This document shows positions 1 to 64,000 of a DNA stretch of 64,000 nucleotides, one piece after another. This DNA comes from an uncultured Bacillota bacterium (GTDB taxonomy: Bacteria > Sysuimicrobiota > Sysuimicrobiia > Sysuimicrobiales > Segetimicrobiaceae): the NCBI GenBank assembly GCA_963804645.1, contig CAWDRG010000017.1:32001-96000 (forward strand). Reading direction: 5' to 3'. The translations under genes were made by a program, and so were the position numbers. The notes beneath the pieces were generated by a model. The model worked only from the letters and a program-made list of their open reading frames with translations. It was not told the origin of the DNA and searched no databases. Each line of letters begins with the position of its first letter. The stretch's first letter is position 1.

Positions 1-186
1 CGACAGCAACAAAGGGGCTTCCGCGCTGAGACCGGGTCCCCTGCCCGGGCCTGCCGTGGACCGACCGCGTCGCGGCGCGCTCGGAGATCCCAGTCTGTGG
101 CGCTACGCCCATGGAACGAGAAACGCGCCGGCCCGGGAGGAGCGGACGTCCCGCGCCCCCGGGCCGGTGAAGCCGTGCGACCGCCG

Positions 187-552
187 CTAACCCGCCTTCG
201 TCTGCCAGAGCGCGATGGGCGCGCCGGTGGGGTCGATGAGGATGCTGAACCAGCCCATCCCCGGCACCTCCGTCTTATCCCGCATAACCGTGGCCCCGAG
301 CGACTTCGCCTTCTGCGTGGCCGCGACAAGGTCGTCGACGTTCACGTAGGCGAGCCAGCCCGACGGCGCGCCCGGCACGGGGTGCTTCATCATGCCCCCG
401 CCCGGGCCATCGCCCGTCTTGATGATCGTGTACGTCTGACCGCCTCCCATGTCCACGTCTTCCAGCGTCCAGGTAAACAGGTTCTGGTAGAACGCTTTTG
501 CCTTGGCCACATCGGTCGTATTCAGCTCCAGGTGCACAAACGAGTTTGCCAC
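187..552 (-). CDS. VOC/glyoxalase family protein (121 aa)
   Basis: ANSFVHLEL...AKAFYQNLFTW...GWLAYVNVDD...DPTGAPIALWQ pattern; GTG start at 552 with GAGGAGG RBS, trimmed from track ORF 187..693. Confidence 0.9.
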   Translation of the reverse strand: MANSFVHLELNTTDVAKAKAFYQNLFTWTLEDVDMGGGQTYTIIKTGDGPGGGMMKHPVPGAPSGWLAYVNVDDLVAATQKAKSLGATVMRDKTEVPGMGWFSILIDPTGAPIALWQTKAG

Positions 553-863
553 GGCGGACCTCCTCATCTCGGATGTATAGCCGTACCCATGGTGCGACGA
601 CCGCAACGAATGAACACGCACAAGCGGGACCCACAGACAGTGTGCGCCTCCAATATTAAGCCTCTCGCGAAGGAAGGTAAAGACAGTCCTCATCGTGCGT
701 CACAGACAGGACACGCCACCGACCCGCACGCCCGGTGCCGGACGCGGCACCATCCTGTCCGAGCGCCCTCGCCGGACCTCCGGGGGAGGGGCGGAATCCC
801 GGGCGCCCGGCGCGAATCCCTCGCGATGGCGGCGGCCCGTCAGACGGCCCGCGGGAGGACCTC

Positions 864-2615
864 ATGCTCGAATCTCCAATGTCGACTACCGGCCCGAGAG
901 GGGTCACGCAGGGGCGGCCTGCCTTTCTCGCGAGGACGTACCTCGTCAGCTCGACCCACTACCTTGCCACGATGGCGGGCGAGCGGGTGTTCTCGCGCGG
1001 CGGCAACGCGGTGGATGCCGGGGTCGCGGCGGGGATCGCGCTCAACGTGTTGGAGCGGCATCTCACCGACTTCGGCGGGGTGGCGCCCGTGATGGTGTTC
1101 CGGACCGGAATGCCGCGCCCGGAGACGATCGCCGGCGTCGGACGGTGGCCGCTCCGGCTCTCCCTGGAACGCCATCGGGAGCGGCACGGATCCGAGATGC
1201 CCGAGGGCGCCGCGCGCTACGTCACGCCGGCCGCGGCGGACGCCTGGCTCACGGCGCTGGCGCGGCACGGCCGGCTGGGGCTGGCCGACGTTCTGCAGCC
1301 CGCGCGCGAACTCTGCGACGGGTTCCCGGTGTTCCCCCGGCTGGCGCGGGATCTCGCGAGCGCCGCGCCGCGTCTCGCCGAATGGCCCTCGAGCGCCCGC
1401 GTGTTTCTGCCGCACGGGCGCCCGCCCGAGGCCGGGGACGTGCTGGTGCAGCGGGACCTGGGACGGCTCTTCGACCGGCTGATCGAAGTTGAGCGGAACG
1501 CGGTGCGCAAGGGCCGCAAGGCGGCGATCATGGCGGCCCGGAACGAGTTCTATACCGGCGAGATCGGCCGGGAGCTGGCCGCCCACGCCCAGCGCACCGG
1601 CGGGGCGCTCGACGCCGAGGACCTCGCGGCGTTCCGCGTGGCCGTCGGACCCTCGGTCTCGTCGACCTACCGCGGCATGGAGGTCCACGCGTGCGGACCG
1701 TGGTCGCAGGGCCCGATGCTCCCGATGATTCTGAATCTGCTCGAGGGCGTTGATCTCCGCCGCATGGCGCCCGGCTCGGCCGAATACTTCCACCATGTCG
1801 TCGAGGCGATCAAGCTGGCGTGCGCGGATCGCGAGGCGTTCTTCGGCGATCCGGATCTGGTCGACGTGCCGATCGACGGCCTGCTCCACCCCGGCTACGC
1901 CGAGGAGCGGCGCCGGCTGCTCGATCCCGGCGCCGCGAGTCCAGGAATGCCGGTGCCCGGCGACCCCTGGCGGTGGGAGGAGCGCACGGGCCCGGCCGGC
2001 TGCGTCCCCCAACCGGTGAGCGGGCCCGGACAGCCGGACACGTCGTATGTCTGCGCGATGGACGCGGACGGCAACGCGTTCTCGGCCACGCCGTCGGACT
2101 CCGGGCTGACCGCTCCGCTCGTGGACGGGCTCGGCATCATCATCTCCACCCGAGGCTCCCAACTGTGGACGACACCGGGCCACGCCTCGGCGATCGCGCC
2201 GGGGAAGCGGCCGCGTCTGACCCCGAACCCCGCGATGCTCGTGCGCGACGGCCGCGCCGTGATGCCGTTCGGGTGTCCGGGCGGGGACGCGCAGGTGCAG
2301 GCGATGGTGCAGGTCGTCTGCAACATTCTCGACTTTGACATGAACGTGCAGGCGGCGATCGAGGCGCCCCGCGTGATCTCGGAGAGCTTTCCGGGATCGT
2401 TCCATCCGCATCCGTATGCGCCGGGTCTGCTGCGCGTCGAGCGGCGCGTCCCCCCGGAAGTGCGCGCCCGCCTCACCGCACTGGGGCATCGCCTCGAGCT
2501 GCTGCCCGAATTCGCGCCGGCGGTCGCGGCCGTCTGCGCCATTCTCCGCCGCGATCACGACGTGCTGGAGGGCGGCGCCGATCCTCGCCGGGAGAGCTAC
2601 GCGATCGGCTGGTAG
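864..2615 (+). CDS. Gamma-glutamyltransferase family Ntn hydrolase
   Basis: GGNAVDAGVA, nucleophile segment DTSYVCAMDADGN, PGKRPR, GCPGGDAQ, GADPRR C-terminus; ATG 864 after GGGAGG. Confidence 0.92.
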   Translation: MLESPMSTTGPRGVTQGRPAFLARTYLVSSTHYLATMAGERVFSRGGNAVDAGVAAGIALNVLERHLTDFGGVAPVMVFRTGMPRPETIAGVGRWPLRLSLERHRERHGSEMPEGAARYVTPAAADAWLTALARHGRLGLADVLQPARELCDGFPVFPRLARDLASAAPRLAEWPSSARVFLPHGRPPEAGDVLVQRDLGRLFDRLIEVERNAVRKGRKAAIMAARNEFYTGEIGRELAAHAQRTGGALDAEDLAAFRVAVGPSVSSTYRGMEVHACGPWSQGPMLPMILNLLEGVDLRRMAPGSAEYFHHVVEAIKLACADREAFFGDPDLVDVPIDGLLHPGYAEERRRLLDPGAASPGMPVPGDPWRWEERTGPAGCVPQPVSGPGQPDTSYVCAMDADGNAFSATPSDSGLTAPLVDGLGIIISTRGSQLWTTPGHASAIAPGKRPRLTPNPAMLVRDGRAVMPFGCPGGDAQVQAMVQVVCNILDFDMNVQAAIEAPRVISESFPGSFHPHPYAPGLLRVERRVPPEVRARLTALGHRLELLPEFAPAVAAVCAILRRDHDVLEGGADPRRESYAIGW

Positions 2616-2651
2616 CGTCGACCGAGGCGCGCAGAGGCCGGACGGCCGGGG

Positions 2652-3428
2652 TCAGGCGAGCCGAAAGACGCCAGGCTTGATCTGAGGGAAGCGGGTCAGG
2701 ATCTCACCATCGTGGCCGGGGCACATCCGCGACTCATCCCCGCCCGCGAGCGCCTGGATCCTCGCCATGCCGTCGAGGCACTCCGCGATGCTGTTGAGGT
2801 GCGCGCCCGGCGGCATCCAATCCCGAAGATTTCGATACGTGGTCAGCGCGTCGTTGGCGAGCACGAATACGCCGCGCGCGGTGCGCACCAGCACGATCTG
2901 CAGCCCGGGCGTGTGCCCGCCGACCCATTCCAGGGTGACCCCATCGGCCACGTCCGTTGTGCCGTCGACGAGGCGCAGACGGCCGGATGACTGCAGCGCC
3001 GCCACGTCCGCGGCAAAGCAGTCGGTCACCCCGCGGCGGTGCCAGCGCTCGCGGGTGCCGTAGCCGGTCCAGAACTCCAGTTCACGACGCTGCACCCAAA
3101 ACGTCGCGCGCGGAAACATCCCCTCGACGTCAAAATGATCCCAATGGAGGTGCGTCAGGATCACGGTCGACACCGATGCCGGGTCGACGCCGGCTGCGGC
3201 CAGCAGCGCCTCGCGTGTGCGGAAATCTTCGAGCGCGACCCCCTGGGCCGCCGCCTGATGCGGGACAAATCCGGTGTCGACGACGATCGGCCCCGCGGGG
3301 CCCTGCAGCACCCACAGAAAGTACGCGGACTTGGCGGTCTCTCCCGGCGTATACGAGTACAGGCGCAGCGCCCAGTCGACCGTCCGACCGGCCTGGTTCA
3401 GTGCATACACTTCATACGTCCCCGCCAT
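2652..3428 (-). CDS. MBL-fold metallo-hydrolase, N-acyl-homoserine-lactonase-like
   Basis: VVDTG, THLHWDH (HxHxDH), GGHTPG, AND, CPGHD. Confidence 0.88.
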
Positions 3429-3440
3429 CGCTGCCTCCCG

Positions 3441-4004
3441 TCACTGGCGGCCGAACTGGTTCGGCCGGGCCGCGCGCGGCGGCGAGTCCTGCCGGCCGCT
3501 GGCCGGCGGCGCGGAGAAAAGATCCTCCATCGGCGCGCGGTCGCGTTTCCACACCATGACGCTGCGCACGTATTCGACCACCACCTTCCCGTCTTGATTC
3601 ACGCCCCGCGTAGCGGACCTTCACGATCCCGTACTCCGGGCGCGACCGGGATTCGCGGATCTCCTGCACTTCCGATTCCGCGTACAGCGTGTCTCCGGCA
3701 AACACCGGGTGAGGCAGCGCGATCGCATCCCAGCCGAGCGCGAAGCGTTCTCGCTCACGTCGGTCACGCCCAGGCCCGTCACGATCGCGAGCGTAAGCAG
3801 GCTGTTGGCGAGGGGACGCTGAAACTGTGTGCGGCGCGCGTACTCGGTGTTGAAGTGGATCTGGTTGGTATTGTTGGTCAGCAGCGTGAACCAGGTATTG
3901 TCGACGTCGGTCACCGTCCGCCCGATGCGGCTGCGGTAAAAGTCCCCGACTGCACAGTCCTCGAAGCAGCGCCCCTTCCATCCGTCCTTCACCGCCACGG
4001 TCAC
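3441..4004 (-). pseudogene. MaoC-family dehydratase interrupted by two compensating single-base indels (about 3745 and 3612)
   Basis: N-part [31 protein letters not shown]; middle [24 protein letters not shown] in a second frame; tail [20 protein letters not shown] back in the first frame to TGA at 3441. May be an intact gene with sequencing errors. Confidence 0.8.
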
Positions 4005-4099
4005 TCAGCCGTCTTCCAGATGCCCGCGATCGCGAATATTGGACACGTATGGTACTCTGGGGAACGGCCCCGGCGCATCCGGGGGAGATCGGTGAATCG

Positions 4100-4504
4100 A
4101 TGCTGACCGACGCGCAGCGCGCATTCCTCCAGCCACCACGGCTCGCGCATCTCGCGACCGTCGGCGCTCGTGCGACGCCTCACGTGGTCCCTGTCTGGTA
4201 CCAACTGGACGGCCACGCATTCTACTTTACGACGGTCATGACACGCCGCACGGCCAGGTACCTCCTGCGCGATCCGCGCGCGACGTTCGTCGTCGACGAC
4301 GCCGAACCGCAGGGCCGTCAGGGCATTGAGATCGAGTGCGTCGTCGAGTTTCTGCCCCACGAAGCCGAGCGGGTCGCCCGCGAACTCGCCCTCCGCTACC
4401 TGGGCCCCGTGGAAGGTCCGGTCTACGCGGCCGGCATGATCGCCACCCCCGGCCGCAGCGCGATTCGGGCCGTGCCGCAGCGCGTCCGCAGTTGGGGCAT
4501 GTAG
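4100..4504 (+). CDS. Pyridoxamine 5'-phosphate oxidase-like (split-barrel flavin/F420-binding) protein
   Basis: [30 protein letters not shown], ends VRSWG. Confidence 0.82.
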
Positions 4505-4562
4505 CCGCCGCGACGCCCTCACCACGCGCGGGCGGCTCCGGGACCGTCGCCCCGCGTCCCGG

Positions 4563-5597
4563 TCACGCCTCCGCCCCCGATCCCACCAGCCGTCCCAGCA
4601 CTTCGTCGGCGAACACGCGCATCGGCGTCAGCGGTCCCGCGTCGTCCACGGGCCAAAGCCGGAGCGCGAAGTGGGACACGCCCGCCGCCGCGAGCGCGCG
4701 CAGTTTCGCGAGGCATTCGGGCGGCGTCCCCGCCACGGTGAACGTGTCGACCACCTCGTCGGGGATGAGTCCCAGCACGTCGTCCTGGAGCGTCCAGTGG
4801 TCGCCGTACCGGACCTTCGCCATCACCGCCTCGAGCGGTGCGGGCAGCGTGACGCCGAAGGTCGGGAGCACGTCGCGGCTCGAGAGCAGGATGCCGAACA
4901 CCACGAGACGCGCCCGCCGCCGGACGCGCCGCGCATCCGTCCCGATGACGGTGTGCGTCCACGCCGCCACCCGAAGGTCGTGGCGCGTCCGGCCAGACTT
5001 CCGGAGCCCCGCCTCCACCGGCACCATCGCCCGGCTCACGGCCGCGGGGCTGGCGAGCCCGCCGAGCATCACCCCATCCGCGACCTCGCCCGCGACCTCC
5101 AGGATCCGGGGGCCGCGGCCGGCAATGTAAATCGGCGGCACTGCCACCGGGCCAAAATCCATGCCGCCGTGAAAATGGACCGGCGCGTCCATCGCCACCT
5201 GCCCGCCGGCGAACAACGTGCGCAGCAGCTGCACGGTGGCGCGGATCGACGCGGCAGGCCGATGGACCACCGTGCCCATCGCGGCGAATCCGCTGATCCC
5301 CGCCCCGAGCCCCACGACGACCCGTCCATGCGAGGCCTCCTGCAGCGTGGCCAGACAGGTCGCGGTGATCGCGGGGTGCCGCACGAACGGGTCGGTGACG
5401 CAGGGCCCGAGCCGGACGGCCCGGGTGTGCCGCGCGACGGCGGTCAGCGTCACCATGACGTCGCGGAAGAACCGCTCGTCCGGCACCCAGATGTGGTCAA
5501 AGCCGCGCGCCTCCGCCTCCGCGGCGGCGTCGGCCAGCTCGCGCACCGGCAGCGCCGGCAGCAGCCCGACGCCGACGCTGATCGCGGGGCCGGTCAT
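4563..5597 (-). CDS. LLM-class (Mer-like) flavin/F420-dependent oxidoreductase
   Basis: GFDHIWVPDE, LGPCVTDPFVRHPA, GLGAG, IYIAGRGPRILEVAGEVADG. Confidence 0.9.
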   Translation of the reverse strand: MTGPAISVGVGLLPALPVRELADAAAEAEARGFDHIWVPDERFFRDVMVTLTAVARHTRAVRLGPCVTDPFVRHPAITATCLATLQEASHGRVVVGLGAGISGFAAMGTVVHRPAASIRATVQLLRTLFAGGQVAMDAPVHFHGGMDFGPVAVPPIYIAGRGPRILEVAGEVADGVMLGGLASPAAVSRAMVPVEAGLRKSGRTRHDLRVAAWTHTVIGTDARRVRRRARLVVFGILLSSRDVLPTFGVTLPAPLEAVMAKVRYGDHWTLQDDVLGLIPDEVVDTFTVAGTPPECLAKLRALAAAGVSHFALRLWPVDDAGPLTPMRVFADEVLGRLVGSGAEA

Positions 5598-6754
5598 CGG
5601 ACGAGAAGCTCCCGCGGCGCGTTCGAGAGGAAGTCGTAGCCCGTCTCGGTGACCACGACGTTATCCTCGATGCGAAACGCGCCGATGCTGAAGTCGTAAA
5701 TACCGGGCTCGATCGCCAGCACCATGCCCGGCTGGAGCGTGACCTTCACGCCGGGCCCGATCGATGGTTCTTCGTGGACTTCGGTCCCGAGGCTGTGCCC
5801 GGTCCGGTGCAGCATATGCTCGCGGTAGCCGCGGCGCACGATCGATGCCTCGACCTGCCGGTCCAGCTCCTCGCAGGTGATGCCCGGCCGGACAGCCCGC
5901 ACCGCATCCCAAAAGATCTCGGCGCTGGCCTCGTAGAAACGCCGCTGCCGATCGCTTGGCTCCCCGATGAAAAACCCTCGGGTGAGGTCGCCGTGATAGC
6001 CGTTGTACACCGCCCCGCAGTCGAACGTGACCATCTCGCCCCGCGACAACGTCCGCGTCGTCGCCGGGGCGTTCAACATCGCGTACCGCTGCGGGCCCGA
6101 GGCGATGCTCAGTGAGCGCACGGTGTCGGCGCCCTCGCGCATCATCGTGGTCCCCATCACGACCTGGAGCTCTCGCTCGGTCACCCCCTCCCGCATCACC
6201 TCGAGGGCCGCGACGATGCTGGCATCGGTGATGCGGCACGCCTCCCGCATGTAGGCGACCTCCTGCGGAGACTTGATCATGCGGAGATCCCACAGGATCG
6301 AGGCGCTGTCGACCCACGTTGCGGCCGGCAGCAGCCGCTGCAGCTGCCCGTACTGCTCGAGCGTCATGCCGAGCCGCTGCCCGCGGGTCTGCTCGATGCC
6401 GACGCGGCCGGCGGCCAGCCGCTTCTCGTCCATCACGATCTTGATCAGCTCGAGCGGGTCGCGGGCGACCGAGCCCATCCCGACGCCCCATCCCCGCACG
6501 TCGGCGATCCAGCCGGTCGCTTCGCCCTGCCACACTTCGAGGTTCGGCAGCAGCAGCACGGGGGCCGACGCCAGCGGGATCACCGCCGTGAACGGCCGGA
6601 ACGTGCTGGAAAACAGGTTCGTGCGGTAGCCCGTGAGGTACGTCAGGTTTCGATTCGCGGTGACGAGGAGCGCATCGATGCCCGCCTTCGACATCGCCGC
6701 GCGCGCGCGGGCCAGCCGCCCCTCGTATTCCGTCTTCGTGAACACGTCGTCCAT
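5594..6754 (-). CDS. M24 family Xaa-Pro peptidase/creatinase-like hydrolase
   Basis: N-terminal creatinase domain (NLTYLTGY), RMIKSPQE, metal ligands FDCG, GDLTR, GHSLG..HE, IEPG, RIED. Confidence 0.92.
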   Translation of the reverse strand: MDDVFTKTEYEGRLARARAAMSKAGIDALLVTANRNLTYLTGYRTNLFSSTFRPFTAVIPLASAPVLLLPNLEVWQGEATGWIADVRGWGVGMGSVARDPLELIKIVMDEKRLAAGRVGIEQTRGQRLGMTLEQYGQLQRLLPAATWVDSASILWDLRMIKSPQEVAYMREACRITDASIVAALEVMREGVTERELQVVMGTTMMREGADTVRSLSIASGPQRYAMLNAPATTRTLSRGEMVTFDCGAVYNGYHGDLTRGFFIGEPSDRQRRFYEASAEIFWDAVRAVRPGITCEELDRQVEASIVRRGYREHMLHRTGHSLGTEVHEEPSIGPGVKVTLQPGMVLAIEPGIYDFSIGAFRIEDNVVVTETGYDFLSNAPRELLVR

Positions 6755-6776
6755 CGTCCGGCCTCCCCGTAGTGCG

Positions 6777-8324
6777 CTACTTGGTCACCCAGGTCTGACT
6801 GAGATCGATCAGCTCGACCGGGGTCCCGTGGAACCCGTGGACGCGCTTGTTCACGCCGTAGATATTGTTCGTATAGTAGATTTCCTTGGCGACCGTGTCC
6901 CGCACCAGAAGGATCGATTCCATCTGGTCGTACATCTTCTGCCGCGCGATGGGGTTGTCCGAGGCCTCCGCGTCGGTGAGCATCTTGTCGAAGTCCGGGT
7001 TGTTGTAATCCCAGTAGTTGAACGCCGAGTGCGACTGGAAGTTCTGCGCCAGCGCCTGCGCCGGGTCGCCGGTGATCCAGCCCCAGCCGATCAGAAAGAT
7101 CGGACCTTGGTGCCGGGCGAGCGCGTCGAGGTACGCGCCCCACTCCATGACCTTCACATCGGCCTTCACGTTGATCTGCTGGAGCTGCTGCTGCACGGTC
7201 TCGGCGATCTGCCGGTCGCCGAGGTAGCGGCCCTCGGGCGTCCAGAACTCGGTGGTGAAGCCGTTCGGAAACCCGGCCTCCGCCAGCATCTGCTTCGCCT
7301 TCGCGGCGTCGAACGGGACGTCGGCGCACGGCGTCGTCGCCATGACCTCGGGCGGGATCATCCCGCACTTCGCCTCCCGGCCGAGCCCGTTCAGCACGTA
7401 CTTGATGATCGGGCCCCGGTCGATCGCCATCGCGAGCGCCTGCCGCACCTTGACGTTGTCGAACGGCGGCTTCGTCACGGTGAAGCCCACGCGGACGTCG
7501 CGGGTGGACGGACTGATATCCAGCGTCAGGTTGGGGGTGCTCCGGATCTGTGCGGCGAGGTTGGACGGCGGGTTCGAGATGACATCGACCTGCCCGCCCC
7601 GGAACGCCAGATACCGCGTGCTGTCATCGGAGATCGTCCGGAACACGACCTGATCCAGATACGGCTTGCGGCCCCAGTACGTGGGATTGCGCACCAGGCG
7701 CAGTTGCTGGTTCGGCGTCCAGTCCGCGAGCATGAACGGACCGGTGCCGACCGGATGCGTATTCGGATCGGGGGCGCCGGGGCGAAGCTCCGACGGGCTG
7801 AGCACCGCGGCCACGGGCGCCGCGAGGTTCTGAAGGAACGGCGCGAAGGGACGCTTCAGCCGGATGACCACGCGGTAGTCGTTCACCACGTCCACGCCGG
7901 CGATCACTCCGACGTACCCGGCGCTCCGCGGTGCGGCCGCGGCGCGCTCCATGCTCGTCTTCAGCGCCTGCGCGTTGAACGGGGTCCCGTCCGAGAATTT
8001 CACCCCCTGCCGGAGGTCAAACCGCCACGAGGTGGCCGACAGCTCCAGCCAGTCGAGTGCGAGCGCGGGGCGGATGTGGAGATTGAGGTCGAACTGCACC
8101 AGCGTGTCGAAGATCAGGTTGCTCACGACGATGTCCGTCGCCGCCTTGTAGTTGTGGGGGTCGAGCGTCAGCGCGTCCGTCCCGAACGCGATCGTGACGC
8201 TGCCGCCCGGCGCGGGGGTCTGCGCGAACGTGCCGGTGGTCGATAGGAACAGCGCCAGCACCACCACCGCCGCCGCAGCGATCCACCCCGATCGATGTAC
8301 CCCAAGCTGTTGCATCCCGAACAC
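6777..8324 (-). CDS. ABC transporter substrate-binding protein, family 5 (peptide/opine/nickel; GsiB/DppA-like)
   Basis: Signal peptide, LDP, LRQGVKFSDGTPFNA, GTGPF, PFDNVKVRQALAMAID; the start may be the ATG at 8315. Confidence 0.93.
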   Translation of the reverse strand: MFGMQQLGVHRSGWIAAAAVVVLALFLSTTGTFAQTPAPGGSVTIAFGTDALTLDPHNYKAATDIVVSNLIFDTLVQFDLNLHIRPALALDWLELSATSWRFDLRQGVKFSDGTPFNAQALKTSMERAAAAPRSAGYVGVIAGVDVVNDYRVVIRLKRPFAPFLQNLAAPVAAVLSPSELRPGAPDPNTHPVGTGPFMLADWTPNQQLRLVRNPTYWGRKPYLDQVVFRTISDDSTRYLAFRGGQVDVISNPPSNLAAQIRSTPNLTLDISPSTRDVRVGFTVTKPPFDNVKVRQALAMAIDRGPIIKYVLNGLGREAKCGMIPPEVMATTPCADVPFDAAKAKQMLAEAGFPNGFTTEFWTPEGRYLGDRQIAETVQQQLQQINVKADVKVMEWGAYLDALARHQGPIFLIGWGWITGDPAQALAQNFQSHSAFNYWDYNNPDFDKMLTDAEASDNPIARQKMYDQMESILLVRDTVAKEIYYTNNIYGVNKRVHGFHGTPVELIDLSQTWVTK

Positions 8325-8345
8325 CTCCCAGTCGTCTCGTGCCCG

Positions 8346-9377
8346 CTAGTGCTGCGTCCCTGGATGAGCGTGGTGGTACGGCCGGATGACCGCCTCGGCG
8401 AACTCTGTCATGAACTGTTCAAGCGTCTGCTCGGGAACGACCCACGGCAGCACGCCGATCTGCGTGACCCCTTGGCGCTCCAGCTCCGCGACCCGGCGGA
8501 GGCAGACGGCGGCATCCCCCGCCATCGTGAAATGCGCCAGCACGTCGTCGGGGACGTGCGAGGCCGCGCGCAGCATGCTTTCGGAGTGCATCCCATAGGT
8601 CACGGTCGCGAGCTCTTCGCGGAGCCCGGGCGGCAGCACGACCCCGAGATCATCGAGCACCGGCAGCGACGACACCAGCACCCCGACGACGATCGTGCGG
8701 ACGGCGTCCCGGGCGCGCGCGCCGTCCGACGCGAACGCGGTGTGCAGCCACAGCATGGTCTCGAACCCCTCCAGGCTGCGGCCGCTGCGGGCCGCCCCCG
8801 CGCGAATGTGGCGCGTCGCGTAGGCAAACGTCGACGGCGACGCCAGTGCGCCGATGATCACGCCATCGGCGATCTCGCCCGCCAGTTCCAGGATCCGCGG
8901 ACCGCGGCCGGCGATGTAGACCGGGATCGAGGCGCGCGCGGGGAAGTCCAGGCGTGCGCCGTGCGCACGCACGATCTGCCCCTCCTGCGTCACGCGCTCC
9001 CCGGCCAGCAGGCCGCGGATCAGCGCGATCGCCTCACGGATCGCCGTGGCCGGACGGTCGCGCTTCATGCCCATCGCGGCGAAACCGGCGGCGCCCGCGC
9101 CGATGCCGAGGATCGCCCGGCCGTCGGCCAATTCGTCCACGGAAGCCATCGCCGCGGCCGTCAGCGCCGGATGGCGCGAGTACGGATCCGTCACGCACGG
9201 CCCCAGCGCCACGCGCGTCGTGCGCTCCGCGACGTCCGCCAGCGTCACGTAGCAGTCGCGGTAGAAGCGCTCGTCCGGAATCCAGACGACGTCAAAGCCG
9301 AGCGTCTCGGCCAAGACGGACAGCCGCACGTTCTCGTCGTGCACCGCCACGGGCGTCAGCCCGATCCCAAACCGCAT
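8346..9377 (-). CDS. LLM-class (Mer-like) oxidoreductase, paralog of 4563..5597
   Basis: MRFGIG, GFDVVWIPDERFYRD, LGPCVTDPYSRHPA, IAGRGPRILELAGEIADG; ATG 9377 after GGGAGG. Confidence 0.9.
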   Translation of the reverse strand: MRFGIGLTPVAVHDENVRLSVLAETLGFDVVWIPDERFYRDCYVTLADVAERTTRVALGPCVTDPYSRHPALTAAAMASVDELADGRAILGIGAGAAGFAAMGMKRDRPATAIREAIALIRGLLAGERVTQEGQIVRAHGARLDFPARASIPVYIAGRGPRILELAGEIADGVIIGALASPSTFAYATRHIRAGAARSGRSLEGFETMLWLHTAFASDGARARDAVRTIVVGVLVSSLPVLDDLGVVLPPGLREELATVTYGMHSESMLRAASHVPDDVLAHFTMAGDAAVCLRRVAELERQGVTQIGVLPWVVPEQTLEQFMTEFAEAVIRPYHHAHPGTQH

Positions 9378-9459
9378 GACTACGGTACCTCCCTTCTCGT
9401 CGGACGCGGCCCCGACGCGCGTGGCCCGTGCGGGGGACGCGGCGCCGAGCCGTCGCGCC

Positions 9460-10330
9460 TCACCGAGACAACCGCGGATCGAGCGCGTCCCGCAGACCGT
9501 CACCGAGCAGATTCAGTGCTAGCACCAGCGTCATCAGGAACACCCCGGGAATCACCATAATGTGCGGCGCGTCGAACAGGTAGTTCCGCCCGTCGCTGAC
9601 CATGAGGCCCCACTCCGGCACCGGCGGCTGGGCGCCGAGCCCGAGGAAGCTCAGCCCCGCGATCGCGAGGACGTCCCCGCCCAGGCCGACCGTCGCCAGC
9701 ACGATGATCGGCGCCATCACGTTCGCGAGTACGTGCTGCCGCATCGCGCGCAGGTCGGACGCGCCGATCGCGTGCGCCGCCTCCACGTACTCCTGGCGGC
9801 GCACCTGCAGCACCGCCCCGCGCACCACGCGCACGTACTGCGGCATTTTCGTGATCCCGACCGCCGCCGCCGCCGTCCACAGCCCCGACCCGACGATCGC
9901 CACGATCAGAATCGCCAGCAGAAAATACGGGAAGGCGAGCAGGAGGTCGGTGAATCCGCATCATCCAGCCCGTCGGACCAGCCCCCGTAGTAGCCGGCCA
10001 GCATCCCAAACGGCGTGCCGATGCACAGGCCGATGGCCGTCGCCACCGCGGCGCCGCCGAGGGTGAACCGCGCGCCGTCGACGACGCGGGCGAGCATGTC
10101 CCGCCCGAGCGCGTCGCGCCCGAACCACCCCGCAGTCCCCGGCGGCGCGGCGCGCTGCGCCAAGATCTGCGCGCTGGGGTTCAGGCTCGACACGAACGGA
10201 CCGACCGCCGCCATCACGACCACCAGCCCCACGACCACCAGGCCCGCCGCAGCCGCGCGGTCCCGGCGCAGCCGCGGCCACATCTGCCGCACGAGGCCGC
10301 GGCCGGCCCGCTCCCCGCGAGCCCCGACAT
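9460..10330 (-). pseudogene. ABC transporter permease (DppC/OppC-like), frameshifted near 9955-9965
   Basis: N-half (FGRDALGRDMLAR, GMLAGYYGGW) and C-half (TDLLLAFPYF, EYVEAAHAIGAS, LSFLGLGAQPP.PEWG, GDGLRDALDP) lie in different frames. Start is either the ATG at 10330 coupled to the upstream permease (needs a further indel) or ATG 10283. Possibly a sequencing artefact. Confidence 0.82.
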
Positions 10331-11250
10331 TAGGCGTAGCGGATCCTCGGGTCGAGGTACGCATACGCCACATCGACCGCAAGGTTGATGACCGCGAACA
10401 CCCCGGCCACCAGCAGGATCGCGCCGCGGATGATCGCGTAGTCGCGGGCGAGCACGGCCGTGAGCAGCAGCGTCCCCAGCCCGGGCAGGGCGAACACCGA
10501 CTCGGTCAGCACCGCCCCGGCCAGCACCGCCCCGAACTGCAGGCCGATCACGGTCGTCACGGGCACCAGCGCGTTCCTCAGCACGTGGCGCGCGACGACC
10601 CGCGCGGTGCCCAGGCCTTTCGAATGGGCGGTCCGGACGTAATCGGAGGCGACCACCTCGAGCACGCTGCTCCGGGTCATCCGCGCGATCGCGGCCAGCG
10701 GAAACGCGGCGAGCGTGATGACCGGCAGGACGACCTGCTGGGGCGTGCCCCACCCGGAGACCGGAAAGATCGGGAATTTGATCGCGAACCACGAGATCAG
10801 CAATAGACCCAGCCAGAAGATCGGGATCGAGACCCCGCCGAGCACGATCCCGCGCGCGAGGTAGTCGATCCAACTGTACCGGCGGAGCGCGGAGAGGCAC
10901 CCGACCGACATGCCGATGATCGTCGCCACCGCGACGGACAGGGTCGCGAGGACGAACGTGACCTGGAACGTCCGTCCCAGTTCACCGGTCACCGGGCGCT
11001 TGGTCTCGAACGACCGACCCAGGTTGCCCTGCGCCGCCCCGCCGACGAACGCGACGTACTGCGCGAGCAGGGGCCGGTCCAGCCCGAGCTCGTGCCGGAC
11101 CTGCGCGATGCCGGCCGGCGTCGCGTCCTGTCCGAGCATCAACACGGCGGGGTCGCCGGGCGCGAACCGCAGCGCCACGAACACCAGCGCCGACACCGCC
11201 AGCAGGAGCGGGATCAACGCGAGAATCCGGCGCAGCACGTAGGCCGTCAC
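10330..11250 (-). CDS. ABC transporter permease (DppB/OppB-like)
   Basis: YVLRRIL, PGDPA, LGLDRPL..QY, DYVRTAHSKGL, ESVFALPGLG, AYLDPRIR. Confidence 0.95.
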   Translation of the reverse strand: MTAYVLRRILALIPLLLAVSALVFVALRFAPGDPAVLMLGQDATPAGIAQVRHELGLDRPLLAQYVAFVGGAAQGNLGRSFETKRPVTGELGRTFQVTFVLATLSVAVATIIGMSVGCLSALRRYSWIDYLARGIVLGGVSIPIFWLGLLLISWFAIKFPIFPVSGWGTPQQVVLPVITLAAFPLAAIARMTRSSVLEVVASDYVRTAHSKGLGTARVVARHVLRNALVPVTTVIGLQFGAVLAGAVLTESVFALPGLGTLLLTAVLARDYAIIRGAILLVAGVFAVINLAVDVAYAYLDPRIRYA

Positions 11251-12449
11251 GATGCCCCGGCCGCCGCGGCCGCGTACACCTTCGCCGCGTCCACCACCTG
11301 GCTGACGCTCACGTGCTCGCGCTCGCCGGCGTCCCCGATCAGCCCGGGGCCGAGCGCGACGCTCGGCATCGCGTGCACGCGGATCAAATAGCCGGCGTTG
11401 CTCGCGAACGTGATGTATGTGTGTTCCGCGGGACGCCCGAGGGCGGCGCGCACGGCCCGCTCGACGCGCTGCACGACCGGGGCCGAGGGTGACACCCCGT
11501 AGGGGGACATCCCGCTCACCTGGCCCACCCGCGCGGTGATGCGGGGGCGCGAGGCGGCGGCCCGATCGGCGAGTGCCTGGAGCACGTCCCGGATCGCCTC
11601 CGGCGACTCCTGCGGCAGGACGCGCCGGTCGAGCATCACGCAGCAGGCACCCGGCGTCCTCGGCGCCACGGCGGAGGACTCCACCTGGAACGCCGAGATC
11701 GTGGCCGCGCCGAGGGCCGGATCCGACGGAAGGTCCAGGCGCTCGATCGACGGGAGGAACGCCGCCAGCGCGAAGAGCGGATTCGCGGCGTCCTGCGGAC
11801 GCCCCCAGTGCGCCGGCACCCCCTCGAACTCGACCGCGTAGTGCGCGATCCCCCGAGCGCCGAGCACGATCGCGTTGTGCGACGGCTCGCCCGCGATGCA
11901 GATCCCCTCGCGCAGCAGCCCGATCGCGTCCGCCTCGCGAACGCCCTCATGATTGGCGGACAGATCCTTCGTGACCGCGGCGAGCTGCACGCGGCCGGGC
12001 AGCGCCCCCGCGTGCGGGGCGAGCGCCGCCATCGCCGCGAGCATCGCGGCAAGCGCCGCCTTCGGCGCGCACGCCCCGCGGCCGTAGACGACCTGACCGT
12101 CCTTGCCGAAGGGTGCGCCGTCGAGCACGACGCCGCTGTACGGATCCGTCATCGTCCCGGCGGGCCCGGAGTCGGTGTGCGTAAGCAGCAGGACGCCCGG
12201 GCCATCCCGCGGCCCCAGGTCGCCGAGCACGTTCCAGTGCTCGTCGACGGTGACGCGGGCGCCCAGCCCGCGGAGCCGCCCCGCGACGTATTCCGCCACA
12301 TCGCGCTCCTGCCCGGTCGTCCCGGGAATCTGCACCAGCGCCCGCAGCGTCCGGATCGTCTCGTCGGCATCGATCTCCGCCGCGATCCTCTCAACCTCCG
12401 GCACCCGCTCCGCCCCTTCCCGACCCGCTCGATCGACGGCCGCGGGCAC
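11247..12449 (-). CDS. M20/ArgE-DapE family metallo-hydrolase
   Basis: LLTHTD, YGRGACAPKA, GEPS, GVPAH, EHVS. The usual YGRG..D and DEE acidic positions appear substituted. Confidence 0.8.
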   Translation of the reverse strand: MPAAVDRAGREGAERVPEVERIAAEIDADETIRTLRALVQIPGTTGQERDVAEYVAGRLRGLGARVTVDEHWNVLGDLGPRDGPGVLLLTHTDSGPAGTMTDPYSGVVLDGAPFGKDGQVVYGRGACAPKAALAAMLAAMAALAPHAGALPGRVQLAAVTKDLSANHEGVREADAIGLLREGICIAGEPSHNAIVLGARGIAHYAVEFEGVPAHWGRPQDAANPLFALAAFLPSIERLDLPSDPALGAATISAFQVESSAVAPRTPGACCVMLDRRVLPQESPEAIRDVLQALADRAAASRPRITARVGQVSGMSPYGVSPSAPVVQRVERAVRAALGRPAEHTYITFASNAGYLIRVHAMPSVALGPGLIGDAGEREHVSVSQVVDAAKVYAAAAAGAS

Positions 12450-12473
12450 GCGCCCGCGGCCGTCGGCGGTCAG

Positions 12474-14057
12474 CTAACAGTACGTGGCGTATTCGCGCCC
12501 ATCGATCGGCACGCTGATCACCGCGGGCTGGCCGCCGCGGATCGCGTCCTCGACGGCGCGGCTCAGGTCGGACAGCGATCGCACCCGCGTTCCCGCCACT
12601 CCAAATCCGGTGGCGATCGCCGCGAACTCCGGCGCCGGAAAGTCTACGCCGTACGGTTCGAGCTTGCGCCGCTGCTGCCCCACCCGAATCAGGCTCAAGC
12701 TGTCGTCGACAAAGCACACGACGACGACCGGGACCCGATACTGCCTGAGAAAACTCAGGTTGTGCAGCATCATGAGGAGCCCGCCGTCGCCCACGAGCGC
12801 GATCGTCGGCCGATCGGGAAACTGCAGCTTCGCAGCGATCGCGGCCGGGAGGCCGTAGCCCATGCCGGACAGCCCGTTCGACATGAAAAACGTGTTCGGC
12901 TCGTAACTCTCCCAGAACTGACCGGCGTAGTACTTGTGGGAGCCGACGTCGCACGCGAGGATGGTCTCCCGCGGCGCCGCCGCCCGGATCGCCCGCACGC
13001 ACGCGAGCGGGCTGAGGCCCTCGACGGTGGACATGGGCGCGGGCCGCACGCGGGCGCGGCCCGCAGCGACCGCGTCCTCGGGCCACGCGGCAGGGTGCGC
13101 CGAGATCCGCAACTGCGCGAGCAGCCCGCCGATCTCTCCGCGCACCTCAAGCGGCCGGTACGTACCCTCCGCGGTGCTGGAGCGCGAGAGGTTCGCGAGC
13201 GACCGGCCCACATACCAATCCTTATCGCACTCGACGGGGTCGAAGCCCACGCCCAGGAGGAAATCGGCTTGATCGACGGTCTCCATCACCGCGCCGTCCA
13301 CCGCCATGCCGCCGACCACCCCGAGAAACCCCGGGGCATCCTCGGGCAGGAGGCCCTTCGCCTTGGGCGTCACGACGAACGGCATGTGCGTCGCATCCAC
13401 GAAGCCCCGCAGCGCCGGCGCATCCAGGGGACGGCAGCCGAGACCGACGACGAGCAGCGGCCGCACCGCCGCGTTGAGCGCGGCGCGGATCTCGTCGAGC
13501 GACGCGCCCCCGCCGGGCGCATCGGGCTCGGGGCCCGGCGCCGCGGCGGCGCCGGGCTGTGCGGCCGCGCCGGCGAGATTGCTCGGCAGCGCGAGGTGGA
13601 CCGGCCCCGGGGGTTCTCCGGTCGCCACTTTGACGGCGCGGCGGACCGTTTCCGCCGTGCCGCGGCCGTCGAGGGTCTGGCTCCACTTCGTGATCGAGCC
13701 GAAAAATCGGTCCAGCGGAAGCCGCTGATGGGGGAAATGGGGCTCGAGCGCGGTCGACAGCTGCGCCGTGATCGCGAGCACGGGCGACCGGTCGAGCAGC
13801 GCGTTCGACACCCCGAGCGCAAGGTTCACGGCGCCGGGGCCGAGCGTCGCGAGACACACCCCCGGCCGGCCGGTGATCTGACCGGTCACATCCGCCATGA
13901 ACGCCGCGCTGGCCTCGTGACCGGTCAGGAAGAAGCGGATCCCGGCGCGGCGGCACGCGTCGAGCAGGAGCGTGATCTCGCCCCCGGGAAGGCCGAAGGC
14001 GATCTCGGTCCCGCTCTCCACCAGTGTCGCCGCGATCGCGTCGGCGTTGGTCGTCAT
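12474..14057 (-). CDS. ThDP-dependent enzyme, acetolactate-synthase-like
   Basis: FGLPGGE, HEASAAFMA, TLGPGA.N, PPGPVHL, SNGLSGMGYGLPAAIAAKL, GDGG motif. Confidence 0.92.
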   Translation of the reverse strand: MTTNADAIAATLVESGTEIAFGLPGGEITLLLDACRRAGIRFFLTGHEASAAFMADVTGQITGRPGVCLATLGPGAVNLALGVSNALLDRSPVLAITAQLSTALEPHFPHQRLPLDRFFGSITKWSQTLDGRGTAETVRRAVKVATGEPPGPVHLALPSNLAGAAAQPGAAAAPGPEPDAPGGGASLDEIRAALNAAVRPLLVVGLGCRPLDAPALRGFVDATHMPFVVTPKAKGLLPEDAPGFLGVVGGMAVDGAVMETVDQADFLLGVGFDPVECDKDWYVGRSLANLSRSSTAEGTYRPLEVRGEIGGLLAQLRISAHPAAWPEDAVAAGRARVRPAPMSTVEGLSPLACVRAIRAAAPRETILACDVGSHKYYAGQFWESYEPNTFFMSNGLSGMGYGLPAAIAAKLQFPDRPTIALVGDGGLLMMLHNLSFLRQYRVPVVVVCFVDDSLSLIRVGQQRRKLEPYGVDFPAPEFAAIATGFGVAGTRVRSLSDLSRAVEDAIRGGQPAVISVPIDGREYATYC

Positions 14058-14216
14058 CCTGCGCCACCCACCTTCAGCCCGCAACCGCGAGCCCGCCTCT
14101 CGAGTCTCGATCCTCGCCGCCAGGACATGGGTTCGGCACTCGTCCGGTGCCGCCCCGCCGCGGTCCCCGGGGATGCGCCGTCGCAGCGGACATCGGCCGG
14201 ATCGTCGAGCGCTCGC

Positions 14217-15095
14217 TTATTTCGAGCCCGCAAACGCTTGGTTGAACTCGTTCCACGGAATGCTCACGTCGAGCCACAGATTCAAACGCCCGACGTACAC
14301 GATCAGCGCATCGACCATTTCGCCCGCGTGCGGCGCGGGCAGCTCAGGGAGCGCGCCCGCCGCGAGTTCGAGCACCGCCGCCGCGCGGTCGAGCTGGTAC
14401 CATCCCCGCAGCCGCCCCGCCGCGTGGCGAAGCAGACGTGACGCGAAGGGCGGAACCGCGCCCGTCGCGCGCGCCTCCTGACGCAGAAGCCACAGCGCCT
14501 CCTGGAGGGTTCGGGTATCGCCCTCCGCGTACAGCAGCGGACCCGCGGGGCGCATGACGTCGCGCGCGCGGAGCAGCGCCGACACCTCCTCAGGCACGCA
14601 GTCGGCGATCCCGGCGTAGGCGGCGTCGATCTGTCGCGCGACCGCCGCGCCGCGCGCCGCAGGACCGCTCCGGCCAACGCCGCCGGCGCGATGTGCCGGC
14701 GTGAGGGCGCGCAGCCGCGCGATCGGGTGCCCATCCCCGTGCGGCCGCCGCAGCCGTTCGCCGGCCGCCGCCAGGGCGTCGAGGTTGTCGACGACCTGGC
14801 CCAACACGGTCACCGTGGCATCCTCTTCCTGGATGCGACCGTAGTAGACGCAAAAGAGCTGCCGATCCGGCCAGAACGCGACACAGCCGCGCGGGAGCAC
14901 CGCGACCGGCCGCGCGCGCTCGACCTCCAACACGACCGGAAGATGGAGCATGAATTCGTCGCCCGCGATCTTGGCGTAATGTGCGGTGGTCGAGAACGGC
15001 AGCAGTCTCTCAAGCGCCGCGCACGTGGCCGGAGCGGACTCGGGATCGAGCCGAGCGCGCGCCGCGGTTCCCTCGAGGTCGATCTCGATCTCCAC
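14217..15095 (-). CDS. DUF3830/cyclophilin-like N-domain plus helical C-domain; McbB/cucumopine-synthase-like protein (about 292 aa)
   Basis: APATCAALERLLP..HYAKIAGDE..VAFWP..CVYYGRIQEE..GQVVDNLDALAAAG and C-terminal YAEGDTRTL...DALIVYVGRLNLWLDVSIPW; GTG 15095 with GGAGG upstream. The 5' part of the track ORF is the antisense shadow of the regulator. Confidence 0.7.
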   Translation of the reverse strand: MEIEIDLEGTAARARLDPESAPATCAALERLLPFSTTAHYAKIAGDEFMLHLPVVLEVERARPVAVLPRGCVAFWPDRQLFCVYYGRIQEEDATVTVLGQVVDNLDALAAAGERLRRPHGDGHPIARLRALTPAHRAGGVGRSGPAARGAAVARQIDAAYAGIADCVPEEVSALLRARDVMRPAGPLLYAEGDTRTLQEALWLLRQEARATGAVPPFASRLLRHAAGRLRGWYQLDRAAAVLELAAGALPELPAPHAGEMVDALIVYVGRLNLWLDVSIPWNEFNQAFAGSK

Positions 15096-15154
15096 GACGG
15101 TACGGTGAACCTCCGGCAGTTGGCAGGCGTCGCGCCCATTTTGGGGACGAGTTC

Positions 15155-15190
15155 GCAGGGAAATTGCACCAGGGGTGGAATATTTCCTGC
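15155..15190. promoter_or_regulatory. Imperfect inverted repeat in the divergent promoter region; candidate operator for the XRE-cupin regulator
   Basis: GCAGGGAAATT...AATATTTCCTGC in an AT-richer spacer between divergent genes. Confidence 0.45.
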
Positions 15191-15227
15191 CACATTGTGT
15201 TCGTACTTCAACTCCAGGCGGCGCTTG

Positions 15228-15815
15228 GTGGGCAAGACACGCATCGACGACGGACTCCCCGTCGACCGTCCTTCCGCCGGCATCGGGGAAAAATTGGCGT
15301 CCCTGCGCAAGCAGCGGGGCCTGACCCTGGTCGAGCTGGCCGGCGCCGCCGGCACGAGCCCGAGCTTCCTCAGCCAGCTCGAGCGCGGCACCACCAACGC
15401 GTCGATCGATACGCTTCGCCGCATCGCCACCGCCCTCGGCGTGCCGATGTTTCACCTGTTCGTCGATGAGCCGAGCGCGCTCTGGGTCGTGCGCCGCAAC
15501 GGGAGGAAACGGCTGTCGTATCCGGATTCCGGCGCCACCTACGAACTGCTGGTGCCCGATCTCAACCGAGAAATGGAGCTGGTCCTGATCACGCTGGACG
15601 AGGGGCGCGCGACGTTCGACGCCCCGTTCAGCCATGCCGGGCACGAATGCGACGTGGTCCTTGAGGGCGAGGTACGGTTCGAGATCGGCAGTCGGCTCGA
15701 GGCGCTGGAGGCGGGCGACGCGATTTACTTCGACTGCACCATTCCGCACCGGTTCGTGAACGTCGGGCGCGGTGCGGCGCGGCTCCTGTCGGTCGTCTCA
15801 CCACCAACGTTCTAA
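15228..15815 (+). CDS. XRE-family HTH regulator with C-terminal cupin sensor domain
   Basis: IGEKLASLRKQRGLTLVELA..SPSFLSQLERG..SIDTLRRIATALGV; HAGHE..VLEG..LEAGDAIYFD...PHRF.N. Confidence 0.93.
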   Translation: MGKTRIDDGLPVDRPSAGIGEKLASLRKQRGLTLVELAGAAGTSPSFLSQLERGTTNASIDTLRRIATALGVPMFHLFVDEPSALWVVRRNGRKRLSYPDSGATYELLVPDLNREMELVLITLDEGRATFDAPFSHAGHECDVVLEGEVRFEIGSRLEALEAGDAIYFDCTIPHRFVNVGRGAARLLSVVSPPTF

Positions 15816-15828
15816 GGAGCGAGACCGC

Positions 15829-16836
15829 GTGAGCCTGCACAGCGGGACCCAAGTCGAGGCGGCGGCCGTCGAGCCGTCCCGCCAGCAGTTGGAGGAGATG
15901 TACCGCCGGATGTGCGCGGTGCGCGAGCTCGAGGAGGAGCTCGGGCGTCAGCACAAGCTCGGGACCACCCGCGGACCAATTCACCGCTGCGACGGGCAGG
16001 AGGCGGTCGGCGTCGCCGTGACCGCCGCGCTCGCGCCGACCGACATCGTCACGAGCACGCACCGGGGGCACGCCCACTACATCGGCAAGGGCGCCGATCT
16101 CCGCCGCCTCGCCGCGGAGATCTTCGGCCGGAAAACCGGATACTGTCTCGGCCGCGCCGGGCACATGCTTGTCGCCGACGCCTCGATCGGACTGCTGGGC
16201 GGGAACGGGATCGTGGGCGGCGCCATTCCGGTGGCGACGGGTCAGGCGTTTGCGTTCCAGGTGCAGCGCAGCGGCCGCGTCGTGGCGTGCTTCTTCGGCG
16301 AGGGCGCCGCGCAGATCGGTGCGTTTCACGAATGCCTCAACGTCGCCGGCCTGTGGCGGCTCCCGATCGTGTACGTCTGCGAGCACAATCACTACGGACT
16401 CACGGTCCATGTACGTCATCAGTCGAGCGTGGCGGACATTGCGCCGCGCGCGGCGGGCTACGGCATGCCGGGCGTGACGGTCGACGGGAACGACGCCGCG
16501 GCCCTGTATCGCGCGGCGCACGAGGCGGTCGCGCGCGCCCGCAGCGGCGGCGGGCCGACGCTGATTGAGGCCAAGACCTACCGGATGACCGGGTTCTCCA
16601 CGAGCGACCTCGGCGGCTATGAATTGCCGGACGAGCGCGCGGCGTGGGCACCGAAGGACCCGATCCAGCGGCTCCACCGTGCGCTCGCGGCCGCGGGCTC
16701 CGCCCCCGAGCGGCTCGACACACTGGCCCGGACCGCGCGCGAGCAGGTCCAGGACGCCATCGCCTTCGCGCTCGCGAGCCCGTTGCCGACCGCCGAGGAC
16801 CTGTGGGGCGACGTGTACGCGACGGAGGCGCCCTGA
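15829..16836 (+). CDS. ThDP-dependent 2-oxoacid/acetoin dehydrogenase E1 alpha-like subunit
   Basis: GQEAVGV, STHRGHAH, NGIVGG, FFGEGA, VCEHNHYG, DGND, GPTLIEAKTYR. Confidence 0.92.
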   Translation: MSLHSGTQVEAAAVEPSRQQLEEMYRRMCAVRELEEELGRQHKLGTTRGPIHRCDGQEAVGVAVTAALAPTDIVTSTHRGHAHYIGKGADLRRLAAEIFGRKTGYCLGRAGHMLVADASIGLLGGNGIVGGAIPVATGQAFAFQVQRSGRVVACFFGEGAAQIGAFHECLNVAGLWRLPIVYVCEHNHYGLTVHVRHQSSVADIAPRAAGYGMPGVTVDGNDAAALYRAAHEAVARARSGGGPTLIEAKTYRMTGFSTSDLGGYELPDERAAWAPKDPIQRLHRALAAAGSAPERLDTLARTAREQVQDAIAFALASPLPTAEDLWGDVYATEAP

Positions 16837-16837
16837 G

Positions 16838-17827
16838 ATGCGGGAGCTGCGGTACGCGGAAGCCCTCCACGAGTCGCTCGTCTCGGAGATGCGCCGGGAC
16901 CCGCGCGTCATCGTCTTCGGCGAGGACGTCGGCATCTACGGCGGCGTCTTCAAGGTCACGAAGGACCTGCAGCAGGAGTTTGGCGCGGAGCGCGTCCGCG
17001 ACACGCCGATCGCCGAGGAAGCGATCGTGGGGCTCGCAATCGGATCCTCGATGATGGGCCTGCGCCCCGTCTGCGAGATCATGTACGTGGATTTCCTGCC
17101 GCTCGCCCTCGATCAACTGATCAACCAGGCCTCTCTGATGCATTACATCTGGGCGGGCCAGGTCCAGCTCCCCTTCGTGCTGCGCACGCAGGGCGGCGCG
17201 GGCGGCGCCGCCGGCGCGCAGCACTCCAAGAGCCTCGAGGCGATCGTCGCGCACATCCCGGGGCTGAAGGTCGTCATGCCGGCGACGCCCGCGGACGCGA
17301 AGGGCCTGCTCACCGCGTCGATCCGGGATCCCAATCCGGTCGTGTTCATCGAGCACAAGATGCTGTACAACACCCGCGGGCCCGTGCCGGAGGGCGAGCA
17401 CCTCGTCCCCCTCGGCGTCGCCGACATCAAACGGCCGGGCGGCGATGTCTCGATCGTCGCCACCTCGCGGATGGTGCTCGAAGCGCTGCGGGCCGCCGAG
17501 GAACTCGAGCGGGACGGCGTCTCCGCCGAGGTCGTTGATGTCCGCACCCTGCGGCCGCTCGACGTGGCCACGATCGTCGCGTCGGTCAAGCGGACACACC
17601 GCGCGGTGGTCGTCAACGAGGGATGGCGCACGGGAGGCTTTGGGGCCGAACTCGCGGCGGTGATCGCGGAAGAAGCGTTCAGCTACCTCGACGCGCCGGT
17701 CCAGCGGCTGGGCGCGGCGGACCTGCCCGTCCCCTACAGCCCAGGGCTGGAGCCGGCGTCCGTGCCGGACGCGGCCGCGATCGCGCGGGCGGCGCGCTCG
17801 GCGCTGCGCGCGGCGGACTTGGTGTGA
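16838..17827 (+). CDS. 2-oxoacid/acetoin dehydrogenase E1 beta subunit
   Basis: GEDVGIYGGVF, RVRDTPIAE, AQHS, PGLKVV, NPVVFIEHK, YLDAPV. Confidence 0.95.
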   Translation: MRELRYAEALHESLVSEMRRDPRVIVFGEDVGIYGGVFKVTKDLQQEFGAERVRDTPIAEEAIVGLAIGSSMMGLRPVCEIMYVDFLPLALDQLINQASLMHYIWAGQVQLPFVLRTQGGAGGAAGAQHSKSLEAIVAHIPGLKVVMPATPADAKGLLTASIRDPNPVVFIEHKMLYNTRGPVPEGEHLVPLGVADIKRPGGDVSIVATSRMVLEALRAAEELERDGVSAEVVDVRTLRPLDVATIVASVKRTHRAVVVNEGWRTGGFGAELAAVIAEEAFSYLDAPVQRLGAADLPVPYSPGLEPASVPDAAAIARAARSALRAADLV

Positions 17828-17837
17828 GCGGCGTCCG

Positions 17838-19007
17838 ATGCCGGTAGAGGTGCGGCTCACCGCCGTGGCGGGCGAGTACATGGCCACCGCCGTGGTGCAG
17901 GAGTGGCTCGTCCAGGAAGGCCAGCCGGTCGCCGAGGGCGCGCCGCTGGTGGTCGTCGAGACGGCGAAGGCGAACGTCGAGATCCCGGCCCCGGCGACCG
18001 GCGTGCTGCAGCAGATCGTCGTGGCGCGGGGGGATGAGGCGCCGGTCGGCGCCCTGCTGGCCGTGATCGCGTCTGCGGGTGAACGGGCAGCGCCTCCCGC
18101 GACGGTGACGGCCCGCGAGGCCACGCGGACCGAGCCGAGCCCGAAGACCGACACGACGCCGGCGCCCGAGCCGCAGGCCCCCGGCGGCTTCGTGCGCGCC
18201 ACGCCCCGGGCGCGGGCGCTGGCCCGGGAACTCGGGGTGCCGCTCGCGCGGGTGACGGCCGCAGGGGGCGGCGTCGTCTCCGAGGAGGACGTGCGCCGCG
18301 CGGCTTCCGCCGCGCGGCCCGCACCCCGCGTCGAGCAGCTCGAGGGGTACCGCCGCGCGGCCGCGGAGCACATGGCGCGCGCGCTCGAGGTCCCGCAGTT
18401 CTCGGTGTCGATGACCTTCGACGCGACACGGCTCGACGAGACGCGCGCGGCGCTCAAACGGGCGGACCCCGAGGACGGCGCGGTCATCCCGAGCGTGACC
18501 GAGTTCGTCGTGAAAGCGGCGGCCCTGGCACTCAGGCGGCATCCCCGCGTCAACGCCCGGTGGGAAGATGGACGCGTCCGCGCCCTGGACGACGTCAACG
18601 TGGGTGTCGCGGTGGCGACGGACCGGGGACTCGTCGTCCCGGTGCTCCGGGCCGCGGACACCCGCGCGCTGTCGGACCTCGCGGCGGGCCTGGCCGGGCT
18701 GCGCACGCGCGCGGAGGCGTTTCGCCTCGCCCCGGAGGACGTTCAGGGGGGCACCTTCACCGTGTCGAACCTCGGCATGTTCGGGGTCGAGCACTTCACC
18801 GCGCTCGTCAATCCGCCGCAGGCCGCGATCCTGGCCGTCTCCGCGGTCACCGCGCGGGTGGTGTGGGTGAGCGGAGAGGCCCGTCCCCAGCGGCGGGGCG
18901 ATCTGACCCTCACGGCGGACCACCGTGTGATCGACGGCATGGACGCGGCGCGCTTCCTTGGCGACATCAAGGCGCTGCTGGAGCAACCCGACGGCCTCCT
19001 GGCGTGA
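17838..19007 (+). CDS. Dihydrolipoamide acyltransferase (E2) with one lipoyl domain
   Basis: VETAKANVEI lipoyl Lys, ATPRARALARELGV E3-binding domain, GGTFTVSNLGMFG, DHRVIDG. Confidence 0.93.
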   Translation: MPVEVRLTAVAGEYMATAVVQEWLVQEGQPVAEGAPLVVVETAKANVEIPAPATGVLQQIVVARGDEAPVGALLAVIASAGERAAPPATVTAREATRTEPSPKTDTTPAPEPQAPGGFVRATPRARALARELGVPLARVTAAGGGVVSEEDVRRAASAARPAPRVEQLEGYRRAAAEHMARALEVPQFSVSMTFDATRLDETRAALKRADPEDGAVIPSVTEFVVKAAALALRRHPRVNARWEDGRVRALDDVNVGVAVATDRGLVVPVLRAADTRALSDLAAGLAGLRTRAEAFRLAPEDVQGGTFTVSNLGMFGVEHFTALVNPPQAAILAVSAVTARVVWVSGEARPQRRGDLTLTADHRVIDGMDAARFLGDIKALLEQPDGLLA

Positions 19008-19073
19008 CGCGGGACGCGCCGGGCGGAGCACGGAGACAGACCGCGGAGGCGGACGATCGATGGGGGTGGGACG

Positions 19074-20237
19074 ATGAAGTTCTTGGAGTTCTCGGTCGAA
19101 GAATATCAGGCGCGGTACGCCGCGGTGCAGCGGTTGATGCGGGAAGCCGACGTGACGGCGCTCGTGCTGAGCGACGCCTCAAACCTCATCTACCTGACCG
19201 GCTACCGGACGATCCTGTTCGCGAGTAAGTTCCGGCCGTTCTACGCGGTCATTCCGGCCCAAGGCGATCCGGTGCTGGTCCTGCCAAACCTGGAGGTCGG
19301 CGATGGGCGGAAGACGTCCTGGATCCAGGATATCCGAGGCTGGGGCAAGGGGCTGTACGCCGACCGTCCGGACGTGTTCACGATCGTCCGCGAGGTCGCG
19401 GACGAGAAGCACCTCCGCACGGGCCGCATCGGGCTGGAGCTCGGGATCGGCCAGCGGCTGGCGATGACGTTCGATCAGTACGAGCAGCTGCGCGAGATCT
19501 TCTCCGGCGCGACGTTCGTCAACGCCGCCGAGATCATGTGGAAGGTCCGCGTCAAGAAGTCGCCGCAGGAGATCGCGTACCTCCGGACCGCGTGCAAGGC
19601 GACCGACGCCGCGTTCGACGCCGCCGTCGCGGCGGCGCGCGAAGGGGTCAGCGAGACCACCCTGCAGCGGGTCCTCGGCGTCACGATGATGGAGCACGGG
19701 GCGGACGCGCCGGGATTCCTGGTCGTCGCGTCGGGGCCCGACCGGTACGACATGCTGAACCCCTACGCATCCTCGCGCACGCTGCAGCGCGGCGACATGC
19801 TGAACTTCGACATCGGGGCGGTCTACAAGAGCTACTGGGCCGATCTCACCCGCGGCATCTTCATCGGCGAGGTGTCGAAGCGGCAGCGGGAATTCTACGA
19901 GGCCGAGGCGGAGATCTTCCGCCGCACGCTGCACGCGGTCAAGCCGGGCATCGCCATTCAGGACGTGGACAAGGTCGCCGAGGCGACGACCCGCGAACTC
20001 GGCTACGAGAAGTACATGCTGCACCGGACCGGGCACGCCCTCGGCCTCGACGTACACGAGATTCCGTCGGTGGCGGTCGGCGACACGACGGTGATGGAAC
20101 CCGGCATGGTGTTTACGATCGAACCCGGGATCTACGACTTCGCGATCGGGGCGTTCCGGATCGAGGACACCGTGCTCGTCACCGACACCGGCTTCGAAAC
20201 GCTCACCAACTGTACGCGTGACCTGATCGTCCGGTGA
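19074..20237 (+). CDS. M24 family Xaa-Pro peptidase-like hydrolase, paralog of 5594..6754
   Basis: NLIYLTGYRT, KKSPQE, FDIG, ADLTRG, GHALG..HE, IEPG, RIED. Confidence 0.92.
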   Translation: MKFLEFSVEEYQARYAAVQRLMREADVTALVLSDASNLIYLTGYRTILFASKFRPFYAVIPAQGDPVLVLPNLEVGDGRKTSWIQDIRGWGKGLYADRPDVFTIVREVADEKHLRTGRIGLELGIGQRLAMTFDQYEQLREIFSGATFVNAAEIMWKVRVKKSPQEIAYLRTACKATDAAFDAAVAAAREGVSETTLQRVLGVTMMEHGADAPGFLVVASGPDRYDMLNPYASSRTLQRGDMLNFDIGAVYKSYWADLTRGIFIGEVSKRQREFYEAEAEIFRRTLHAVKPGIAIQDVDKVAEATTRELGYEKYMLHRTGHALGLDVHEIPSVAVGDTTVMEPGMVFTIEPGIYDFAIGAFRIEDTVLVTDTGFETLTNCTRDLIVR

Positions 20238-20359
20238 CGCGGCCGCGCCCGGCGGAGGCCGCGGGGACGCCGGCCTGAGGCCGACTCGCGGCGGCGCCGG
20301 CGCGGTGCACGGGTCCGTGAGGCCGGCCGGACACGATGCCAGCACGTGAGGAGGACACG

Positions 20360-21361
20360 ATGCCAGCATTCGCCTACTTCTGCGGCACCGAGCAGTTCCA
20401 GCCCGAGGTCCTGCTCGAGCACGCGGTGCGCGCCGAGGACGTCGGGTTTGACGCCCTCACGGTCTCCGACCATTTCCACCCGTGGGTCGATGACGCGTCC
20501 GCGGCGGGCGCCGCGTGGACCTGGCTCGGCGCGGCGGCCGTCCGCACCCGGCGCGTGCGCCTCGCCACCGCCGTGACCTGCCCCCTCTTCCGCTACCATC
20601 CGGGATTGGTCGCCCAGGCGGCGGCCACGGTCGACCGGCTGTCCGGCGGCCGGTTCGCGCTCGGCATCGGGAGCGGCGAGGGCATCAACGAACGCCCCCT
20701 CGGCTGGGACTTCCCAGGGTACAAGGAACGGTCCGCCCGCATGGCGGAAGCGATCGCGATCATGCGCGGCCTCCTCGACGGGAAGAAGCTCGATTTCACC
20801 GGGGAGCACTATCGGACGCGCGCCGCCAAGCTCTACAGCCCTCCGCGCGGCTACGTCCCGATCTGGATGTCGGCCGGCGGCAAGCAGTCCGCCGCGATGG
20901 CCGGCCGGCTCGCGGACGGGCTCATCGTCAGCGTCAAGGACCCGGTCGACGCGCACCAGCAGGTCATCGATCCCTTCCGGCAGGCCGCGCGCGAGGCGGG
21001 CCGGCCGACGCCGACGGTCGTCGCCCAGCGGTGGTCGATCCTCGCCCGCACCGAGGAGGAAGCCTGGCAGGCGCTCGCCGCGTGGCGGGGCCTCCGCGTC
21101 GAGGGCCGGCTCGACGAGGTGGACCCGGCCGTCCTCCGGCAGCGGGCCGACTCGATGGACCGCCGCGAGATCATCGCCAAGTACGCGTGGGCCCGCACGC
21201 CCGCGGAACTGGTGGAGGTGTACCGACCGTTGGTCGAGGTCGGGGCGGACATCGTCACGGTCCAGGTCACGTCGGTCGACCAGGAGGCCACCCTCGACAT
21301 CCTCGGGACGGACGTGCTCCCCGCGCTGCGCCAGATCGTGCCTCCGGCCCCGCGCGCTTAG
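20360..21361 (+). CDS. F420-dependent LLM oxidoreductase, G6PDH/FGD-like family
   Basis: EQFQP, SDHFHPW, TAVTCPLFRYHP, GIGSGEGINE; ATG 20360 after GAGGAGG. Confidence 0.88.
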   Translation: MPAFAYFCGTEQFQPEVLLEHAVRAEDVGFDALTVSDHFHPWVDDASAAGAAWTWLGAAAVRTRRVRLATAVTCPLFRYHPGLVAQAAATVDRLSGGRFALGIGSGEGINERPLGWDFPGYKERSARMAEAIAIMRGLLDGKKLDFTGEHYRTRAAKLYSPPRGYVPIWMSAGGKQSAAMAGRLADGLIVSVKDPVDAHQQVIDPFRQAAREAGRPTPTVVAQRWSILARTEEEAWQALAAWRGLRVEGRLDEVDPAVLRQRADSMDRREIIAKYAWARTPAELVEVYRPLVEVGADIVTVQVTSVDQEATLDILGTDVLPALRQIVPPAPRA

Positions 21362-22293
21362 GAGCGAAACACCGCCAGGGGCAGCAGCGCGCTGACGACG
21401 TACTGTCCCGCGTCGACGATCTCCGAGATCCGCAGGTCGACGCACAAGCTCGCGAGCACGTAGGCGTCCTGTGCCGACAGCCCGTACTGCCCGGAGAGAT
21501 GCGCGATCATCGCCCGCACGGCGTCCTGGGCCGCCCGGTACACGTCCGGCCCCACTCCCGTCGTGCCGTACCATCCGCCGTCGTTGACCCGGGGGGCCAG
21601 CGGACCCGGGACCGAGAACTGCGGCGCAGGAAGGCGGCGGCCGGGCTCGAGCGTCAGCCGCAGCGACGCGTACATCGGCGCCTCGACCGCGGTGACGCAG
21701 ATCTCGCCGTCGCCCTGCGCGGCGTGCGCGTCGCCCACGCTGAACAGCGCCCCGTCGACGTGCACCGGCAGATACAGCGTCGAGCCGCGCGTGAGCTGAC
21801 GGGTGTCCATGTTGCCCCCAAACGTCCCGGGCGGCATGATCGGCTGCTTCGCCGCGCCGGCCGGGCAGACGCCCATCGTGCCGAAGAACGGCTCGATCGG
21901 AACCGCGATGTCGTCGCGCAGGTACGCGGCGTCCCCGTTGGTCAGATCGAAGATCCGGAGGTACGGCTCCTTGAACTCCTCCGGCAGCAGCCCGAGTCCG
22001 GGCAGGATGGCGGCCCACCCCCACCCCTCGGAGTGCATCTCGAGGATCTCCACGGCCAGGGTGTCGCCCTCCCGCGCCCCCCGCACCCGCACCGGCCCGG
22101 CGAGCGGGTACACGCGGTCCCAGTTCATCGACGCCAGCGCGTCGGAGGTCGACGCGGGGCTGAGCTGATTGTCGCTCACGTCGCGGGTCCGCACCACGAT
22201 CACGTCGCCGCTGTCGATCGTCACCGCCGGTGGGTGGCCGACATCCCAGGTAAAGTGCACCGCGTCCGCCGGCACGTAATGCGTCGCCGCCAT
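21358..22293 (-). CDS. Acetamidase/formamidase family protein
   Basis: GPVRVRGA..GDTL.VEI, PFFGTMGV, FGGNMD, GALFSVGDAHAAQGDGE, AYVLASLCVDLRISEIVD. Confidence 0.93.
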   Translation of the reverse strand: MAATHYVPADAVHFTWDVGHPPAVTIDSGDVIVVRTRDVSDNQLSPASTSDALASMNWDRVYPLAGPVRVRGAREGDTLAVEILEMHSEGWGWAAILPGLGLLPEEFKEPYLRIFDLTNGDAAYLRDDIAVPIEPFFGTMGVCPAGAAKQPIMPPGTFGGNMDTRQLTRGSTLYLPVHVDGALFSVGDAHAAQGDGEICVTAVEAPMYASLRLTLEPGRRLPAPQFSVPGPLAPRVNDGGWYGTTGVGPDVYRAAQDAVRAMIAHLSGQYGLSAQDAYVLASLCVDLRISEIVDAGQYVVSALLPLAVFRS

Positions 22294-22377
22294 CGCCGTC
22301 CTCCGTCTCCGTCGCCGTCCGTCGGAACCCTTCCCCGGCGGACCCGACTGTCCTGCGGGGCGCACGCCTGCGGCGCG

Positions 22378-23592
22378 CTAGGCTCCGTCGCCCTTGCCGA
22401 GTTCGTTATCGAACAACCGGTCCATGAGGTGCTGGCCGGTGATCGGCTCGTCCGTCAGCGCCATCGCCAGCAGCTCTCCGCCCATGACGTCCGGCGCCAT
22501 CATGACGTCCGGACGGACCAGCTTGACACGCGCGAGGTGCTTGCCGTCGTTGACCACGACGAAGGTCTTCGCGGACCCCTTGAGCTCCTTGACGGCCAGC
22601 ACGATGAAAGCGTTCTCGGAGTCGTCGGCGCGCGCGACGACCACCGCCCGCGCGCGGTCCGCGTTGGCCGTGCGCAGGACCTCGACGTTGTTCGCGTCGC
22701 CGATCACGACGTCGTCCTTGTCGAACTCGCCGGTCTGGCCCTGCCCCAGAATAACCGTCACCGTCTGGCGGCGCCGCTTCAGCTCTCGGTAGGCGTTCTG
22801 CGCGACGGGGGTCGCGCCAACGATCAGAAAATGGTTGCTGCGGCTCATGTATCCCTCCCGTTGACCGCTGACGCGCGCGAAACTGGAACGGACGAGCGGG
22901 CCGACCACCGCGCTGATCGACGTCGCGAGCAGTCCGACACCGAGAAAAATGACCTGGATCGCGAACAGCCGGGCCGCGTCGGTCGTCGGGACAATGTCCC
23001 CGTAGCCGACGGTCGTCATCGTCACGACCGTGTAGTAGAACGCGGTAAAGAGGCTCTTGATCGGCGGGGTAAACTGATCCCCGAGATAGAAGCTGCCGAA
23101 GGTCGCGTAGGTCAGCGCCGGCACGACCGCGATCATCACCACCAGCGCTGCGCCGCCCACGACGGATCGATCGAAGGACCGGTAGGCAAGCAACAGCGCC
23201 ACCACCAGCAGGCTGTCGAACGACTCCAGATACCGCCCGTACGGATGTCCGAACCGGACCACGAACAGCACGACGGAGAGCGTCAGCACCAGCGCGAACG
23301 CCCACGCCACGCGGGAGCGCAGCGCGAGCCCCACGGACACCGTCATCATCGCGGCGCCGATCAGCAGGTAGGGAAGGTCGGACGACCGGATCAGATTGGT
23401 GGCCCACACGCCGGTGGCCAGCGCGCCCCACGTCGATCCGAACGTGACCCAGAGGAGATGGCCGCCCGAGAACGCGAGCGCGGCGGCGAGCGGAATCTGC
23501 GGAAACCAGGCGGGGTTGCGAATCTGTCGCAGCGCGTCCCCAAGCGCCACGACCCACCCGCCGCGCGCCTGGCGCGTCTTCGCGTCCCGCAT
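22378..23592 (-). CDS. kch: Kch-type potassium channel with C-terminal RCK (TrkA-N) domain
   Basis: Multiple TM helices, selectivity filter TMTTVGYGD, HFLIVG RCK domain, DDSENAFIVLAVKE. Confidence 0.88.
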   Translation of the reverse strand: MRDAKTRQARGGWVVALGDALRQIRNPAWFPQIPLAAALAFSGGHLLWVTFGSTWGALATGVWATNLIRSSDLPYLLIGAAMMTVSVGLALRSRVAWAFALVLTLSVVLFVVRFGHPYGRYLESFDSLLVVALLLAYRSFDRSVVGGAALVVMIAVVPALTYATFGSFYLGDQFTPPIKSLFTAFYYTVVTMTTVGYGDIVPTTDAARLFAIQVIFLGVGLLATSISAVVGPLVRSSFARVSGQREGYMSRSNHFLIVGATPVAQNAYRELKRRRQTVTVILGQGQTGEFDKDDVVIGDANNVEVLRTANADRARAVVVARADDSENAFIVLAVKELKGSAKTFVVVNDGKHLARVKLVRPDVMMAPDVMGGELLAMALTDEPITGQHLMDRLFDNELGKGDGA

Positions 23593-23694
23593 CACGACAG
23601 GGGGCCGGATGCGACGGGCGCCTCGGGCCCGCCGACGCCTCCCGCGTCCCGCCGCCGCCCGCGGCACCGGCGGGACGCGCCCGTGAGGCGCGGG

Positions 23695-24543
23695 TCACCG
23701 CAGCAGATCTGGCGGCACCCCCTGCCCGTAGGGGCTCGTGACGTCCAAGGTCGCGAGATACCCGTACACCGTCCGCGACACGTCGGCGATAAATCGCTCC
23801 GCCACCGACCGGTCCGGCGGGCCGTACTTCGTCATGACGCAGATCGCGTACGGCCGGCGCTTCAAATAGACGATCGCCGCGTCGGTCTTGATCCGATCCA
23901 TGCCGCCCGGCTTGTTGGCGATCAGCACATCCTGCGGCAGGCCCTCCGCGATCCATCCGCGCTTCGGCTTCTTCAGAATGTTCAAGGTCTCGTCGCACAC
24001 GAAGCGGCTCAAGCCCTCGCCCCGATGCAGCGCCATCAGCATCTGCACGCCCTCCGCGGGTGAGGCGACGTTCTCGTCCCCGCGCAGCACCGACGCGTGA
24101 TCCTGCATCTTGCGGCGTAGCGTCGTCTTGGTCAGGCCGAGCTTCCGCAGCATGGCGTTGGTCCCGTCGATCGTCGCCCAATCGATGCACAGGTTTGTCG
24201 CCGTGTTGTCGGACACGATGATCATGAGGATGGCCACGTCGCGCATCGTCAGGTCCTCGGGATCGTCGAAGTACGTGAGCACCCCGCTCCCGGGCACGCG
24301 CACGGCCTGGTCGATGCGGATGCGCTGCGTAAGATCCAGCTCGCCAGCCTCGACGCGCTGCATCATGCGGGCGAGAATGTGGATCTTGATCATCGACGCG
24401 GTGGGGAACAGTTCGTCGGCGTGGATCGCGATCTGACGGTCGGTGGTCAGATCGCGCACGCAGAGGCCGGCCACCGCGGGAAAGCCGGCCACCTGCCGGT
24501 CGAGCTCGGCGGACAGCCGCCGCCACAACAACTCCTCGGACAT
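23695..24543 (-). CDS. Serine hydrolase, class A beta-lactamase-like fold, no signal peptide
   Basis: FPTASMIK (SxxK), IVSDNTATN (SDN), ANKPG (KxG). Confidence 0.88.
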   Translation of the reverse strand: MSEELLWRRLSAELDRQVAGFPAVAGLCVRDLTTDRQIAIHADELFPTASMIKIHILARMMQRVEAGELDLTQRIRIDQAVRVPGSGVLTYFDDPEDLTMRDVAILMIIVSDNTATNLCIDWATIDGTNAMLRKLGLTKTTLRRKMQDHASVLRGDENVASPAEGVQMLMALHRGEGLSRFVCDETLNILKKPKRGWIAEGLPQDVLIANKPGGMDRIKTDAAIVYLKRRPYAICVMTKYGPPDRSVAERFIADVSRTVYGYLATLDVTSPYGQGVPPDLLR

Positions 24544-24654
24544 GGTCCTCCCCCCTTCTGCAGCAGGCACGCCGCTGATCGTTCTCGGCCGCGCCGCTCA
24601 TGTCCTCGGTGCGCGCGCTGATCGTCGAGGGTCGGGGCGGCCCGTGCGTCGGGG

Positions 24655-25308
24655 CTAAGGGGCGGCCGTGCCGAAATCGCCGAGGTGATCGGTCGCCGCG
24701 AGCAGCTGCTGGCTCGCGGTAAACACCGTGGTCGGGAGCACGGTCCACTGCGCATCGCGCCGCAGCATCCGGCGGGCGTGGACCGGATAGCGCAGCACCA
24801 CGGTCACCGGCCGGAGCAGGGGGGCCGCGGTGTTGGAGTCGACGTACCGCGCATCGATGCGGTACGCATTCCCGTCGAACCGGCTGCCTGGCGGCGCGGC
24901 CGGGAGCGAGGCGGGGTCCATGGGCACGACCGTCACGCGGACGGGCGATCCGTCCGCCCGAGGGGCGATCGCCCCGGCCGGGAACGTCGCGATGGCCTGG
25001 CCGTCGTCGGTGGTGACCTCCACGGCGGGCGATCCCTGCGGCCCGAACCCCAGCACGGCCTCGGCAGAATCCGGGGGCTGGTTGTCGTGGGCGAGGGCCG
25101 CCGGAGGATGCTCCCAGTGATAGGGCGGCAGCGGGACCAGCCCATCGTAGAGCAGGCGCACCGGGGCCGGCCACGACAGCAGCACGGCCGCGACGTACAC
25201 GGCCGCCGCGGCTGCGCCCCAGGCCACCGCCCGCGGCAGACTCGGCGAGACCCGCGCGGCCTCGTCCGTGGCAGGTGCCGCCCCCGCCCCGCGCGCGCGG
25301 CCCCTCAT
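24655..25308 (-). CDS. Hypothetical membrane-anchored protein
   Basis: One hydrophobic helix, then LYDGL.P.PPYHW..PP and FDGNAYRI; start uncertain. Confidence 0.6.
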   Translation of the reverse strand: MRGRARGAGAAPATDEAARVSPSLPRAVAWGAAAAAVYVAAVLLSWPAPVRLLYDGLVPLPPYHWEHPPAALAHDNQPPDSAEAVLGFGPQGSPAVEVTTDDGQAIATFPAGAIAPRADGSPVRVTVVPMDPASLPAAPPGSRFDGNAYRIDARYVDSNTAAPLLRPVTVVLRYPVHARRMLRRDAQWTVLPTTVFTASQQLLAATDHLGDFGTAAP

Positions 25309-25320
25309 CCCCGCCGCGGG

Positions 25321-26415
25321 TCAGTGGGACGCGGACGTGCCGGTGGTCGACGGCGTCGTGAAGACCAGGTAGCCGAGCGTGTACGTCACGGTAAACTTGT
25401 GTCCCGCCCGCTGAGTGGTCTCGTTCCACGCGTCATAGTTGAGGCAGACGCGGTCGGTGGGAAGGTTCAGGTCGGTGAGGGCATGGATCATTTCGGGCGG
25501 CACGCTGTCGTTGATCTGCGCGAACACCCCGCCGCCCGAGTTGTCGACCGGCAGGCCGCGCTTAAACGAGAGCCAGGCGATCATGTGGAGCGGACGCTCT
25601 ACGTTCAGGGAGACGGCGAGGGAGTTGAGATAGGCGGCGTGCGGCGGCGCGTCGACGCACGACACGGCCTCGGCCTCCTGGTGCGAGGTCGGCCCGATGT
25701 CGTTCCCGGTGTGCGTCAGCGTCAGCGTGACCGTCGTGGTCAGGGGCAGCGGCAGCGGCGCGGCGCCGGGCGCGTGCGCCACGAGCGGCTGCGCGACGTC
25801 GATCGGGACCGCCAGGTTGAAGTTCTGCGCGCCCAACACCGAGGCGTCCACGATGCCGATCACCCGGCCGTCGGCGGCGAGGACGGGCCCGCCGCTGTTC
25901 CCCGGGTTGATCGGCGCGTCAATCTGGAGAAACTTCGATTCGACGTTGAGCGCGCTGACGATCCCCTGCGTGACCGTGAGCGTCGGATGCTCCGGCGAGG
26001 CCAGCGGGTACCCCAGCACCGTCACCGACTCCCCGAGCTGCACCGCGGCGGAGCTGGCGAGCGGGAGCGCGGCCGGCACAGACGGAGGGGTCTCGGCGAG
26101 ATGGAGCACGGCGACGTCCTGCTCCGTGTCGATCTCGACGACGTCCGCGGCGACCGCCGTCTGAGTGGGAAACTGCACCGTCACCTTCGTGGCCGTCGCG
26201 ACCACATGCAGCGCGGTCAGCAGCAGCCCGTTGCCGATCGCGAACGCCGTCCCGGACTCGTGCGGCTTGCCGTCGGTCCCGAACGACACCACGTACGCGA
26301 CCGACGGGGTGGCGCGGCTGACAAGGCTGACGACCCCCTGTGCGCGCGCGCCCGGCGGCGCAAGCGTGCAGATCACCAGCACCAGCATCGCGGTCATCGT
26401 GCCGAGCCGTCGCAT
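25321..26415 (-). CDS. Secreted trypsin-like (S1C) serine protease with a non-PDZ C-terminal domain
   Basis: Signal peptide, LTALHVV, QDVAVL, INPGNSGGP triad. Confidence 0.88.
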   Translation of the reverse strand: MRRLGTMTAMLVLVICTLAPPGARAQGVVSLVSRATPSVAYVVSFGTDGKPHESGTAFAIGNGLLLTALHVVATATKVTVQFPTQTAVAADVVEIDTEQDVAVLHLAETPPSVPAALPLASSAAVQLGESVTVLGYPLASPEHPTLTVTQGIVSALNVESKFLQIDAPINPGNSGGPVLAADGRVIGIVDASVLGAQNFNLAVPIDVAQPLVAHAPGAAPLPLPLTTTVTLTLTHTGNDIGPTSHQEAEAVSCVDAPPHAAYLNSLAVSLNVERPLHMIAWLSFKRGLPVDNSGGGVFAQINDSVPPEMIHALTDLNLPTDRVCLNYDAWNETTQRAGHKFTVTYTLGYLVFTTPSTTGTSASH

Positions 26416-26618
26416 ACAGATTCGACCCCTTCGCGTTCCGTGGCCCCGCTCGAGGATTCGCGCACGCCGCCGGGCCTCCCTGCGGCCATACGGCAACGGC
26501 GCCGCGCCCGTGCGCGGCGAGTCCCCGCGTCTCCTCTCGTCTACGGAATCGGCGCGGCGTAGGTTCGGATCGACGGGGCGAACGCAGGGACCGACGGGAC
26601 GCCGGGCGCGGGGTCGCG

Positions 26619-27743
26619 TCAGGACACCGTCCCGACGAGCTTGCCTGCGCGCATGGTATGCACCGCCGCCAGGTCCACGGTCCCTCGTTCGCTCGCGCCC
26701 TCGCTGTCGACGTACTCGACCGGCCCATCAAGCACCCGGAACACGGTAATATCGGCGCAGGCGCCCGGCCGGAGCGTCCCAAACTCCTCGGCGCGCCCGA
26801 TCGCGGCGGCCGGCCCGAGCGTCACGAGCCGCACCACGTCCGGGAGCGACAGCCCGAGGTGCAGAAACTTGGCCATGGTGCGGGCGAGCGTGAAGACGGG
26901 GCCCTTCACGTTGCCCTGGTGCAGATCGGTGGAGATGGAGTGGAGCGGAAAGCGCGCGGCGAGGGCCTGCCGCGCCGCCGTGAAGCAGAAGCTGCCCTGG
27001 CCGTGGCCGAGATCGAACCGCACGCCCCGTTCCGCCGCGGCCCAGGCTTCCGGCACCGGCCGGCCCCAGCGGTGCATGAGACCCCCCGGGTAGGCCTTGA
27101 AGCAGTGCGTCACGACGTCGCCGGGGCCGAGCGCGCTCAGGACGTCCTGGATCACCGGGGGTGCCACGCCGATGTGCACCATGAAGCCGGTGCGGGCCTC
27201 ACGCGCGGCCTGCAGACCGAGCTGCAGCGGGAGCAGGCCGAGGTTGCCGCAGTGGCGCTGGGACGCCAGGACTTTGATCCCGACGAGCAGGTCGCGGTGG
27301 GCCTCGGCGGTCGCAATCGTCCGCTTCTGGTCGAACAGGCTCCAGTCGCCGTGGATCGGCGACCCGCGCCGCGCCGACACGTTCAGATACCCGAGGACGC
27401 GCGTGGTCGCCCGGCCGGCCGTGTCCTGAAACGCGCCGAACTGGTCGGCCCCGAACGATCCGGTGTCCACCACCGTGGTCACGCCGGTGCGGACGCCGCA
27501 GTCCTCGTCCGGACGGACGCTGCCTTCGTGCGCGCCGTGGAGACAGTGCACGTGCAGGTCGATCCACCCCGCCGACGCGATCAGGCCGCGGGCGTCGACG
27601 ACCCGGCCCGCCTCCGCGCCGCCGAGATCGCACACCGCCCCAATCCGATCGCCGATCACGCCGATATCCGTCGGCCCGTCCAACCCCTGGGCGGCATCGA
27701 TCACCCGGGCACCGCGCACGATCACGTCGTACCGCTCGATCAT
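26619..27743 (-). CDS. Amidohydrolase/deacetylase (dihydroorotase-like metallohydrolase)
   Basis: GWIDLHVH, GVTTVVDTGS, GIKV, MVHIG, VTHCF, DLGHG.GSF, ISTDLH. Confidence 0.9.
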   Translation of the reverse strand: MIERYDVIVRGARVIDAAQGLDGPTDIGVIGDRIGAVCDLGGAEAGRVVDARGLIASAGWIDLHVHCLHGAHEGSVRPDEDCGVRTGVTTVVDTGSFGADQFGAFQDTAGRATTRVLGYLNVSARRGSPIHGDWSLFDQKRTIATAEAHRDLLVGIKVLASQRHCGNLGLLPLQLGLQAAREARTGFMVHIGVAPPVIQDVLSALGPGDVVTHCFKAYPGGLMHRWGRPVPEAWAAAERGVRFDLGHGQGSFCFTAARQALAARFPLHSISTDLHQGNVKGPVFTLARTMAKFLHLGLSLPDVVRLVTLGPAAAIGRAEEFGTLRPGACADITVFRVLDGPVEYVDSEGASERGTVDLAAVHTMRAGKLVGTVS

Positions 27744-29143
27744 CGCTGCCCCCCGTCCGGCTCCGCGACCATGCGCATCGCGTCTCCAAGCCGCCGCACG
27801 TCGTCGAGCTCGTCAAGGTGCGACACCAGGTCGGCGAGCTCCCGCGCGCGTGCGTCCCCGCACGCGCGGGACGCCATCGACAGGTATTTCGCGAGCACCT
27901 CGTCGTCCGTCATCGGGTTCTCGGGCGTGCCTTTCGCGCGGTCCACCCGGCCGCGCAGCTCCCGCCCGTCGGTCAGCGCGACCGAGACGATGCTGCTGTA
28001 CTCGTCCGGGTAGTGTGCGTCGAGCGCGTCGTCGTGCACCACCCGCACCTGGCGCGACAGCCGCGCGACCTCCGGGTCCTCGCGCCGGTCGGTCAGGATG
28101 TCGTCGATCGTGATCTCGCCGCGCACCGCGGCCACCGGCAGGATGTACTGCGCATTGTGGGACCGCAGCGCGTTGTTGTCGATCACGGACGCGCCGGACT
28201 TCGGAAAGCGCAGCTCGATGGCCGCGATGTCCCGCGAGGCGACGCGCTCGGTCCCGAGGAGGGCCAGCAGCGCGTCGAGACCCGGATGCAGAAACGCACA
28301 GCACGAGTACCGCTTGATCGCAAACCCCGACACCGCGAACCGGCGGCCGAGGCCGTCCGTGAGCCGCTCCGGGCGCCGGACGCCCGAGAACGCGTGGAAG
28401 ATGTCGTACTTCCCCTCGAGCACGGCGGCCGGCCCGCCGAAGCCGAGCGCGGCGAGACTCGCGGCGGTCACGCCGTTTCGGGCGGCGATCCCGATGTTCA
28501 GGGGGCGGGACTGCTCGCTGGGATCGCTGGTCCAGCTCAGCAGCCCGGACGCCTGCAGGGCCGCCAGTCCGAGGGCGCTGCGCCAGGCGTCGCGTCCGAG
28601 CCGCAGGAGGCAGCCGGCCGCCGCGGCCGCGCCAAACGTCCCCGCCACCGCGGATGGGTGAAAGCCGCGCGCGTACAGCGCGCGCGGATCCAGCGCCTCG
28701 CTCATCCGACACGCCAGGTCGATGCCCACCGCGCACGCGGTGAGCACGGCGCCGCCCTGGGCGCCCTCCGCCTCCCCGACCGCGAGCGCGGACGGGACCA
28801 CCGCGGCGACCGCGTGCATGACCGAGGCGACGTGATGCGGCTCGACGTCGCAGTAGTATCCGAACGTCCCGTTCACGAGCGCGGCGCTTGTCATCGACGT
28901 GCGGGCGGGCCGCCCGAACACGCTCGCCCGCGGCGCGCCGCCCTCCGCGTCGATGAACGCCCGGAGGAGGCGTCCCGCCGCAAACCTCGGCGACGCCGCC
29001 GTCACGGAGGCGCCGAACAGATCCAGGATCAACCGCTTGGTCGGCGCCAGCACCGCCGCCTCAAGCGGCAGCGTCCCGGCTCCGGTCAGATACTCCACCA
29101 GGAGGGGGGTAAGCTCGACGGGCTGCTCCGGCACGGATCTCAT
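27740..29143 (-). CDS. MmgE/PrpD family protein
   Basis: AALVNGT...D..PHH, GFHPSAV.GTFGAAAA, IKRYSCCAFLH, KGTPENPM. Confidence 0.92.
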   Translation of the reverse strand: MRSVPEQPVELTPLLVEYLTGAGTLPLEAAVLAPTKRLILDLFGASVTAASPRFAAGRLLRAFIDAEGGAPRASVFGRPARTSMTSAALVNGTFGYYCDVEPHHVASVMHAVAAVVPSALAVGEAEGAQGGAVLTACAVGIDLACRMSEALDPRALYARGFHPSAVAGTFGAAAAAGCLLRLGRDAWRSALGLAALQASGLLSWTSDPSEQSRPLNIGIAARNGVTAASLAALGFGGPAAVLEGKYDIFHAFSGVRRPERLTDGLGRRFAVSGFAIKRYSCCAFLHPGLDALLALLGTERVASRDIAAIELRFPKSGASVIDNNALRSHNAQYILPVAAVRGEITIDDILTDRREDPEVARLSRQVRVVHDDALDAHYPDEYSSIVSVALTDGRELRGRVDRAKGTPENPMTDDEVLAKYLSMASRACGDARARELADLVSHLDELDDVRRLGDAMRMVAEPDGGQR

Positions 29144-29174
29144 CGCTCGATCACCTCGGTGTGCGCGCCCGCCG

Positions 29175-30659
29175 CTACCGTGCCCGCCGGAACAGTTGGG
29201 CGGCCGGCGCGAACGCGACGTCGCCGTCAAGCGGAAACATCGGCCGGCGGCAGATCCGGTGCCCAAGCGACTTGAGGTCGGCGCTCGTCGCGCCGGGCGC
29301 GTCGATGTTGAAGTCCTTCTCCGCCCACTCGTCGAACATATGGTACTCGCAGTGCGGAGACTTGACGACCGTGAGATGGAACCGCTGCGGGTCGAGGCCA
29401 TGGGCGACGAACATCGCCCGGTCGAACAGACTCACCGAGCGGGTCATGACCAGGATGGTCACATGGCCGGCGCGGAGCACGGCGGTCGGCCCGGCGTCGA
29501 GGGCGTTGCCGCTGGTCTCGAGCGCGGCCCGCCCGCGCGACAGCATCTCGACCTCCGCGGTCACCTCGACCGGGATGAATCGCGGATCCATCGCGCCGCC
29601 GAGGCGGACCCGCACGGTGGCGCCGACGCCCGCCGCGTGTGCCGCGGCGGCCGCCGCCGGGTCGACGATCGGCAGCAGCACCGACCGCTCGTACCCGGCG
29701 CGCAGGAGGGCGGAGAGGATCGCGTTGCTGTCCCCGGTCGCCCCCGACGAGGTCGCGTCCGCGGCGTCCGTAAAGATCACGGGCCCGGCCATCCGGCGCG
29801 CCTGCGCGATCGCCCGGTCGAGCGGGATCAGCTTGCCCTGCATGCGGTGGCGGTGGACCCAGAACTCCTCGGACAGGCGCACGGCCTCGGCGTCGGCCAC
29901 CGCCGCGTCCTGCGCGACCACGACGGCCTGGCTGCACAGCTCCGGGACGTCCGTGAACGGGTTCCCGATCATGACCCCCGCCGCGAGCACGCGGTCCTCG
30001 TGCTCGAGCCGCTCGGCCTCCCGGATCACGTCGCCGAAGCAGCCCGACTTCGTGACCAGCTCGTCACCGCGCACGAGCGCGGGCATGACGACGCGCGCGA
30101 TCACCGGCGCGAGCCGCTCGTCGATGATGCGGAGCAAGAGGCGCGCGGCGCGCACGCCGGTATCCGCGAAGTCCACGTGCGGGTAGGTGTGGTAGAGGGC
30201 GAGCCCGTCCAGCGCCCGCAGCATGCGTTCGGTCAAGATCCCGTGAAGGTCCAGCGATGCGACGATCGGGACGCCGTCGCCGACGATCCGGCGGGTCTGC
30301 TCGAGCAGATGTCCCTCCGGGTCCAACTCGCCGTCCGCCCCCATCGCCCCATGCATCGAGAAGTAGACACCGTCCACGCCGCGGGCGCCGGCGGCGACCG
30401 CGGCGAGCACCTCGTCCGAGAGCCGCCGCCAGCCCGCGGCCGACAGCGGCCCGGCGCTCCCGGCGCGCGCGCTGTACGTCGGCACGAGGTCGATGCCGCC
30501 GTGCGCGTCGAACACGTCGGCCGCGCCTCCGATCGCGGTGTTGCGTCCCCGCTGATCGAAGACGGCGCCGCCGCGGCGGATCGTGAAGTCTTCATAGCGG
30601 CTCGGGACCGGGTTGAACGACGAGATCTCCTGCATGCATTCGGCGACGAGCAGCTTCAC
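29175..30659 (-). CDS. M81 family metallopeptidase (MlrC-like)
   Basis: QEISSFNP, SMHGAM, DPEG, LDLHG, YHTYPHVD, DAADATSSGATGD, VVKS; GTG 30659 after GGAGG. Confidence 0.92.
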   Translation of the reverse strand: MKLLVAECMQEISSFNPVPSRYEDFTIRRGGAVFDQRGRNTAIGGAADVFDAHGGIDLVPTYSARAGSAGPLSAAGWRRLSDEVLAAVAAGARGVDGVYFSMHGAMGADGELDPEGHLLEQTRRIVGDGVPIVASLDLHGILTERMLRALDGLALYHTYPHVDFADTGVRAARLLLRIIDERLAPVIARVVMPALVRGDELVTKSGCFGDVIREAERLEHEDRVLAAGVMIGNPFTDVPELCSQAVVVAQDAAVADAEAVRLSEEFWVHRHRMQGKLIPLDRAIAQARRMAGPVIFTDAADATSSGATGDSNAILSALLRAGYERSVLLPIVDPAAAAAAHAAGVGATVRVRLGGAMDPRFIPVEVTAEVEMLSRGRAALETSGNALDAGPTAVLRAGHVTILVMTRSVSLFDRAMFVAHGLDPQRFHLTVVKSPHCEYHMFDEWAEKDFNIDAPGATSADLKSLGHRICRRPMFPLDGDVAFAPAAQLFRRAR

Positions 30660-30808
30660 GGCGTGCCTCCGGCGGGATGCGTTCGCACGCAGGTCAGTTC
30701 TCGGCGGGCGGCCGATCCTCCCTGCGGGCGCGCGCGGCGAGGCGGAGTGTCGGCCCGCGGCCTCGAACCAGAGAGACGAGACAGACTCACGGAGAGGGGT
30801 GGCATGCG

Positions 30809-31243
30809 ATGGCGGCAGCGGCACAACCGATGTTCCGGCGGATCAACCACATCGGCGTGATTGTGGAGGATCTGAGCAACTCGCAGCATTGGCTCGCGGA
30901 GATCTTCGGCCTGCCACTCAATCGCACGGCGGACATGCCGGAGGGGCAGATCCACGGGGAATTCTACCGGTGCGGCGAGGTCGACATCGAGATCGTACAC
31001 ATCGGGGAGCCGGAGGAGCGGCGCCGGCGCCTGCGCGGCGCGAAGGTGCGGATTGAGCACATCGCCGTCGAGGTCGATGACCTCGACGGCACGCTCGGCC
31101 GCCTGAGCGCCCTCGGCGTCAAGACGACGACCCCGAAGCCCCGTCTGGCCGGGAACGTACGGTCGGCGTGGACGACCGAGGAGACCACCGGCGGCGTCTC
31201 GTACCAGCTGATGCAGTTCGGGGAGGCGAAAACCGCGCGGTAG
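30809..31243 (+). CDS. VOC family protein (methylmalonyl-CoA epimerase-like)
   Basis: INHIGVIVEDL, IEHIAVEVDDL, TTGGVSYQLMQ. Confidence 0.85.
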   Translation: MAAAAQPMFRRINHIGVIVEDLSNSQHWLAEIFGLPLNRTADMPEGQIHGEFYRCGEVDIEIVHIGEPEERRRRLRGAKVRIEHIAVEVDDLDGTLGRLSALGVKTTTPKPRLAGNVRSAWTTEETTGGVSYQLMQFGEAKTAR

Positions 31244-31401
31244 AGCGCGCCGGACCCCGGCCGTCCGGAGGAGAACTCCGGGATGATCACGTACTACCGG
31301 CCCAGGCCCGTCTACTCCTGGCGGAGCCCGTGCATAAGCACACCAAGGTGGCGGCGGCGGCTCAGCCGACGGCGCGTCTGTTGCGAATTGGGGGGCTGCA
31401 G

Positions 31402-32190
31402 ATGTCGCGCACTGTGAGCGGGAGAGTCCGGAGGCCACTGCGCACCTCGCAGACGCGCCGAACCGAGCGGGATGGCGCGACGGGGCCGCGACGACGCGCG
31501 CTCGACCTGATGCGCCTCGCGGCCGGGGCACTTGCGCTCGTATTCTGCGCCGCCGTCCTGCCGCCCGCGGGCGCGCAGACCGGCATGAAGCGGGTCACCG
31601 ACGCCAACAATCGATTTTCAATCGCCTTTCCACCACGCTGGACCGTCGAGGCGGTGCAGCACAACACAAAAATTCTGTCCACGGAAGTACCCGTCAGCTC
31701 GCTGTCCAGAAGCGGCAGCTCGCAGTCGGCCATGATCGGCGTGGGTCCGAATGTGGATTTCACCGTGCCGCCGCGCCTCGTGGTGATTCCGGTCGATTTC
31801 CCTCGGCCCATCACACCCGATGATATTGCGAACTCGGTGCACCAAGACACCACGCCCGACCCGAACTTCCAAGTGACCCAGGACGGCTTTGCCACCATCG
31901 CGGGACAGCGGGCGTATTATCTCTACGGCGTCACGGCCCCTCGGGGGACTACCCCGTCACTGTATATGGTGCTGGCGTTCTTCGCGCAGGGGCGAGAGGG
32001 GTTCCTCGTGCTCGGCGCCACGCTCAACCAGGCGGATCGGGTCCGCACGGACTATGCGACGATCAGTGCGATCCTTGAGACGTTCCGCATCATTCCGCAG
32101 CACAGCAGCATCAGCCGACCCGGGACCACCGCGCTCGCACTCCCCGAGGTGACGGGCGCACCGCACCCGACGCCGTCCCCGCTTCCCTAA
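31402..32190 (+). CDS. Exported hypothetical protein, possibly PsbP/DcrB-like
   Basis: Hydrophobic signal ending AGA, FSIAFPPRW near the N-terminus, ILETFRI near the C-terminus; start uncertain. Confidence 0.6.
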   Translation: MSRTVSGRVRRPLRTSQTRRTERDGATGPRRRALDLMRLAAGALALVFCAAVLPPAGAQTGMKRVTDANNRFSIAFPPRWTVEAVQHNTKILSTEVPVSSLSRSGSSQSAMIGVGPNVDFTVPPRLVVIPVDFPRPITPDDIANSVHQDTTPDPNFQVTQDGFATIAGQRAYYLYGVTAPRGTTPSLYMVLAFFAQGREGFLVLGATLNQADRVRTDYATISAILETFRIIPQHSSISRPGTTALALPEVTGAPHPTPSPLP

Positions 32191-32253
32191 GCGCAACACG
32201 CAGCTGTTGGCCCGACGCCCGCCAGACGGCGCCCGGGGAACTCCCGCTGGCCG

Positions 32254-33027
32254 CTACGGGCAGACGTGCAGGAGTGCCGACGCGCCGATGGCGACGCCGG
32301 CGGGCGCGAGCTGTTCCGCCCAGGCCTCGATCCCCACGACATGCCCACCGGGGTCCATGACGGGGGCCCCGCTGTGCCCCGGCTGCGGAGGACGTGCGGC
32401 GACGAGGCGAAAGAGCGGCGTCCCATCCGGTGCCGTCCCGACGTCGCTCACCGTCCCCGTCGACGCCCACTGAAAGCCGGTCGGGTCAGAGCTGTCGCCC
32501 ACCGTCAACCCGTAGCCCACCACGACCACGTGGTCGCCTACCTTCGGGTTGCCGCCCAGCGGATGCGTCGGGAATGTGGGCAGCGCCGCTCGGTGCGCAC
32601 GATAGACATCTCCCGTGGCACCCACCTGAAACGTCTCCGCCGAGAACGCGGACGGCAGGAGCCTGACCTCCGCGACGTCGGCCCCGAAGACCGCGCGGTC
32701 GAAGTTGGGATCCCCCGGCACCTCGCGCGCACACGCGATCTCGACGCTGTAGAACTCCTTGCCGACGACGGCCAGCAGTTGGTACTGGTCCGGGTGGTGC
32801 TCCGCATCGACGACGACGTGATGATTGGTCAGCGCGGTGCCGTCGGGGCTGATAAAGAACGCGGTCCCCGTAGACACCCAGTGCTCGACGCCGTTGCGCG
32901 GCGTCACCGTGACGAGGCGAAACACCGCGGGATCCGACGTGCGGAAGATCTTCTCCGCGGCGTGGCTCGGCAGCGCGCAGGCCAGCGCGAGCACCCCGAT
33001 GACCGTCAGTCGCGTGATGGTCCGCAT
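32254..33027 (-). CDS. Secreted trypsin-like serine protease
   Basis: Signal peptide, STGTAFFIS, LTNHHVV, ADVAEV, PGHSGAPV. Confidence 0.82.
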   Translation of the reverse strand: MRTITRLTVIGVLALACALPSHAAEKIFRTSDPAVFRLVTVTPRNGVEHWVSTGTAFFISPDGTALTNHHVVVDAEHHPDQYQLLAVVGKEFYSVEIACAREVPGDPNFDRAVFGADVAEVRLLPSAFSAETFQVGATGDVYRAHRAALPTFPTHPLGGNPKVGDHVVVVGYGLTVGDSSDPTGFQWASTGTVSDVGTAPDGTPLFRLVAARPPQPGHSGAPVMDPGGHVVGIEAWAEQLAPAGVAIGASALLHVCP

Positions 33028-33219
33028 TCCGGTTCCCCCCGCCGGCGGTCCCCGCCGCCCTCGATCACGGCCATTGTAGCGTGAACGCGGCGGCACGGCC
33101 ACGGGGGATCCGCGTGCGGCGCGCGCCGCATCGCAGGAAGGCTCCGCTCGGCCGCGAATACCCGGGAGCGCCCGCGTCTCGACGGCCCGGCAGGCCGTGC
33201 GTGCGGCCGGGCCCATTCG

Positions 33220-34074
33220 ATGGCATCCCTCCTCGTGCTCCTGAGCGCGACCCTGTACGGGATCTCTCCCATCCTGGCAAAAATCGCCTACGCGTCCGGG
33301 GTCACTCCGCTCACCCTGCTCGCGTTGCGCGCGACTGTCGGGGCGCTCATCGTCTGGATCGCACTCGCCGTCACGCGGCGCACCGTGCCACGGGCGCAGT
33401 TCGGGCTGCTGCTGGCACTCGGGCTGACGCTGCTGCCGGCCCAGGTCTTCGCGTATTTCTACGCCCTCTCCGTCCTCCCGGCGTCGACCGCATCGGTCAT
33501 CGCCAACACCTCCCCGATTCACGTCGCGTGGATGAGCCGCGTGTTCCTGCGGGAATCGCTGCAGGCAGCGGACGTCGCGATCCTAATCGCGGTCGTCTCG
33601 GGCGCGGTGCTGGTCGCGGGCCAAACGCCGCAGTTCGGGCACGCGCTCGGCGCCGTGGCGCTGGCCGTGACGACGCTGGGTGCGGGGGGGTACCTCGTCG
33701 TGCAGCGGCATCTGGTGCGGGACATCCATCCGCTCTCGATCCTCGCGGTCGTCCTCCCCGCCTCCGCGGCCGTCTACTGGACCGCGGGACTGGCCGCGGG
33801 CCAAGTCCGGCTCGCGATGCCGCTGCCGGGGCAGCTCGCGGTAGCGGCGTCAAGCCTGAGCGGGGCGGTCGCGAGCCTGTGCGTGCTCGCCGCCCTGCGC
33901 GCGATCCCGGCGACCCGCACGGCGCTGCTCGGCATGCTGGAGCCGGTCGTCGCGGTGGTGTGCAGCGTCCTGCTGCTCGGAGACGAGATGACGGTGTGGC
34001 GCGGCGCTGGCATCGCCGTCGTCCTCGCCGGGATCACCCTACTCCAGACGCGTCGGGTCGCCGAGGTGCCTTAA
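33220..34074 (+). CDS. DMT/EamA family transporter
   Basis: About 10 hydrophobic helices, ANTSPI, LEPVVA..LLLGD. Confidence 0.9.
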   Translation: MASLLVLLSATLYGISPILAKIAYASGVTPLTLLALRATVGALIVWIALAVTRRTVPRAQFGLLLALGLTLLPAQVFAYFYALSVLPASTASVIANTSPIHVAWMSRVFLRESLQAADVAILIAVVSGAVLVAGQTPQFGHALGAVALAVTTLGAGGYLVVQRHLVRDIHPLSILAVVLPASAAVYWTAGLAAGQVRLAMPLPGQLAVAASSLSGAVASLCVLAALRAIPATRTALLGMLEPVVAVVCSVLLLGDEMTVWRGAGIAVVLAGITLLQTRRVAEVP

Positions 34075-34251
34075 CCGGCCCGCCGCGGCCGGGGGCGGGC
34101 GCGAGGACAGATCCGCGTTGGTGAGCGGGTGATGTTGTTCGATCCGGAAACGCGCGCCTGGTACCCGGTCGAAGAGTCGGCGCGATACGACGAGTTCGTC
34201 CAGACGGGCGAGGACGGCCAGATCGTCGCGATGTGGCGGACGAAGAAGACC

Positions 34252-36618
<2,367 letters not shown>

Positions 36619-36653
36619 TCATCTCCCCCAGGTGCGGTTGTGGGGGGAGAAGG

Positions 36654-37220
36654 ATGTCACTGCGCAGTGGGGAGACCGCCGTGAAGGCCGTGTCGGTCAA
36701 CGTAGGGACGCCGCGCGAAGTCCGCTGGAAGGACAAGCTCGTCACGACCGGCATGTTCAAGGCACCGGTGGACGTTCGGGTCACGATGCGCCGCCTGAAC
36801 CTGGACGGCGATCGACAAGCCGATCTGCGCGTGCACGGCGGTCCGAGCAAGGCCGTGTACACCTACCCGTCTGAGCATTACGCCTACTGGCAGCGGGAGT
36901 TTCCCGGGATGGAGCTGCCGTGGGGGATGTTCGGTGAGAATCTCACGACCCTCGCGCTGCTGGAACGCGACGTGCGGATCGGGGATCACGTCCGGGTCGG
37001 ATCGGCGGACGTCATCGTCACCGAGCCGCGGATGCCGTGCTACAAGCTCGGGCTGAAGTTCGGACGCGAGGACATCATCAAACGGTTCCCGGCAAGACAT
37101 CACGGAATTGTCCGCGGCGAAGACCGCCGATCCCGACATGCTGCGGGGCGCTGTCGAGTTGGACGCCCTACCCCAGTCGTGGCGGTCATACTTTCAACGC
37201 CGCCTTGAGCGCGCGCGGGA
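36654..37220 (+). pseudogene. MOSC-domain protein (YiiM-like) with an internal deletion and frameshift at about 37090
   Basis: GDRQADLRVHGGPSKAVY, FGENL, EPRMPCYKL..DIIKRF. The expected G.Y..V...G.V..GD segment is absent, and the 3-alpha tail (DITEL..LRGAVELDALPQSWRSYFQRRL) is in another frame. Confidence 0.8.
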
Positions 37221-37299
37221 TCATCACGCGCCGTATGGCTGGCCGCTGGGATCAACCGGACGGGAGTCGCTCCATGGACGCCAACGAGGCCGTGAAGCC

Positions 37300-38520
37300 C
37301 TACGTCCGGGCCGCCCCCGCGGCCGCGACGGGCGCATCGGCGGCCGACGCCGGACCGTACCACCGCCCATCGTGAATCACCGCGTCGACCGACCGCACCG
37401 CTGAGACGTTGCGCAGCGGATCCGCCGACAGCACAATCAGGTCGGCCCGCTTGCCCGGCTCGACCGTACCGACCTCGTCGCCGAGACCGAGGAGGCGCGC
37501 CGCGTACGTGGTGGCCGCCCGCAGCGCCTGGTAAGGACCGAGCCCGATCCTCGCCAGGATCTCGATCTCGGTCGCGATGTCCGGGTGCGGCGCCGCGGGG
37601 GATCCATTGTCCGACCCCGCGGCAAAGCGGACGCCGGCGCGATGGGCCTCGAGGAAGCTCGCCACCTTGCGGTCCCAGGAGCGGTTCACGAGATCGATGA
37701 CGAAGGGCGGGAGGTGGTGCGCCGCCCCCGTCTCCTTCATCTTGTAGTAGATGGAAAACGTCGGGACGATGTAGGCCTCGCGCTCGAGTAGGAGATCAAT
37801 CGCCTCGCGGTCGAGGAACGAGGCGTGCTCGATCGAGTCGATCCCGGCGCGCAGGCAGTCCTTGATCGCGGTCGCCCCATGCGCGTGGGCGCACGTCGGC
37901 CGCGCGGCTTTGCGCGCCTCGTGCACGCCGGCCGTCAGCTCGTCGGGGTCCAGCTGGCTCGAAGCCGGCTGCTCGCCCTCTTCGGCAAACCCGCCGCTCG
38001 CCATGAACTTGACCCAATCCGTGCGCACCTTGATGCGCTCCCGCACCGCCCGGCGGACCGCGTCCGGCCCGTCGGTCTCCTGCCCGTAGAACCAGCCGTG
38101 GCCGCCCGTCATGGTGATCATCCGGCCGCACGCCACGATCCGGGGCCCGAGCAGATGCCCGGAGCGGATCGCGTCCCGCAGCACGACATCGCTGTCATCG
38201 AGGCCGCACGTGTCCCGAATCGTGGTGATCCCGGCCAAGAGCGTGCGCCGGGCGTTGTCCGCCGCCCGCAGCACGCGGACCCGCGGATCGAAGGCGAGCT
38301 CCTCTTCCACAAGGCCGCCGCTGATGGTGATGTGGGTGTGGGCGTCGATCAGGCCCGGCAGGACGTACTTTCCGCTGAGATCCACGACGCGGTCCGCCTC
38401 TCGCGGCGCGAGGTGCGGTCCGACCCCCGCGATCCGCCCGTCCGCGATGAGCACGTCGGCGGATGCCGGCTGCGCCTCCGGGCCCGCCATCGAGAGCACC
38501 GTCGCGTTCCTGAGCAGCAT
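37300..38520 (-). CDS. Amidohydrolase family metal-dependent hydrolase
   Basis: PGLIDAHTH, GITTIRD, TGGHG, KFMASGG, AHAHG, SIEH, AGSD, GKRADL. Confidence 0.92.
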   Translation of the reverse strand: MLLRNATVLSMAGPEAQPASADVLIADGRIAGVGPHLAPREADRVVDLSGKYVLPGLIDAHTHITISGGLVEEELAFDPRVRVLRAADNARRTLLAGITTIRDTCGLDDSDVVLRDAIRSGHLLGPRIVACGRMITMTGGHGWFYGQETDGPDAVRRAVRERIKVRTDWVKFMASGGFAEEGEQPASSQLDPDELTAGVHEARKAARPTCAHAHGATAIKDCLRAGIDSIEHASFLDREAIDLLLEREAYIVPTFSIYYKMKETGAAHHLPPFVIDLVNRSWDRKVASFLEAHRAGVRFAAGSDNGSPAAPHPDIATEIEILARIGLGPYQALRAATTYAARLLGLGDEVGTVEPGKRADLIVLSADPLRNVSAVRSVDAVIHDGRWYGPASAADAPVAAAGAART

Positions 38521-38569
38521 CTGCGTCCCTCCGTCGTCGCTGTCTGCGCGCCGTCGAGCAGGCGGACGG

Positions 38570-39826
38570 CTAGCCGCCCACGACCACATCGCCGCCGAGC
38601 ATGACCATCGCCGGCCGGCGCAGCGCGGTGAGATCGGCCAGCGGATCGCCGGGCACGGCGATCATGTCGGCGGCGAGCCCCGCCCGCAGCGTGCCCGTCT
38701 CCCCCTCGATGCCGAGCACCGCCGCGGCCCCGGACGTCGCGGCGACGATCGCCTCGCTGGGGCTCGCCCCGGCGTCCGCGAGCAGCTCGATCTCGCGCGC
38801 CAGGCCGTCGAACGGCGTAAACCGCCAGCCCGCGTCGGTCCCCGCGATGTAGCGGACCCCGGCACGCCGCATCCGGCGGACGTTGTCCACGTTGGCCTCG
38901 TTCATGCGGTGCCACCGCTCGACGGCCGCGCGGTCCTCGGGCCGGGCGTCCGGGGCGCCGAGCCGCGGGCCGAGCGCGTCCACGATAAAGTAGCCGACGC
39001 ACAGCGTCGAGGTCACGCTCGCCGTCCGGGCCACCGCGTCTGCGACGTCGGGTTCGAACTGCTGGTGACCGGCTTCGTCGATCATAAACAGCGCGTGCTC
39101 GATGTGGTCGGTCCCGGCCGCGACGGCGTTCCGGGTGGCCGCGGCGCACGTGCAGTGAATCCCGGTGCGCCGGTTCAGCCGGTGCGCCTCGTCGACCGCC
39201 GCCCGCAGCTCCTCGACCGTGAACGACGGCCGGGACGAGATCGTGCCGACCGTCCCGCCGCCGCTCCCCATGATCTTGATGTAGTCCACTCCGGCGCGCA
39301 CCAGGCGCCGGACCATCTCCCGCATGCCTTCCGGGCCGTCCGTCTCTCCGCCGAAGTACCGGCAGTGCCCGCCCGTGATCGTGATCGGACAGCGGCACAG
39401 GTGCAGGCGCGGCAGCCGCGCGTACCCCAGCCGCTGCGCGCGGCGAAGATCCAGGGTGGTGTCGCGCATGCTCCCGCAGTCCCGCAGCGTCGTGATGCCC
39501 GCCCGCAGCGCGGTCTCGGCGTTCCGGTACGCGAGGGCGAGCTGCGTGCCATCGGGCTCCTGCACCGTCGTTTCGAACGGCGTGCCGTCGCCCGGGCACG
39601 TCAGGTGCACGTGCGCGTCGATCAGCCCCGGCAGCAGCGTGGCGCTGCCCAGGTCGAGGACCGGCGCATCGGGCGGCCACTCTCCGCGGGGCGCCTGGCC
39701 GGCGTGCACGCTGTGGATGACCCCGCCGCGCACCACGACGGTCGGGCGGCCGACCGGCGGCGCACCCGTCCCGTCACACAGGCGCGCGGCGCGCACGAGC
39801 AACCACGGGGACGGACCTGACGGCAT
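38570..39826 (-). CDS. Amidohydrolase family metal-dependent hydrolase (second copy)
   Basis: C-terminal part of the track ORF 38570..41923: PGLIDAHVH, GITTLRD, TGGH, KIMGSGG, HIEH, AGTDAG. Confidence 0.88.
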   Translation of the reverse strand: MPSGPSPWLLVRAARLCDGTGAPPVGRPTVVVRGGVIHSVHAGQAPRGEWPPDAPVLDLGSATLLPGLIDAHVHLTCPGDGTPFETTVQEPDGTQLALAYRNAETALRAGITTLRDCGSMRDTTLDLRRAQRLGYARLPRLHLCRCPITITGGHCRYFGGETDGPEGMREMVRRLVRAGVDYIKIMGSGGGTVGTISSRPSFTVEELRAAVDEAHRLNRRTGIHCTCAAATRNAVAAGTDHIEHALFMIDEAGHQQFEPDVADAVARTASVTSTLCVGYFIVDALGPRLGAPDARPEDRAAVERWHRMNEANVDNVRRMRRAGVRYIAGTDAGWRFTPFDGLAREIELLADAGASPSEAIVAATSGAAAVLGIEGETGTLRAGLAADMIAVPGDPLADLTALRRPAMVMLGGDVVVGG

Positions 39827-39888
39827 CACGCACCACCTCTCGGCCGGGCCTCGGCCGGCACGCGCACGCGAGACGCTCGCGGCCGCAT

Positions 39889-41473
39889 CTACTTCTGGAC
39901 CCAGACGTCGCTCAGCACGGGATACGCCGAGTAGTTGTACTTGGTCCCCTGGACCGTGCTCCGCGCGACGTACACCGCCAGCTCGTCGAACAGCGGCACC
40001 GCGACCGCTTGATCGAGCACGATCCGCTCGACGCCGAGATACGCCGCGCGCCGCTTCGCCGGGTCGTATGTCTCCCGGCCCGCCGCCAGCAGCCGGTCGA
40101 TCTCGGGGTTGGCGTAGCACGAGAAATTGAAGTTGCCGCCGATGTTCGCCGAGTTGAACAGCGCGTTCAGCACCGTTCATGTCGGGATCTCGAAGGAACA
40201 GCTCCGGACCGTTGGTCGCGCAGTGCAGCGCGTCCTCGAACCACGGCGCGCGCGCCTGGCTCTTGATCTGGGCGTCGATACCCATCTCCAGCAGCTGCCC
40301 CTGGATCAGCTCGACCTCGGGAAAGTTACCGGACCCGTAGTTGACGGAGTCGAACACAACCGTGAGCGGCTTGCCGTCCTTCTGCCGGATGTTGTTGGGG
40401 CCCATGCGCCAGCCGTCCTCGTCCAACAGCTGCGCGGCCTTCTGTGGATTGTACCCGTAGGTGCTGCAGAACGACGGATCGTCGAGCGTGTAGCGCGTGA
40501 GCGGCGCGCACGCCACGGTCGCCTGCCCCTTGTAGAGGGCCTCCACCAGCGCGGCCCGATTGATGCCGTACTCGATCGCCTGGCGGACCTTGAGGTCGTT
40601 CGTGGGCGCGAGCCGCACGTTCAGCAGCCAAATGCGCGGGACGCCCGGGTACGGAGTCTTGTCGACCCGCAGGTTCTTATCGTCCGCGAGGCCGGACAGG
40701 ATGGCGGCGGGGATGGACTGGAAGCTGATCATCTGGGTTTCGCCGGTCTGCACCGTCGTCACGCGCGTCCCCGCCTCCGGGATGAACCGCCAGATGATCC
40801 GGTCGAGATAGGGCGGCCCGGCGTGATCGCTCCACGGCGCGCGCCGCGTGTACGCCGCGTTGCGCGTGAGCGTGACGTGGTCGCCCGCGACATACTCCGA
40901 GATCGTGAACGGACCGCTCGTGACCGGCCGCTGGCCCACCGCCGTGCCCTGCCCCGGCGTGGACTTCGGCGACACCAGGCCGAGCCACCCGCTGGCGAGA
41001 TACGTCAGGAACGGCGCGAACGGCGCCGAGAACGTCACGCGGACCGTGTGGTCGTCGACGACCGTCGTGCCGGTATACCCGTTCAGCGCGGAGAGCGCGA
41101 TGCCCGCCTTGAAGTTCGGGTTGACGACGCGGTCGAAGTTCCATTTCACGGCGGTGGCATCGACGGGCGCGCCGTCCGAGAACGTCGCGCCGGGGGCCAG
41201 CGTGAACGTAAACGTCTTTCCGTCGGGAGACACCTGGTACGCCGTCGCGAGCCACGGCACGAGCTTGCCGTTCGGTCCCTCGTAGAGCAGGCTTTCGGCG
41301 ACGTCCGCGTCCACGACGAACGTCGACGCGCTCGGGGAGGCCTGCGGATCCAGCGACGGGGGTTCCTGGTCCAGTCCGATCGTGAGCGTCCCGCCCCGTG
41401 TGGGCGCGGCGGCCGCGGTGCCGGCCGCCAGCGCGACCGCGGCTACGGCGACGATCATCCTCCGAAACAGCAT
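39889..41473 (-). pseudogene. Family-5 ABC substrate-binding protein with a +1 frameshift at about 40174
   Basis: GGTLTIGL..EPPSLDP, FSDG.PVDA.AVKWNFDR, SGPF, VRQAI.YGINR. The C-terminal 94 aa (LNALFNS...YANPEIDRLL..DVWVQK) are in the next frame. Probably a sequencing error. Confidence 0.85.
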
Positions 41474-41646
41474 GGACGGTCCTCTCATCCCTGGTATCCC
41501 CCTTCGCGTGGAGTACGTGGTGGCGTATCGTGCGGACGCCCCGGCCCGAGCACGGCGGGCGGCGTTTCCCCGGCTGCGCGTCGTGTAATGATGGATTATA
41601 CGCCGGACGCGGCGGCTCCTGGCGGCCGCCCGCCGCACCGCGAGCG

Positions 41647-41823
41647 CTATCGGGATCGCAGCCCCACCGCCAGCATCACCCCGAACGTGGCGAGGTACGT
41701 GAGCGCGGCCGCGACCACGATCCCAACTGTCCAGCGGAGGTCGCGCACCCGGGCGAGGCGCAGGTAGAGGTACACCGCGAGAAACACCACGCACTCGACC
41801 GCGCCGAGCACCAGGAAGATCAT
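41647..41823 (-). CDS. Small two-helix membrane protein (58 aa), not in the ORF track
   Basis: MIFLVLGAVECVVFLAVYLYLRLARVRDLRWTVGIVVAAALTYLATFGVMLAVGLRSR*; co-oriented within the cluster; no clear RBS. Confidence 0.5.
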   Translation of the reverse strand: MIFLVLGAVECVVFLAVYLYLRLARVRDLRWTVGIVVAAALTYLATFGVMLAVGLRSR

Positions 41824-41886
41824 CGGACCGGCCAGGCGCGTCGTGGGCGCATCGGACTCGCGGAGCGCGGCTCGCCGGGCGCCGGC

Positions 41887-42318
41887 CTAGCCCGGGCGCC
41901 CGGGGCCCGCCGGCGGTCCCCACACGATCCGCCGGATCACCGGGGCGCCGTCCCGAAACGGCGGCGCCTCGATCCCCCAGCTCCAGTGCGCCGTGGGGGT
42001 GATCACAATCGCGGGCGCCGGCCCGGCCGGCCCGACGCGCTCGCCGATCATCGCGGTGCCGTGAACCTTCACGCCGCGCGGCGTCCAGCCGTCCGCCGGT
42101 GCATCGTCGACGACCAGCGCCACCCGGGAGTAATCTCGGACGTTTCGGTACTTGAGCGTGCGGGTCAAGGACAGTCCGCCCACGTAGAAGCGCGCCCCGT
42201 CAAACGCGTACGTCACCGGCGCCACATCGGGCTGCAACCCGCGCGAGACCGTCGCGATGCGAGCGAGGCGCTGTGCTCTGAGATAGGCGAGTTCGCGCTC
42301 CGAAAACACGCCGCTCAC
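41887..42318 (-). CDS. PPOX-class (F420/FMN) oxidoreductase
   Basis: FSERELAYL..QRLARIATV..QPDVAPV, TLKYRNV...RVALVVDD..WTPRGV.VHG, WSWG. Confidence 0.88.
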   Translation of the reverse strand: MSGVFSERELAYLRAQRLARIATVSRGLQPDVAPVTYAFDGARFYVGGLSLTRTLKYRNVRDYSRVALVVDDAPADGWTPRGVKVHGTAMIGERVGPAGPAPAIVITPTAHWSWGIEAPPFRDGAPVIRRIVWGPPAGPGRPG

Positions 42319-42360
42319 CGTCCGGCCGCCGGCGCAGGGCGGTCCCCGCGCCGACCCCGG

Positions 42361-44148
42361 CTACCAGCCGATCGCGTAGCTGCGCTCGCCGCGGGAACTG
42401 GCGCCGCCCTCGATGAGCCGGCGGGCGGGGTCGTACGTGATCGCCGTGGTGTAATTGAAGCTCCAGTCGCCGGCCACCTGCACCTCGTGCCCGCGGGCGC
42501 GCAGCTCGTCGGTGACCGCCGACGCGACCCGCCCCTCGACGTCAAGATGCCGCGGGTGACTGTCGCGCGGGTAGAACGAGCTCGGCGCGTGCGTGCTGTG
42601 GAACGCGGGCACGTCGATCGCGTCCTGCACGTCCATGCCGAAGTCGACGAGGTTCAGGAAGAACTGCAGCGTCCACTGATCCTGCTGGTCGCCGCCCGGC
42701 GTCCCGAACACGACGTACGGCTCGCCGCGGCGCAGCACCAGCGACGGCGTGAGGGTCGTGCGCGGCCGCTTCCGCGGCGCGAGCGCCCCGGGGTGCCCTT
42801 CCGTCAGCCAGAACATCTGGGCCCGGGTACCGAGCGCAAAGCCGAGCCCGGGAATCACCGGCGAGCTCCTGAACCAGCCGCCGCTGGGGGTGGCGGAGAA
42901 CATGTTGCCGTCGGCATCCACGGCCCGCGTGCCCGTCGTCCCGCCGGCCCACGCGCGCCCTTCGACCGCCGCCAGCTCGGCCGGCGCGGTGCGTCCCTCG
43001 TATGGGTACGGGTCGCCCGGCCGCAGTTCTCCGGACGCGCGGCGCGGGTCGATCAGGGCGCGGCGCGCCGCCGCGTACTCCTTGGAGAGCAGGCCCCGCA
43101 GCGGCACGTCGGCGAACTCGGGGTCGCCGTAGTACCGCTCCCGGTCCGCCATCGCCAGCTTCGTGGCCTCCACGACCGTGTGGATGTAGTCCGCCGATCC
43201 GAGCCCCAGCGCCCGGAGGTCGAACCCCTCGAGCAGAGCGAGCTGCTGCAGGAACACCGGCCCCTGCGACCACGGCCCGCATTTGTACACGTCGTAGCCG
43301 CGGTAGTTGAACGTCGCCGGCGCCTCGATCTGCGCGTGAAACGCGGCGAAGTCCTCCTCGGTGAGCAGACCGTTCGAGACGGTGCCGTTGGCGTCGGTGA
43401 CCGTCGTGTCTCGCTGGAACGCGACGATCTCCTTCGCGATCGGACCGCGGTAGAAACAGTCCCGCGCGGCCTGCAGCGCCTCGCTGCGGCCGCGCGAACG
43501 TGCGCCCTGCTCCGCGTCCACGAGCCGCTCGAACGTGCGCGCGAGATCGGGGTTGCGCCAGGTGTCGCCGAGCGCCGGAGGCGCGCCGCCCGGCAGGAAC
43601 AGCGCGGCCGAGGTCGGCCACTCGCGCCGGAAGCGGTCCCCGTGCTCAACGATCGACCGGCGCATCGCCTCGTACATCGGGAACCCATTCGCGGCCAGCT
43701 CAATCGCCGGCGCCAACACCTGCGCCAGGCTCAGGCGCCCGTACCGGTCGAGCACCGTCACGAGCGCGTCCGGCACCGCGCAGACGCCCGCCGCCAGAAA
43801 CCCGTCGCCGGGAATCAGCGCGATGTCCCGCGCGCGGAACCACTCGATCGTCGCGGCGGCCGGCGCGCGCATGCTGCCGTCGATCACCACGACCTTTCGC
43901 TCGCGCGCGTCGTAGATGAGGATCGGGACCTCGCCGCCGAACCCGTAGCTCTGAAACTCGAGGACCGACTGCGCGAACACCATTGCGACGCCCGCGTCGA
44001 ACGCGTTCCCGCCGTGGGCGAGCATGCGCAGCCCGGCGGCGGCGGCGAGGTAGTGTCCGCAGGACGTGACGAGCGATCGGCCGCGGATCACCGGGCGCGT
44101 GGAGTTCGTCGCGAACTGCCAGTCGTTGTAGCCGGCGTTCGTGCTCAC
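42361..44148 (-). CDS. Gamma-glutamyltransferase family Ntn hydrolase (second copy)
   Basis: GGNAFDAGVA, GTTGTRAVDADGNMFSATPSGG, RKRPRTTLTP, GTPGGDQQDQW; GTGA overlap with the upstream gene. Confidence 0.93.
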   Translation of the reverse strand: MSTNAGYNDWQFATNSTRPVIRGRSLVTSCGHYLAAAAGLRMLAHGGNAFDAGVAMVFAQSVLEFQSYGFGGEVPILIYDARERKVVVIDGSMRAPAAATIEWFRARDIALIPGDGFLAAGVCAVPDALVTVLDRYGRLSLAQVLAPAIELAANGFPMYEAMRRSIVEHGDRFRREWPTSAALFLPGGAPPALGDTWRNPDLARTFERLVDAEQGARSRGRSEALQAARDCFYRGPIAKEIVAFQRDTTVTDANGTVSNGLLTEEDFAAFHAQIEAPATFNYRGYDVYKCGPWSQGPVFLQQLALLEGFDLRALGLGSADYIHTVVEATKLAMADRERYYGDPEFADVPLRGLLSKEYAAARRALIDPRRASGELRPGDPYPYEGRTAPAELAAVEGRAWAGGTTGTRAVDADGNMFSATPSGGWFRSSPVIPGLGFALGTRAQMFWLTEGHPGALAPRKRPRTTLTPSLVLRRGEPYVVFGTPGGDQQDQWTLQFFLNLVDFGMDVQDAIDVPAFHSTHAPSSFYPRDSHPRHLDVEGRVASAVTDELRARGHEVQVAGDWSFNYTTAITYDPARRLIEGGASSRGERSYAIGW

Positions 44149-45460
44149 CCGCGCACCGCGGCAAACGCCTCGTCGCATGCCTCAAGCGTCCGGTCCACGT
44201 CCGCGTCGGTGTGGGCGGTCGAGAGGTAGAACTTCTCGTTGTGGTTCACGAGGATGCCGCGCTTCACGAGCTCGATCGACCAGCGCTTGTTCAGCGCGGT
44301 ATCGGACGTGAGCAGATCCTCCCAGGTCCGGAGCGGCCGGCGGGCCGTAAACCGCACGCCGAACACCGCGTCCTCGCCCGGCGTCTGGACGGCGATCCCG
44401 TGCTTGGCGCCGAGCGCTTCGATCTCCCGCCGCAGCCGCCCGCCGATCCGGTGAAAATGGTCGTAGGTGCCGGGGCGGCTCAGGATGTCGAGGGCGACGA
44501 CCCCCGCGGATCGCGCTCACGGGGTTGCCGTTCAGCGTCCCGCTCGCCCAGACGAGCCGGGAGCGCTCGACGCGCTCGACGTTCAGATACTGCATCAGCG
44601 ACTGCGGCCCGGCGAACGCCGCCATCGGGTACCCGCCGGACATCGCCTTCCCGTACGTCGCGAGATCGGGCACGACGCCGTACCGCTCCTGCGCCCCGCC
44701 CCACGCGATGCGGAACCCGGTCACGATCTCGTCGAAGATCAGCACGACCCCGTGCCGGCGGGTCACGTCGCGCAGCGTCTCGAGGAATCCCGGCACCGGC
44801 GTGAGCACCCGCTGCAGGGGTTCCACGACCACGGCCGCCAGTTCGTGGGCGTGCTGCTCGATCAGCGCCGCGGCGCCCGCGGCGTCGTTGAACGGCGCGA
44901 CCAGCACCTGCCCGCGCACAGCCTCGGGGATGCCGAGCGAATCCGGTTCGGCGCTGGGGTAGTGGCTCGGCCGCTGGGGGACGGTCCCCCACAGGGAGTA
45001 GTCATGCATGCCGTGCCAGCCGCCCTCGAATTTCAGAATCTTCTGCCGGCCCGTCGCCGCGCGCGCGACGCGCATCGCGAAGAACGTGGCCTCGGTCCCC
45101 GACCCGGTGTAATGGATCTGCTCGGCGCACGGGATCGCTTCGACCATCCGCTCGGCGAGCCGGATCGCAGGCTCGATTTAAGAAGTAGTACGTCGAGCCC
45201 TTGGCGGCCTGACGCTGGACCGCCTCCACGATTTCGGGATGCGCGTGACCCAGCAGCGCCGGCCCTGAGCCGAGATGGTAATCGATGAACTCCCGCCCGG
45301 CCACATCCGTCACGTGGCTGCCGTGACCTTCGGCGATTACCAAGTTGACCTCGGGCGGCAGCACGAAGAGACCCAACCCTCCGGCGGCGAGATACCGTCC
45401 CGCGCGCGCCAGCAGATCGGCCTGTCGACTCAGCTTCGTCCCCTGCGCCCCGAGTGCCAT
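44145..45460 (-). pseudogene. Class-III PLP aminotransferase (GSA-aminomutase-like) with two +1 frameshifts (about 45175 and 44511)
   Basis: GREFIDY.LGSGPALLGH, SGTEAT, KFEGGWHG, LIFDEIVTGFR, YGKAMSGG, GTLNGNP, YLSTAHT. The span of 1316 nt equals 438 codons plus 2. Confidence 0.88.
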
Positions 45461-45636
45461 GATTCGCCTCCCAGCGTTTGTCATTCCGTGCAAGTGTTCC
45501 ATGGGCGCGGGGCGCCTCCTTCACCGGCGGTGCCCGCGCGCACGACCCGCCTGTGCGCCGCCCGAACGCCGAGGCGTCCCGCAGGACGCGTCGTCACACT
45601 CCTCGGCGACGCGGCAGCAGGGTGTGACCGGGCCGC

Positions 45637-46530
45637 ATGGAACACCACGTGACGCGGAGGGACCCGACCACGACAATCACGCGAGACCGAGCACTGGCGC
45701 TTCTGGGTCTTGTCTTTCTCGGCGGAGCCGTGGTGACTCACGCGTCCGTGACGCTGGCGGGCCCCGCCCCGTGGACCACCATCGACGTCCCCGGCGCGAC
45801 CGAGACGGCCGCCTACGGTATCAACGACGCCGGTCAGATCGTAGGAGAATACGCGGTCGCAAACCTTCACCACGGGTTCTTGCTGGCCGGAGGCCGTGTC
45901 ACCTCGATCGATGTTCCCGGCGCGATCGAATCCTACGCCTTCGGGATCAATGCGGGCGGTCAGATCGTCGGGATCTACCGCGACATCCCTACGCATACGC
46001 AGCACGGGTTCACGCTGGCCGGGGGCCGGTTCACCACCCTCGACGGGCCCGGCGCGAGAGACACCGAGGCCTTCGGGATCAACGCGGGCGGCCGAATCGT
46101 GGGAGAATACACCGACGACCAAAAGACCCACGGGTTCGTGCTGGACGGGGGCCGCTACACCACGATCGATGTTCCGGGCGCCATCGAGACCAAGGCCCAA
46201 GGAATCAACACCACCGGCCAAATCGTGGGAATCTACCGCGACACCGCGACGAACGCGGAACACGGGTTCCTGCTCGCCGGGGGCCGCTTCACCACCCTCG
46301 ATGCCCCAGGCGCGACGGAGACCGAGGCCTTCGGGATCAACGCGACCGGCCAGATCGTGGGGATCTTCTTCAACGCCGCCGCGTTGCGCAGTTTCGTGTG
46401 GGACAAGGGCCAATTCACCGCGATTGATGGCGTGTGGGCCAACGGGATTAATGCGGCAGGCCAGATCGTCGGGTTCTACCCCGACGCCGCCTCGCACGGT
46501 CACGCGGTGACATTTCCCTGGAACCGTTGA
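45637..46530 (+). CDS. Secreted or anchored HAF-like repeat beta-propeller protein
   Basis: Hydrophobic N-helix, then six repeats T(T/S)IDxPGA..T.A.GIN..GQIVG.Y...HGF; the true start may be slightly downstream. Confidence 0.85.
   Translation: MEHHVTRRDPTTTITRDRALALLGLVFLGGAVVTHASVTLAGPAPWTTIDVPGATETAAYGINDAGQIVGEYAVANLHHGFLLAGGRVTSIDVPGAIESYAFGINAGGQIVGIYRDIPTHTQHGFTLAGGRFTTLDGPGARDTEAFGINAGGRIVGEYTDDQKTHGFVLDGGRYTTIDVPGAIETKAQGINTTGQIVGIYRDTATNAEHGFLLAGGRFTTLDAPGATETEAFGINATGQIVGIFFNAAALRSFVWDKGQFTAIDGVWANGINAAGQIVGFYPDAASHGHAVTFPWNR
45775..46500 (+). repeat. Six intragenic tandem repeats with alternating 126/132-bp spacing
   Basis: Units begin at 45775, 45901, 46033, 46159, 46291 and 46417. 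Confidence 0.85.
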
Positions 46531-46812
46531 TCGGGGTCGGCGCGCACCGTGACCTCGGTGCAGCGGATGATCGGCTGCGCACGCACCAGTCGAAGCTATT
46601 TTGCTCGAGCAGTGGTCCTCCACACTCCGGGCCGCGACCGAATTCCGCAGCGCAATCGCGAAGTGCCGAACCTCCTCCACGAGCCGATCCCCAGCACAGA
46701 ATTCCTTGACGCCGGTGATACGTGCCAAGGCACTGCGGCGTGCACATGCAGGACGCGACCCGAACGAGGCGCGAGACAGCGCCGGCCGTCGCGGCCGCGC
46801 GAGGCCTGCCGA

Positions 46813-47565
46813 TCAGGCGGTCGTGCGGCCGATCGCCTGGAGCTGGACCGGAAGGATCGTGAGCTCGGGAATCAGCACATGCGGCGGAAGCGCCGCCAGA
46901 AACAGACACGCCGAGGCCACGTCTTCGGGGCGTAGGGCGCGCGCACGGACGTCCGGCGGCACCGGCTGCGGCCGGTAATCCAAAATCGGGGTATCGATCA
47001 GACCGGGAAGGATCGCGGAAAAACGGACGCCGTCGCCGGCGCGTTCATACGCGACCGCGTTCGCGAGCGCGACCATCCCGGCCTTCGCCGCCTGGTACGC
47101 CGCGCCCGATCCGTCGGGCCACCGGCCCGACACGCTGGAGACGAACACGACCGTCGCACCGCGCGCGAGGTGCGGCATCACCGCCCGCAGCACGTAGTAG
47201 GCGCCGCTCAGGTTGATTCCGATCAACGCATCCCACGCGTCCGGCGTCAGCACGCCGAACGCGCGGTCGGGGATGTTGATGCCCGCGGCCAGCACGACCA
47301 CGTCCAGCGGGCCGCCCGCCGCCGCCGCGGCGACCGCGTCCGCGACCTCGGCCGGCCGGGACACGTCCGCCGCGTGGGGCACGAACGTGCCGTCCGCGAC
47401 CGCCTGGGCTCCAGCCCCCTCGATCATCTTCTCACGTCGTCGGGCGATGCCGTGGACCGTCGCGCCCGCGCGCAGCAGCTGCCGGGCCGCGGCCAGCCCG
47501 ACGCCGCTGCTCGCGCCGGTGACCAGTGCCCTCGTACCCGCAAAGTCAGGTAGCGCCGGCTCCAT
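46813..47565 (-). CDS. SDR family oxidoreductase
   Basis: TGASSGVG, AAGIN, INLSG, YQAAK, PGLIDTP. Confidence 0.92.
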   Translation of the reverse strand: MEPALPDFAGTRALVTGASSGVGLAAARQLLRAGATVHGIARRREKMIEGAGAQAVADGTFVPHAADVSRPAEVADAVAAAAAGGPLDVVVLAAGINIPDRAFGVLTPDAWDALIGINLSGAYYVLRAVMPHLARGATVVFVSSVSGRWPDGSGAAYQAAKAGMVALANAVAYERAGDGVRFSAILPGLIDTPILDYRPQPVPPDVRARALRPEDVASACLFLAALPPHVLIPELTILPVQLQAIGRTTA

Positions 47566-47627
47566 CGGATCCCCCAGACATCAACCTCCGGCGCGGCGGC
47601 GTCGCGCGCCGAGACCGGGCCGCATCC

Positions 47628-48458
47628 TTAGATCGCCCGGCTGACGATTTCCGTCGGCGCAATCAGTCTCCGCTCCAGATTGTTGATTGTGTTCGCGATC
47701 TTCTCCGCGGCGGAACTGCCCATCAGAGTATACACGCCGAGCGGCGGCGATCCGGCCTGCTGTACGCGGGCGCGCGTCTCACGGAAAAACTCGATGGCGA
47801 ACTCGCGGCGGCTGCGCTCTCGTTCCACCGTGAACCCCGCGTCCTCCAGCAGGCGCCGGTACACCGCGGGGCTCTCCACGAAGCTCGTGTCGGGGCCCGA
47901 GGCCCACGGCACCGGAAATCTGAGGGCACCCTCCCCCTCGCCGCGCATGACATCGTAAATTCCAAAAAAGCCGCCCGGCTTGACGACGCGCCGGATCCCG
48001 GAGAACAACCGCGCCTTCTCTGCGATGTTCATCCCGACGTGCAGCATGTACGCGCCGTCGAACGCGCCGGGCGCGAACGGAAGGTCGAGCGCGCTGCCGT
48101 GGCGGTAGGCCACGACCTTCTCCAGCCCCACGCGCTCCCCGAGGACCTCGGCCAGGCGCACGTACTCCTCGGTCAGATCGATACCGGTCACGAGGCAGCC
48201 GTGTTCGTGCGCGAAATAGCGCGACGGTCCGCCGATGCCGCAGCCGACGTCGAGGAGATGCAGGCGCGGTCGGAGTTCCAGTTGCGCCGCGAACTCGACC
48301 GTGGCCCGGCGCCCGCCGATGTGAAATTCGTCGACGGGTGCCAGATCGGCCAGCGTCAAACCGTTGAGGTCCTTTCCCGCGCTGGCGAGGACGCCGAAGA
48401 TCGCCTGTTCCAGCGATCCGTGCGTGTAGTGCTGCGCCACCGACTGTTCGAGTTCCAC
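47628..48458 (-). CDS. Class I SAM-dependent methyltransferase
   Basis: DLAPVDEFHIGGR.AT, LLDVGCGIGGP, GIDLT, LHVGMNI, VKPGG; GTG 48458 after GGAGG. Confidence 0.9.
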   Translation of the reverse strand: MELEQSVAQHYTHGSLEQAIFGVLASAGKDLNGLTLADLAPVDEFHIGGRRATVEFAAQLELRPRLHLLDVGCGIGGPSRYFAHEHGCLVTGIDLTEEYVRLAEVLGERVGLEKVVAYRHGSALDLPFAPGAFDGAYMLHVGMNIAEKARLFSGIRRVVKPGGFFGIYDVMRGEGEGALRFPVPWASGPDTSFVESPAVYRRLLEDAGFTVERERSRREFAIEFFRETRARVQQAGSPPLGVYTLMGSSAAEKIANTINNLERRLIAPTEIVSRAI

Positions 48459-48563
48459 GGGGCCACCTCCCACCGGTCATCGTAGGGATACGCCGGTCGG
48501 GGGCGGAGTCCCCCCATCCCACCGGCCGCGGCCCGCACGCCGCGGCCGGTGGGGCCTGAGGCG

Positions 48564-49484
48564 TTACGCCGCGCGGGGCCGCTCGCCGACCGGCACCAAG
48601 AGATCCAGCATCTGGCCCGCGCGGAGCACGCGGATCGAGACGACCGTGCCGATGCGATCCTCTCCAAGCAGGCTCAACAGATCGTCGAACCGGCTCACCG
48701 GCTGCCCCTCGATCGCGGTCAGGGTATCGCCGAGCAGCATGCCGCCGCGATCCGCCGGGCTGTCCGGCTCCACGCCCACCACGAGGAGTCCCGCACGCTG
48801 GCCGGTCGCCGCGGCGCTGCCGGGGAGCCGCACCCGATGCGCGGCCACGCCCAGGTAGCCGCGCCGAATGCGCCCGTGCGCCACCAGGGTGTCGACGACG
48901 CGGCGCAGCGTTGATCCGGCCACGGTGACGACCGTGCCGCGCACCAGTCCCGCCGTGTTCACGCCGATCGCGCGCCCGGCGGCGTCCGTCAAGAGTCCCC
49001 CGGAAAAACCCGGCGCCGGCGCGATGTCAGGCTCGAGATACTGGGCGAGCCGCGCGCCGTACGGCGTGCGCCACTCGGCCCCGAGGGCCGCTACGATGCC
49101 GAAGCGCGCGCGGACGGTGCGTCCGGGTCTCGCGAGCGCCAGGACCGTGTGGCCGACCCGCAGGGTCTCGATCTCTCGCCACGCCGCCGCCGGGAGGTTG
49201 ACCGCGTCGACCCGCAGCACCGCCAGGTCGGTCGTGGGGTCCCGGCCGACCACCGAGGCAGCGACTTCGCGCCCGTCGGACAGTGCGACGGCCGTGCGGT
49301 CGTCGTCCCGAAGGGCGTGATCGGTGGTCACGATCAGGCCGTCGGCCGACCAGACCGTGCCCGATGCCGGGCGTCCCCGGCGACTTTCGATCCGAACAAC
49401 CGCGGCGCCGGCGGCCTCCACGGCGCCGGCGAGCCGATCGGACAGCGTTGCATCGACGTTTGTCACTGGCTGCCTCCTTGCCAC
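48564..49484 (-). CDS. S1C (HtrA-like) serine protease with PDZ domain, no signal peptide
   Basis: VTTDH, GRDPTTDLAVL, PGFSGG, RGYLGV, SPA..GG.LLGD. Confidence 0.9.
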   Translation of the reverse strand: MARRQPVTNVDATLSDRLAGAVEAAGAAVVRIESRRGRPASGTVWSADGLIVTTDHALRDDDRTAVALSDGREVAASVVGRDPTTDLAVLRVDAVNLPAAAWREIETLRVGHTVLALARPGRTVRARFGIVAALGAEWRTPYGARLAQYLEPDIAPAPGFSGGLLTDAAGRAIGVNTAGLVRGTVVTVAGSTLRRVVDTLVAHGRIRRGYLGVAAHRVRLPGSAAATGQRAGLLVVGVEPDSPADRGGMLLGDTLTAIEGQPVSRFDDLLSLLGEDRIGTVVSIRVLRAGQMLDLLVPVGERPRAA

Positions 49485-49598
49485 TCATCAAGATTCGGCC
49501 GGCCACGGAGCGCCGGCCGTCGGGAACCAGCGTAGCGCAGGCGGGAATCGAGCGCATCGCCCGTCCGATCACGGCCACCTAGCCGTTCGAGCGGGGAC

Positions 49599-50225
49599 TC
49601 AGAGGGTGAGGACGCCCAGCCGCGCGGCCCGGACGACGGCCTCGGTCCGGCTCTGGGTGCCAAGCTTGCCGAGCACGGTATGGACGTGGAACTTCACGGT
49701 ATGCTCGCTGATCTCGAGCCGCTCCGCGATGGCCTTGTTCGAAAAGCCTTCGGCCATGAGCGACAACACCTCGACCTCACGGGGGCTCAACTCTTCGACC
49801 AGCGCGGCACCGCGGGATGGGACGCGCGCCAGCAACTCATCCGCCACCGCGACATCGAGCACAACCAGGCCGCTGGCCGCGGCCCGCGCGGCCGCCGCGA
49901 GCGTGTCGGCGTCGGCCGTGCGCAGCAGTAGCCCGCGTGTTCCCGCGGCGAGGGTGCGGGCCGCGGCGGCGCGATCCGGCACCAGCGCGACGACAGGGAT
50001 CAGCGCCAGCCCGGCGGACGCAAGTTGATCCAGCACCGCGTCGGGCCCGCGGCCGGCGTCGCACAGGATCACGTCGATGTCGCTCGCGCTCACCGTCGCG
50101 GCGAGGTCGGCCTCGGGTCCGGCCTGCAGCGTCACCGTCCCGGGTGCATCGGCCAACAGCGCCGCCAACCCGGTGCGCACCAGCGGGTCATCGGCCCAGA
50201 TCAGGATCCGCAGGGCTTCGTCCAT
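49599..50225 (-). CDS. NarL/LuxR-type response regulator with atypical receiver
   Basis: ADDPLVRTGL, LSPREVEVL.LMAEG.SNK.IA..L.ISEHTVKFHV...KLG..SRTEAV. Confidence 0.9.
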   Translation of the reverse strand: MDEALRILIWADDPLVRTGLAALLADAPGTVTLQAGPEADLAATVSASDIDVILCDAGRGPDAVLDQLASAGLALIPVVALVPDRAAAARTLAAGTRGLLLRTADADTLAAAARAAASGLVVLDVAVADELLARVPSRGAALVEELSPREVEVLSLMAEGFSNKAIAERLEISEHTVKFHVHTVLGKLGTQSRTEAVVRAARLGVLTL

Positions 50226-50407
50226 CCACACACTCCCTTGCGACGTTGGAACGCCCGGGGCGTGCCGGCGGATTCCCGCATCGTGCGCGGCCAGTCTGCA
50301 CAGGAGTTGGCGAGTCGGGACGGGAACCCGAAGGAAGACGCAACTCCACTCCACACCGTGAGGATGCCGCCGCCCTGCCGGGCTACCCTCGATAGGAGCA
50401 CGAACCG

Positions 50408-50983
50408 ATGCGACCCACCGCGTGGATCTCTCGATGGATCATGGTGACCGCGATGGCGCTGGCGCTCGCGCCGGCCGTTCCGTCATTCGCGGGTGCCGTG
50501 CAAACGATCGGCGTCCCCGATTTCGCCGCGCGGGCCTCGATCCCGAACATCTCGGGGATGTTTCCCGGACGGTTCGCGGCCGACGCCGCCACCACGGCGC
50601 TGCAGCGCGCCGCGCACCCGCCGCTCAGTGTCATCCCGCGGACGACGATGACCAAGGCGCAGTCTGCGCTGAAATGGCGCGACACCGATATCACCAAGTT
50701 CGCGCAACTCACGGCGCTCGCCGACCGGGTCGGCGCCGCCCACCTGATCATCGGCACGATCGACCGCCTCAGCGTCGAACGGGTATCGAACAACGTCTAC
50801 CGCTCCGCAGCGACCGTCTCCATCCAGTTCTACACCGCGACCCCGCCGAGGATCACCCCGGCGGTCACAGGCACCGGGTCCGGTCTCACGAGCATCTCTC
50901 GGGGCGCCGCCGAGCAGGCGTTGCGTCAGGCCGTCGAACAGGCGCTGAACGCGGAGCTCGCGAAGATCGCTCCAACCCGCTAG
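50408..50983 (+). CDS. Exported hypothetical protein, possibly CsgG/TolB-N-like fold
   Basis: Signal peptide, IGVPDF, LADRVGAAHLIIGTI; AGGAG RBS. Confidence 0.65.
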   Translation: MRPTAWISRWIMVTAMALALAPAVPSFAGAVQTIGVPDFAARASIPNISGMFPGRFAADAATTALQRAAHPPLSVIPRTTMTKAQSALKWRDTDITKFAQLTALADRVGAAHLIIGTIDRLSVERVSNNVYRSAATVSIQFYTATPPRITPAVTGTGSGLTSISRGAAEQALRQAVEQALNAELAKIAPTR

Positions 50984-51237
50984 CCGCCGCCGGTCGAGCC
51001 GGTCATCGGTTGCACGTCGCGGCGCCGAGCGCATCCGCGCTGACACCGCCACGCACGCACGGCGGGAGCGACGTCCTCCCGAGGCGCGTACACGCCGCGT
51101 TGGAGTGCCGGCCGGCAGTGAAGATGCCCGCGGTCGAACCGCTCCCGCATCGCCCGCACGCCGCGGTCCCGTCGAATACCTGGAGGGCTCGGGGCCGACG
51201 GCGCGGTAATCAGCCGGAACGCTCCTCGGAGGCGCGC

Positions 51238-52026
51238 ATGCCGGTTGATCTCGGATTTCATTGGTCGATGCTGAACGACTACGACCGCAACGCCGCCTAC
51301 CGCGCGGCGATCCGCCGGCTCGCCCCGGGGAACGTCGTCTACGATCTCGGAGCGGGCGTGGGGCCGATGTCATACTATGCGCTGGCCGCGGGGGCCCGGC
51401 GCGTCTACGGCTTCGAGATCGACCGCGACGCCCTCCCCTATCTCCGCCGCCTCGGCCGTGAGTTTCGCAACTTCATCCCACGCCGCGCCAACGTCCTGCG
51501 CGCCAAACTCCCGGACGAGCCGCCCGGCCTCATCATCTGCGAAATGTGGTCGGCGTGGCTGACCGACTGGCCGATGGTCAGGGTGATCGAGCGCCTGCGC
51601 GCCCGTGCCCCCGAGGCCGCCGTCGTCCCGGCGCGCGGACTCCACCTGATCCAGCTCGTCCGCGCGCGGCACCGTGCGGGGATGCCCCTGCGCGTGATCC
51701 CCGGCACCGAGGCCGCGGTGATCGGCGAGACGCCCGCGACCCTCGACATGTCGCCGCCCATCCTCGCGTGCGTCTCCGACTTCCGCGGCCGCATCGCGCC
51801 GGTGGACGCCACGGTGGCGCTCGTCCCGCTGACATCCGGCACCGTCAACGCGGTCCGCCTGTTCAGTTACGAGGAAGTCTGGCCGGGGTTTCCGCTCGCG
51901 CGCCTCGGGACGCGCTCAGACGAGCTGCTCCGGTGGATCCCACCCGTGCGCGTCCGGGAAGGACGGCGCGTTCGGCTCCGCATCCAGTACGCATGGGGCA
52001 AGACGGTGCACGTGTGGGTCGATTAG
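51238..52026 (+). CDS. Class I SAM methyltransferase, PRMT-like
   Basis: HWSMLND.DRN.AYR.AI, VYDLGAGVG, AGARRVYGFE, LIICEM; ATG 51238 after GGAGG. Confidence 0.78.
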   Translation: MPVDLGFHWSMLNDYDRNAAYRAAIRRLAPGNVVYDLGAGVGPMSYYALAAGARRVYGFEIDRDALPYLRRLGREFRNFIPRRANVLRAKLPDEPPGLIICEMWSAWLTDWPMVRVIERLRARAPEAAVVPARGLHLIQLVRARHRAGMPLRVIPGTEAAVIGETPATLDMSPPILACVSDFRGRIAPVDATVALVPLTSGTVNAVRLFSYEEVWPGFPLARLGTRSDELLRWIPPVRVREGRRVRLRIQYAWGKTVHVWVD

Positions 52027-52045
52027 CGCCCCGGGACCGCGCGCA

Positions 52046-52597
52046 TCAGGCCCGCCGAGCCTGCGCGATCGCGCACAGGCCGTCCGATCCGATCTCAAGC
52101 GGCAGGTTGATCAGGTTGTAGTAGTTCTCCACCGCATTTACCCACGTGATCTCCACGATCTCCGACTCGCTGCAGTGCCGGCGCAACTCCTCAAACGTGG
52201 CATCGGAGACGCGCTTGTGTCTCGTGGCTTCCTCCGCGTACGCCAGCGCGGCGCGCTCTCGCGCAGAGAACAGCGGGCTCGTCCGGTAGTCCGGGAGCGC
52301 GTCGAACTTCTCCATCCCGAGGTCCCGGCGAATCGCCACCGCCCGGCCGATATCCTCGCAAAAGCTGCACCCGTTGATCTGCGCGGCGAGGATCGCCACC
52401 ATGAAATGCAGCTGGGGATCGAGCCGGAGCCCCTTCGTCTCGAACTTCTGGAGCTCGTAGGAGAGCTTCAGCACCCCCGGCATGCGCGGATACAGCACCT
52501 TCATCGGCGTGATCACCTTGCCGAGCTGCCGCCGCGTCATCCAGTACGCGATGCGCATCAGGAGTCCCGTGGGCTTCTCGATCGGTGCCAGTCTCAT
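52046..52597 (-). CDS. Carboxymuconolactone decarboxylase/AhpD family protein
   Basis: AQINGCSFCEDI, FSARERAALAYAEEAT, EIVEITW. Confidence 0.88.
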   Translation of the reverse strand: MRLAPIEKPTGLLMRIAYWMTRRQLGKVITPMKVLYPRMPGVLKLSYELQKFETKGLRLDPQLHFMVAILAAQINGCSFCEDIGRAVAIRRDLGMEKFDALPDYRTSPLFSARERAALAYAEEATRHKRVSDATFEELRRHCSESEIVEITWVNAVENYYNLINLPLEIGSDGLCAIAQARRA

Positions 52598-52717
52598 CGC
52601 ATGCGCTCCGTGTGGTCTCCCACGCTCCGGGCCGCGGGCCGCCCGTCGGGTTCGTATCCTGTGTGTGTCCACCCGGATCGCCACATCGTCCGATCGTGAC
52701 TGCGCCGACGCGGTGTG

Positions 52718-54367
52718 TCACGCATCGCGGCCGGAGGATCGCGATCCCAACACAAGCCCGTACGCCTCGCGACGCGGATCCACCCCGAGCGCCCGGGTAC
52801 CGCTCGCGGGATCGATCGCGATCACCTTCGCGCTGCCGGTGGTCACGGGGCTCGTCCCCTCCACGGCCAGTTCGGCCCAGTCGCTGAGCATCGTGACCCG
52901 ATATCCGTCGCGGCGGAGCGCCTCGGGCACCTCGGCGGAGAAGCGCCCCTCGAGGAAGATCGCCTGGAGCGAGTCGTAGTGGAGCGCCCCGCCGACGAGA
53001 AAGCGCGGCGCCTCGACCGCCTGCTGCGGGCCGAACCCGAAGTCGAGGATGTTCGTGAGCACCTGGAGGTTCGTCTGCACCTGCGTGTGTCCGCCGGGCG
53101 TGCCCCCGAGCAACACGAGATCGTCGCCGCGCGTGACCATGTAGGTGTGCAGCGTGTAGGCCGGCGTCTTCCCCCCCGCCACAACGTCGGGATGGTCGGG
53201 CCGCGCGCTCGCGGAGTTGAGGCGGCCGTTGGCGAGGATCCCGGTCCCCGGGATGACGACCCCGCAGTCGGTCCACAGGCTTTGGATCATCGCGACGGCG
53301 TTCCCGCGTGCGTCCACGGTGCTCAGCGACGTCGTATCGCCGGCGCGCTCCTCCACCGGCGCGCCAGCGGGCGCATGGAGGCCGCGCCGTATCTCGGCGA
53401 TGCGCGCCTCGGCGAGCACCCGGTCAAGCGCAAACCCGGTGAATCGCGGATCCCCGAACCAGCGGTCGCGGTCCTCGAACGCCGCACGAATCGAGCCCGC
53501 GAGCGAGCGGACCCGCGCCGGCCCGTACCCCGCTCCCCGCAGGTCGACGCCGTCGAGCACGCGCAGCATCTGCACGAGCATCCATCCCTGTGACATCGGC
53601 GGCGGCGTGTATACCGTGTGGCCCCGGTAGGCCGCGCAGAGCGGTTCCTCCCAGGCGGCATGGTACGCGCCAAGATCGGCCGCGTCGATGACGCCGCCCG
53701 CGTCGCGCAGCCCGCGCGCGAAGATCTCTGCGAGCGCGCCTTCATAAAAATCCCGCGCGCCGTGCCGCGCAAGATGGCGCAGGGTCCCGGCGAGGTCGGG
53801 CTGGCGAAACAGCGTCCCTGGGGCCGGCACCCGGCCGCGGGGCAGCAGGAGCGCCGCGCAGGCCTCGTTCGCCGCGTACTTGGCCTGGTACTTGCGGATC
53901 CACTCGGCGAGCGACTCGTACATCGGAAAGCCGTACTCGGCCAGCTCGATCGCCGGCTGCAGCACGTCGGCCCACGGCATGGTTCCGAAGCGCGACTGCG
54001 CCTGCGCCCAGCCGTCGAGCACCCCCGGCACCGATGAGATCAGCCCGCCGCGCTCCGGAATGCCATCTGGGAAGTGCCCGTGCGTCAGCGCGGTCGGCGC
54101 GGGCCCGCCGGCGTTGAGCGCATACACGCGCCGGGAGCCCGCGTCGCGGATCAGGAAAAAGCCGTCGCCCGCAACGCCGCACATATGGGGGCGCACTACC
54201 CCGACCGCCGCCGCGGTCGCGATCGCCGCGTCCACTGCATTGCCCCCGCGGTCCAGGATCCTCGCGCCCGCGGCCGCGGCGAGCGGATGGCCGGCGACGA
54301 CAGCGGCGGCAGAGCCCCGGATCGGCCGATACCGCGTCGGACCGTCCGGTGCGACGTGTGCGTTCAT
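52718..54367 (-). CDS. Gamma-glutamyltransferase family Ntn hydrolase (third copy)
   Basis: GHPLAA, GGNAVDAAIA, GDTTSLSTVDARGNAV, GTPGG..Q.Q, GVDPRRE. Confidence 0.92.
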   Translation of the reverse strand: MNAHVAPDGPTRYRPIRGSAAAVVAGHPLAAAAGARILDRGGNAVDAAIATAAAVGVVRPHMCGVAGDGFFLIRDAGSRRVYALNAGGPAPTALTHGHFPDGIPERGGLISSVPGVLDGWAQAQSRFGTMPWADVLQPAIELAEYGFPMYESLAEWIRKYQAKYAANEACAALLLPRGRVPAPGTLFRQPDLAGTLRHLARHGARDFYEGALAEIFARGLRDAGGVIDAADLGAYHAAWEEPLCAAYRGHTVYTPPPMSQGWMLVQMLRVLDGVDLRGAGYGPARVRSLAGSIRAAFEDRDRWFGDPRFTGFALDRVLAEARIAEIRRGLHAPAGAPVEERAGDTTSLSTVDARGNAVAMIQSLWTDCGVVIPGTGILANGRLNSASARPDHPDVVAGGKTPAYTLHTYMVTRGDDLVLLGGTPGGHTQVQTNLQVLTNILDFGFGPQQAVEAPRFLVGGALHYDSLQAIFLEGRFSAEVPEALRRDGYRVTMLSDWAELAVEGTSPVTTGSAKVIAIDPASGTRALGVDPRREAYGLVLGSRSSGRDA

Positions 54368-54748
54368 CTCTCACGCTCCGGGTGCAACCTGACCCACCCA
54401 CTGCTACGCGCCGCCGGCCAGGTTTACCTCCGGTGCCGACCATGATACGAAGCGATCAGTCACTCGCGACGGCGCGGCGTTGTCATCGTGGGGGCAGGGC
54501 CGGTAGGAGCTCCCAGACTGCGGCGGGCACCGCTTCGGAAGGACTGGCTGTCCCGCCGTTGGAATTGAGCGTGCACGAAGACCAGGCGGCATCACGCTCC
54601 AAGATCGACAACTACCTGGGTGTTCCTCCCGGCATCTCAGGTCGGGAGATCACAACGCGCGTATACACTTGTGCGTTCTTAGAAGAAAGACGCGCAAAGC
54701 GCGCGTTGTGAACAAAGCGCGATTGAAAACGCTAGATAAGGAGTGATC

Positions 54749-55186
54749 ATGGCAAGGGTGACTTTTGGAAACCATTCGGCGGTTATAGTTCCGCGAAAAG
54801 ATCGGGACAGACTTCGTAAGTTTTATTGTGATGTCCTGGGCTGCAAGATCACGAGAGAGAATGATCAAAAGGACGACCTTCGTATGGGAGAGAACTTCTA
54901 TCTCGCGTTTATGTACGGGGATGACGCTGATGAGAGCGAGTTTTTACGAACTGGAAAATCGGTCTGGCTGGAAATCAAATCCGACAACGTCGAAGAAATG
55001 AGGCAGAAAATTCTCGATTTCGGCGTCAGGAAGCTTGATATACCTGACCCCCACCTCTACTTTCAGGCACCAGGAGGTCAAGTGCTCCGCTTAGTCGGAA
55101 TCAACGAGGACCTCTCCAAATATGAGGGGAACGGAGAAGGCCCGAATGTGGGAAAGGTAAAAGAAGCAATCGAAAGAACGGAATAA
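54749..55186 (+). CDS. VOC/glyoxalase-like protein with AT-richer codon usage
   Basis: GNHSA..V..FYCDVLGC, WLEIK, YFQAPGGQVLRL; TAAGGAG RBS. Confidence 0.8.
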   Translation: MARVTFGNHSAVIVPRKDRDRLRKFYCDVLGCKITRENDQKDDLRMGENFYLAFMYGDDADESEFLRTGKSVWLEIKSDNVEEMRQKILDFGVRKLDIPDPHLYFQAPGGQVLRLVGINEDLSKYEGNGEGPNVGKVKEAIERTE

Positions 55187-55484
55187 AAAACGAGTTACGA
55201 GACCAACTTTCAAATAGGTGTTAAGGGTTTCGTGGACACCTTATGGTTAGAGGGGCTGATGCCCCAGAGGGGAGTCCACGGTGCCAAAGAGTCGACCGCC
55301 GTATGCACGGCGGTTTCGAGAGGGAGCGGTCCGGTTGGTTCGAGAATCCAGGTTAGCACAGTTCTGCGTCTAGTGTCGAGATACTACCAAAGACCGACTC
55401 CAGAGGACCGTTGGCCGAAAGATGCTGGATCGCTAACGTTCAACTTTGACAAGTACCCGGTTCTCAACGAGGGGGAGGAATTTC

Positions 55485-57992
55485 ATGCTCTTCCAAGCCT
55501 ATCACGGCGTAACGGCCGCTCAGCATCAGACAAACTTCAACAAGTGGTCCGCCCAGGGCTATCGGATGATCTCGCTCAGCGTCTATGGCGACCCGGGCAA
55601 CGCGTTGTACGCCGCGGTGTGGGTGCAGCGCGCCGGGCCGGCTTGGGTCGCGATCCACGGCGTGGACGGCGCCGGCTATCAAAGCTTCTTCACCAAATGG
55701 TCGAACGAGGGCTATTATCCCGTGCTCGTCTCGGCGACCGGCGCGATCAACGACGCCGTGTTCGCGTCCGTGTTTGAACAGGGCAATCCGGGCCCCTGGG
55801 TCGGACGCCACGGCATGACGCCCGCCGACTTCGCGGCCACCGACGCGTCGAGCCTCAACAATGGACAGATGATCCGCTCCTTCGCGATCTACGGCACGTC
55901 CTCGGATCGGCGCTACGCTGCGATCTGGCATCCTAACCCGACCTACGTGAAATCGCATGTGCATCCGGCTGACAGTGCCTCCGCCTATCAGACGGACTTC
56001 AACGCCGAGACCCAGCTGCCGGGCGTCTATCTGAACGCCTATCGGCCGGCCTATGTCGCGCTGTCGAGCGACGCGACCTATTGCTCGGTGTTCAAGGACG
56101 ATTTCGTCGGACCCTGGGTCGCGCGCCACGGCCTCTCCGGTTCCGACTACCAGACGTTCTTCAACCAGCAGGTCGCCGAGGGCTACTATCCGATCGTCGT
56201 GCAGGGCGGCGGCACGACCCCCGCGCCGATCTACGCCGCAATCTTCGCCAAGCAGGACATTCCCGACGCCCGTCAATGGACCGTCACCGGCGCACCGCTC
56301 GCCGCGCTCGCGCCGGTCGATCAGGCAGTGCAGATCTTCATGCACGACAACGGCGTGCGCGCCGTGCAAGTCGCCATCGCCAAGAACGGCGCAATGAAGT
56401 CTTCGCGCGGGTACAGTTGGGCGGAGCCCGCCTATCGCGTGACGCAGCCAACCGACCGCTTCCTGCTCGCTAGCTGCAGCAAGATGTTCTGCGCCGCAGC
56501 GATCCAGAGCCTCTACAACAGCGGCAAGCTGCAACCGCCGACCCTGACTGTCAAACCCAACGGGAATGAGAAGCCGGTCGTCGGCGACGCGGTGACGGGC
56601 AACAAGAGCGGCGCGACCGCCGTCGTGACGGCGGTCAACGGCGACACGCTGACGCTCGTTTCGGTGCTCAACACATTCACGACGGCCGACACCGCCGCGA
56701 CGATGAGTAACTCGGGCGGCACGGTCGCGGTGCTCGCCTACAATCCGGGGACGAAGGTCTATCCGCTGCTAGGCTTCTCGCATCCAGCCGACCCGCGCAG
56801 CGACACGATCACGGTGCAGCAGCTGCTCGACCATCAGGGCGGCTATAACGACGGCCGAAATCCCAAGTATCCGGGGGCGCTCGATCCGACCTACAGCATG
56901 CGGCAGATCGGTCAGGCGCTCGGACATGTCGTCGCCAGCAAGCTCGATATCGCGCGCTACATGTATGGTCAGCCGCTGCAGTTTCCGCCGGGGACGGACT
57001 CGGCGTATTCGAACTACGGCTATTTGCTGCTCGGCGCGGTCGTCGAGCAAGTCACCGGACTGAGCTATCACGCCTACCTCGCGCAGGCCGTTCTGCAACC
57101 GGCCGGCATCAGCGAGGTCGAGGTGTTCCCGACGCGCGCCGCCGGTCGGACCGCGCATCAGGCGATCGCCGAGGATCAGAGCCTGGGACAGGATCCGCTC
57201 GACCTCGCCTCCACGCTGAACATTCCGGCGGTCTATGGCGGCGACGGCGAGATCAACGAGATAGGCGATCCGAACGACGGCACGGCCGCCTCGGCCGAGG
57301 CTATGGCGCAGTTGATCCACACGCACGCGGTCTGGGGCAATGGCGGCCGGGCGCCGGGTGCCGCTCGGGCCGGCAGTACGCCCGGCGCCTCCACATGGGC
57401 CGAGTCGCGCTGGGACGGCGTCGATTGGGCGTACACCGTCAACACGAGGGATTGGCCGCCGACCAACGGCCAGACCGCGGCCACGACCGCCACGGGCAAT
57501 CAAGCGCTGAAGACGACTGCGTTCACACTCACGGTGGCCAGCGGCGGGACGGTCGGTTTCACGCCCTCGGGCCATCTGCTCGTGGACACGGTCAGCAACG
57601 GAACCCAGCTCGTCGCCTACACGGGCGTCAATGCCACGGCGAATACGTTCACAGGTTGCACAGCCCCGGCCAACGCCGGCACGGCTGGCGACGGCGCCAA
57701 TGTGATACAGGCCTCGACTGTCGTCGGCGCCCCGGCGCTTACGCAGACGACTTTCACGTTGAGCGTGAGCCAAAACGGCACGCAGGGTTTTGCGCGCACC
57801 GGACTGCTGCTCGTGACCAATTCCGCGAATGCGGTACAGCTGATCAGCTACACGGGGCTCGGCGCGGACGCTTTCGATGGGTGCGCGGCGCTCCTGCCCG
57901 GTGCGGGGAGCGCCGCTGCGGGCGCCGTCGTGACGCAAGCGACGCTCTCGGCGAGCATAGACACGTTGCTCAATTCGATTGCTCTGCCATAA
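55485..57992 (+). CDS. Tandem-repeat (BTRD1/polyglycine-hydrolase-like) plus beta-lactamase-fold serine hydrolase with extra beta-rich domains
   Basis: About five repeats (AxHG....YQ..F......GY.....S......YAA.W); ASCSK (SxxK), LLDHQGG, PG...AYSNYGY; duplicated C-terminal module; GGGAGGA RBS. Confidence 0.85.
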   Translation: MLFQAYHGVTAAQHQTNFNKWSAQGYRMISLSVYGDPGNALYAAVWVQRAGPAWVAIHGVDGAGYQSFFTKWSNEGYYPVLVSATGAINDAVFASVFEQGNPGPWVGRHGMTPADFAATDASSLNNGQMIRSFAIYGTSSDRRYAAIWHPNPTYVKSHVHPADSASAYQTDFNAETQLPGVYLNAYRPAYVALSSDATYCSVFKDDFVGPWVARHGLSGSDYQTFFNQQVAEGYYPIVVQGGGTTPAPIYAAIFAKQDIPDARQWTVTGAPLAALAPVDQAVQIFMHDNGVRAVQVAIAKNGAMKSSRGYSWAEPAYRVTQPTDRFLLASCSKMFCAAAIQSLYNSGKLQPPTLTVKPNGNEKPVVGDAVTGNKSGATAVVTAVNGDTLTLVSVLNTFTTADTAATMSNSGGTVAVLAYNPGTKVYPLLGFSHPADPRSDTITVQQLLDHQGGYNDGRNPKYPGALDPTYSMRQIGQALGHVVASKLDIARYMYGQPLQFPPGTDSAYSNYGYLLLGAVVEQVTGLSYHAYLAQAVLQPAGISEVEVFPTRAAGRTAHQAIAEDQSLGQDPLDLASTLNIPAVYGGDGEINEIGDPNDGTAASAEAMAQLIHTHAVWGNGGRAPGAARAGSTPGASTWAESRWDGVDWAYTVNTRDWPPTNGQTAATTATGNQALKTTAFTLTVASGGTVGFTPSGHLLVDTVSNGTQLVAYTGVNATANTFTGCTAPANAGTAGDGANVIQASTVVGAPALTQTTFTLSVSQNGTQGFARTGLLLVTNSANAVQLISYTGLGADAFDGCAALLPGAGSAAAGAVVTQATLSASIDTLLNSIALP

Positions 57993-58419
57993 TTTCCGGT
58001 ACCTCGGCCTGTGCTTCCCTCGACGAATAGTCCGAGCGACGCACGGATTGTTTACGGAGCTAGGGGTCGGCGAAGAGCCCTGTAACGAGCGCGCGCACCG
58101 TGCGATCGCGAGGTTCGCGGCGAGCACCGCGAATCTTAGCCGACCGCGTGCCGCGTCGACCATCGTGCCGCACGTGAGAAAAGCGCTGCGCACAGAGCCC
58201 GCGTTTCTCTTCGTACAGGCTGTCGAGGTGGGCCTCCAGCGCGTTGAGCATCTCCGTTAAGGCTTCTCCAGATGACATCTATCAAACACTGACACCGAAG
58301 TCACATTCGATATTTCGACGGATGATAAACAAAGGTTCATTCGGTTCAGGCATTCAGGCTGGAGGGAAGAGACGGATTTCTACGCTCATTGCTCGATGAG
58401 ATGGGCTACTTTCATGTGG

Positions 58420-58790
58420 CGTTGACGAGCTTGCAACAACGCCTGATGAAGACGGGTGGCCGGCTCGTGAAGCACGCGCGGTACTACTGGCTACTCTTGG
58501 CGAAAGGACACTTGACGCGGCGGCTGTTCGGCGCGATCGTACGACGGCTTGAGATGCTGTCGGTGCCGGCGGGGTAGCAGCGCCTTCGCTGACGCCAACG
58601 GTGCGGCCAGTGCTGGAGGCGGGAGTGGTGTCCGAGAATTCGACTGCCAGCGCGGCCGTACGGAATGTCAAGGGTCCGAGCGGGGCACAAACGGGCTTTC
58701 GGGAAACGCTACGAGGACTCCGCATGGGAACCGACGGGCTGGGTTCAACGAAGGGAAGGAGTGCAGGCATCAAAACGGAAATCTCCGCAA
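58420..58790 (+). mobile_element. IS1380-family transposase C-terminal remnant and probable right end
   Basis: LTSLQQRLMKTGGRLVKHARYYWLLLA.GHLTRRLFG matches the recalled IS1380 Tnp C-terminus; downstream CAAAACGGAAATCTCCG (58771-58787) resembles a terminal repeat. Confidence 0.7.
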
Positions 58791-58860
58791 ACGGCTCAGG
58801 GAGCCTCGCCGGCGAAATTGCGGTCCAACTCGTCGTCTTTCGATCAGAGAGGAATAAACG

Positions 58861-59625
58861 ATGGCACGGATGCTAGAGGGGAAAGTCGCATTGATTACCG
58901 GTGCGGCCCGCGGCATCGGTCGTCAGACCGCGGTACTATTTGCTCGCGAAGGCGCCCGGGTTGTCGTCGCCGATCTCTCCGCTGAAGGCGTCAAGGAGAC
59001 CGCAGCGGTGATCACCAACGCTGGAGGCGAGGCGACGGCGGTCGTCGCCGACATCAGCAAGCCGGCGGATGTCTCGGCCATGATGACGGCCACCCTCACT
59101 GCCTTCGGTCGGCTCGATTGCGCCTTCAATAATGCTGGCATCAACGGAACGCTGGCGGGCGTCCGCGGCAAGCTCACGGCCGAATGGCCCGAAGATGCCT
59201 TCGACAAGCTGATCCAGGTCAACCTTAAGGGCACGTGGCTGTGCATGAAGGCGGAACTCCAGCAAATGGTTCAGCAAGGTGCTGGATCAATCGTGAATAC
59301 CGCGTCCCTCGCCGGGTTGACTGGCTTTCCGACCACCGCGGCGTACGCCGCGAGCAAGCACGGAGTCGTCGGCCTCACTAAGACCGCGGCGATTGAGTAT
59401 GCCCCGGAGGTCCGGGTCAACTGCGTCTGCCCAGGATGGATCAATACGGACATGACTGCGGAAACGATCGCGCGGCATGGGGCCGATCTCTTGGTCAGAG
59501 TCCCCTCTAAGGAATTTGGTAAACCCGAAGATGTCGGTGAGATGGTGTGCTGGCTGTCATCCGACCGTGCGCGCTACGTCACCGGAGGCGTCTTCACGGT
59601 CGATGGCGGGTACATGGCGAACTAA
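58861..59625 (+). CDS. SDR family oxidoreductase
   Basis: TGAARGIG, AFNNAGI, VNLKG, YAASKHG, VCPGWI.T. Confidence 0.93.
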   Translation: MARMLEGKVALITGAARGIGRQTAVLFAREGARVVVADLSAEGVKETAAVITNAGGEATAVVADISKPADVSAMMTATLTAFGRLDCAFNNAGINGTLAGVRGKLTAEWPEDAFDKLIQVNLKGTWLCMKAELQQMVQQGAGSIVNTASLAGLTGFPTTAAYAASKHGVVGLTKTAAIEYAPEVRVNCVCPGWINTDMTAETIARHGADLLVRVPSKEFGKPEDVGEMVCWLSSDRARYVTGGVFTVDGGYMAN

Positions 59626-59649
59626 CCAGGCAAGCACGGGGCGGGCGGG

Positions 59650-59740
59650 CTAGTGTAGCACAAGTCCCACGAGCTGCCACGCCGAGCACGAACCAGGCTG
59701 CATAGTCCCCGACCAACCCGCTGTGCATGCGCCCTAAATA
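59650..59740 (-). pseudogene. Fragment resembling the C-terminus of a complex-I/Mrp antiporter-like membrane subunit
   Basis: LGRMHSGLVGDYAAWFVLG resembles the L..LHSG.VGDY..W motif; the rest of the gene is absent. Confidence 0.4.
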
Positions 59741-60249
59741 TCGCTGATCCCGGTTAAGGTTCTCTGGAATAAGGAAAAGGGCGTCCAAGGCCAAATGACC
59801 TGCAAATCAATTACCGTTGAGGTTGTAGGAAAGGCAGCGGATAGCATCGTCACTGTTGGTGCGGCATAGAACATGTATACTGGATCGGGCCGTGCGGCAA
59901 TATGCCGGTTCGCCCAGCAGTTTCGGGGCGGCCCCAGGCCGGGGGCACGAACCTTCGAGGCCCCTTGCAGGGAGAGGCGTTTCTTCGTGCCGCCCGCTTG
60001 GTGCTCACGTCGAGCAGGGGTTGAACCAAACAGTCGTTCGATATGCCGGAACAGACGAGTCGCGTCTCGTAGATGGATATGCCGCGCTCGCTCGCCGGCC
60101 GGCGGCTGTCGACACCGCCGGCCGGCGTGGACATCGACGCGATCGTCCACGCATCGGCGGTGGTGCAGCGGCGCGACCGGGCAGGAGTTTCCCTGTCCCG
60201 CGGACGATGAGTGGCCGAAGACGCCGGAAGGCGAACCGGGGGGTGCGCG

Positions 60250-60957
60250 ATGCCGCTTGCGGGAGAGACCGTGATGGTGATCGGGGCGGGTCGCGGGCTG
60301 GGACGGGCGGTCGCGCTCGCCGCCGGGCGCGCGGGCGCCCGCGTCGTGCTCGCGGCGCGCACGCAGTCCGAGGTCGACCGGGCGGCCAGCGACGTCCGAT
60401 CGCTCGGCGTGGAGGCGATCGCCGTCGCCGCGGACGCGCGGCGTCCCGCGGACGTCGCGCGCGTCTTCGAGGCGTCGGCCGGCTGGGGCACGCCGGCCCT
60501 GATCGTCAACTGCGTCGGCGACTGGCTCGTCAAGCCGTTCGAAGACTGCACGTTCGAAGACTATCACCGCATCATCGAGAATAACCTCACCCCCGCATTC
60601 GTGATCGGCCAGGCCGCGATGCCGCGGCTGATCGCGCGCGGCGGCGGCCGGCTCGTGTTCGTCTCCTCGCGGGTCGCGGTGACGGGCGGCGCGCCCGCGG
60701 CCCTGTACGGGGCGGCGAAGGCTGGCGTCGTGAACTTGACCCGCTCGCTCGCGCAGCTCGGGAAGCCCCACGGCGTCGCGGTGCACGCGATCTGTCCCGG
60801 CCCGATGGACACGCCGATGCGGTGGGCGGCGACCCCCGAGTTCGACCGCACGAAGACGATCCCGGCTGAGGCGGTGGCCGATCTGATCGTCGGACTCGCG
60901 GCGTACCCCACCGTGACGCTCGAGGACGTGATCGTCCCGGCGGCGGTCACCCTGTAG
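60250..60957 (+). CDS. SDR family oxidoreductase
   Basis: IGAGRGLG, AART, YGAAKAG, ICPGPMDTP. Confidence 0.9.
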   Translation: MPLAGETVMVIGAGRGLGRAVALAAGRAGARVVLAARTQSEVDRAASDVRSLGVEAIAVAADARRPADVARVFEASAGWGTPALIVNCVGDWLVKPFEDCTFEDYHRIIENNLTPAFVIGQAAMPRLIARGGGRLVFVSSRVAVTGGAPAALYGAAKAGVVNLTRSLAQLGKPHGVAVHAICPGPMDTPMRWAATPEFDRTKTIPAEAVADLIVGLAAYPTVTLEDVIVPAAVTL

Positions 60958-61026
60958 CCCCGCGGGGAACCAGGAGCGCGCGCCCGCGCGGAGAAGTAGC
61001 GGGCATCACCGGACCGAGGGACCGCA

Positions 61027-61206
61027 ATCGAGACGCCGCCAGAACCCAATACAGGAACAGCGCACGAGATCCGCGCGGCATCGTCGTCGGACCGCCCTAT
61101 CCTCGACGCCGGGTCCCACTGCCCGGCGTGCGGGCACGTGCTCGTCCGCCTGTGGTGCCGCACGATCTGCCGCGCGTGCGGATTCTTCGAAGGCTGCGAG
61201 GACTAG
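61027..61206 (+). CDS. Small CPxCG-type zinc-finger protein (about 59 aa) lacking a canonical start codon; not in the ORF track
   Basis: ...HCPACGHVLVRLWCRTICRACGFFEGCED*; ATC at 61027 follows GAGGGA; in-frame TAG at 60997. Confidence 0.6.
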   Translation: METPPEPNTGTAHEIRAASSSDRPILDAGSHCPACGHVLVRLWCRTICRACGFFEGCED

Positions 61207-61224
61207 CCCCCCAAGGAGTGGAGC

Positions 61225-62262
61225 ATGTTTGAGCTGGTGAAGACGCTGACGGAGTTGACCGGCCCGGTCGGGTACGAGGACGCGGTGCAGGAATGGGTCG
61301 CCGCGGCGTGGCGCGAACGCGGCCTCGAGGTCCAGCGGACGCCGATCGGCAACGTCCTGGGTCGCCTCGGCGGCCGCGGGCCGAAGCTGTTGATCGGTGC
61401 GCACGCCGACGAGATCTGCTTCCGGGTCAAGAGCGTCGACGACCGCGGCTTCGTGTGGCTGACCACGGGGCGCGGCGGCGGCGAACTCCGCCCGCCGGAG
61501 CCCGTCCCGCTCGGGCTGGTGGCGGAGATCCTCACGGACACCGGCACGGTGCGCGGCACGTTCGTGTCGCTCACCGGCCACGTCAAGACCCGGACGCAGC
61601 GCGCCGACGAGGGCGCGCTCGATTGGTTTGACTTCTACGTCGACATAGGCGCCCGCAGCGGCGCAGAGGCGGAGGCGCTCGGCGTCCACCCGGGCTGCCC
61701 GGTGATCAACACGGTCGTGACGCGGCGCGAGGGCCAGAACATCGTCGGGAAGGCGATGGACGACCGGGCGGCGCTCGCGATCATGACGGCGTTCGCGGAC
61801 CGGGTGGACCGCGCGCGCCTGCAGTACGAGGTGTGGCTGGTGTCGACCATCCAGGAGGAGATCGGCCTGATCGGTGCGCGCTCCGCCGCCGCGGGATTCG
61901 ACCTCGGCGTCATCGTCGAGGTCGGACTCGCGGGCGACATCCCGCTCGTCGATCCCCGCCAGATCCCGCTCTCGCTCGGGGCGGGGCCGATCGTCGTCCA
62001 CAAGGACCAGACCGTGGTGTACGCGCGCACCCTCACCGGGGCGCTCCTGCGCTGCGCGCGCGCCGCCGGCATCCCGACCCAGCACGGGGTGTTCCAGAAC
62101 TTCTCCAGCGACGGCCGGGAATGGATCCAGGAAGGCGTGCCGACCGCGATGGTCGCGTTCCCGTGCCGCTACACGCACAGCCCGTACGAGACGGTGCAGG
62201 AATCGGACCTCGTCCAGACGGCCGACCTGCTGGCCGCGTTCACCACCACGCCGCCCGGGTAG
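61225..62262 (+). CDS. M42 family metallopeptidase (TET-like)
   Basis: GPVGYE, AHADEI, FYVDIG, GKAMDDR, QEEIGL.GA, RYTHSP.E. Confidence 0.93.
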   Translation: MFELVKTLTELTGPVGYEDAVQEWVAAAWRERGLEVQRTPIGNVLGRLGGRGPKLLIGAHADEICFRVKSVDDRGFVWLTTGRGGGELRPPEPVPLGLVAEILTDTGTVRGTFVSLTGHVKTRTQRADEGALDWFDFYVDIGARSGAEAEALGVHPGCPVINTVVTRREGQNIVGKAMDDRAALAIMTAFADRVDRARLQYEVWLVSTIQEEIGLIGARSAAAGFDLGVIVEVGLAGDIPLVDPRQIPLSLGAGPIVVHKDQTVVYARTLTGALLRCARAAGIPTQHGVFQNFSSDGREWIQEGVPTAMVAFPCRYTHSPYETVQESDLVQTADLLAAFTTTPPG

Positions 62263-62284
62263 TCAGCGCGGCGCGCGCGCCCCG

Positions 62285-63067
62285 TTACGCCAGCCGGTAC
62301 ACGCCGGGCTTGACCTCGGGGAAGCGCTTCCAGACCTCGCCGTCGTGGCCGGGGCAGATCCGGGATTCGTCGCCGTCGGTCAGCGTGCGAATCCGCTCCA
62401 TCGCTTCGATGCACTTTCGCAGATCGCCCACGTGCACCGCCGGGGGCATCCAGTCCCGGAGGTTCCGGTACGTGGTCAGGGCGTCGTTCGCGATCACGAA
62501 CGGGCCGCGCGAGGTGCGCACGACGACGATCTGCATGCCGGGCGAGTGCCCGCCGACCAACTCGAGGGAGACGCCGTCCGCCACGTCGGTGTTGCCGTCG
62601 ATCACGCGCAGCCGGCCGCTCGACTGCAGGGCCGCGAGATCCTCCGCGAAGCAGTCGCTGACAAACCGCTGGTGCCACCGCTCCCGCGCGCCGTAGCCCG
62701 TCCAAAACTCGAGTTCCGCGCGCTGCACCCAGAACACCGCGCGCGGGAAGATGCCTTCCACGTCAAAATGGTCCCAGTGCAGGTGCGTGAGAATGACGGT
62801 GGACACGCTGGCCGCGTCGACCCCCGCGGTCTCGAGAAGTTCCTCGCGCGTCCGGAACCCGGCCGCGGAGAGCTTCGGGTTCTTCGCCTGGGCGAGCCGG
62901 TGGGTGAAGCCCGTATCGACCACGATCGGGCCGCCCGCGCCCTGAAGCACCCACAGGAAAAACGCCGACGCCGCGGTCTCGCCGATCGGATACAGGTACA
63001 TCCGCGTCGACCAGTCGACCGTGCGCCCGCCGGCGCACAGCGCGTAAATCTCGTAGGTGCTGGCCAT
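62285..63067 (-). CDS. MBL-fold lactonase-like hydrolase, close paralog of 2652..3428
   Basis: VVDTG, THLHWDH, GGHSPG, AND, CPGHD. Confidence 0.88.
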   Translation of the reverse strand: MASTYEIYALCAGGRTVDWSTRMYLYPIGETAASAFFLWVLQGAGGPIVVDTGFTHRLAQAKNPKLSAAGFRTREELLETAGVDAASVSTVILTHLHWDHFDVEGIFPRAVFWVQRAELEFWTGYGARERWHQRFVSDCFAEDLAALQSSGRLRVIDGNTDVADGVSLELVGGHSPGMQIVVVRTSRGPFVIANDALTTYRNLRDWMPPAVHVGDLRKCIEAMERIRTLTDGDESRICPGHDGEVWKRFPEVKPGVYRLA

Positions 63068-63175
63068 GACTTCCTCCGCGATGCGCCGCGCCCCGCGCGG
63101 ACGATCCTTCTCGTGTTACGCGGCCATTCCGCGCCGCTCCTGCCACAGGGCCGCGCGGCCCCCCCGGCGGCCGGT

Positions 63176-64000
63176 CTACGGCAGCGCGGCGAGCGCGTCC
63201 TCGAGAAGCCGGAAGAACGCGGCGCGGTCTGCGCGCAGCCCGACCCGCGCGTTGGGAGCCGCCCCGCGCGGGCCGATGCCGGGGGCGGCCGCCGGATTCA
63301 CCTCGGGCAGATGGCGCGCGTCGCAGACCGTCATCCCCCGCGTGTGCTCACCGCGCAGTTCGACCGCCACGTGCATCGCCGTCCACGAGATCACCGGCGG
63401 CTCCAACAGGATCGCGACCGCGCAGGGATCGTGCAGCGGTCCGGCCGCGTTGCCGCCGTGCGCGAGCTGCCGCGCCAGGTACTCCCGCAGCAGGCTCGCC
63501 GCCACCTCGGCCGCGTGTGTCCGGATCGCCTCGATGCGCGCGAGCGCGTCCCGGTCCACGTTGACCTGCCGCGTCAGGTTCAGGCCGGACATCCACAGCG
63601 GCACGCCGCTTCGAAAGACGATGTCGGCCGCCTCGGGATCGAACCACGTGTTGAACTCCGCGGCTGGCGTGATGTTCCCGGCGGTCGCGGAGCCGCCCAT
63701 CACGCTGATCGCCGCCAGGCGCGGCGCGATGTCGGGCGCCGTCCGGAGCGCCACCGCGACGTTCGTCAACGGCCCGACCGCGATGATCGTGAGGTCGTCG
63801 CGGGCACGCGCCGTCTCGACGAGGAACTCGACGGCGTGCCGGGGGTCGGGCTCGCCGCGGACGGGCGGGAACGCGTAGCCGTCGAGGCCGCTCTCCCCGT
63901 GGATCGCCGCGGCGTGCACCGGCGCCCGCACCAGCGGCGCCGCGCACCCCCGCGCCACCGGCACCTCGAGGCCCGCGAGATCGACCAGCCGGAGCGCATT
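63176..64000 (-). CDS. Nucleoside hydrolase (IUNH family), 5' end beyond the window
   Basis: IHGESGL, GPLTNVA, MGG...GNITPAAEFN..FDPEAA, LHDP.AVA, G..TRGMTVCD. Confidence 0.93.
   Translation of the reverse strand, partial: NALRLVDLAGLEVPVARGCAAPLVRAPVHAAAIHGESGLDGYAFPPVRGEPDPRHAVEFLVETARARDDLTIIAVGPLTNVAVALRTAPDIAPRLAAISVMGGSATAGNITPAAEFNTWFDPEAADIVFRSGVPLWMSGLNLTRQVNVDRDALARIEAIRTHAAEVAASLLREYLARQLAHGGNAAGPLHDPCAVAILLEPPVISWTAMHVAVELRGEHTRGMTVCDARHLPEVNPAAAPGIGPRGAAPNARVGLRADRAAFFRLLEDALAALP

What the first reader, a model, noticed from the sequence alone, without database searches (positions are those of the whole stretch)
4563..21361. Divergent XRE-cupin locus: candidate undescribed pathway for an amino acid-carbonyl conjugate
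Seen: two tightly packed arms around one regulator. The left arm has the McbB-like protein, a ThDP enzyme, an M20 hydrolase, two permeases, an LLM, a family-5 SBP, an M24 and a second LLM. The right arm has E1a, E1b, E2, an M24 and an F420-type LLM. Each arm carries a paralogous M24 (shared YLTGYRT.LF.S.FRPF and IEPGIYDF.IGAFRIED), which ties the arms together. No ABC ATPase and no E3 are present. Inference: import of an opine-like or cyclic imino-acid compound, LLM redox at C-N bonds, hydrolysis, and disposal of the 2-oxoacid or aldehyde by the ThDP enzymes. I do not recognise this combination as a described pathway.
Basis: partly seen in the sequence, partly recalled or inferred. Interest (0 to 1): 0.75.

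Follow-up and report, generated by a model that had tools for sequence, protein, structure and literature searches.

The report
Uptake-and-breakdown locus with Pictet-Spenglerase-like enzyme
Two back-to-back operons in an uncultured high-GC bacterium combine a rare relative of alkaloid- and opine-forming Pictet-Spengler enzymes with importer parts, hydrolases, deazaflavin-type oxidoreductases and thiamine enzymes, which looks like an undescribed route for using an amino acid-carbonyl adduct.

Summary
The two M24 genes are 54% identical paralogs. No ABC ATPase or E3 motif occurs anywhere in the 64 kb.

The "McbB-like" call is correct but remote. A profile of the protein hits McbB (PDB 3x27) at E 3e-5. 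The AF2 model matches McbB over its full length, TM 0.76.

- One related MAG contig has the same two-arm layout.
- M24 and Mer-like LLM hits share 21 contig lengths, against a null mean of 0.9.
- The 7 plasmid E1-alpha genes closest to the window's, of 301 records, are exactly the 7 Rhizobiaceae plasmids that carry a homolog of the McbB-like gene.

I found no described pathway that matches. The best reading is a regulated catabolic locus for a peptide-like or cyclic imino-acid adduct. Substrate and chemistry are inferred, not shown. Interest is moderate to high.

The parts
14217..15095 (-). McbB/cucumopine-synthase-type protein ('geneX', 292 aa): N-terminal cyclophilin-like beta-barrel plus C-terminal helical bundle
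   Evidence: Pfam DUF3830/Cyclophil_like on residues 1-110. Profile A1 hits PDB 3x27 (McbB) at E 3e-5 over profile positions 11-283. AF2 pLDDT is 86.7. The best Foldseek hit is 3x27, TMq 0.76 / TMt 0.71, E 8.5e-13. E91 is conserved, next to the position aligned with the McbB loop Glu.
12474..14084 (-). ThDP enzyme of the catabolic acetolactate-synthase type (536 aa; the start may be the ATG near 14057)
   Evidence: Pfam TPP_enzyme_N/M/C. NCBIfam PRK08322 scores 353 bits, below its cut-off of 509. The best PDB matches are catabolic ALS (226 bits) and carboxyethylarginine synthase (186 bits).
11247..12449 (-). M20 deacylase-type metallohydrolase (ArgE/DapE/YgeY-like)
   Evidence: Pfam Peptidase_M20 + M20_dimer. 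All NCBIfam hits are below their cut-offs.
10330..11250 (-). OppB/NikB/GsiC-type ABC permease
   Evidence: Pfam BPD_transp_1 + BPD_transp_1_N. NCBIfam Opp2B scores 314 bits, cut-off 350.
9460..10382 (-). OppC-type ABC permease, broken by a frameshift near 9954-9964 in the window
   Evidence: The OppC_N and BPD_transp_1 halves lie in different frames. In L001 both halves are in one frame. The window has two 1-nt insertions relative to L001.
8346..9377 (-). Mer-like luciferase-like oxidoreductase (LLM2, about 343 aa)
   Evidence: Pfam Bac_luciferase. The best NCBIfam and PDB matches are F420-dependent methylene-H4MPT reductases, all below cut-off. The start was refined from homolog lengths.
6777..8324 (-). 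Family-5 solute-binding protein (Opp/Dpp/Nik/GsiB type)
   Evidence: Pfam SBP_bac_5, E 3e-93. NCBIfam GsiB 230, NikA 200 and DppA 186 bits, all below cut-off.
5594..6754 (-). M24B pita-bread hydrolase with Creatinase_N domain (M24a)
   Evidence: Pfam. The best PDB matches are prolidases. It is 54% identical to M24b, and the Asp/Asp/His/Glu/Glu ligand motifs are visible.
4563..5597 (-). Mer-like luciferase-like oxidoreductase (LLM1). Its start overlaps the M24a stop by 4 bp.
15096..15227 (.). Divergent control region between the two arms, with an exact inverted repeat TGGCAGG/CCTGCCA and a quasi-palindrome GGAAAT...ATTTCC
   Evidence: The region is 93% identical to L001, too close for footprinting.
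15228..15815 (+). XRE-HTH plus cupin regulator (195 aa), first gene of the right arm
   Evidence: Pfam HTH_3 + Cupin_2. NCBIfam PuuR scores 65.8 bits, cut-off 211. Start choice.
15829..16836 (+). E1 alpha of a PDH/acetoin-type ThDP dehydrogenase
   Evidence: Pfam E1_dh. TIGR03182 scores 309.6 bits, cut-off 393.85. It is 54.5-60.9% identical to the E1 alpha of the 7 plasmids that carry geneX homologs, and at most 47.5% identical to all other listed plasmid hits.
16838..17827 (+). E1 beta
   Evidence: Pfam Transket_pyr + Transketolase_C. NF006667 scores 385 bits, cut-off 321. It is 61% identical to the Neorhizobium plasmid E1 beta.
17838..19007 (+). E2 with lipoyl, E3-binding and acyltransferase catalytic domains
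   Evidence: Pfam Biotin_lipoyl, E3_binding and 2-oxoacid_dh.
19074..20237 (+). M24B hydrolase, paralog of M24a (M24b)
20336..21361 (+). F420-type LLM (TIGR03557 family)
   Evidence: NCBIfam TIGR03557 scores 232.6 bits, above its cut-off of 210.4.
4049..4504 (+). Neighbour of uncertain membership: PPOX-class, F420-type small oxidoreductase, convergent with the left arm
   Evidence: Pfam PNPOx_N, E 3.7e-17. TIGR03618 scores 73.5 bits, cut-off 79.05. The stretch is conserved at the end of L001. The minus-strand ORF 4001-4525 is a wrong frame.
21358..22365 (-). Neighbour of uncertain membership: acetamidase/formamidase-family amidase, convergent, overlapping the LLM3 stop by 4 bp
   Evidence: Pfam FmdA_AmdA, E 8e-50. 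It lies beyond the end of L001, so its conservation is unchecked.

Best explanation
This is a single regulated uptake-and-breakdown locus for a peptide-like adduct between an amino acid and a carbonyl compound. The adduct probably contains a cyclic imino-acid ring of the kind Pictet-Spengler chemistry makes.

Shown:
- The gene families and their two-arm layout around one XRE-cupin regulator.
- Recurrence of that layout in a related MAG.
- A widespread M24 + Mer-like LLM core.
- A cross-phylum link between the McbB-like protein and one E1 alpha/beta subtype.

Inferred steps:
1. The family-5 binding protein and two permeases import the compound, using ATPases encoded elsewhere.
2. The prolidase-like M24 pair and the M20 enzyme cut amide bonds, including bonds to a secondary (ring) nitrogen.
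3. The F420-type LLMs carry out redox steps on the ring or on C-N bonds.
4. The McbB-like protein works on the amino acid-carbonyl junction, most simply in reverse. It would open the ring to release an amino acid and a 2-oxo acid or keto-aldehyde.
5. The E1/E2 system and the ALS-type ThDP enzyme capture the carbonyl piece as acyl-CoA or a condensation product, which pulls the reaction forward.
6. The cupin domain of the regulator senses the substrate or an intermediate.
For: Gene families.

The McbB-type assignment of geneX rests on:
- a profile hit to PDB 3x27 at E 3e-5;
- a full-length fold match, TM 0.76;
- Atlas neighbours carrying PF18631/DUF3830;
- PF18631 in 7 of 39 scanned relatives;
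- a conserved Glu (E91) at the catalytic loop, also kept in the two Rhizobiaceae homologs (Neorhizobium, Shinella) aligned.

Characterised members of this family condense Trp or His with alpha-ketoglutarate, oxaloacetaldehyde or methylglyoxal (passages of PMC12012969 and PMC12536604).

Features of a catabolic kind:
- importer parts inside the operon;
- three hydrolases;
- a PuuR-like XRE-cupin regulator heading one arm;
- an E1/E2 system that yields acyl-CoA;
- no NRPS, PKS, ligase or exporter among the 15 genes.

Conservation:
- L001 has both arms at about 81-97% amino-acid identity.
- geneX, M24 and LLM hits share 4 contig lengths. M24 and LLM hits share 21, against a shifted-length null with mean 0.9 and maximum 4.
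- Among 301 plasmid records with an E1 alpha hit, the 7 most similar (54.5-60.9%) are exactly the 7 that carry a geneX homolog. E1 alpha lies 2.9 kb away in one and about 14.5 kb away in six; the next best hit is 47.5%.
- In Neorhizobium the homolog sits directly after E1a-E1b-E2-like-NIPSNAP, in an island with a GntR regulator, a Liv-type importer, a DAO-type oxidase and a ProC-like reductase. The Shinella island, which also carries a Rid-family gene, is similar.
Against: - No substrate is identified, and nothing shows the direction of the pathway.
- Every characterised member of the McbB/KslB/cucumopine-synthase family is biosynthetic. A reverse Pictet-Spengler enzyme has not been described. 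My searches found none, but coverage is limited.
- geneX itself gets no PF18631 hit at E <= 0.1. It is only about 21-22% identical to McbB.
- Most contigs with the M24 + LLM core show no geneX hit, so the core does not need it.
- The Rhizobiaceae loci share only geneX and E1/E2 with the window. They have no LLM, M24, M20 or ALS-type gene.
- The 7 plasmids represent only about 2-3 independent lineages.
- The co-location on metagenome contigs is inferred from equal contig lengths. Gene order there was not seen.
- The OppC-like permease is frameshifted in the window.
- No ATPase or E3 is nearby.
- F420 use by LLM1 and LLM2 is below every curated cut-off.
Confidence: 0.4

Rival explanations
1. It is a biosynthetic cluster. 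The ALS-type ThDP enzyme or the E1 supplies a carbonyl partner. The McbB-like enzyme condenses it with Trp, His or another amino acid in the forward Pictet-Spengler direction. The LLMs tailor the ring by reduction or aromatisation. The importer re-captures the product, as happens with opine-type metallophores.
For: - All characterised family members are synthases (passages of PMC12012969 and PMC12536604).
- geneX is the first gene of its operon, directly upstream of a ThDP enzyme whose PDB relatives include carboxyethylarginine synthase, a biosynthetic enzyme.
- The binding protein and the frameshifted OppC-like permease (its 9906-10382 half) give weak NikA/CntA/CntC-type matches.
Against: - Among the 15 genes there is no exporter, ligase, methyltransferase, NRPS or PKS.
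- Three hydrolases and an acyl-CoA-forming E1/E2 fit breakdown better.
- The regulator is of a type best matched by PuuR, a catabolic repressor.
- The Rhizobiaceae homologs sit in islands with importers, GntR regulators, DAO-type oxidases and, in Shinella, a Rid-family gene.
- The matches to metallophore models are far below their cut-offs (106 against 800 bits).
Confidence: 0.2
2. The locus handles peptide or gamma-glutamyl/glutathione-type compounds. The M24 + LLM + importer core does the work. The McbB-like protein has a role unrelated to Pictet-Spengler chemistry, for example binding or trapping a reactive imine or aldehyde intermediate that the E1 then processes.
For: - The M24 + LLM core is widespread without geneX.
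- The best NCBIfam match of the binding protein is GsiB, and the permeases match GsiC/GsiD.
- The window holds three gamma-glutamyltranspeptidases, glyoxalase-fold proteins and many amidohydrolases and peptidases.
- Stand-alone beta-barrel and helical-bundle forms of the family exist, which suggests functional plasticity.
Against: - The catalytic-loop Glu and a set of other residues are invariant from the window protein to the Rhizobiaceae homologs. That argues for catalysis, not mere binding.
- All GsiB/C/D matches are far below their cut-offs.
- The gamma-glutamyltranspeptidase genes are outside the two arms.
Confidence: 0.2
3. There is no single pathway. A peptide-uptake and hydrolase operon and an acetoin/pyruvate-dehydrogenase-type operon simply lie back to back.
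For: - Each family is common on its own.
- The arms share no gene with the Rhizobiaceae loci other than geneX and E1/E2.
- E3 and the ATPases are missing, so both systems depend on genes elsewhere.
Against: - One 132-bp divergent region and one regulator serve both arms.
- Each arm carries an M24-LLM pair, with the M24s 54% identical.
- geneX is in the left arm and its conserved partner E1 is in the right arm.
- The whole layout is kept in L001.
Confidence: 0.12

Closest known systems
McbB (Marinactinospora thermotolerans, PDB 3x27), KslB/AsKslB, and cucumopine/mikimopine synthases (PF18631 family of bacterial Pictet-Spenglerases)
   Same: - Two-domain build, beta-barrel plus helical bundle, in the McbB order.
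- Full-length fold match, TM 0.76.
- Profile hit at E 3e-5.
- An acidic residue at the catalytic loop.
   Different: - Only about 21-22% identity to McbB.
- No direct PF18631 hit.
- The subfamily is rare: 10 proteins at E <= 0.001 in the word-indexed search of 5.8 billion, and 45 cluster representatives at E <= 1e-30.
- It sits with importer parts, hydrolases and E1/E2, not with the amide synthetase and decarboxylase partners that I recall for the mcb and ksl clusters.
- Its activity is unknown.
Acetoin dehydrogenase / PDH-type E1 alpha-beta plus E2 systems
   Same: E1 alpha, E1 beta and a lipoyl-bearing E2 in a row. The Rhizobiaceae counterparts have the AcoC-like E2 with an alpha/beta-hydrolase domain.
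   Different: - E1 alpha is below the PDH equivalog cut-off (309.6 against 393.85 bits).
- No E3 is present.
- This E1 subtype tracks the McbB-like gene across phyla, which points to a special substrate.
Opp/Dpp/Nik/Gsi-type ABC importers
   Same: A family-5 binding protein and two permeases of the OppB/OppC type.
   Different: - There are no ATPase genes in the 64 kb.
- The transporter genes are interleaved with enzymes.
- The OppC-like gene is frameshifted in the window.
- All equivalog cut-offs are missed.
F420-dependent methylene-tetrahydromethanopterin reductase (Mer) and other F420-type LLMs
   Same: LLM1 and LLM2 match Mer best, by NCBIfam and PDB. LLM3 passes the TIGR03557 cut-off.
   Different: - LLM1 and LLM2 are below the Mer cut-offs (199 and 235 bits against 276).
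- The context is not one-carbon metabolism.
- They pair with M24 hydrolases on at least 21 contig lengths. I found no description of that pairing; the one search aimed at it returned 0 papers.
Opine catabolic regions of Agrobacterium/Rhizobium plasmids (for example cucumopine or mikimopine catabolism)
   Same: The logic is the same: an importer, a regulator and enzymes that split an amino acid-keto acid adduct. The only cultured carriers of geneX homologs that I found are Rhizobiaceae megaplasmids.
   Different: - I could not see the gene content of the described cucumopine catabolic region. The Hooykaas 2022 Plasmid paper appears only as a reference in 10.1101/2023.06.20.545721 and is not in the library.
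- None of the 7 records with a geneX homolog is named as an Agrobacterium or R. rhizogenes plasmid; I did not check whether the collection holds Ri/Ti records.

Membership tests
McbB / cucumopine-synthase-type Pictet-Spenglerases (PF18631 plus cyclophilin-like barrel) | Two-domain fold: cyclophilin-like beta-barrel plus helical bundle | tested here: met
   AF2 model with pLDDT 86.7. The top Foldseek hit is 3x27 (McbB), TMq 0.76 / TMt 0.71 over 316 columns. KslB matches the barrel only.
McbB / cucumopine-synthase-type Pictet-Spenglerases (PF18631 plus cyclophilin-like barrel) | Sequence-profile membership (Pfam PF18631 Cucumopine_C) | tested here: inconclusive
   geneX itself has no PF18631 hit at E <= 0.1. 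Profile A1 hits 3x27 at E 3e-5. Of 39 scanned relatives, 7 hit PF18631 at E <= 0.001 and 3 of them are above the gathering score. Atlas neighbour clusters carry PF18631 in 30-94% of members.
McbB / cucumopine-synthase-type Pictet-Spenglerases (PF18631 plus cyclophilin-like barrel) | Catalytic glutamate on the barrel loop (Glu97 of McbB, Glu274 of KslB; passages of PMC12012969) | tested here: met
   In the HMM alignment, geneX E90 pairs with the only Glu of the McbB PLTEYL loop, SEQRES position 118. Equating that with Glu97 assumes a 21-residue tag, which is my inference. The adjacent E91 is invariant in A1 and kept in the Rhizobiaceae homologs.
McbB / cucumopine-synthase-type Pictet-Spenglerases (PF18631 plus cyclophilin-like barrel) | Catalysis of a Pictet-Spengler condensation | not testable with these tools
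   This needs an enzyme assay.
2-oxoacid / acetoin dehydrogenase complex | E1 alpha, E1 beta, and E2 with lipoyl, E3-binding and catalytic domains | tested here: met
   Pfam. E1 beta is above the NF006667 cut-off. E1 alpha and E2 are below the equivalog cut-offs.
2-oxoacid / acetoin dehydrogenase complex | Dedicated E3 (dihydrolipoamide dehydrogenase) in the operon | tested here: not met
   No E3 redox-disulfide motif occurs in any frame of the window, and there is no Pyr_redox hit among the scanned ORFs. E3 is often shared, so this does not exclude function.
Opp/Dpp-type ABC importer | Family-5 binding protein plus two permeases | tested here: met
   One permease is frameshifted in the window and intact in L001.
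Opp/Dpp-type ABC importer | Two ATPase subunits | tested here: not met
   No LSGGQ-type signature occurs anywhere in the 64 kb, in six frames.
F420-dependent LLM oxidoreductases | Score above a curated F420-LLM model cut-off | tested here: inconclusive
   LLM3 is met: TIGR03557, 232.6 against 210.4 bits. LLM1 and LLM2 match Mer models best but fall below cut-off, at 199 and 235 against 276 bits. Whether the organism makes F420 is unchecked.
M24B prolidase / aminopeptidase P | Pita-bread domain with five metal ligands, plus Creatinase_N domain | tested here: met
   Pfam. The ligand-bearing motifs (FD, D-TR, TGH, IEPG, RIED) are visible in both paralogs; the ligand pattern itself is recalled, not taken from a call. 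The PepQ equivalog cut-off is missed (194-199 against 630 bits), so substrate specificity is open.
PuuR-type XRE-cupin regulators | N-terminal XRE HTH plus C-terminal cupin sensor | tested here: met
   HTH_3 and Cupin_2. The PuuR equivalog cut-off is missed (65.8 against 211 bits), so it is like PuuR in build, not an ortholog.
Described cucumopine/mikimopine catabolic regions | Gene content of the mapped catabolic region on Ri or pAt plasmids | not tested
   The describing paper was not available. None of the 7 plasmid records matched by geneX or its Neorhizobium homolog is an Agrobacterium or R. rhizogenes plasmid.

The most novel reading that the evidence does not exclude
The McbB-like protein is a catabolic, reverse-acting Pictet-Spenglerase, or a ring-opening lyase on the same scaffold. 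It splits a cyclised amino acid-keto acid adduct, such as a tetrahydro-beta-carboline-1-carboxylate or a spinacine/cucumopine-type compound. It works with a dedicated E1/E2 that removes the released 2-oxo acid. F420-type LLM and prolidase-like M24 pairs prepare the ring. This would be the first breakdown route for Pictet-Spengler-type natural products and opines, found from soil MAGs to Rhizobiaceae.
Probability: 0.2. Interest if true: 0.8.

Novelty: new variant of a known kind. Interest (0 to 1): 0.6.

Why it matters
Pictet-Spengler adducts are widespread. They include beta-carbolines, spinacine-type compounds and the opines cucumopine and mikimopine. I found no enzyme-level account of how bacteria break them down (limited coverage).

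This locus offers a concrete and testable set of candidates:
- a rare McbB-type protein tied across phyla to one E1 subtype;
- a prolidase-like M24 plus Mer-like LLM pair that recurs on at least 21 metagenome contig lengths and has no assigned function.

Some carriers are culturable (Shinella, Neorhizobium, Sinorhizobium), so genetics is possible. If the enzyme runs in reverse, it would add a new reaction type to a family so far known only from biosynthesis. It would also be of interest for biocatalysis.

Tried and rejected
- **Single-sequence PDB search with geneX.** It found only cyclophilin-like barrels, not McbB. A profile and a fold search were needed.
- **Literature.**
  - 'DUF3830' gave 0 papers.
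  - 'F420-dependent + luciferase-like + Xaa-Pro + gene cluster' gave 0 papers.
  - The search for catabolic or retro Pictet-Spenglerases gave 26 papers, 15 listed. None was relevant by title or abstract start, apart from a copper amine oxidase acting on harmaline.
  - 'pAtAg67' gave only a citing preprint.
- **Genome scan with profile A1.** It gave a single locus, L001, about 90% identical. That is too close for deep conservation or for footprinting of the control region.
- **Minus-strand ORF 4001-4525 as an extension of the left arm.** Rejected. The codon-position GC signal and a PNPOx_N hit show that the real gene is 4049-4504 on the plus strand.
- **Rfam.** No hits in the window.
- **Promoter and terminator scan.** No excess over shuffles.
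- **Metallophore reading.** The CntA/CntC-type matches are far below cut-off.
- **Not run.** I did not run complex prediction, the second structure prediction, or the second Atlas search.

Full report
**1. What is there**

The window is about 70% G+C. Codon-position GC analysis together with Pfam and NCBIfam scans give the following map.

The left arm is on the minus strand and is transcribed leftward from 15095:
- a 292-aa protein, here called geneX, 14217-15095
- an acetolactate-synthase-type ThDP enzyme, 12474-14084
- an M20 deacylase-type hydrolase, 11247-12449
- an OppB-like permease, 10330-11250
- an OppC-like permease, 9460-10382
- a Mer-like luciferase-like oxidoreductase, LLM2, 8346-9377
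- a family-5 binding protein, 6777-8324
- an M24B hydrolase with a Creatinase_N domain, M24a, 5594-6754
- a second Mer-like LLM, LLM1, 4563-5597

A 132-bp gap separates geneX from an XRE-HTH plus cupin regulator on the plus strand (15228-15815). The right arm follows the regulator:
- E1 alpha, 15829-16836
- E1 beta, 16838-17827
- a complete E2, 17838-19007
- M24b, 19074-20237
- LLM3, 20336-21361, the only LLM that passes a curated F420 cut-off (TIGR03557, 232.6 against 210.4 bits)

Gaps in the left arm run from -53 to 132 bp. The start sites of E1 alpha, E1 beta and LLM2 were refined from ribosome-binding sites and homolog lengths.

- The two M24 proteins are 54% identical over 382 residues.
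- Both M24 proteins carry the quoted motifs and the ligand-bearing motifs of metal-dependent pita-bread enzymes. The ligand pattern is recalled, not taken from a call.
- A six-frame motif scan finds no ABC-ATPase signature and no E3 redox-disulfide motif anywhere in the 64 kb.

**2. Corrections to the map**

- The OppC-like permease lies in two frames. Compared with the related contig L001, the window has two single-base insertions near 9954-9964. This is either an assembly error or a pseudogene.
- The minus-strand ORF 4001-4525, which I first took for a tenth left-arm gene, is a wrong frame. The real gene is 4049-4504 on the plus strand. It is a PPOX-class protein just under the cut-off of an F420-dependent subfamily, at 73.5 against 79.05 bits.

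**3. The McbB-like protein**

- A single-sequence search of the PDB found only small cyclophilin-like barrels.
- Pfam gives DUF3830/Cyclophil_like on residues 1-110 only.
- A profile of geneX and eight homologs (alignment A1) hits PDB 3x27, which is McbB deposited as 'cucumopine synthase'. The hit has E 3e-5 and runs over nearly the full length.
- An AlphaFold2 model (pLDDT 86.7) has McbB as its best PDB match over 316 columns, with TM 0.76/0.71 and E 8.5e-13. KslB matches the barrel only.
- This fits the KslB paper, which reports that KslB has the two domains in swapped order and that Glu97 of McbB and Glu274 of KslB are catalytic (passages of PMC12012969).
- In the HMM alignment the single Glu of the McbB PLTEYL loop pairs with geneX E90. 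Equating that Glu with Glu97 assumes a 21-residue tag, which is my inference.
- The neighbouring E91 is invariant in A1 and is kept in the Rhizobiaceae homologs.
- Atlas neighbours carry PF18631, DUF3830 and Cyclophil_like2.
- Of 39 scanned relatives, 7 hit PF18631 at E <= 0.001, and 3 of them are above the gathering score.

geneX is thus a divergent member of the McbB/cucumopine-synthase superfamily. Characterised members of that superfamily condense Trp or His with alpha-ketoglutarate, oxaloacetaldehyde or methylglyoxal (passages of PMC12012969 and PMC12536604).

The subfamily is rare:
- The word-indexed search of 5.8 billion proteins found 10 proteins at E <= 0.001.
- Among 1.84 billion cluster representatives, 398 score E <= 0.001 and 45 score E <= 1e-30. 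These include stand-alone barrel and stand-alone helical forms.

**4. Conservation**

They do.

(a) The one genome-collection hit, L001, is a MAG contig. It has both arms in the same order at about 81-97% amino-acid identity. It is too close to say more.

(b) Metagenome contigs could not be fetched. The hit tables do print the length of the longest contig for each protein cluster, so I matched lengths.
- The geneX, M24a and LLM2 tables share four lengths: 69109, 20238, 17804 and 50070. The last of these belongs to a geneX homolog of only 49% identity.
- The M24 and LLM tables share 21 of 111 and 114 distinct lengths. A shifted-length null gives a mean of 0.9 and a maximum of 4.
- Seven contig lengths other than the window's own carry two M24 hits, and six carry two LLM hits.
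- Most of these lengths have no geneX hit.
- The M24 plus Mer-like LLM pair is therefore a widespread core, and geneX is a rarer addition.
- Gene order on those contigs was not seen.

(c) In the plasmid collection, geneX has full-length homologs of 29-31% identity on exactly 7 records: Shinella (5), Neorhizobium sp. NCHU2750 and Sinorhizobium sp. RAC02.
- In Neorhizobium the homolog follows E1a, E1b, an AcoC-like E2 and a NIPSNAP protein. It is followed by a 3-hydroxyacyl-CoA-dehydrogenase-like gene, an SDR, a ProC-like reductase, a GntR regulator, a Liv-type importer and a DAO-type oxidase.
- In Shinella sp. H4-D48 an E1a-E1b-AcoC-like-ProC-SDR-Rid block lies 14.5 kb from the homolog, in the same island.
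- The window's E1 alpha finds 301 plasmid records at E <= 1e-40. The 7 most similar (54.5-60.9%) are exactly those 7 plasmids, and the next best is 47.5%.
- E1 beta is 60-61% identical to the two plasmid E1 beta genes compared.
- The 7 plasmids represent perhaps two or three independent lineages.
- Even so, this links geneX in the left arm to the E1 in the right arm, and it does so across phyla.

**5. Mechanism**

The following are shown: families, layout, conservation, and the geneX-E1 link. Everything else is inferred.

The locus has the look of catabolism:
- importer parts sit inside the operon;
- there are three hydrolases;
- an XRE-cupin regulator, best matched by PuuR, heads one arm;
- the E1/E2 system makes acyl-CoA;
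- there is no exporter, ligase, NRPS or PKS;
- the surrounding window is rich in peptidases, amidohydrolases and gamma-glutamyltranspeptidases;
- the Rhizobiaceae islands are of the same kind.

Prolidase-like M24 enzymes cut amide bonds to a ring nitrogen, and the best PDB matches of M24a are prolidases. The best matches of LLM1 and LLM2 are enzymes that reduce a carbon bridged between nitrogens. The ALS-type enzyme and the E1 both handle 2-oxo acids or small keto compounds.

The simplest scheme that uses all the parts is:
1. import of a peptide-like adduct;
2. hydrolysis by M24 and M20;
3. F420-type redox on the ring;
4. ring opening, or the reverse condensation, by geneX, giving an amino acid and a carbonyl compound;
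5. capture of the carbonyl piece by the E1/E2 system and the ALS-type enzyme.

I give this reading 0.4.

The rivals are:
- a biosynthetic cluster with re-uptake of the product (0.2);
- a peptide or glutathione-type salvage locus in which geneX has a different role (0.2);
- two unrelated operons lying back to back (0.12).

**6. Known or new**

I found no described pathway with this combination.
- 'DUF3830' gave 0 papers.
- An F420/LLM/Xaa-Pro/gene-cluster query gave 0 papers.
- A query for catabolic or retro Pictet-Spenglerases gave nothing relevant among the 15 papers listed of 26.
- Papers on cucumopine and mikimopine plasmids, read as passages only, do not give enzyme-level catabolism (PMC8087989 and 10.1101/2023.06.20.545721).
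- The one paper that maps a cucumopine catabolic region (Hooykaas et al. 2022, Plasmid) is not in the library. I saw it only as a reference, so that comparison stays open.
- Supplements were not consulted.

**7. What stayed unchecked**

- Gene order on the metagenome contigs.
- Whether the source organism makes F420.
- Where the ATPases and E3 are encoded.
- Whether the frameshifts are real.
- Whether the convergent amidase (21358-22365) and the PPOX-class gene (4049-4504) belong to the system.

**8. Verdict**

- Novelty: a new combination of known families, with a Pictet-Spenglerase-type protein in an apparently catabolic setting.
- Interest: 0.6.

Noticed in passing
window 9954-9964 (within 9460-10382, minus strand): The OppC-like permease is split into two frames by two single-base insertions relative to L001, where the gene is intact.
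   Followed up: yes
window 3412-4004 (minus strand): A MaoC/hotdog hydratase gene appears in two overlapping frames. ORFs 3621-4004 and 3412-3981 match consecutive parts of the same Pfam profile. This suggests another frameshift or assembly error.
   Followed up: partly
L001 11945-13500: In the related MAG contig the family-5 binding protein aligns in three pieces in different frames. That assembly carries indels too, which favours sequencing error over real pseudogenes.
   Followed up: no
window 4049-4504 (plus strand): A PPOX-class small oxidoreductase lies just under the cut-off of an F420-dependent subfamily. It is convergent with the left arm and conserved at the end of L001. With the three LLMs it makes four deazaflavin-type candidates within 17 kb.
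   Followed up: partly
window 681-2615 (+), 42361-44181 (-), 52718-54370 (-): Three gamma-glutamyltranspeptidase paralogs lie in one 64-kb window. With them are glyoxalase-fold proteins, two metallo-beta-lactamase-fold proteins, an M81/MlrC-type peptidase, an M42 peptidase and several amidohydrolases. The region is unusually rich in amide-bond hydrolases.
   Followed up: no
window 38570-42199 (minus strand): One stop-free frame of 1209 codons carries a family-5 binding-protein domain followed by an amidohydrolase domain. It may be a fusion, or two genes joined by my stop-to-stop reading.
   Followed up: no
window 55437-57992 (plus strand); G+C dips at 54001-56000 and 58001-60000: An 851-aa protein has polyglycine-hydrolase-type BTRD1 repeats and a serine beta-lactamase-fold domain. 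It sits in a stretch of lower G+C (0.60-0.61, against about 0.70 elsewhere).
   Followed up: no
proteins P0273-P0399: The geneX family includes many stand-alone barrel proteins (about 130 aa) and stand-alone helical-bundle proteins (about 150 aa) beside the fused form. This fits the domain-order swap reported between McbB and KslB.
   Followed up: no
L002 8732-10471; L003 13154-14893: In the Rhizobiaceae islands a 579-aa protein with a C-terminal B12-binding domain lies next to or near the geneX homolog, with a KstD-like flavoprotein beside it. The window has no counterpart.
   Followed up: no
window 23695-24570 and 22378-23667 (minus strand): A class A beta-lactamase-family gene and a potassium-channel gene with a TrkA-N domain lie just beyond the right arm.
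   Followed up: no

Follow-up and report, generated by a model that had tools for sequence, protein, structure and literature searches.

The McbB-like gene considered here lies on the reverse strand of the window (the whole stretch of DNA that was analysed, 64,000 nucleotides), where it opens a run of leftward genes and is separated by 159 bp from the next, the gene of a ThDP-dependent enzyme. The genes on both sides of it are as follows (loci with relatives are referred to by L numbers):

4049..4504, + strand: PNPOx-like flavin/deazaflavin-binding protein, convergent with the leftward run; retained in L050 and L061
4563..5597, - strand: second Mer-like LLM oxidoreductase, by family matches
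5594..6754, - strand: M24 creatinase/prolidase-family hydrolase, by family matches
6777..8324, - strand: family-5 solute-binding protein, by Pfam match
8346..9503, - strand: F420-type LLM oxidoreductase, Mer-like (longest ORF)
9463..10373, - strand: ABC permease 2, in two frames in the window assembly, in a single frame in L057 and L058
10330..11250, - strand: ABC permease 1 (Dpp/Opp type), by Pfam match
11247..12449, - strand: M20 (ArgE/DapE-like) deacylase, by family matches
12474..14057, - strand: ThDP-dependent enzyme, acetolactate-synthase/decarboxylase-like, under all NCBIfam cut-offs shown
14217..15095, - strand: McbB-fold protein, 292 aa, with a cyclophilin-like barrel (residues ~1-131), a linker and a helical bundle (~149-290)
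15228..15815, + strand: XRE-HTH and cupin regulator, divergent from the McbB-fold gene; start codon inferred from sequence
15772..16836, + strand: E1alpha of a 2-oxoacid/acetoin-type dehydrogenase, loop TYRxxGFSTSD (longest ORF; start probably later)
16619..17827, + strand: E1beta, AQH His kept (longest ORF; start probably later)
17838..19007, + strand: E2 acyltransferase, with lipoyl Lys (ETAK) and DHR motif, by family and motif matches
19074..20237, + strand: second copy of an M24 creatinase/prolidase-family hydrolase, by family matches

The first-pass annotation of this DNA described the gene as heading a catabolic-looking operon; its place at the head of the leftward run and the catabolic setting hold, and the operon as such is predicted from gene order. 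The XRE-cupin regulator also adjoins the McbB-like gene in L050, L057, L059 and L062-L064. ABC permease 2 (9463-10373) is intact in L057 and L058, with DNA 98.6-98.8% identical, and its two frames in the window probably reflect an assembly error or a strain-level break. The pattern tested for the Walker-A motif of an ABC ATPase found none in positions 1-64,000 of the window, and the importer probably relies on an ATPase gene outside it. A scan for promoters and terminators gave counts at chance (1 vs 0.8 and 6 vs 4.9). The window also holds a class A beta-lactamase-family (Beta-lactamase2) protein at 23695-24570, and amidohydrolase and MmgE/PrpD-family genes at 26619-29401; MmgE/PrpD genes also occur near plasmid homologues of the McbB-like gene.

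The stretch 14217-15095 (-) is a genuine gene. Its 292 codons run from GTG to a stop in an uninterrupted frame, within an enclosing open frame of 510 aa (14217-15749), as the initial reading of a roughly 292-aa ORF hidden in a longer frame had it. The long start giving 510 aa was dismissed, as the extension overlaps the opposite-strand XRE-cupin gene and homologues begin at residue 1, with the common start M-E-I-E. The codon-position GC is 0.78/0.52/0.84, and comparison with a 76% identical homologue gives 46/36/113 differences at codon positions 1/2/3, mostly in third positions. In contigs of three RNA runs, the McbB-like gene is uncovered and one 237-base piece falls on E1alpha. An initial homologue search yielded 10 relatives among 8000 candidates scored, and an exhaustive one 177 representatives at E ≤ 0.001. 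Among the matches listed (150 of the 177), 56 have the barrel followed by the bundle, 50 the barrel only, 43 the bundle only and 1 the two domains swapped. A sample of 401 Oscillibacter-class genomes gave, at E ≤ 1e-25, a match only in the centre genome; the gene is rare in this class, not absent.

Single-sequence searches capture the protein incompletely. Pfam returned only DUF3830 and cyclophilin-like matches, with Cucumopine_C (PF18631) absent at E up to 10, and of the two Pfam families named in the first-pass annotation it is therefore DUF3830 alone that matches. A PDB search of the same kind contained neither McbB nor KslB at E up to 10, and NCBIfam gave no matching family at E up to 1e-5. 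A profile of 10 sequences matches McbB (3X27) over its full length (E 2.8e-5), and one of 64 sequences matches it at E 5e-21, together with both KslB domains in swapped order. The segments lined up with McbB in the first-pass annotation appear in the same order in the profile alignments to 3X27. The AlphaFold model (pLDDT = 94), built from P0002 (identical to the window protein except for residue 166 and the start), supports this relation. Foldseek matched the full model to 3x27 with E 1.2e-12 and TM 0.75, and VIA aligned 279 residues of it to McbB (Z 29.8, rmsd 2.7). For the helical domain alone, VIA gave Z 16.7 against 3x27 (rmsd 2.2, 139 residues aligned) and Z 15.0 against KslB, the next fold reaching 10.8; with Foldseek, McbB/KslB entries were top-ranked, the best E of 0.093 being below significance. 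The ESM Atlas showed a TM of 0.79 to a Cucumopine_C cluster. Foldseek and VIA thus both find the cyclophilin-like beta-barrel and alpha-helical bundle of the structural family, and the DUF3830-type N-domain and helical C-domain read from the letters are borne out, the C-domain having its structural match in the McbB bundle. That the protein has the McbB fold is practically certain. The PF18631 model is too narrow, because relatives match it (18/64 at E up to 0.1, both C-halves in L070 reaching the curated cut-off) while the McbB-like protein misses it.

In a tree of 64 full-length rows, the McbB-like protein falls within a 44-row clade with support of 100/100. This clade carries the motifs H39-x-A-K42-I-A-G45, W-P-x-R78-Q79, Q89-x-E91-x-A, E191-x-x-x-R195 and W274-x-D276. 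R78 is present in 44/44 rows, W274 and D276 in 43/44, K42, A44 and E91 in 42/44, Q79 in 41/44, Q89 and R195 in 39/44 and E191 in 38/44; K42 is also found in 12 of the 20 rows outside the clade. HMMER, MAFFT and hhalign place the catalytic Glu of Pictet-Spenglerases (McbB E97, KslB E274, AsKslB E276) opposite E90, which is Glu in 13/44 and Asp in 9/44 rows; conservation and counting back from the downstream Gly favour E91. In either register an acid, E90 or E91, is predicted at the catalytic-Glu site, so the active-site position keeps the acidic residue that the first reading had assigned to it.

The surroundings of this acid differ from those of characterised enzymes, as far as can be judged from a pocket map based on alignment at ~20% identity and not on residue-level superposition. 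The AsKslB carboxylate loop M225-V226-S227 aligns gap-free to K42-I43-A44-G45, with different side chains; the side chain of Met225 projects into the pocket (PMC12547825). The hydrophobic cage for indole or imidazole (AsKslB F55, I59, F98, T263; McbB L85) is not preserved, and this holds clade-wide: F55 is kept as Y189 (Y or F in 28/44), I59 corresponds to D193 (D/E), F98 to L229 (Phe in 1/44) and McbB L85 to R78, a direct KslB alignment shifting the T263/L85 equivalent by one, to D77. AsKslB Thr263, which is equated with McbB Leu85, binds the keto-acid carboxylate, as does K266 a carboxylate (PMC12547825). The 2-oxoglutarate anchors of the KslB subtype, R256/K264 (AsKslB R258/K266), are replaced by A73 and L80. 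The pocket is predicted to be remodelled, more polar and less aromatic than in Pictet-Spenglerases, and Trp/His Pictet-Spengler activity appears unlikely, because K42 and R78 hardly vary and the Phe that stacks on indole is missing. The initial suggestion of a divergent member with new substrates gains support from this predicted pocket.

The conserved partner of the gene is the divergent E1alpha/E1beta/E2 operon, not the importer or hydrolase genes. The importer and hydrolases had at first been taken as its setting; the catabolic context stands, those genes occur only in near relatives (the leftward hydrolase set is restricted to loci of at least 52% identity), and the dehydrogenase operon, the most conserved neighbour, had been missed. 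E1alpha is present in 13 of 23 loci of the 44-row clade and split relatives, which are not independent, many being near-duplicates, and E3 in 5 further short contigs; the remaining 5 loci are short, end near the gene or are rearranged (L061, 63% identical, with no E1 within the 13 kb examined). Independent lineages are the small phylum of the window organism, Oscillospiraceae (L051, L053), Rhizobiaceae (L054-L056) and unassigned metagenome contigs. Of the records in the plasmid collection, 7 carry the McbB-like gene, and among the 247 with an E1alpha match it is the same 7 that reach at least 60% identity, the next one listed being at most 46% identical. The genome of the window organism (G000) has 9 E1alpha hits, of which the window copy best matches the Oscillospiraceae and Neorhizobium partners; it also has 5 E3-like hits elsewhere, none beside the window operon. 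Among 94 genomes of the phylum, including the unpublished G025 and G017, E1alpha above 50% identity is found only in G000 and G070, and the next six, one of them from G025, all have His in the E1alpha loop. The best McbB-like matches are likewise in G000 and G070, the G070 copy being in two frames. A 579-aa protein in which only a C-terminal B12-binding domain is recognised (L054, 8732-10471) is 77-78% conserved beside the Shinella McbB-like gene; this Rhizobiaceae neighbour was dismissed as a core member, having B12-domain matches only and being absent from other loci.

The E1alpha loop reads TYRxxGFS in the window vs TYRYHGHS in the human enzyme. The canonical His (TYRxxGH) is Phe in the window, L050, L051, L053, L054, L057, L062, L063 and L096, and Phe occupies this position in 118/120 nearest homologues, the other two being one fragment and one off-pattern sequence. 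Exceptions are the split relatives L069 (His E1alpha, catalytic Glu absent) and L070 (Ser at the loop His). The ThDP motif, E1beta His, E2 lipoyl Lys and DHR motif of a canonical complex are intact. Replacement of H263 in human PDC lowers activity to near zero, and the equivalent H271 of G. stearothermophilus is tied to acyl transfer (10.1101/2022.05.17.492373). The partner E1alpha is, judged by its sequence, a distinct subtype. The Phe-type subfamily includes named Alphaproteobacteria (Ancylobacter, Kaustia, Pararhizobium).

That the E1/E2/E3 set is the tightest neighbour could also mean that the McbB-like protein is accessory and non-catalytic: it may serve the variant E1/E2 complex in ligand binding or assembly, or be an atypical PPIase. 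Its barrel resembles the uncharacterised cyclophilin-like TM1367 and AF2241, and Glu is absent from some split relatives beside E1 (L069 and one of the two pairs in L070). However, the conserved residues are polar, lie on both domains and map to the Pictet-Spenglerase ligand pocket, which is an enzyme-like pattern, and we give the accessory role only a slim chance. It might further be considered that the variant E1, devoid of the loop His whose loss cripples normal PDC turnover (10.1101/2022.05.17.492373), is diverted to release an aldehyde that the McbB-like protein condenses in a forward, biosynthetic Pictet-Spengler or related reaction; all members characterised in PMC12012969 and PMC12536604 condense. 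The surroundings of the gene speak against this, with importers, GntR, XRE-cupin or LysR regulators and an intact E2 (and E3 in L051 and L053), as do the remodelled aromatic cage and the annotated clade loci, in which no tailoring genes were identified. A44 (42/44) also corresponds to the Ala that replaces Ser in AnCs1, which is PS-inactive (PMC10372676), yet AsKslB S227A is active (PMC12547825). A forward condensation is very unlikely. A catabolic protein functionally tied to the variant E1 is the reading in which we place high confidence.

The distant loci suggest what such a pathway may contain. They add a ProC-like reductase (L051, L053-L056), an OCD/mu-crystallin protein (L051), a Rid protein (L096), a pipecolate-oxidase-like FAD enzyme, DAO, SDRs, amino-acid importers and a proline racemase-family gene (L070). 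The recurring set consists of an importer, a C=N redox enzyme, the McbB-fold protein and E1/E2. By the known chemistry of Mer, C=N redox could in the window be the task of the Mer-like LLM oxidoreductases. Accessory genes other than E1/E2 vary between lineages and, because of this variation, a single substrate for the clade is not implied. Related forms occur in other arrangements. In L070, two different split McbB-fold pairs (3160-4051 and 7592-8424) flank the E1/E2 set, next to the proline racemase-family gene. The window's own genome has a split barrel and bundle pair (L038, G000:C17:562860-563700) among importer, FAD oxidoreductase and amidohydrolase-like genes, and tandem barrel-only DUF3830-like genes are found in it (L047, G000:C9:1075861-1077179) and in relatives (L046, L048, L049), where the runs adjoin family-5 ABC importers.

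It is proposed that a secondary amine resembling an amino acid, either opine-like or a cyclic imino acid, would be imported, released from amide bonds by the M24/M20 hydrolases in the case of the window organism, and then oxidised to an imine by an LLM/F420, ProC-like, OCD-like or FAD enzyme. The McbB-like protein would bind the imine through two carboxylates, that of the amino acid in the backbone loop K42-I43-A44 and another on R78/K42; Glu with water would hydrolyse the C=N bond, reversing the first half of the McbB/KslB reaction. The variant E1/E2 would finally convert the released 2-oxo compound to acyl-CoA. In AsKslB, the iminium forms by Glu276-mediated water loss, with a water bridging Glu276 and the iminium nitrogen (PMC12547825). 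The reverse, imine hydrolysis, would be the simplest catabolic use of such a site.

Imine or iminium hydrolysis feeding a 2-oxo compound to the variant dehydrogenase is the specific chemistry that we favour, tentatively and at somewhat less than an even chance. Simple acyclic imines hydrolyse unaided, so that only a stable or cyclic imine would call for an enzyme. K42 is just as compatible with a Schiff-base mechanism. The protein might then be a Lys42 Schiff-base enzyme of the aldolase, decarboxylase, dehydratase or isomerase type, acting on a keto intermediate that directly precedes or follows the variant E1 step. The distribution of K42 (42/44 members of the clade, 12/20 rows outside) would suit this, as would the several SDRs in distant clusters, which would supply ketones, and the proteobacterial E2, a lipoyl and alpha/beta-hydrolase form that we take to be acetoin-dehydrogenase-like. 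The equivalent AsKslB side chain, that of Met225, points into the pocket (PMC12547825). However, the loops that carry the Glu and bind the carboxylate in iminium-forming relatives are retained, and the Lys could merely bind a carboxylate, as K266 does in AsKslB (PMC12547825). We consider a Schiff-base enzyme unlikely, if worth keeping in view.

If the imine-hydrolysis proposal is extended to the whole gene set, then the McbB-fold protein and the His-to-Phe E1alpha/E1beta/E2 may form the core of an undescribed pathway that breaks down cyclic imino acids or opine-like amines. The Pictet-Spenglerase-type site would cleave C=N, and the variant ThDP enzyme would act non-standardly, for example by splitting a ring-opened 2-oxoacid or an alpha-amino- or alpha-hydroxy-ketone. 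On this view, the Pictet-Spenglerases of biosynthesis would represent a specialised branch within a larger family that is mostly catabolic. This wider picture is speculative, and we regard it as possible rather than probable.

A catabolic siting of the fold has a precedent on Ri plasmids, where homologues have hut, ABC and oxoprolinase genes as neighbours. With the swapped relative P0071 as query, homologues turned up on 27 plasmid records. The plasmid pRi1724 carries a split barrel and bundle pair outside the T-DNA, past its right border motif, where ABC, oxoprolinase and hut genes adjoin it; a second, full-length homologue just inside the border is inferred to be the mikimopine synthase (PMC8087989). 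On pRi2659, hut genes surround two homologues, and the stretch is free of border motifs. These McbB/KslB-fold genes are found at L106 17534-18501 and L105 16264-18549, in the hut-rich regions of pRi1724 and pRi2659. The proteins of the catabolic regions are candidates for mikimopine or cucumopine ring opening, for which a retro-type role is plausible. In the texts searched, mostly outside subscription journals, no paper characterising the pRi1724/pRi2659 McbB-fold proteins was found. A KslB/cucumopine-synthase-like gene directly after hisZ/hisG on a Paraburkholderia symbiosis plasmid (L107, 11968-12954), with an amino-acid ABC importer nearby, is a possible rhizobial opine system.

For the McbB-like protein itself, a retro-Pictet-Spenglerase would open a tetrahydro-beta-carboline, spinacine or cucumopine-type ring to an amino acid and a 2-oxoacid or aldehyde, and a released 2-oxoacid would suit E1/E2. 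The homologues outside the T-DNA among histidine-utilisation genes (pRi1724) and among hut genes (pRi2659) are in line with such a role, as are the aromatic Y189 kept at AsKslB F55 (Y/F in 28/44), R195 at R61, and KslB F89A, equivalent to AsKslB F98A, which is only slightly impaired (PMC12012969). However, F98, the replacement of which by Ala abolishes AsKslB activity (PMC12547825), is L229 here, I59 and McbB L85 have become D/E193 and R78, and no hut or Trp-catabolic genes were seen in the annotated clade loci. The six Ri-plasmid/KslB-like proteins also form a separate long-branched group (SH-aLRT 97 in a quick tree of 46 barrels that carries a long-branch warning). The ring-opening role on Trp/His adducts, raised in the first-pass annotation, is disfavoured as the lead, with the stacking residues replaced, the clade separate and His/Trp catabolic genes not adjoining; we consider it improbable.

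The McbB-like protein is a true member of the McbB structural family and probably not a Trp/His Pictet-Spenglerase, and its clade suggests an uncharacterised catabolic module with a His-less E1alpha. In the main texts searched, mostly outside subscription journals, no description of the McbB-like/E1 module was found. Coverage of the same kind, mostly outside subscription journals, returned no paper on DUF3830 and none linking His271 with pyruvate dehydrogenase reductive acetylation, and the term retro-Pictet-Spengler was absent from the papers searched for it. The McbB-fold enzymes characterised in the literature consulted all build rings. With its altered pocket and fixed catabolic partner, the clade probably harbours a reaction that is new to this fold, which is of interest for biocatalysis, and it has a bearing on the origin of bacterial Pictet-Spenglerases. 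A second enzymological question is the E1alpha loop: replacing its His brings human PDC activity close to zero, yet the His is lost and the change fixed in 118/120 nearest homologues. Substrate screens are feasible, because both genes are present in strains with names (Neorhizobium sp. NCHU2750, Shinella spp. and Oscillibacter sp. PC13).

Among known systems, McbB of Marinactinospora thermotolerans (3X27) has the same domain order and fold, an equally long carboxylate loop and an acid at the Glu97 site. The identity is 19-22%, and McbB L46, S48, L85 and H87 are replaced by K42, A44, R78 and L80 (the McbB numbering assumes a 21-residue tag, which gives the published L85 and E97). The Glu loop of the window protein is one residue longer than that of McbB, and its neighbours are catabolic. 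KslB/AsKslB (9NS6, 9K0A, 9UWA) and cucumopine-synthase-type proteins match in both domains (barrel Z 20.6, bundle Z 15.0), but with the domain order swapped. AsKslB R61 and F55 are kept as R195 and Y189, whereas R258, K266 and F98 are replaced by A73, L80 and L229. The uncharacterised DUF3830 protein 3KOP, TM1367 and AF2241 share the N-terminal barrel (Z 19.0, 17.2 and 13.3) and are devoid of the helical bundle. The pRi1724/pRi2659 proteins, annotated as DUF3830 or hypothetical, share the catabolic siting beside importers and hydrolases and a Glu in the same loop; in contrast to the window protein, they have neither K42 nor R78 and are linked to hut genes, not to E1/E2. For the partner, E1alpha of pyruvate/acetoin dehydrogenases (human 1NI4, TIGR03182) shares the ThDP motif G-E-G...N and matches at a sequence E of 2.7e-54, whereas human H263 is Phe in the window subtype, the TIGR03182 score of which (309.6) lies under the cut-off of 393.85.
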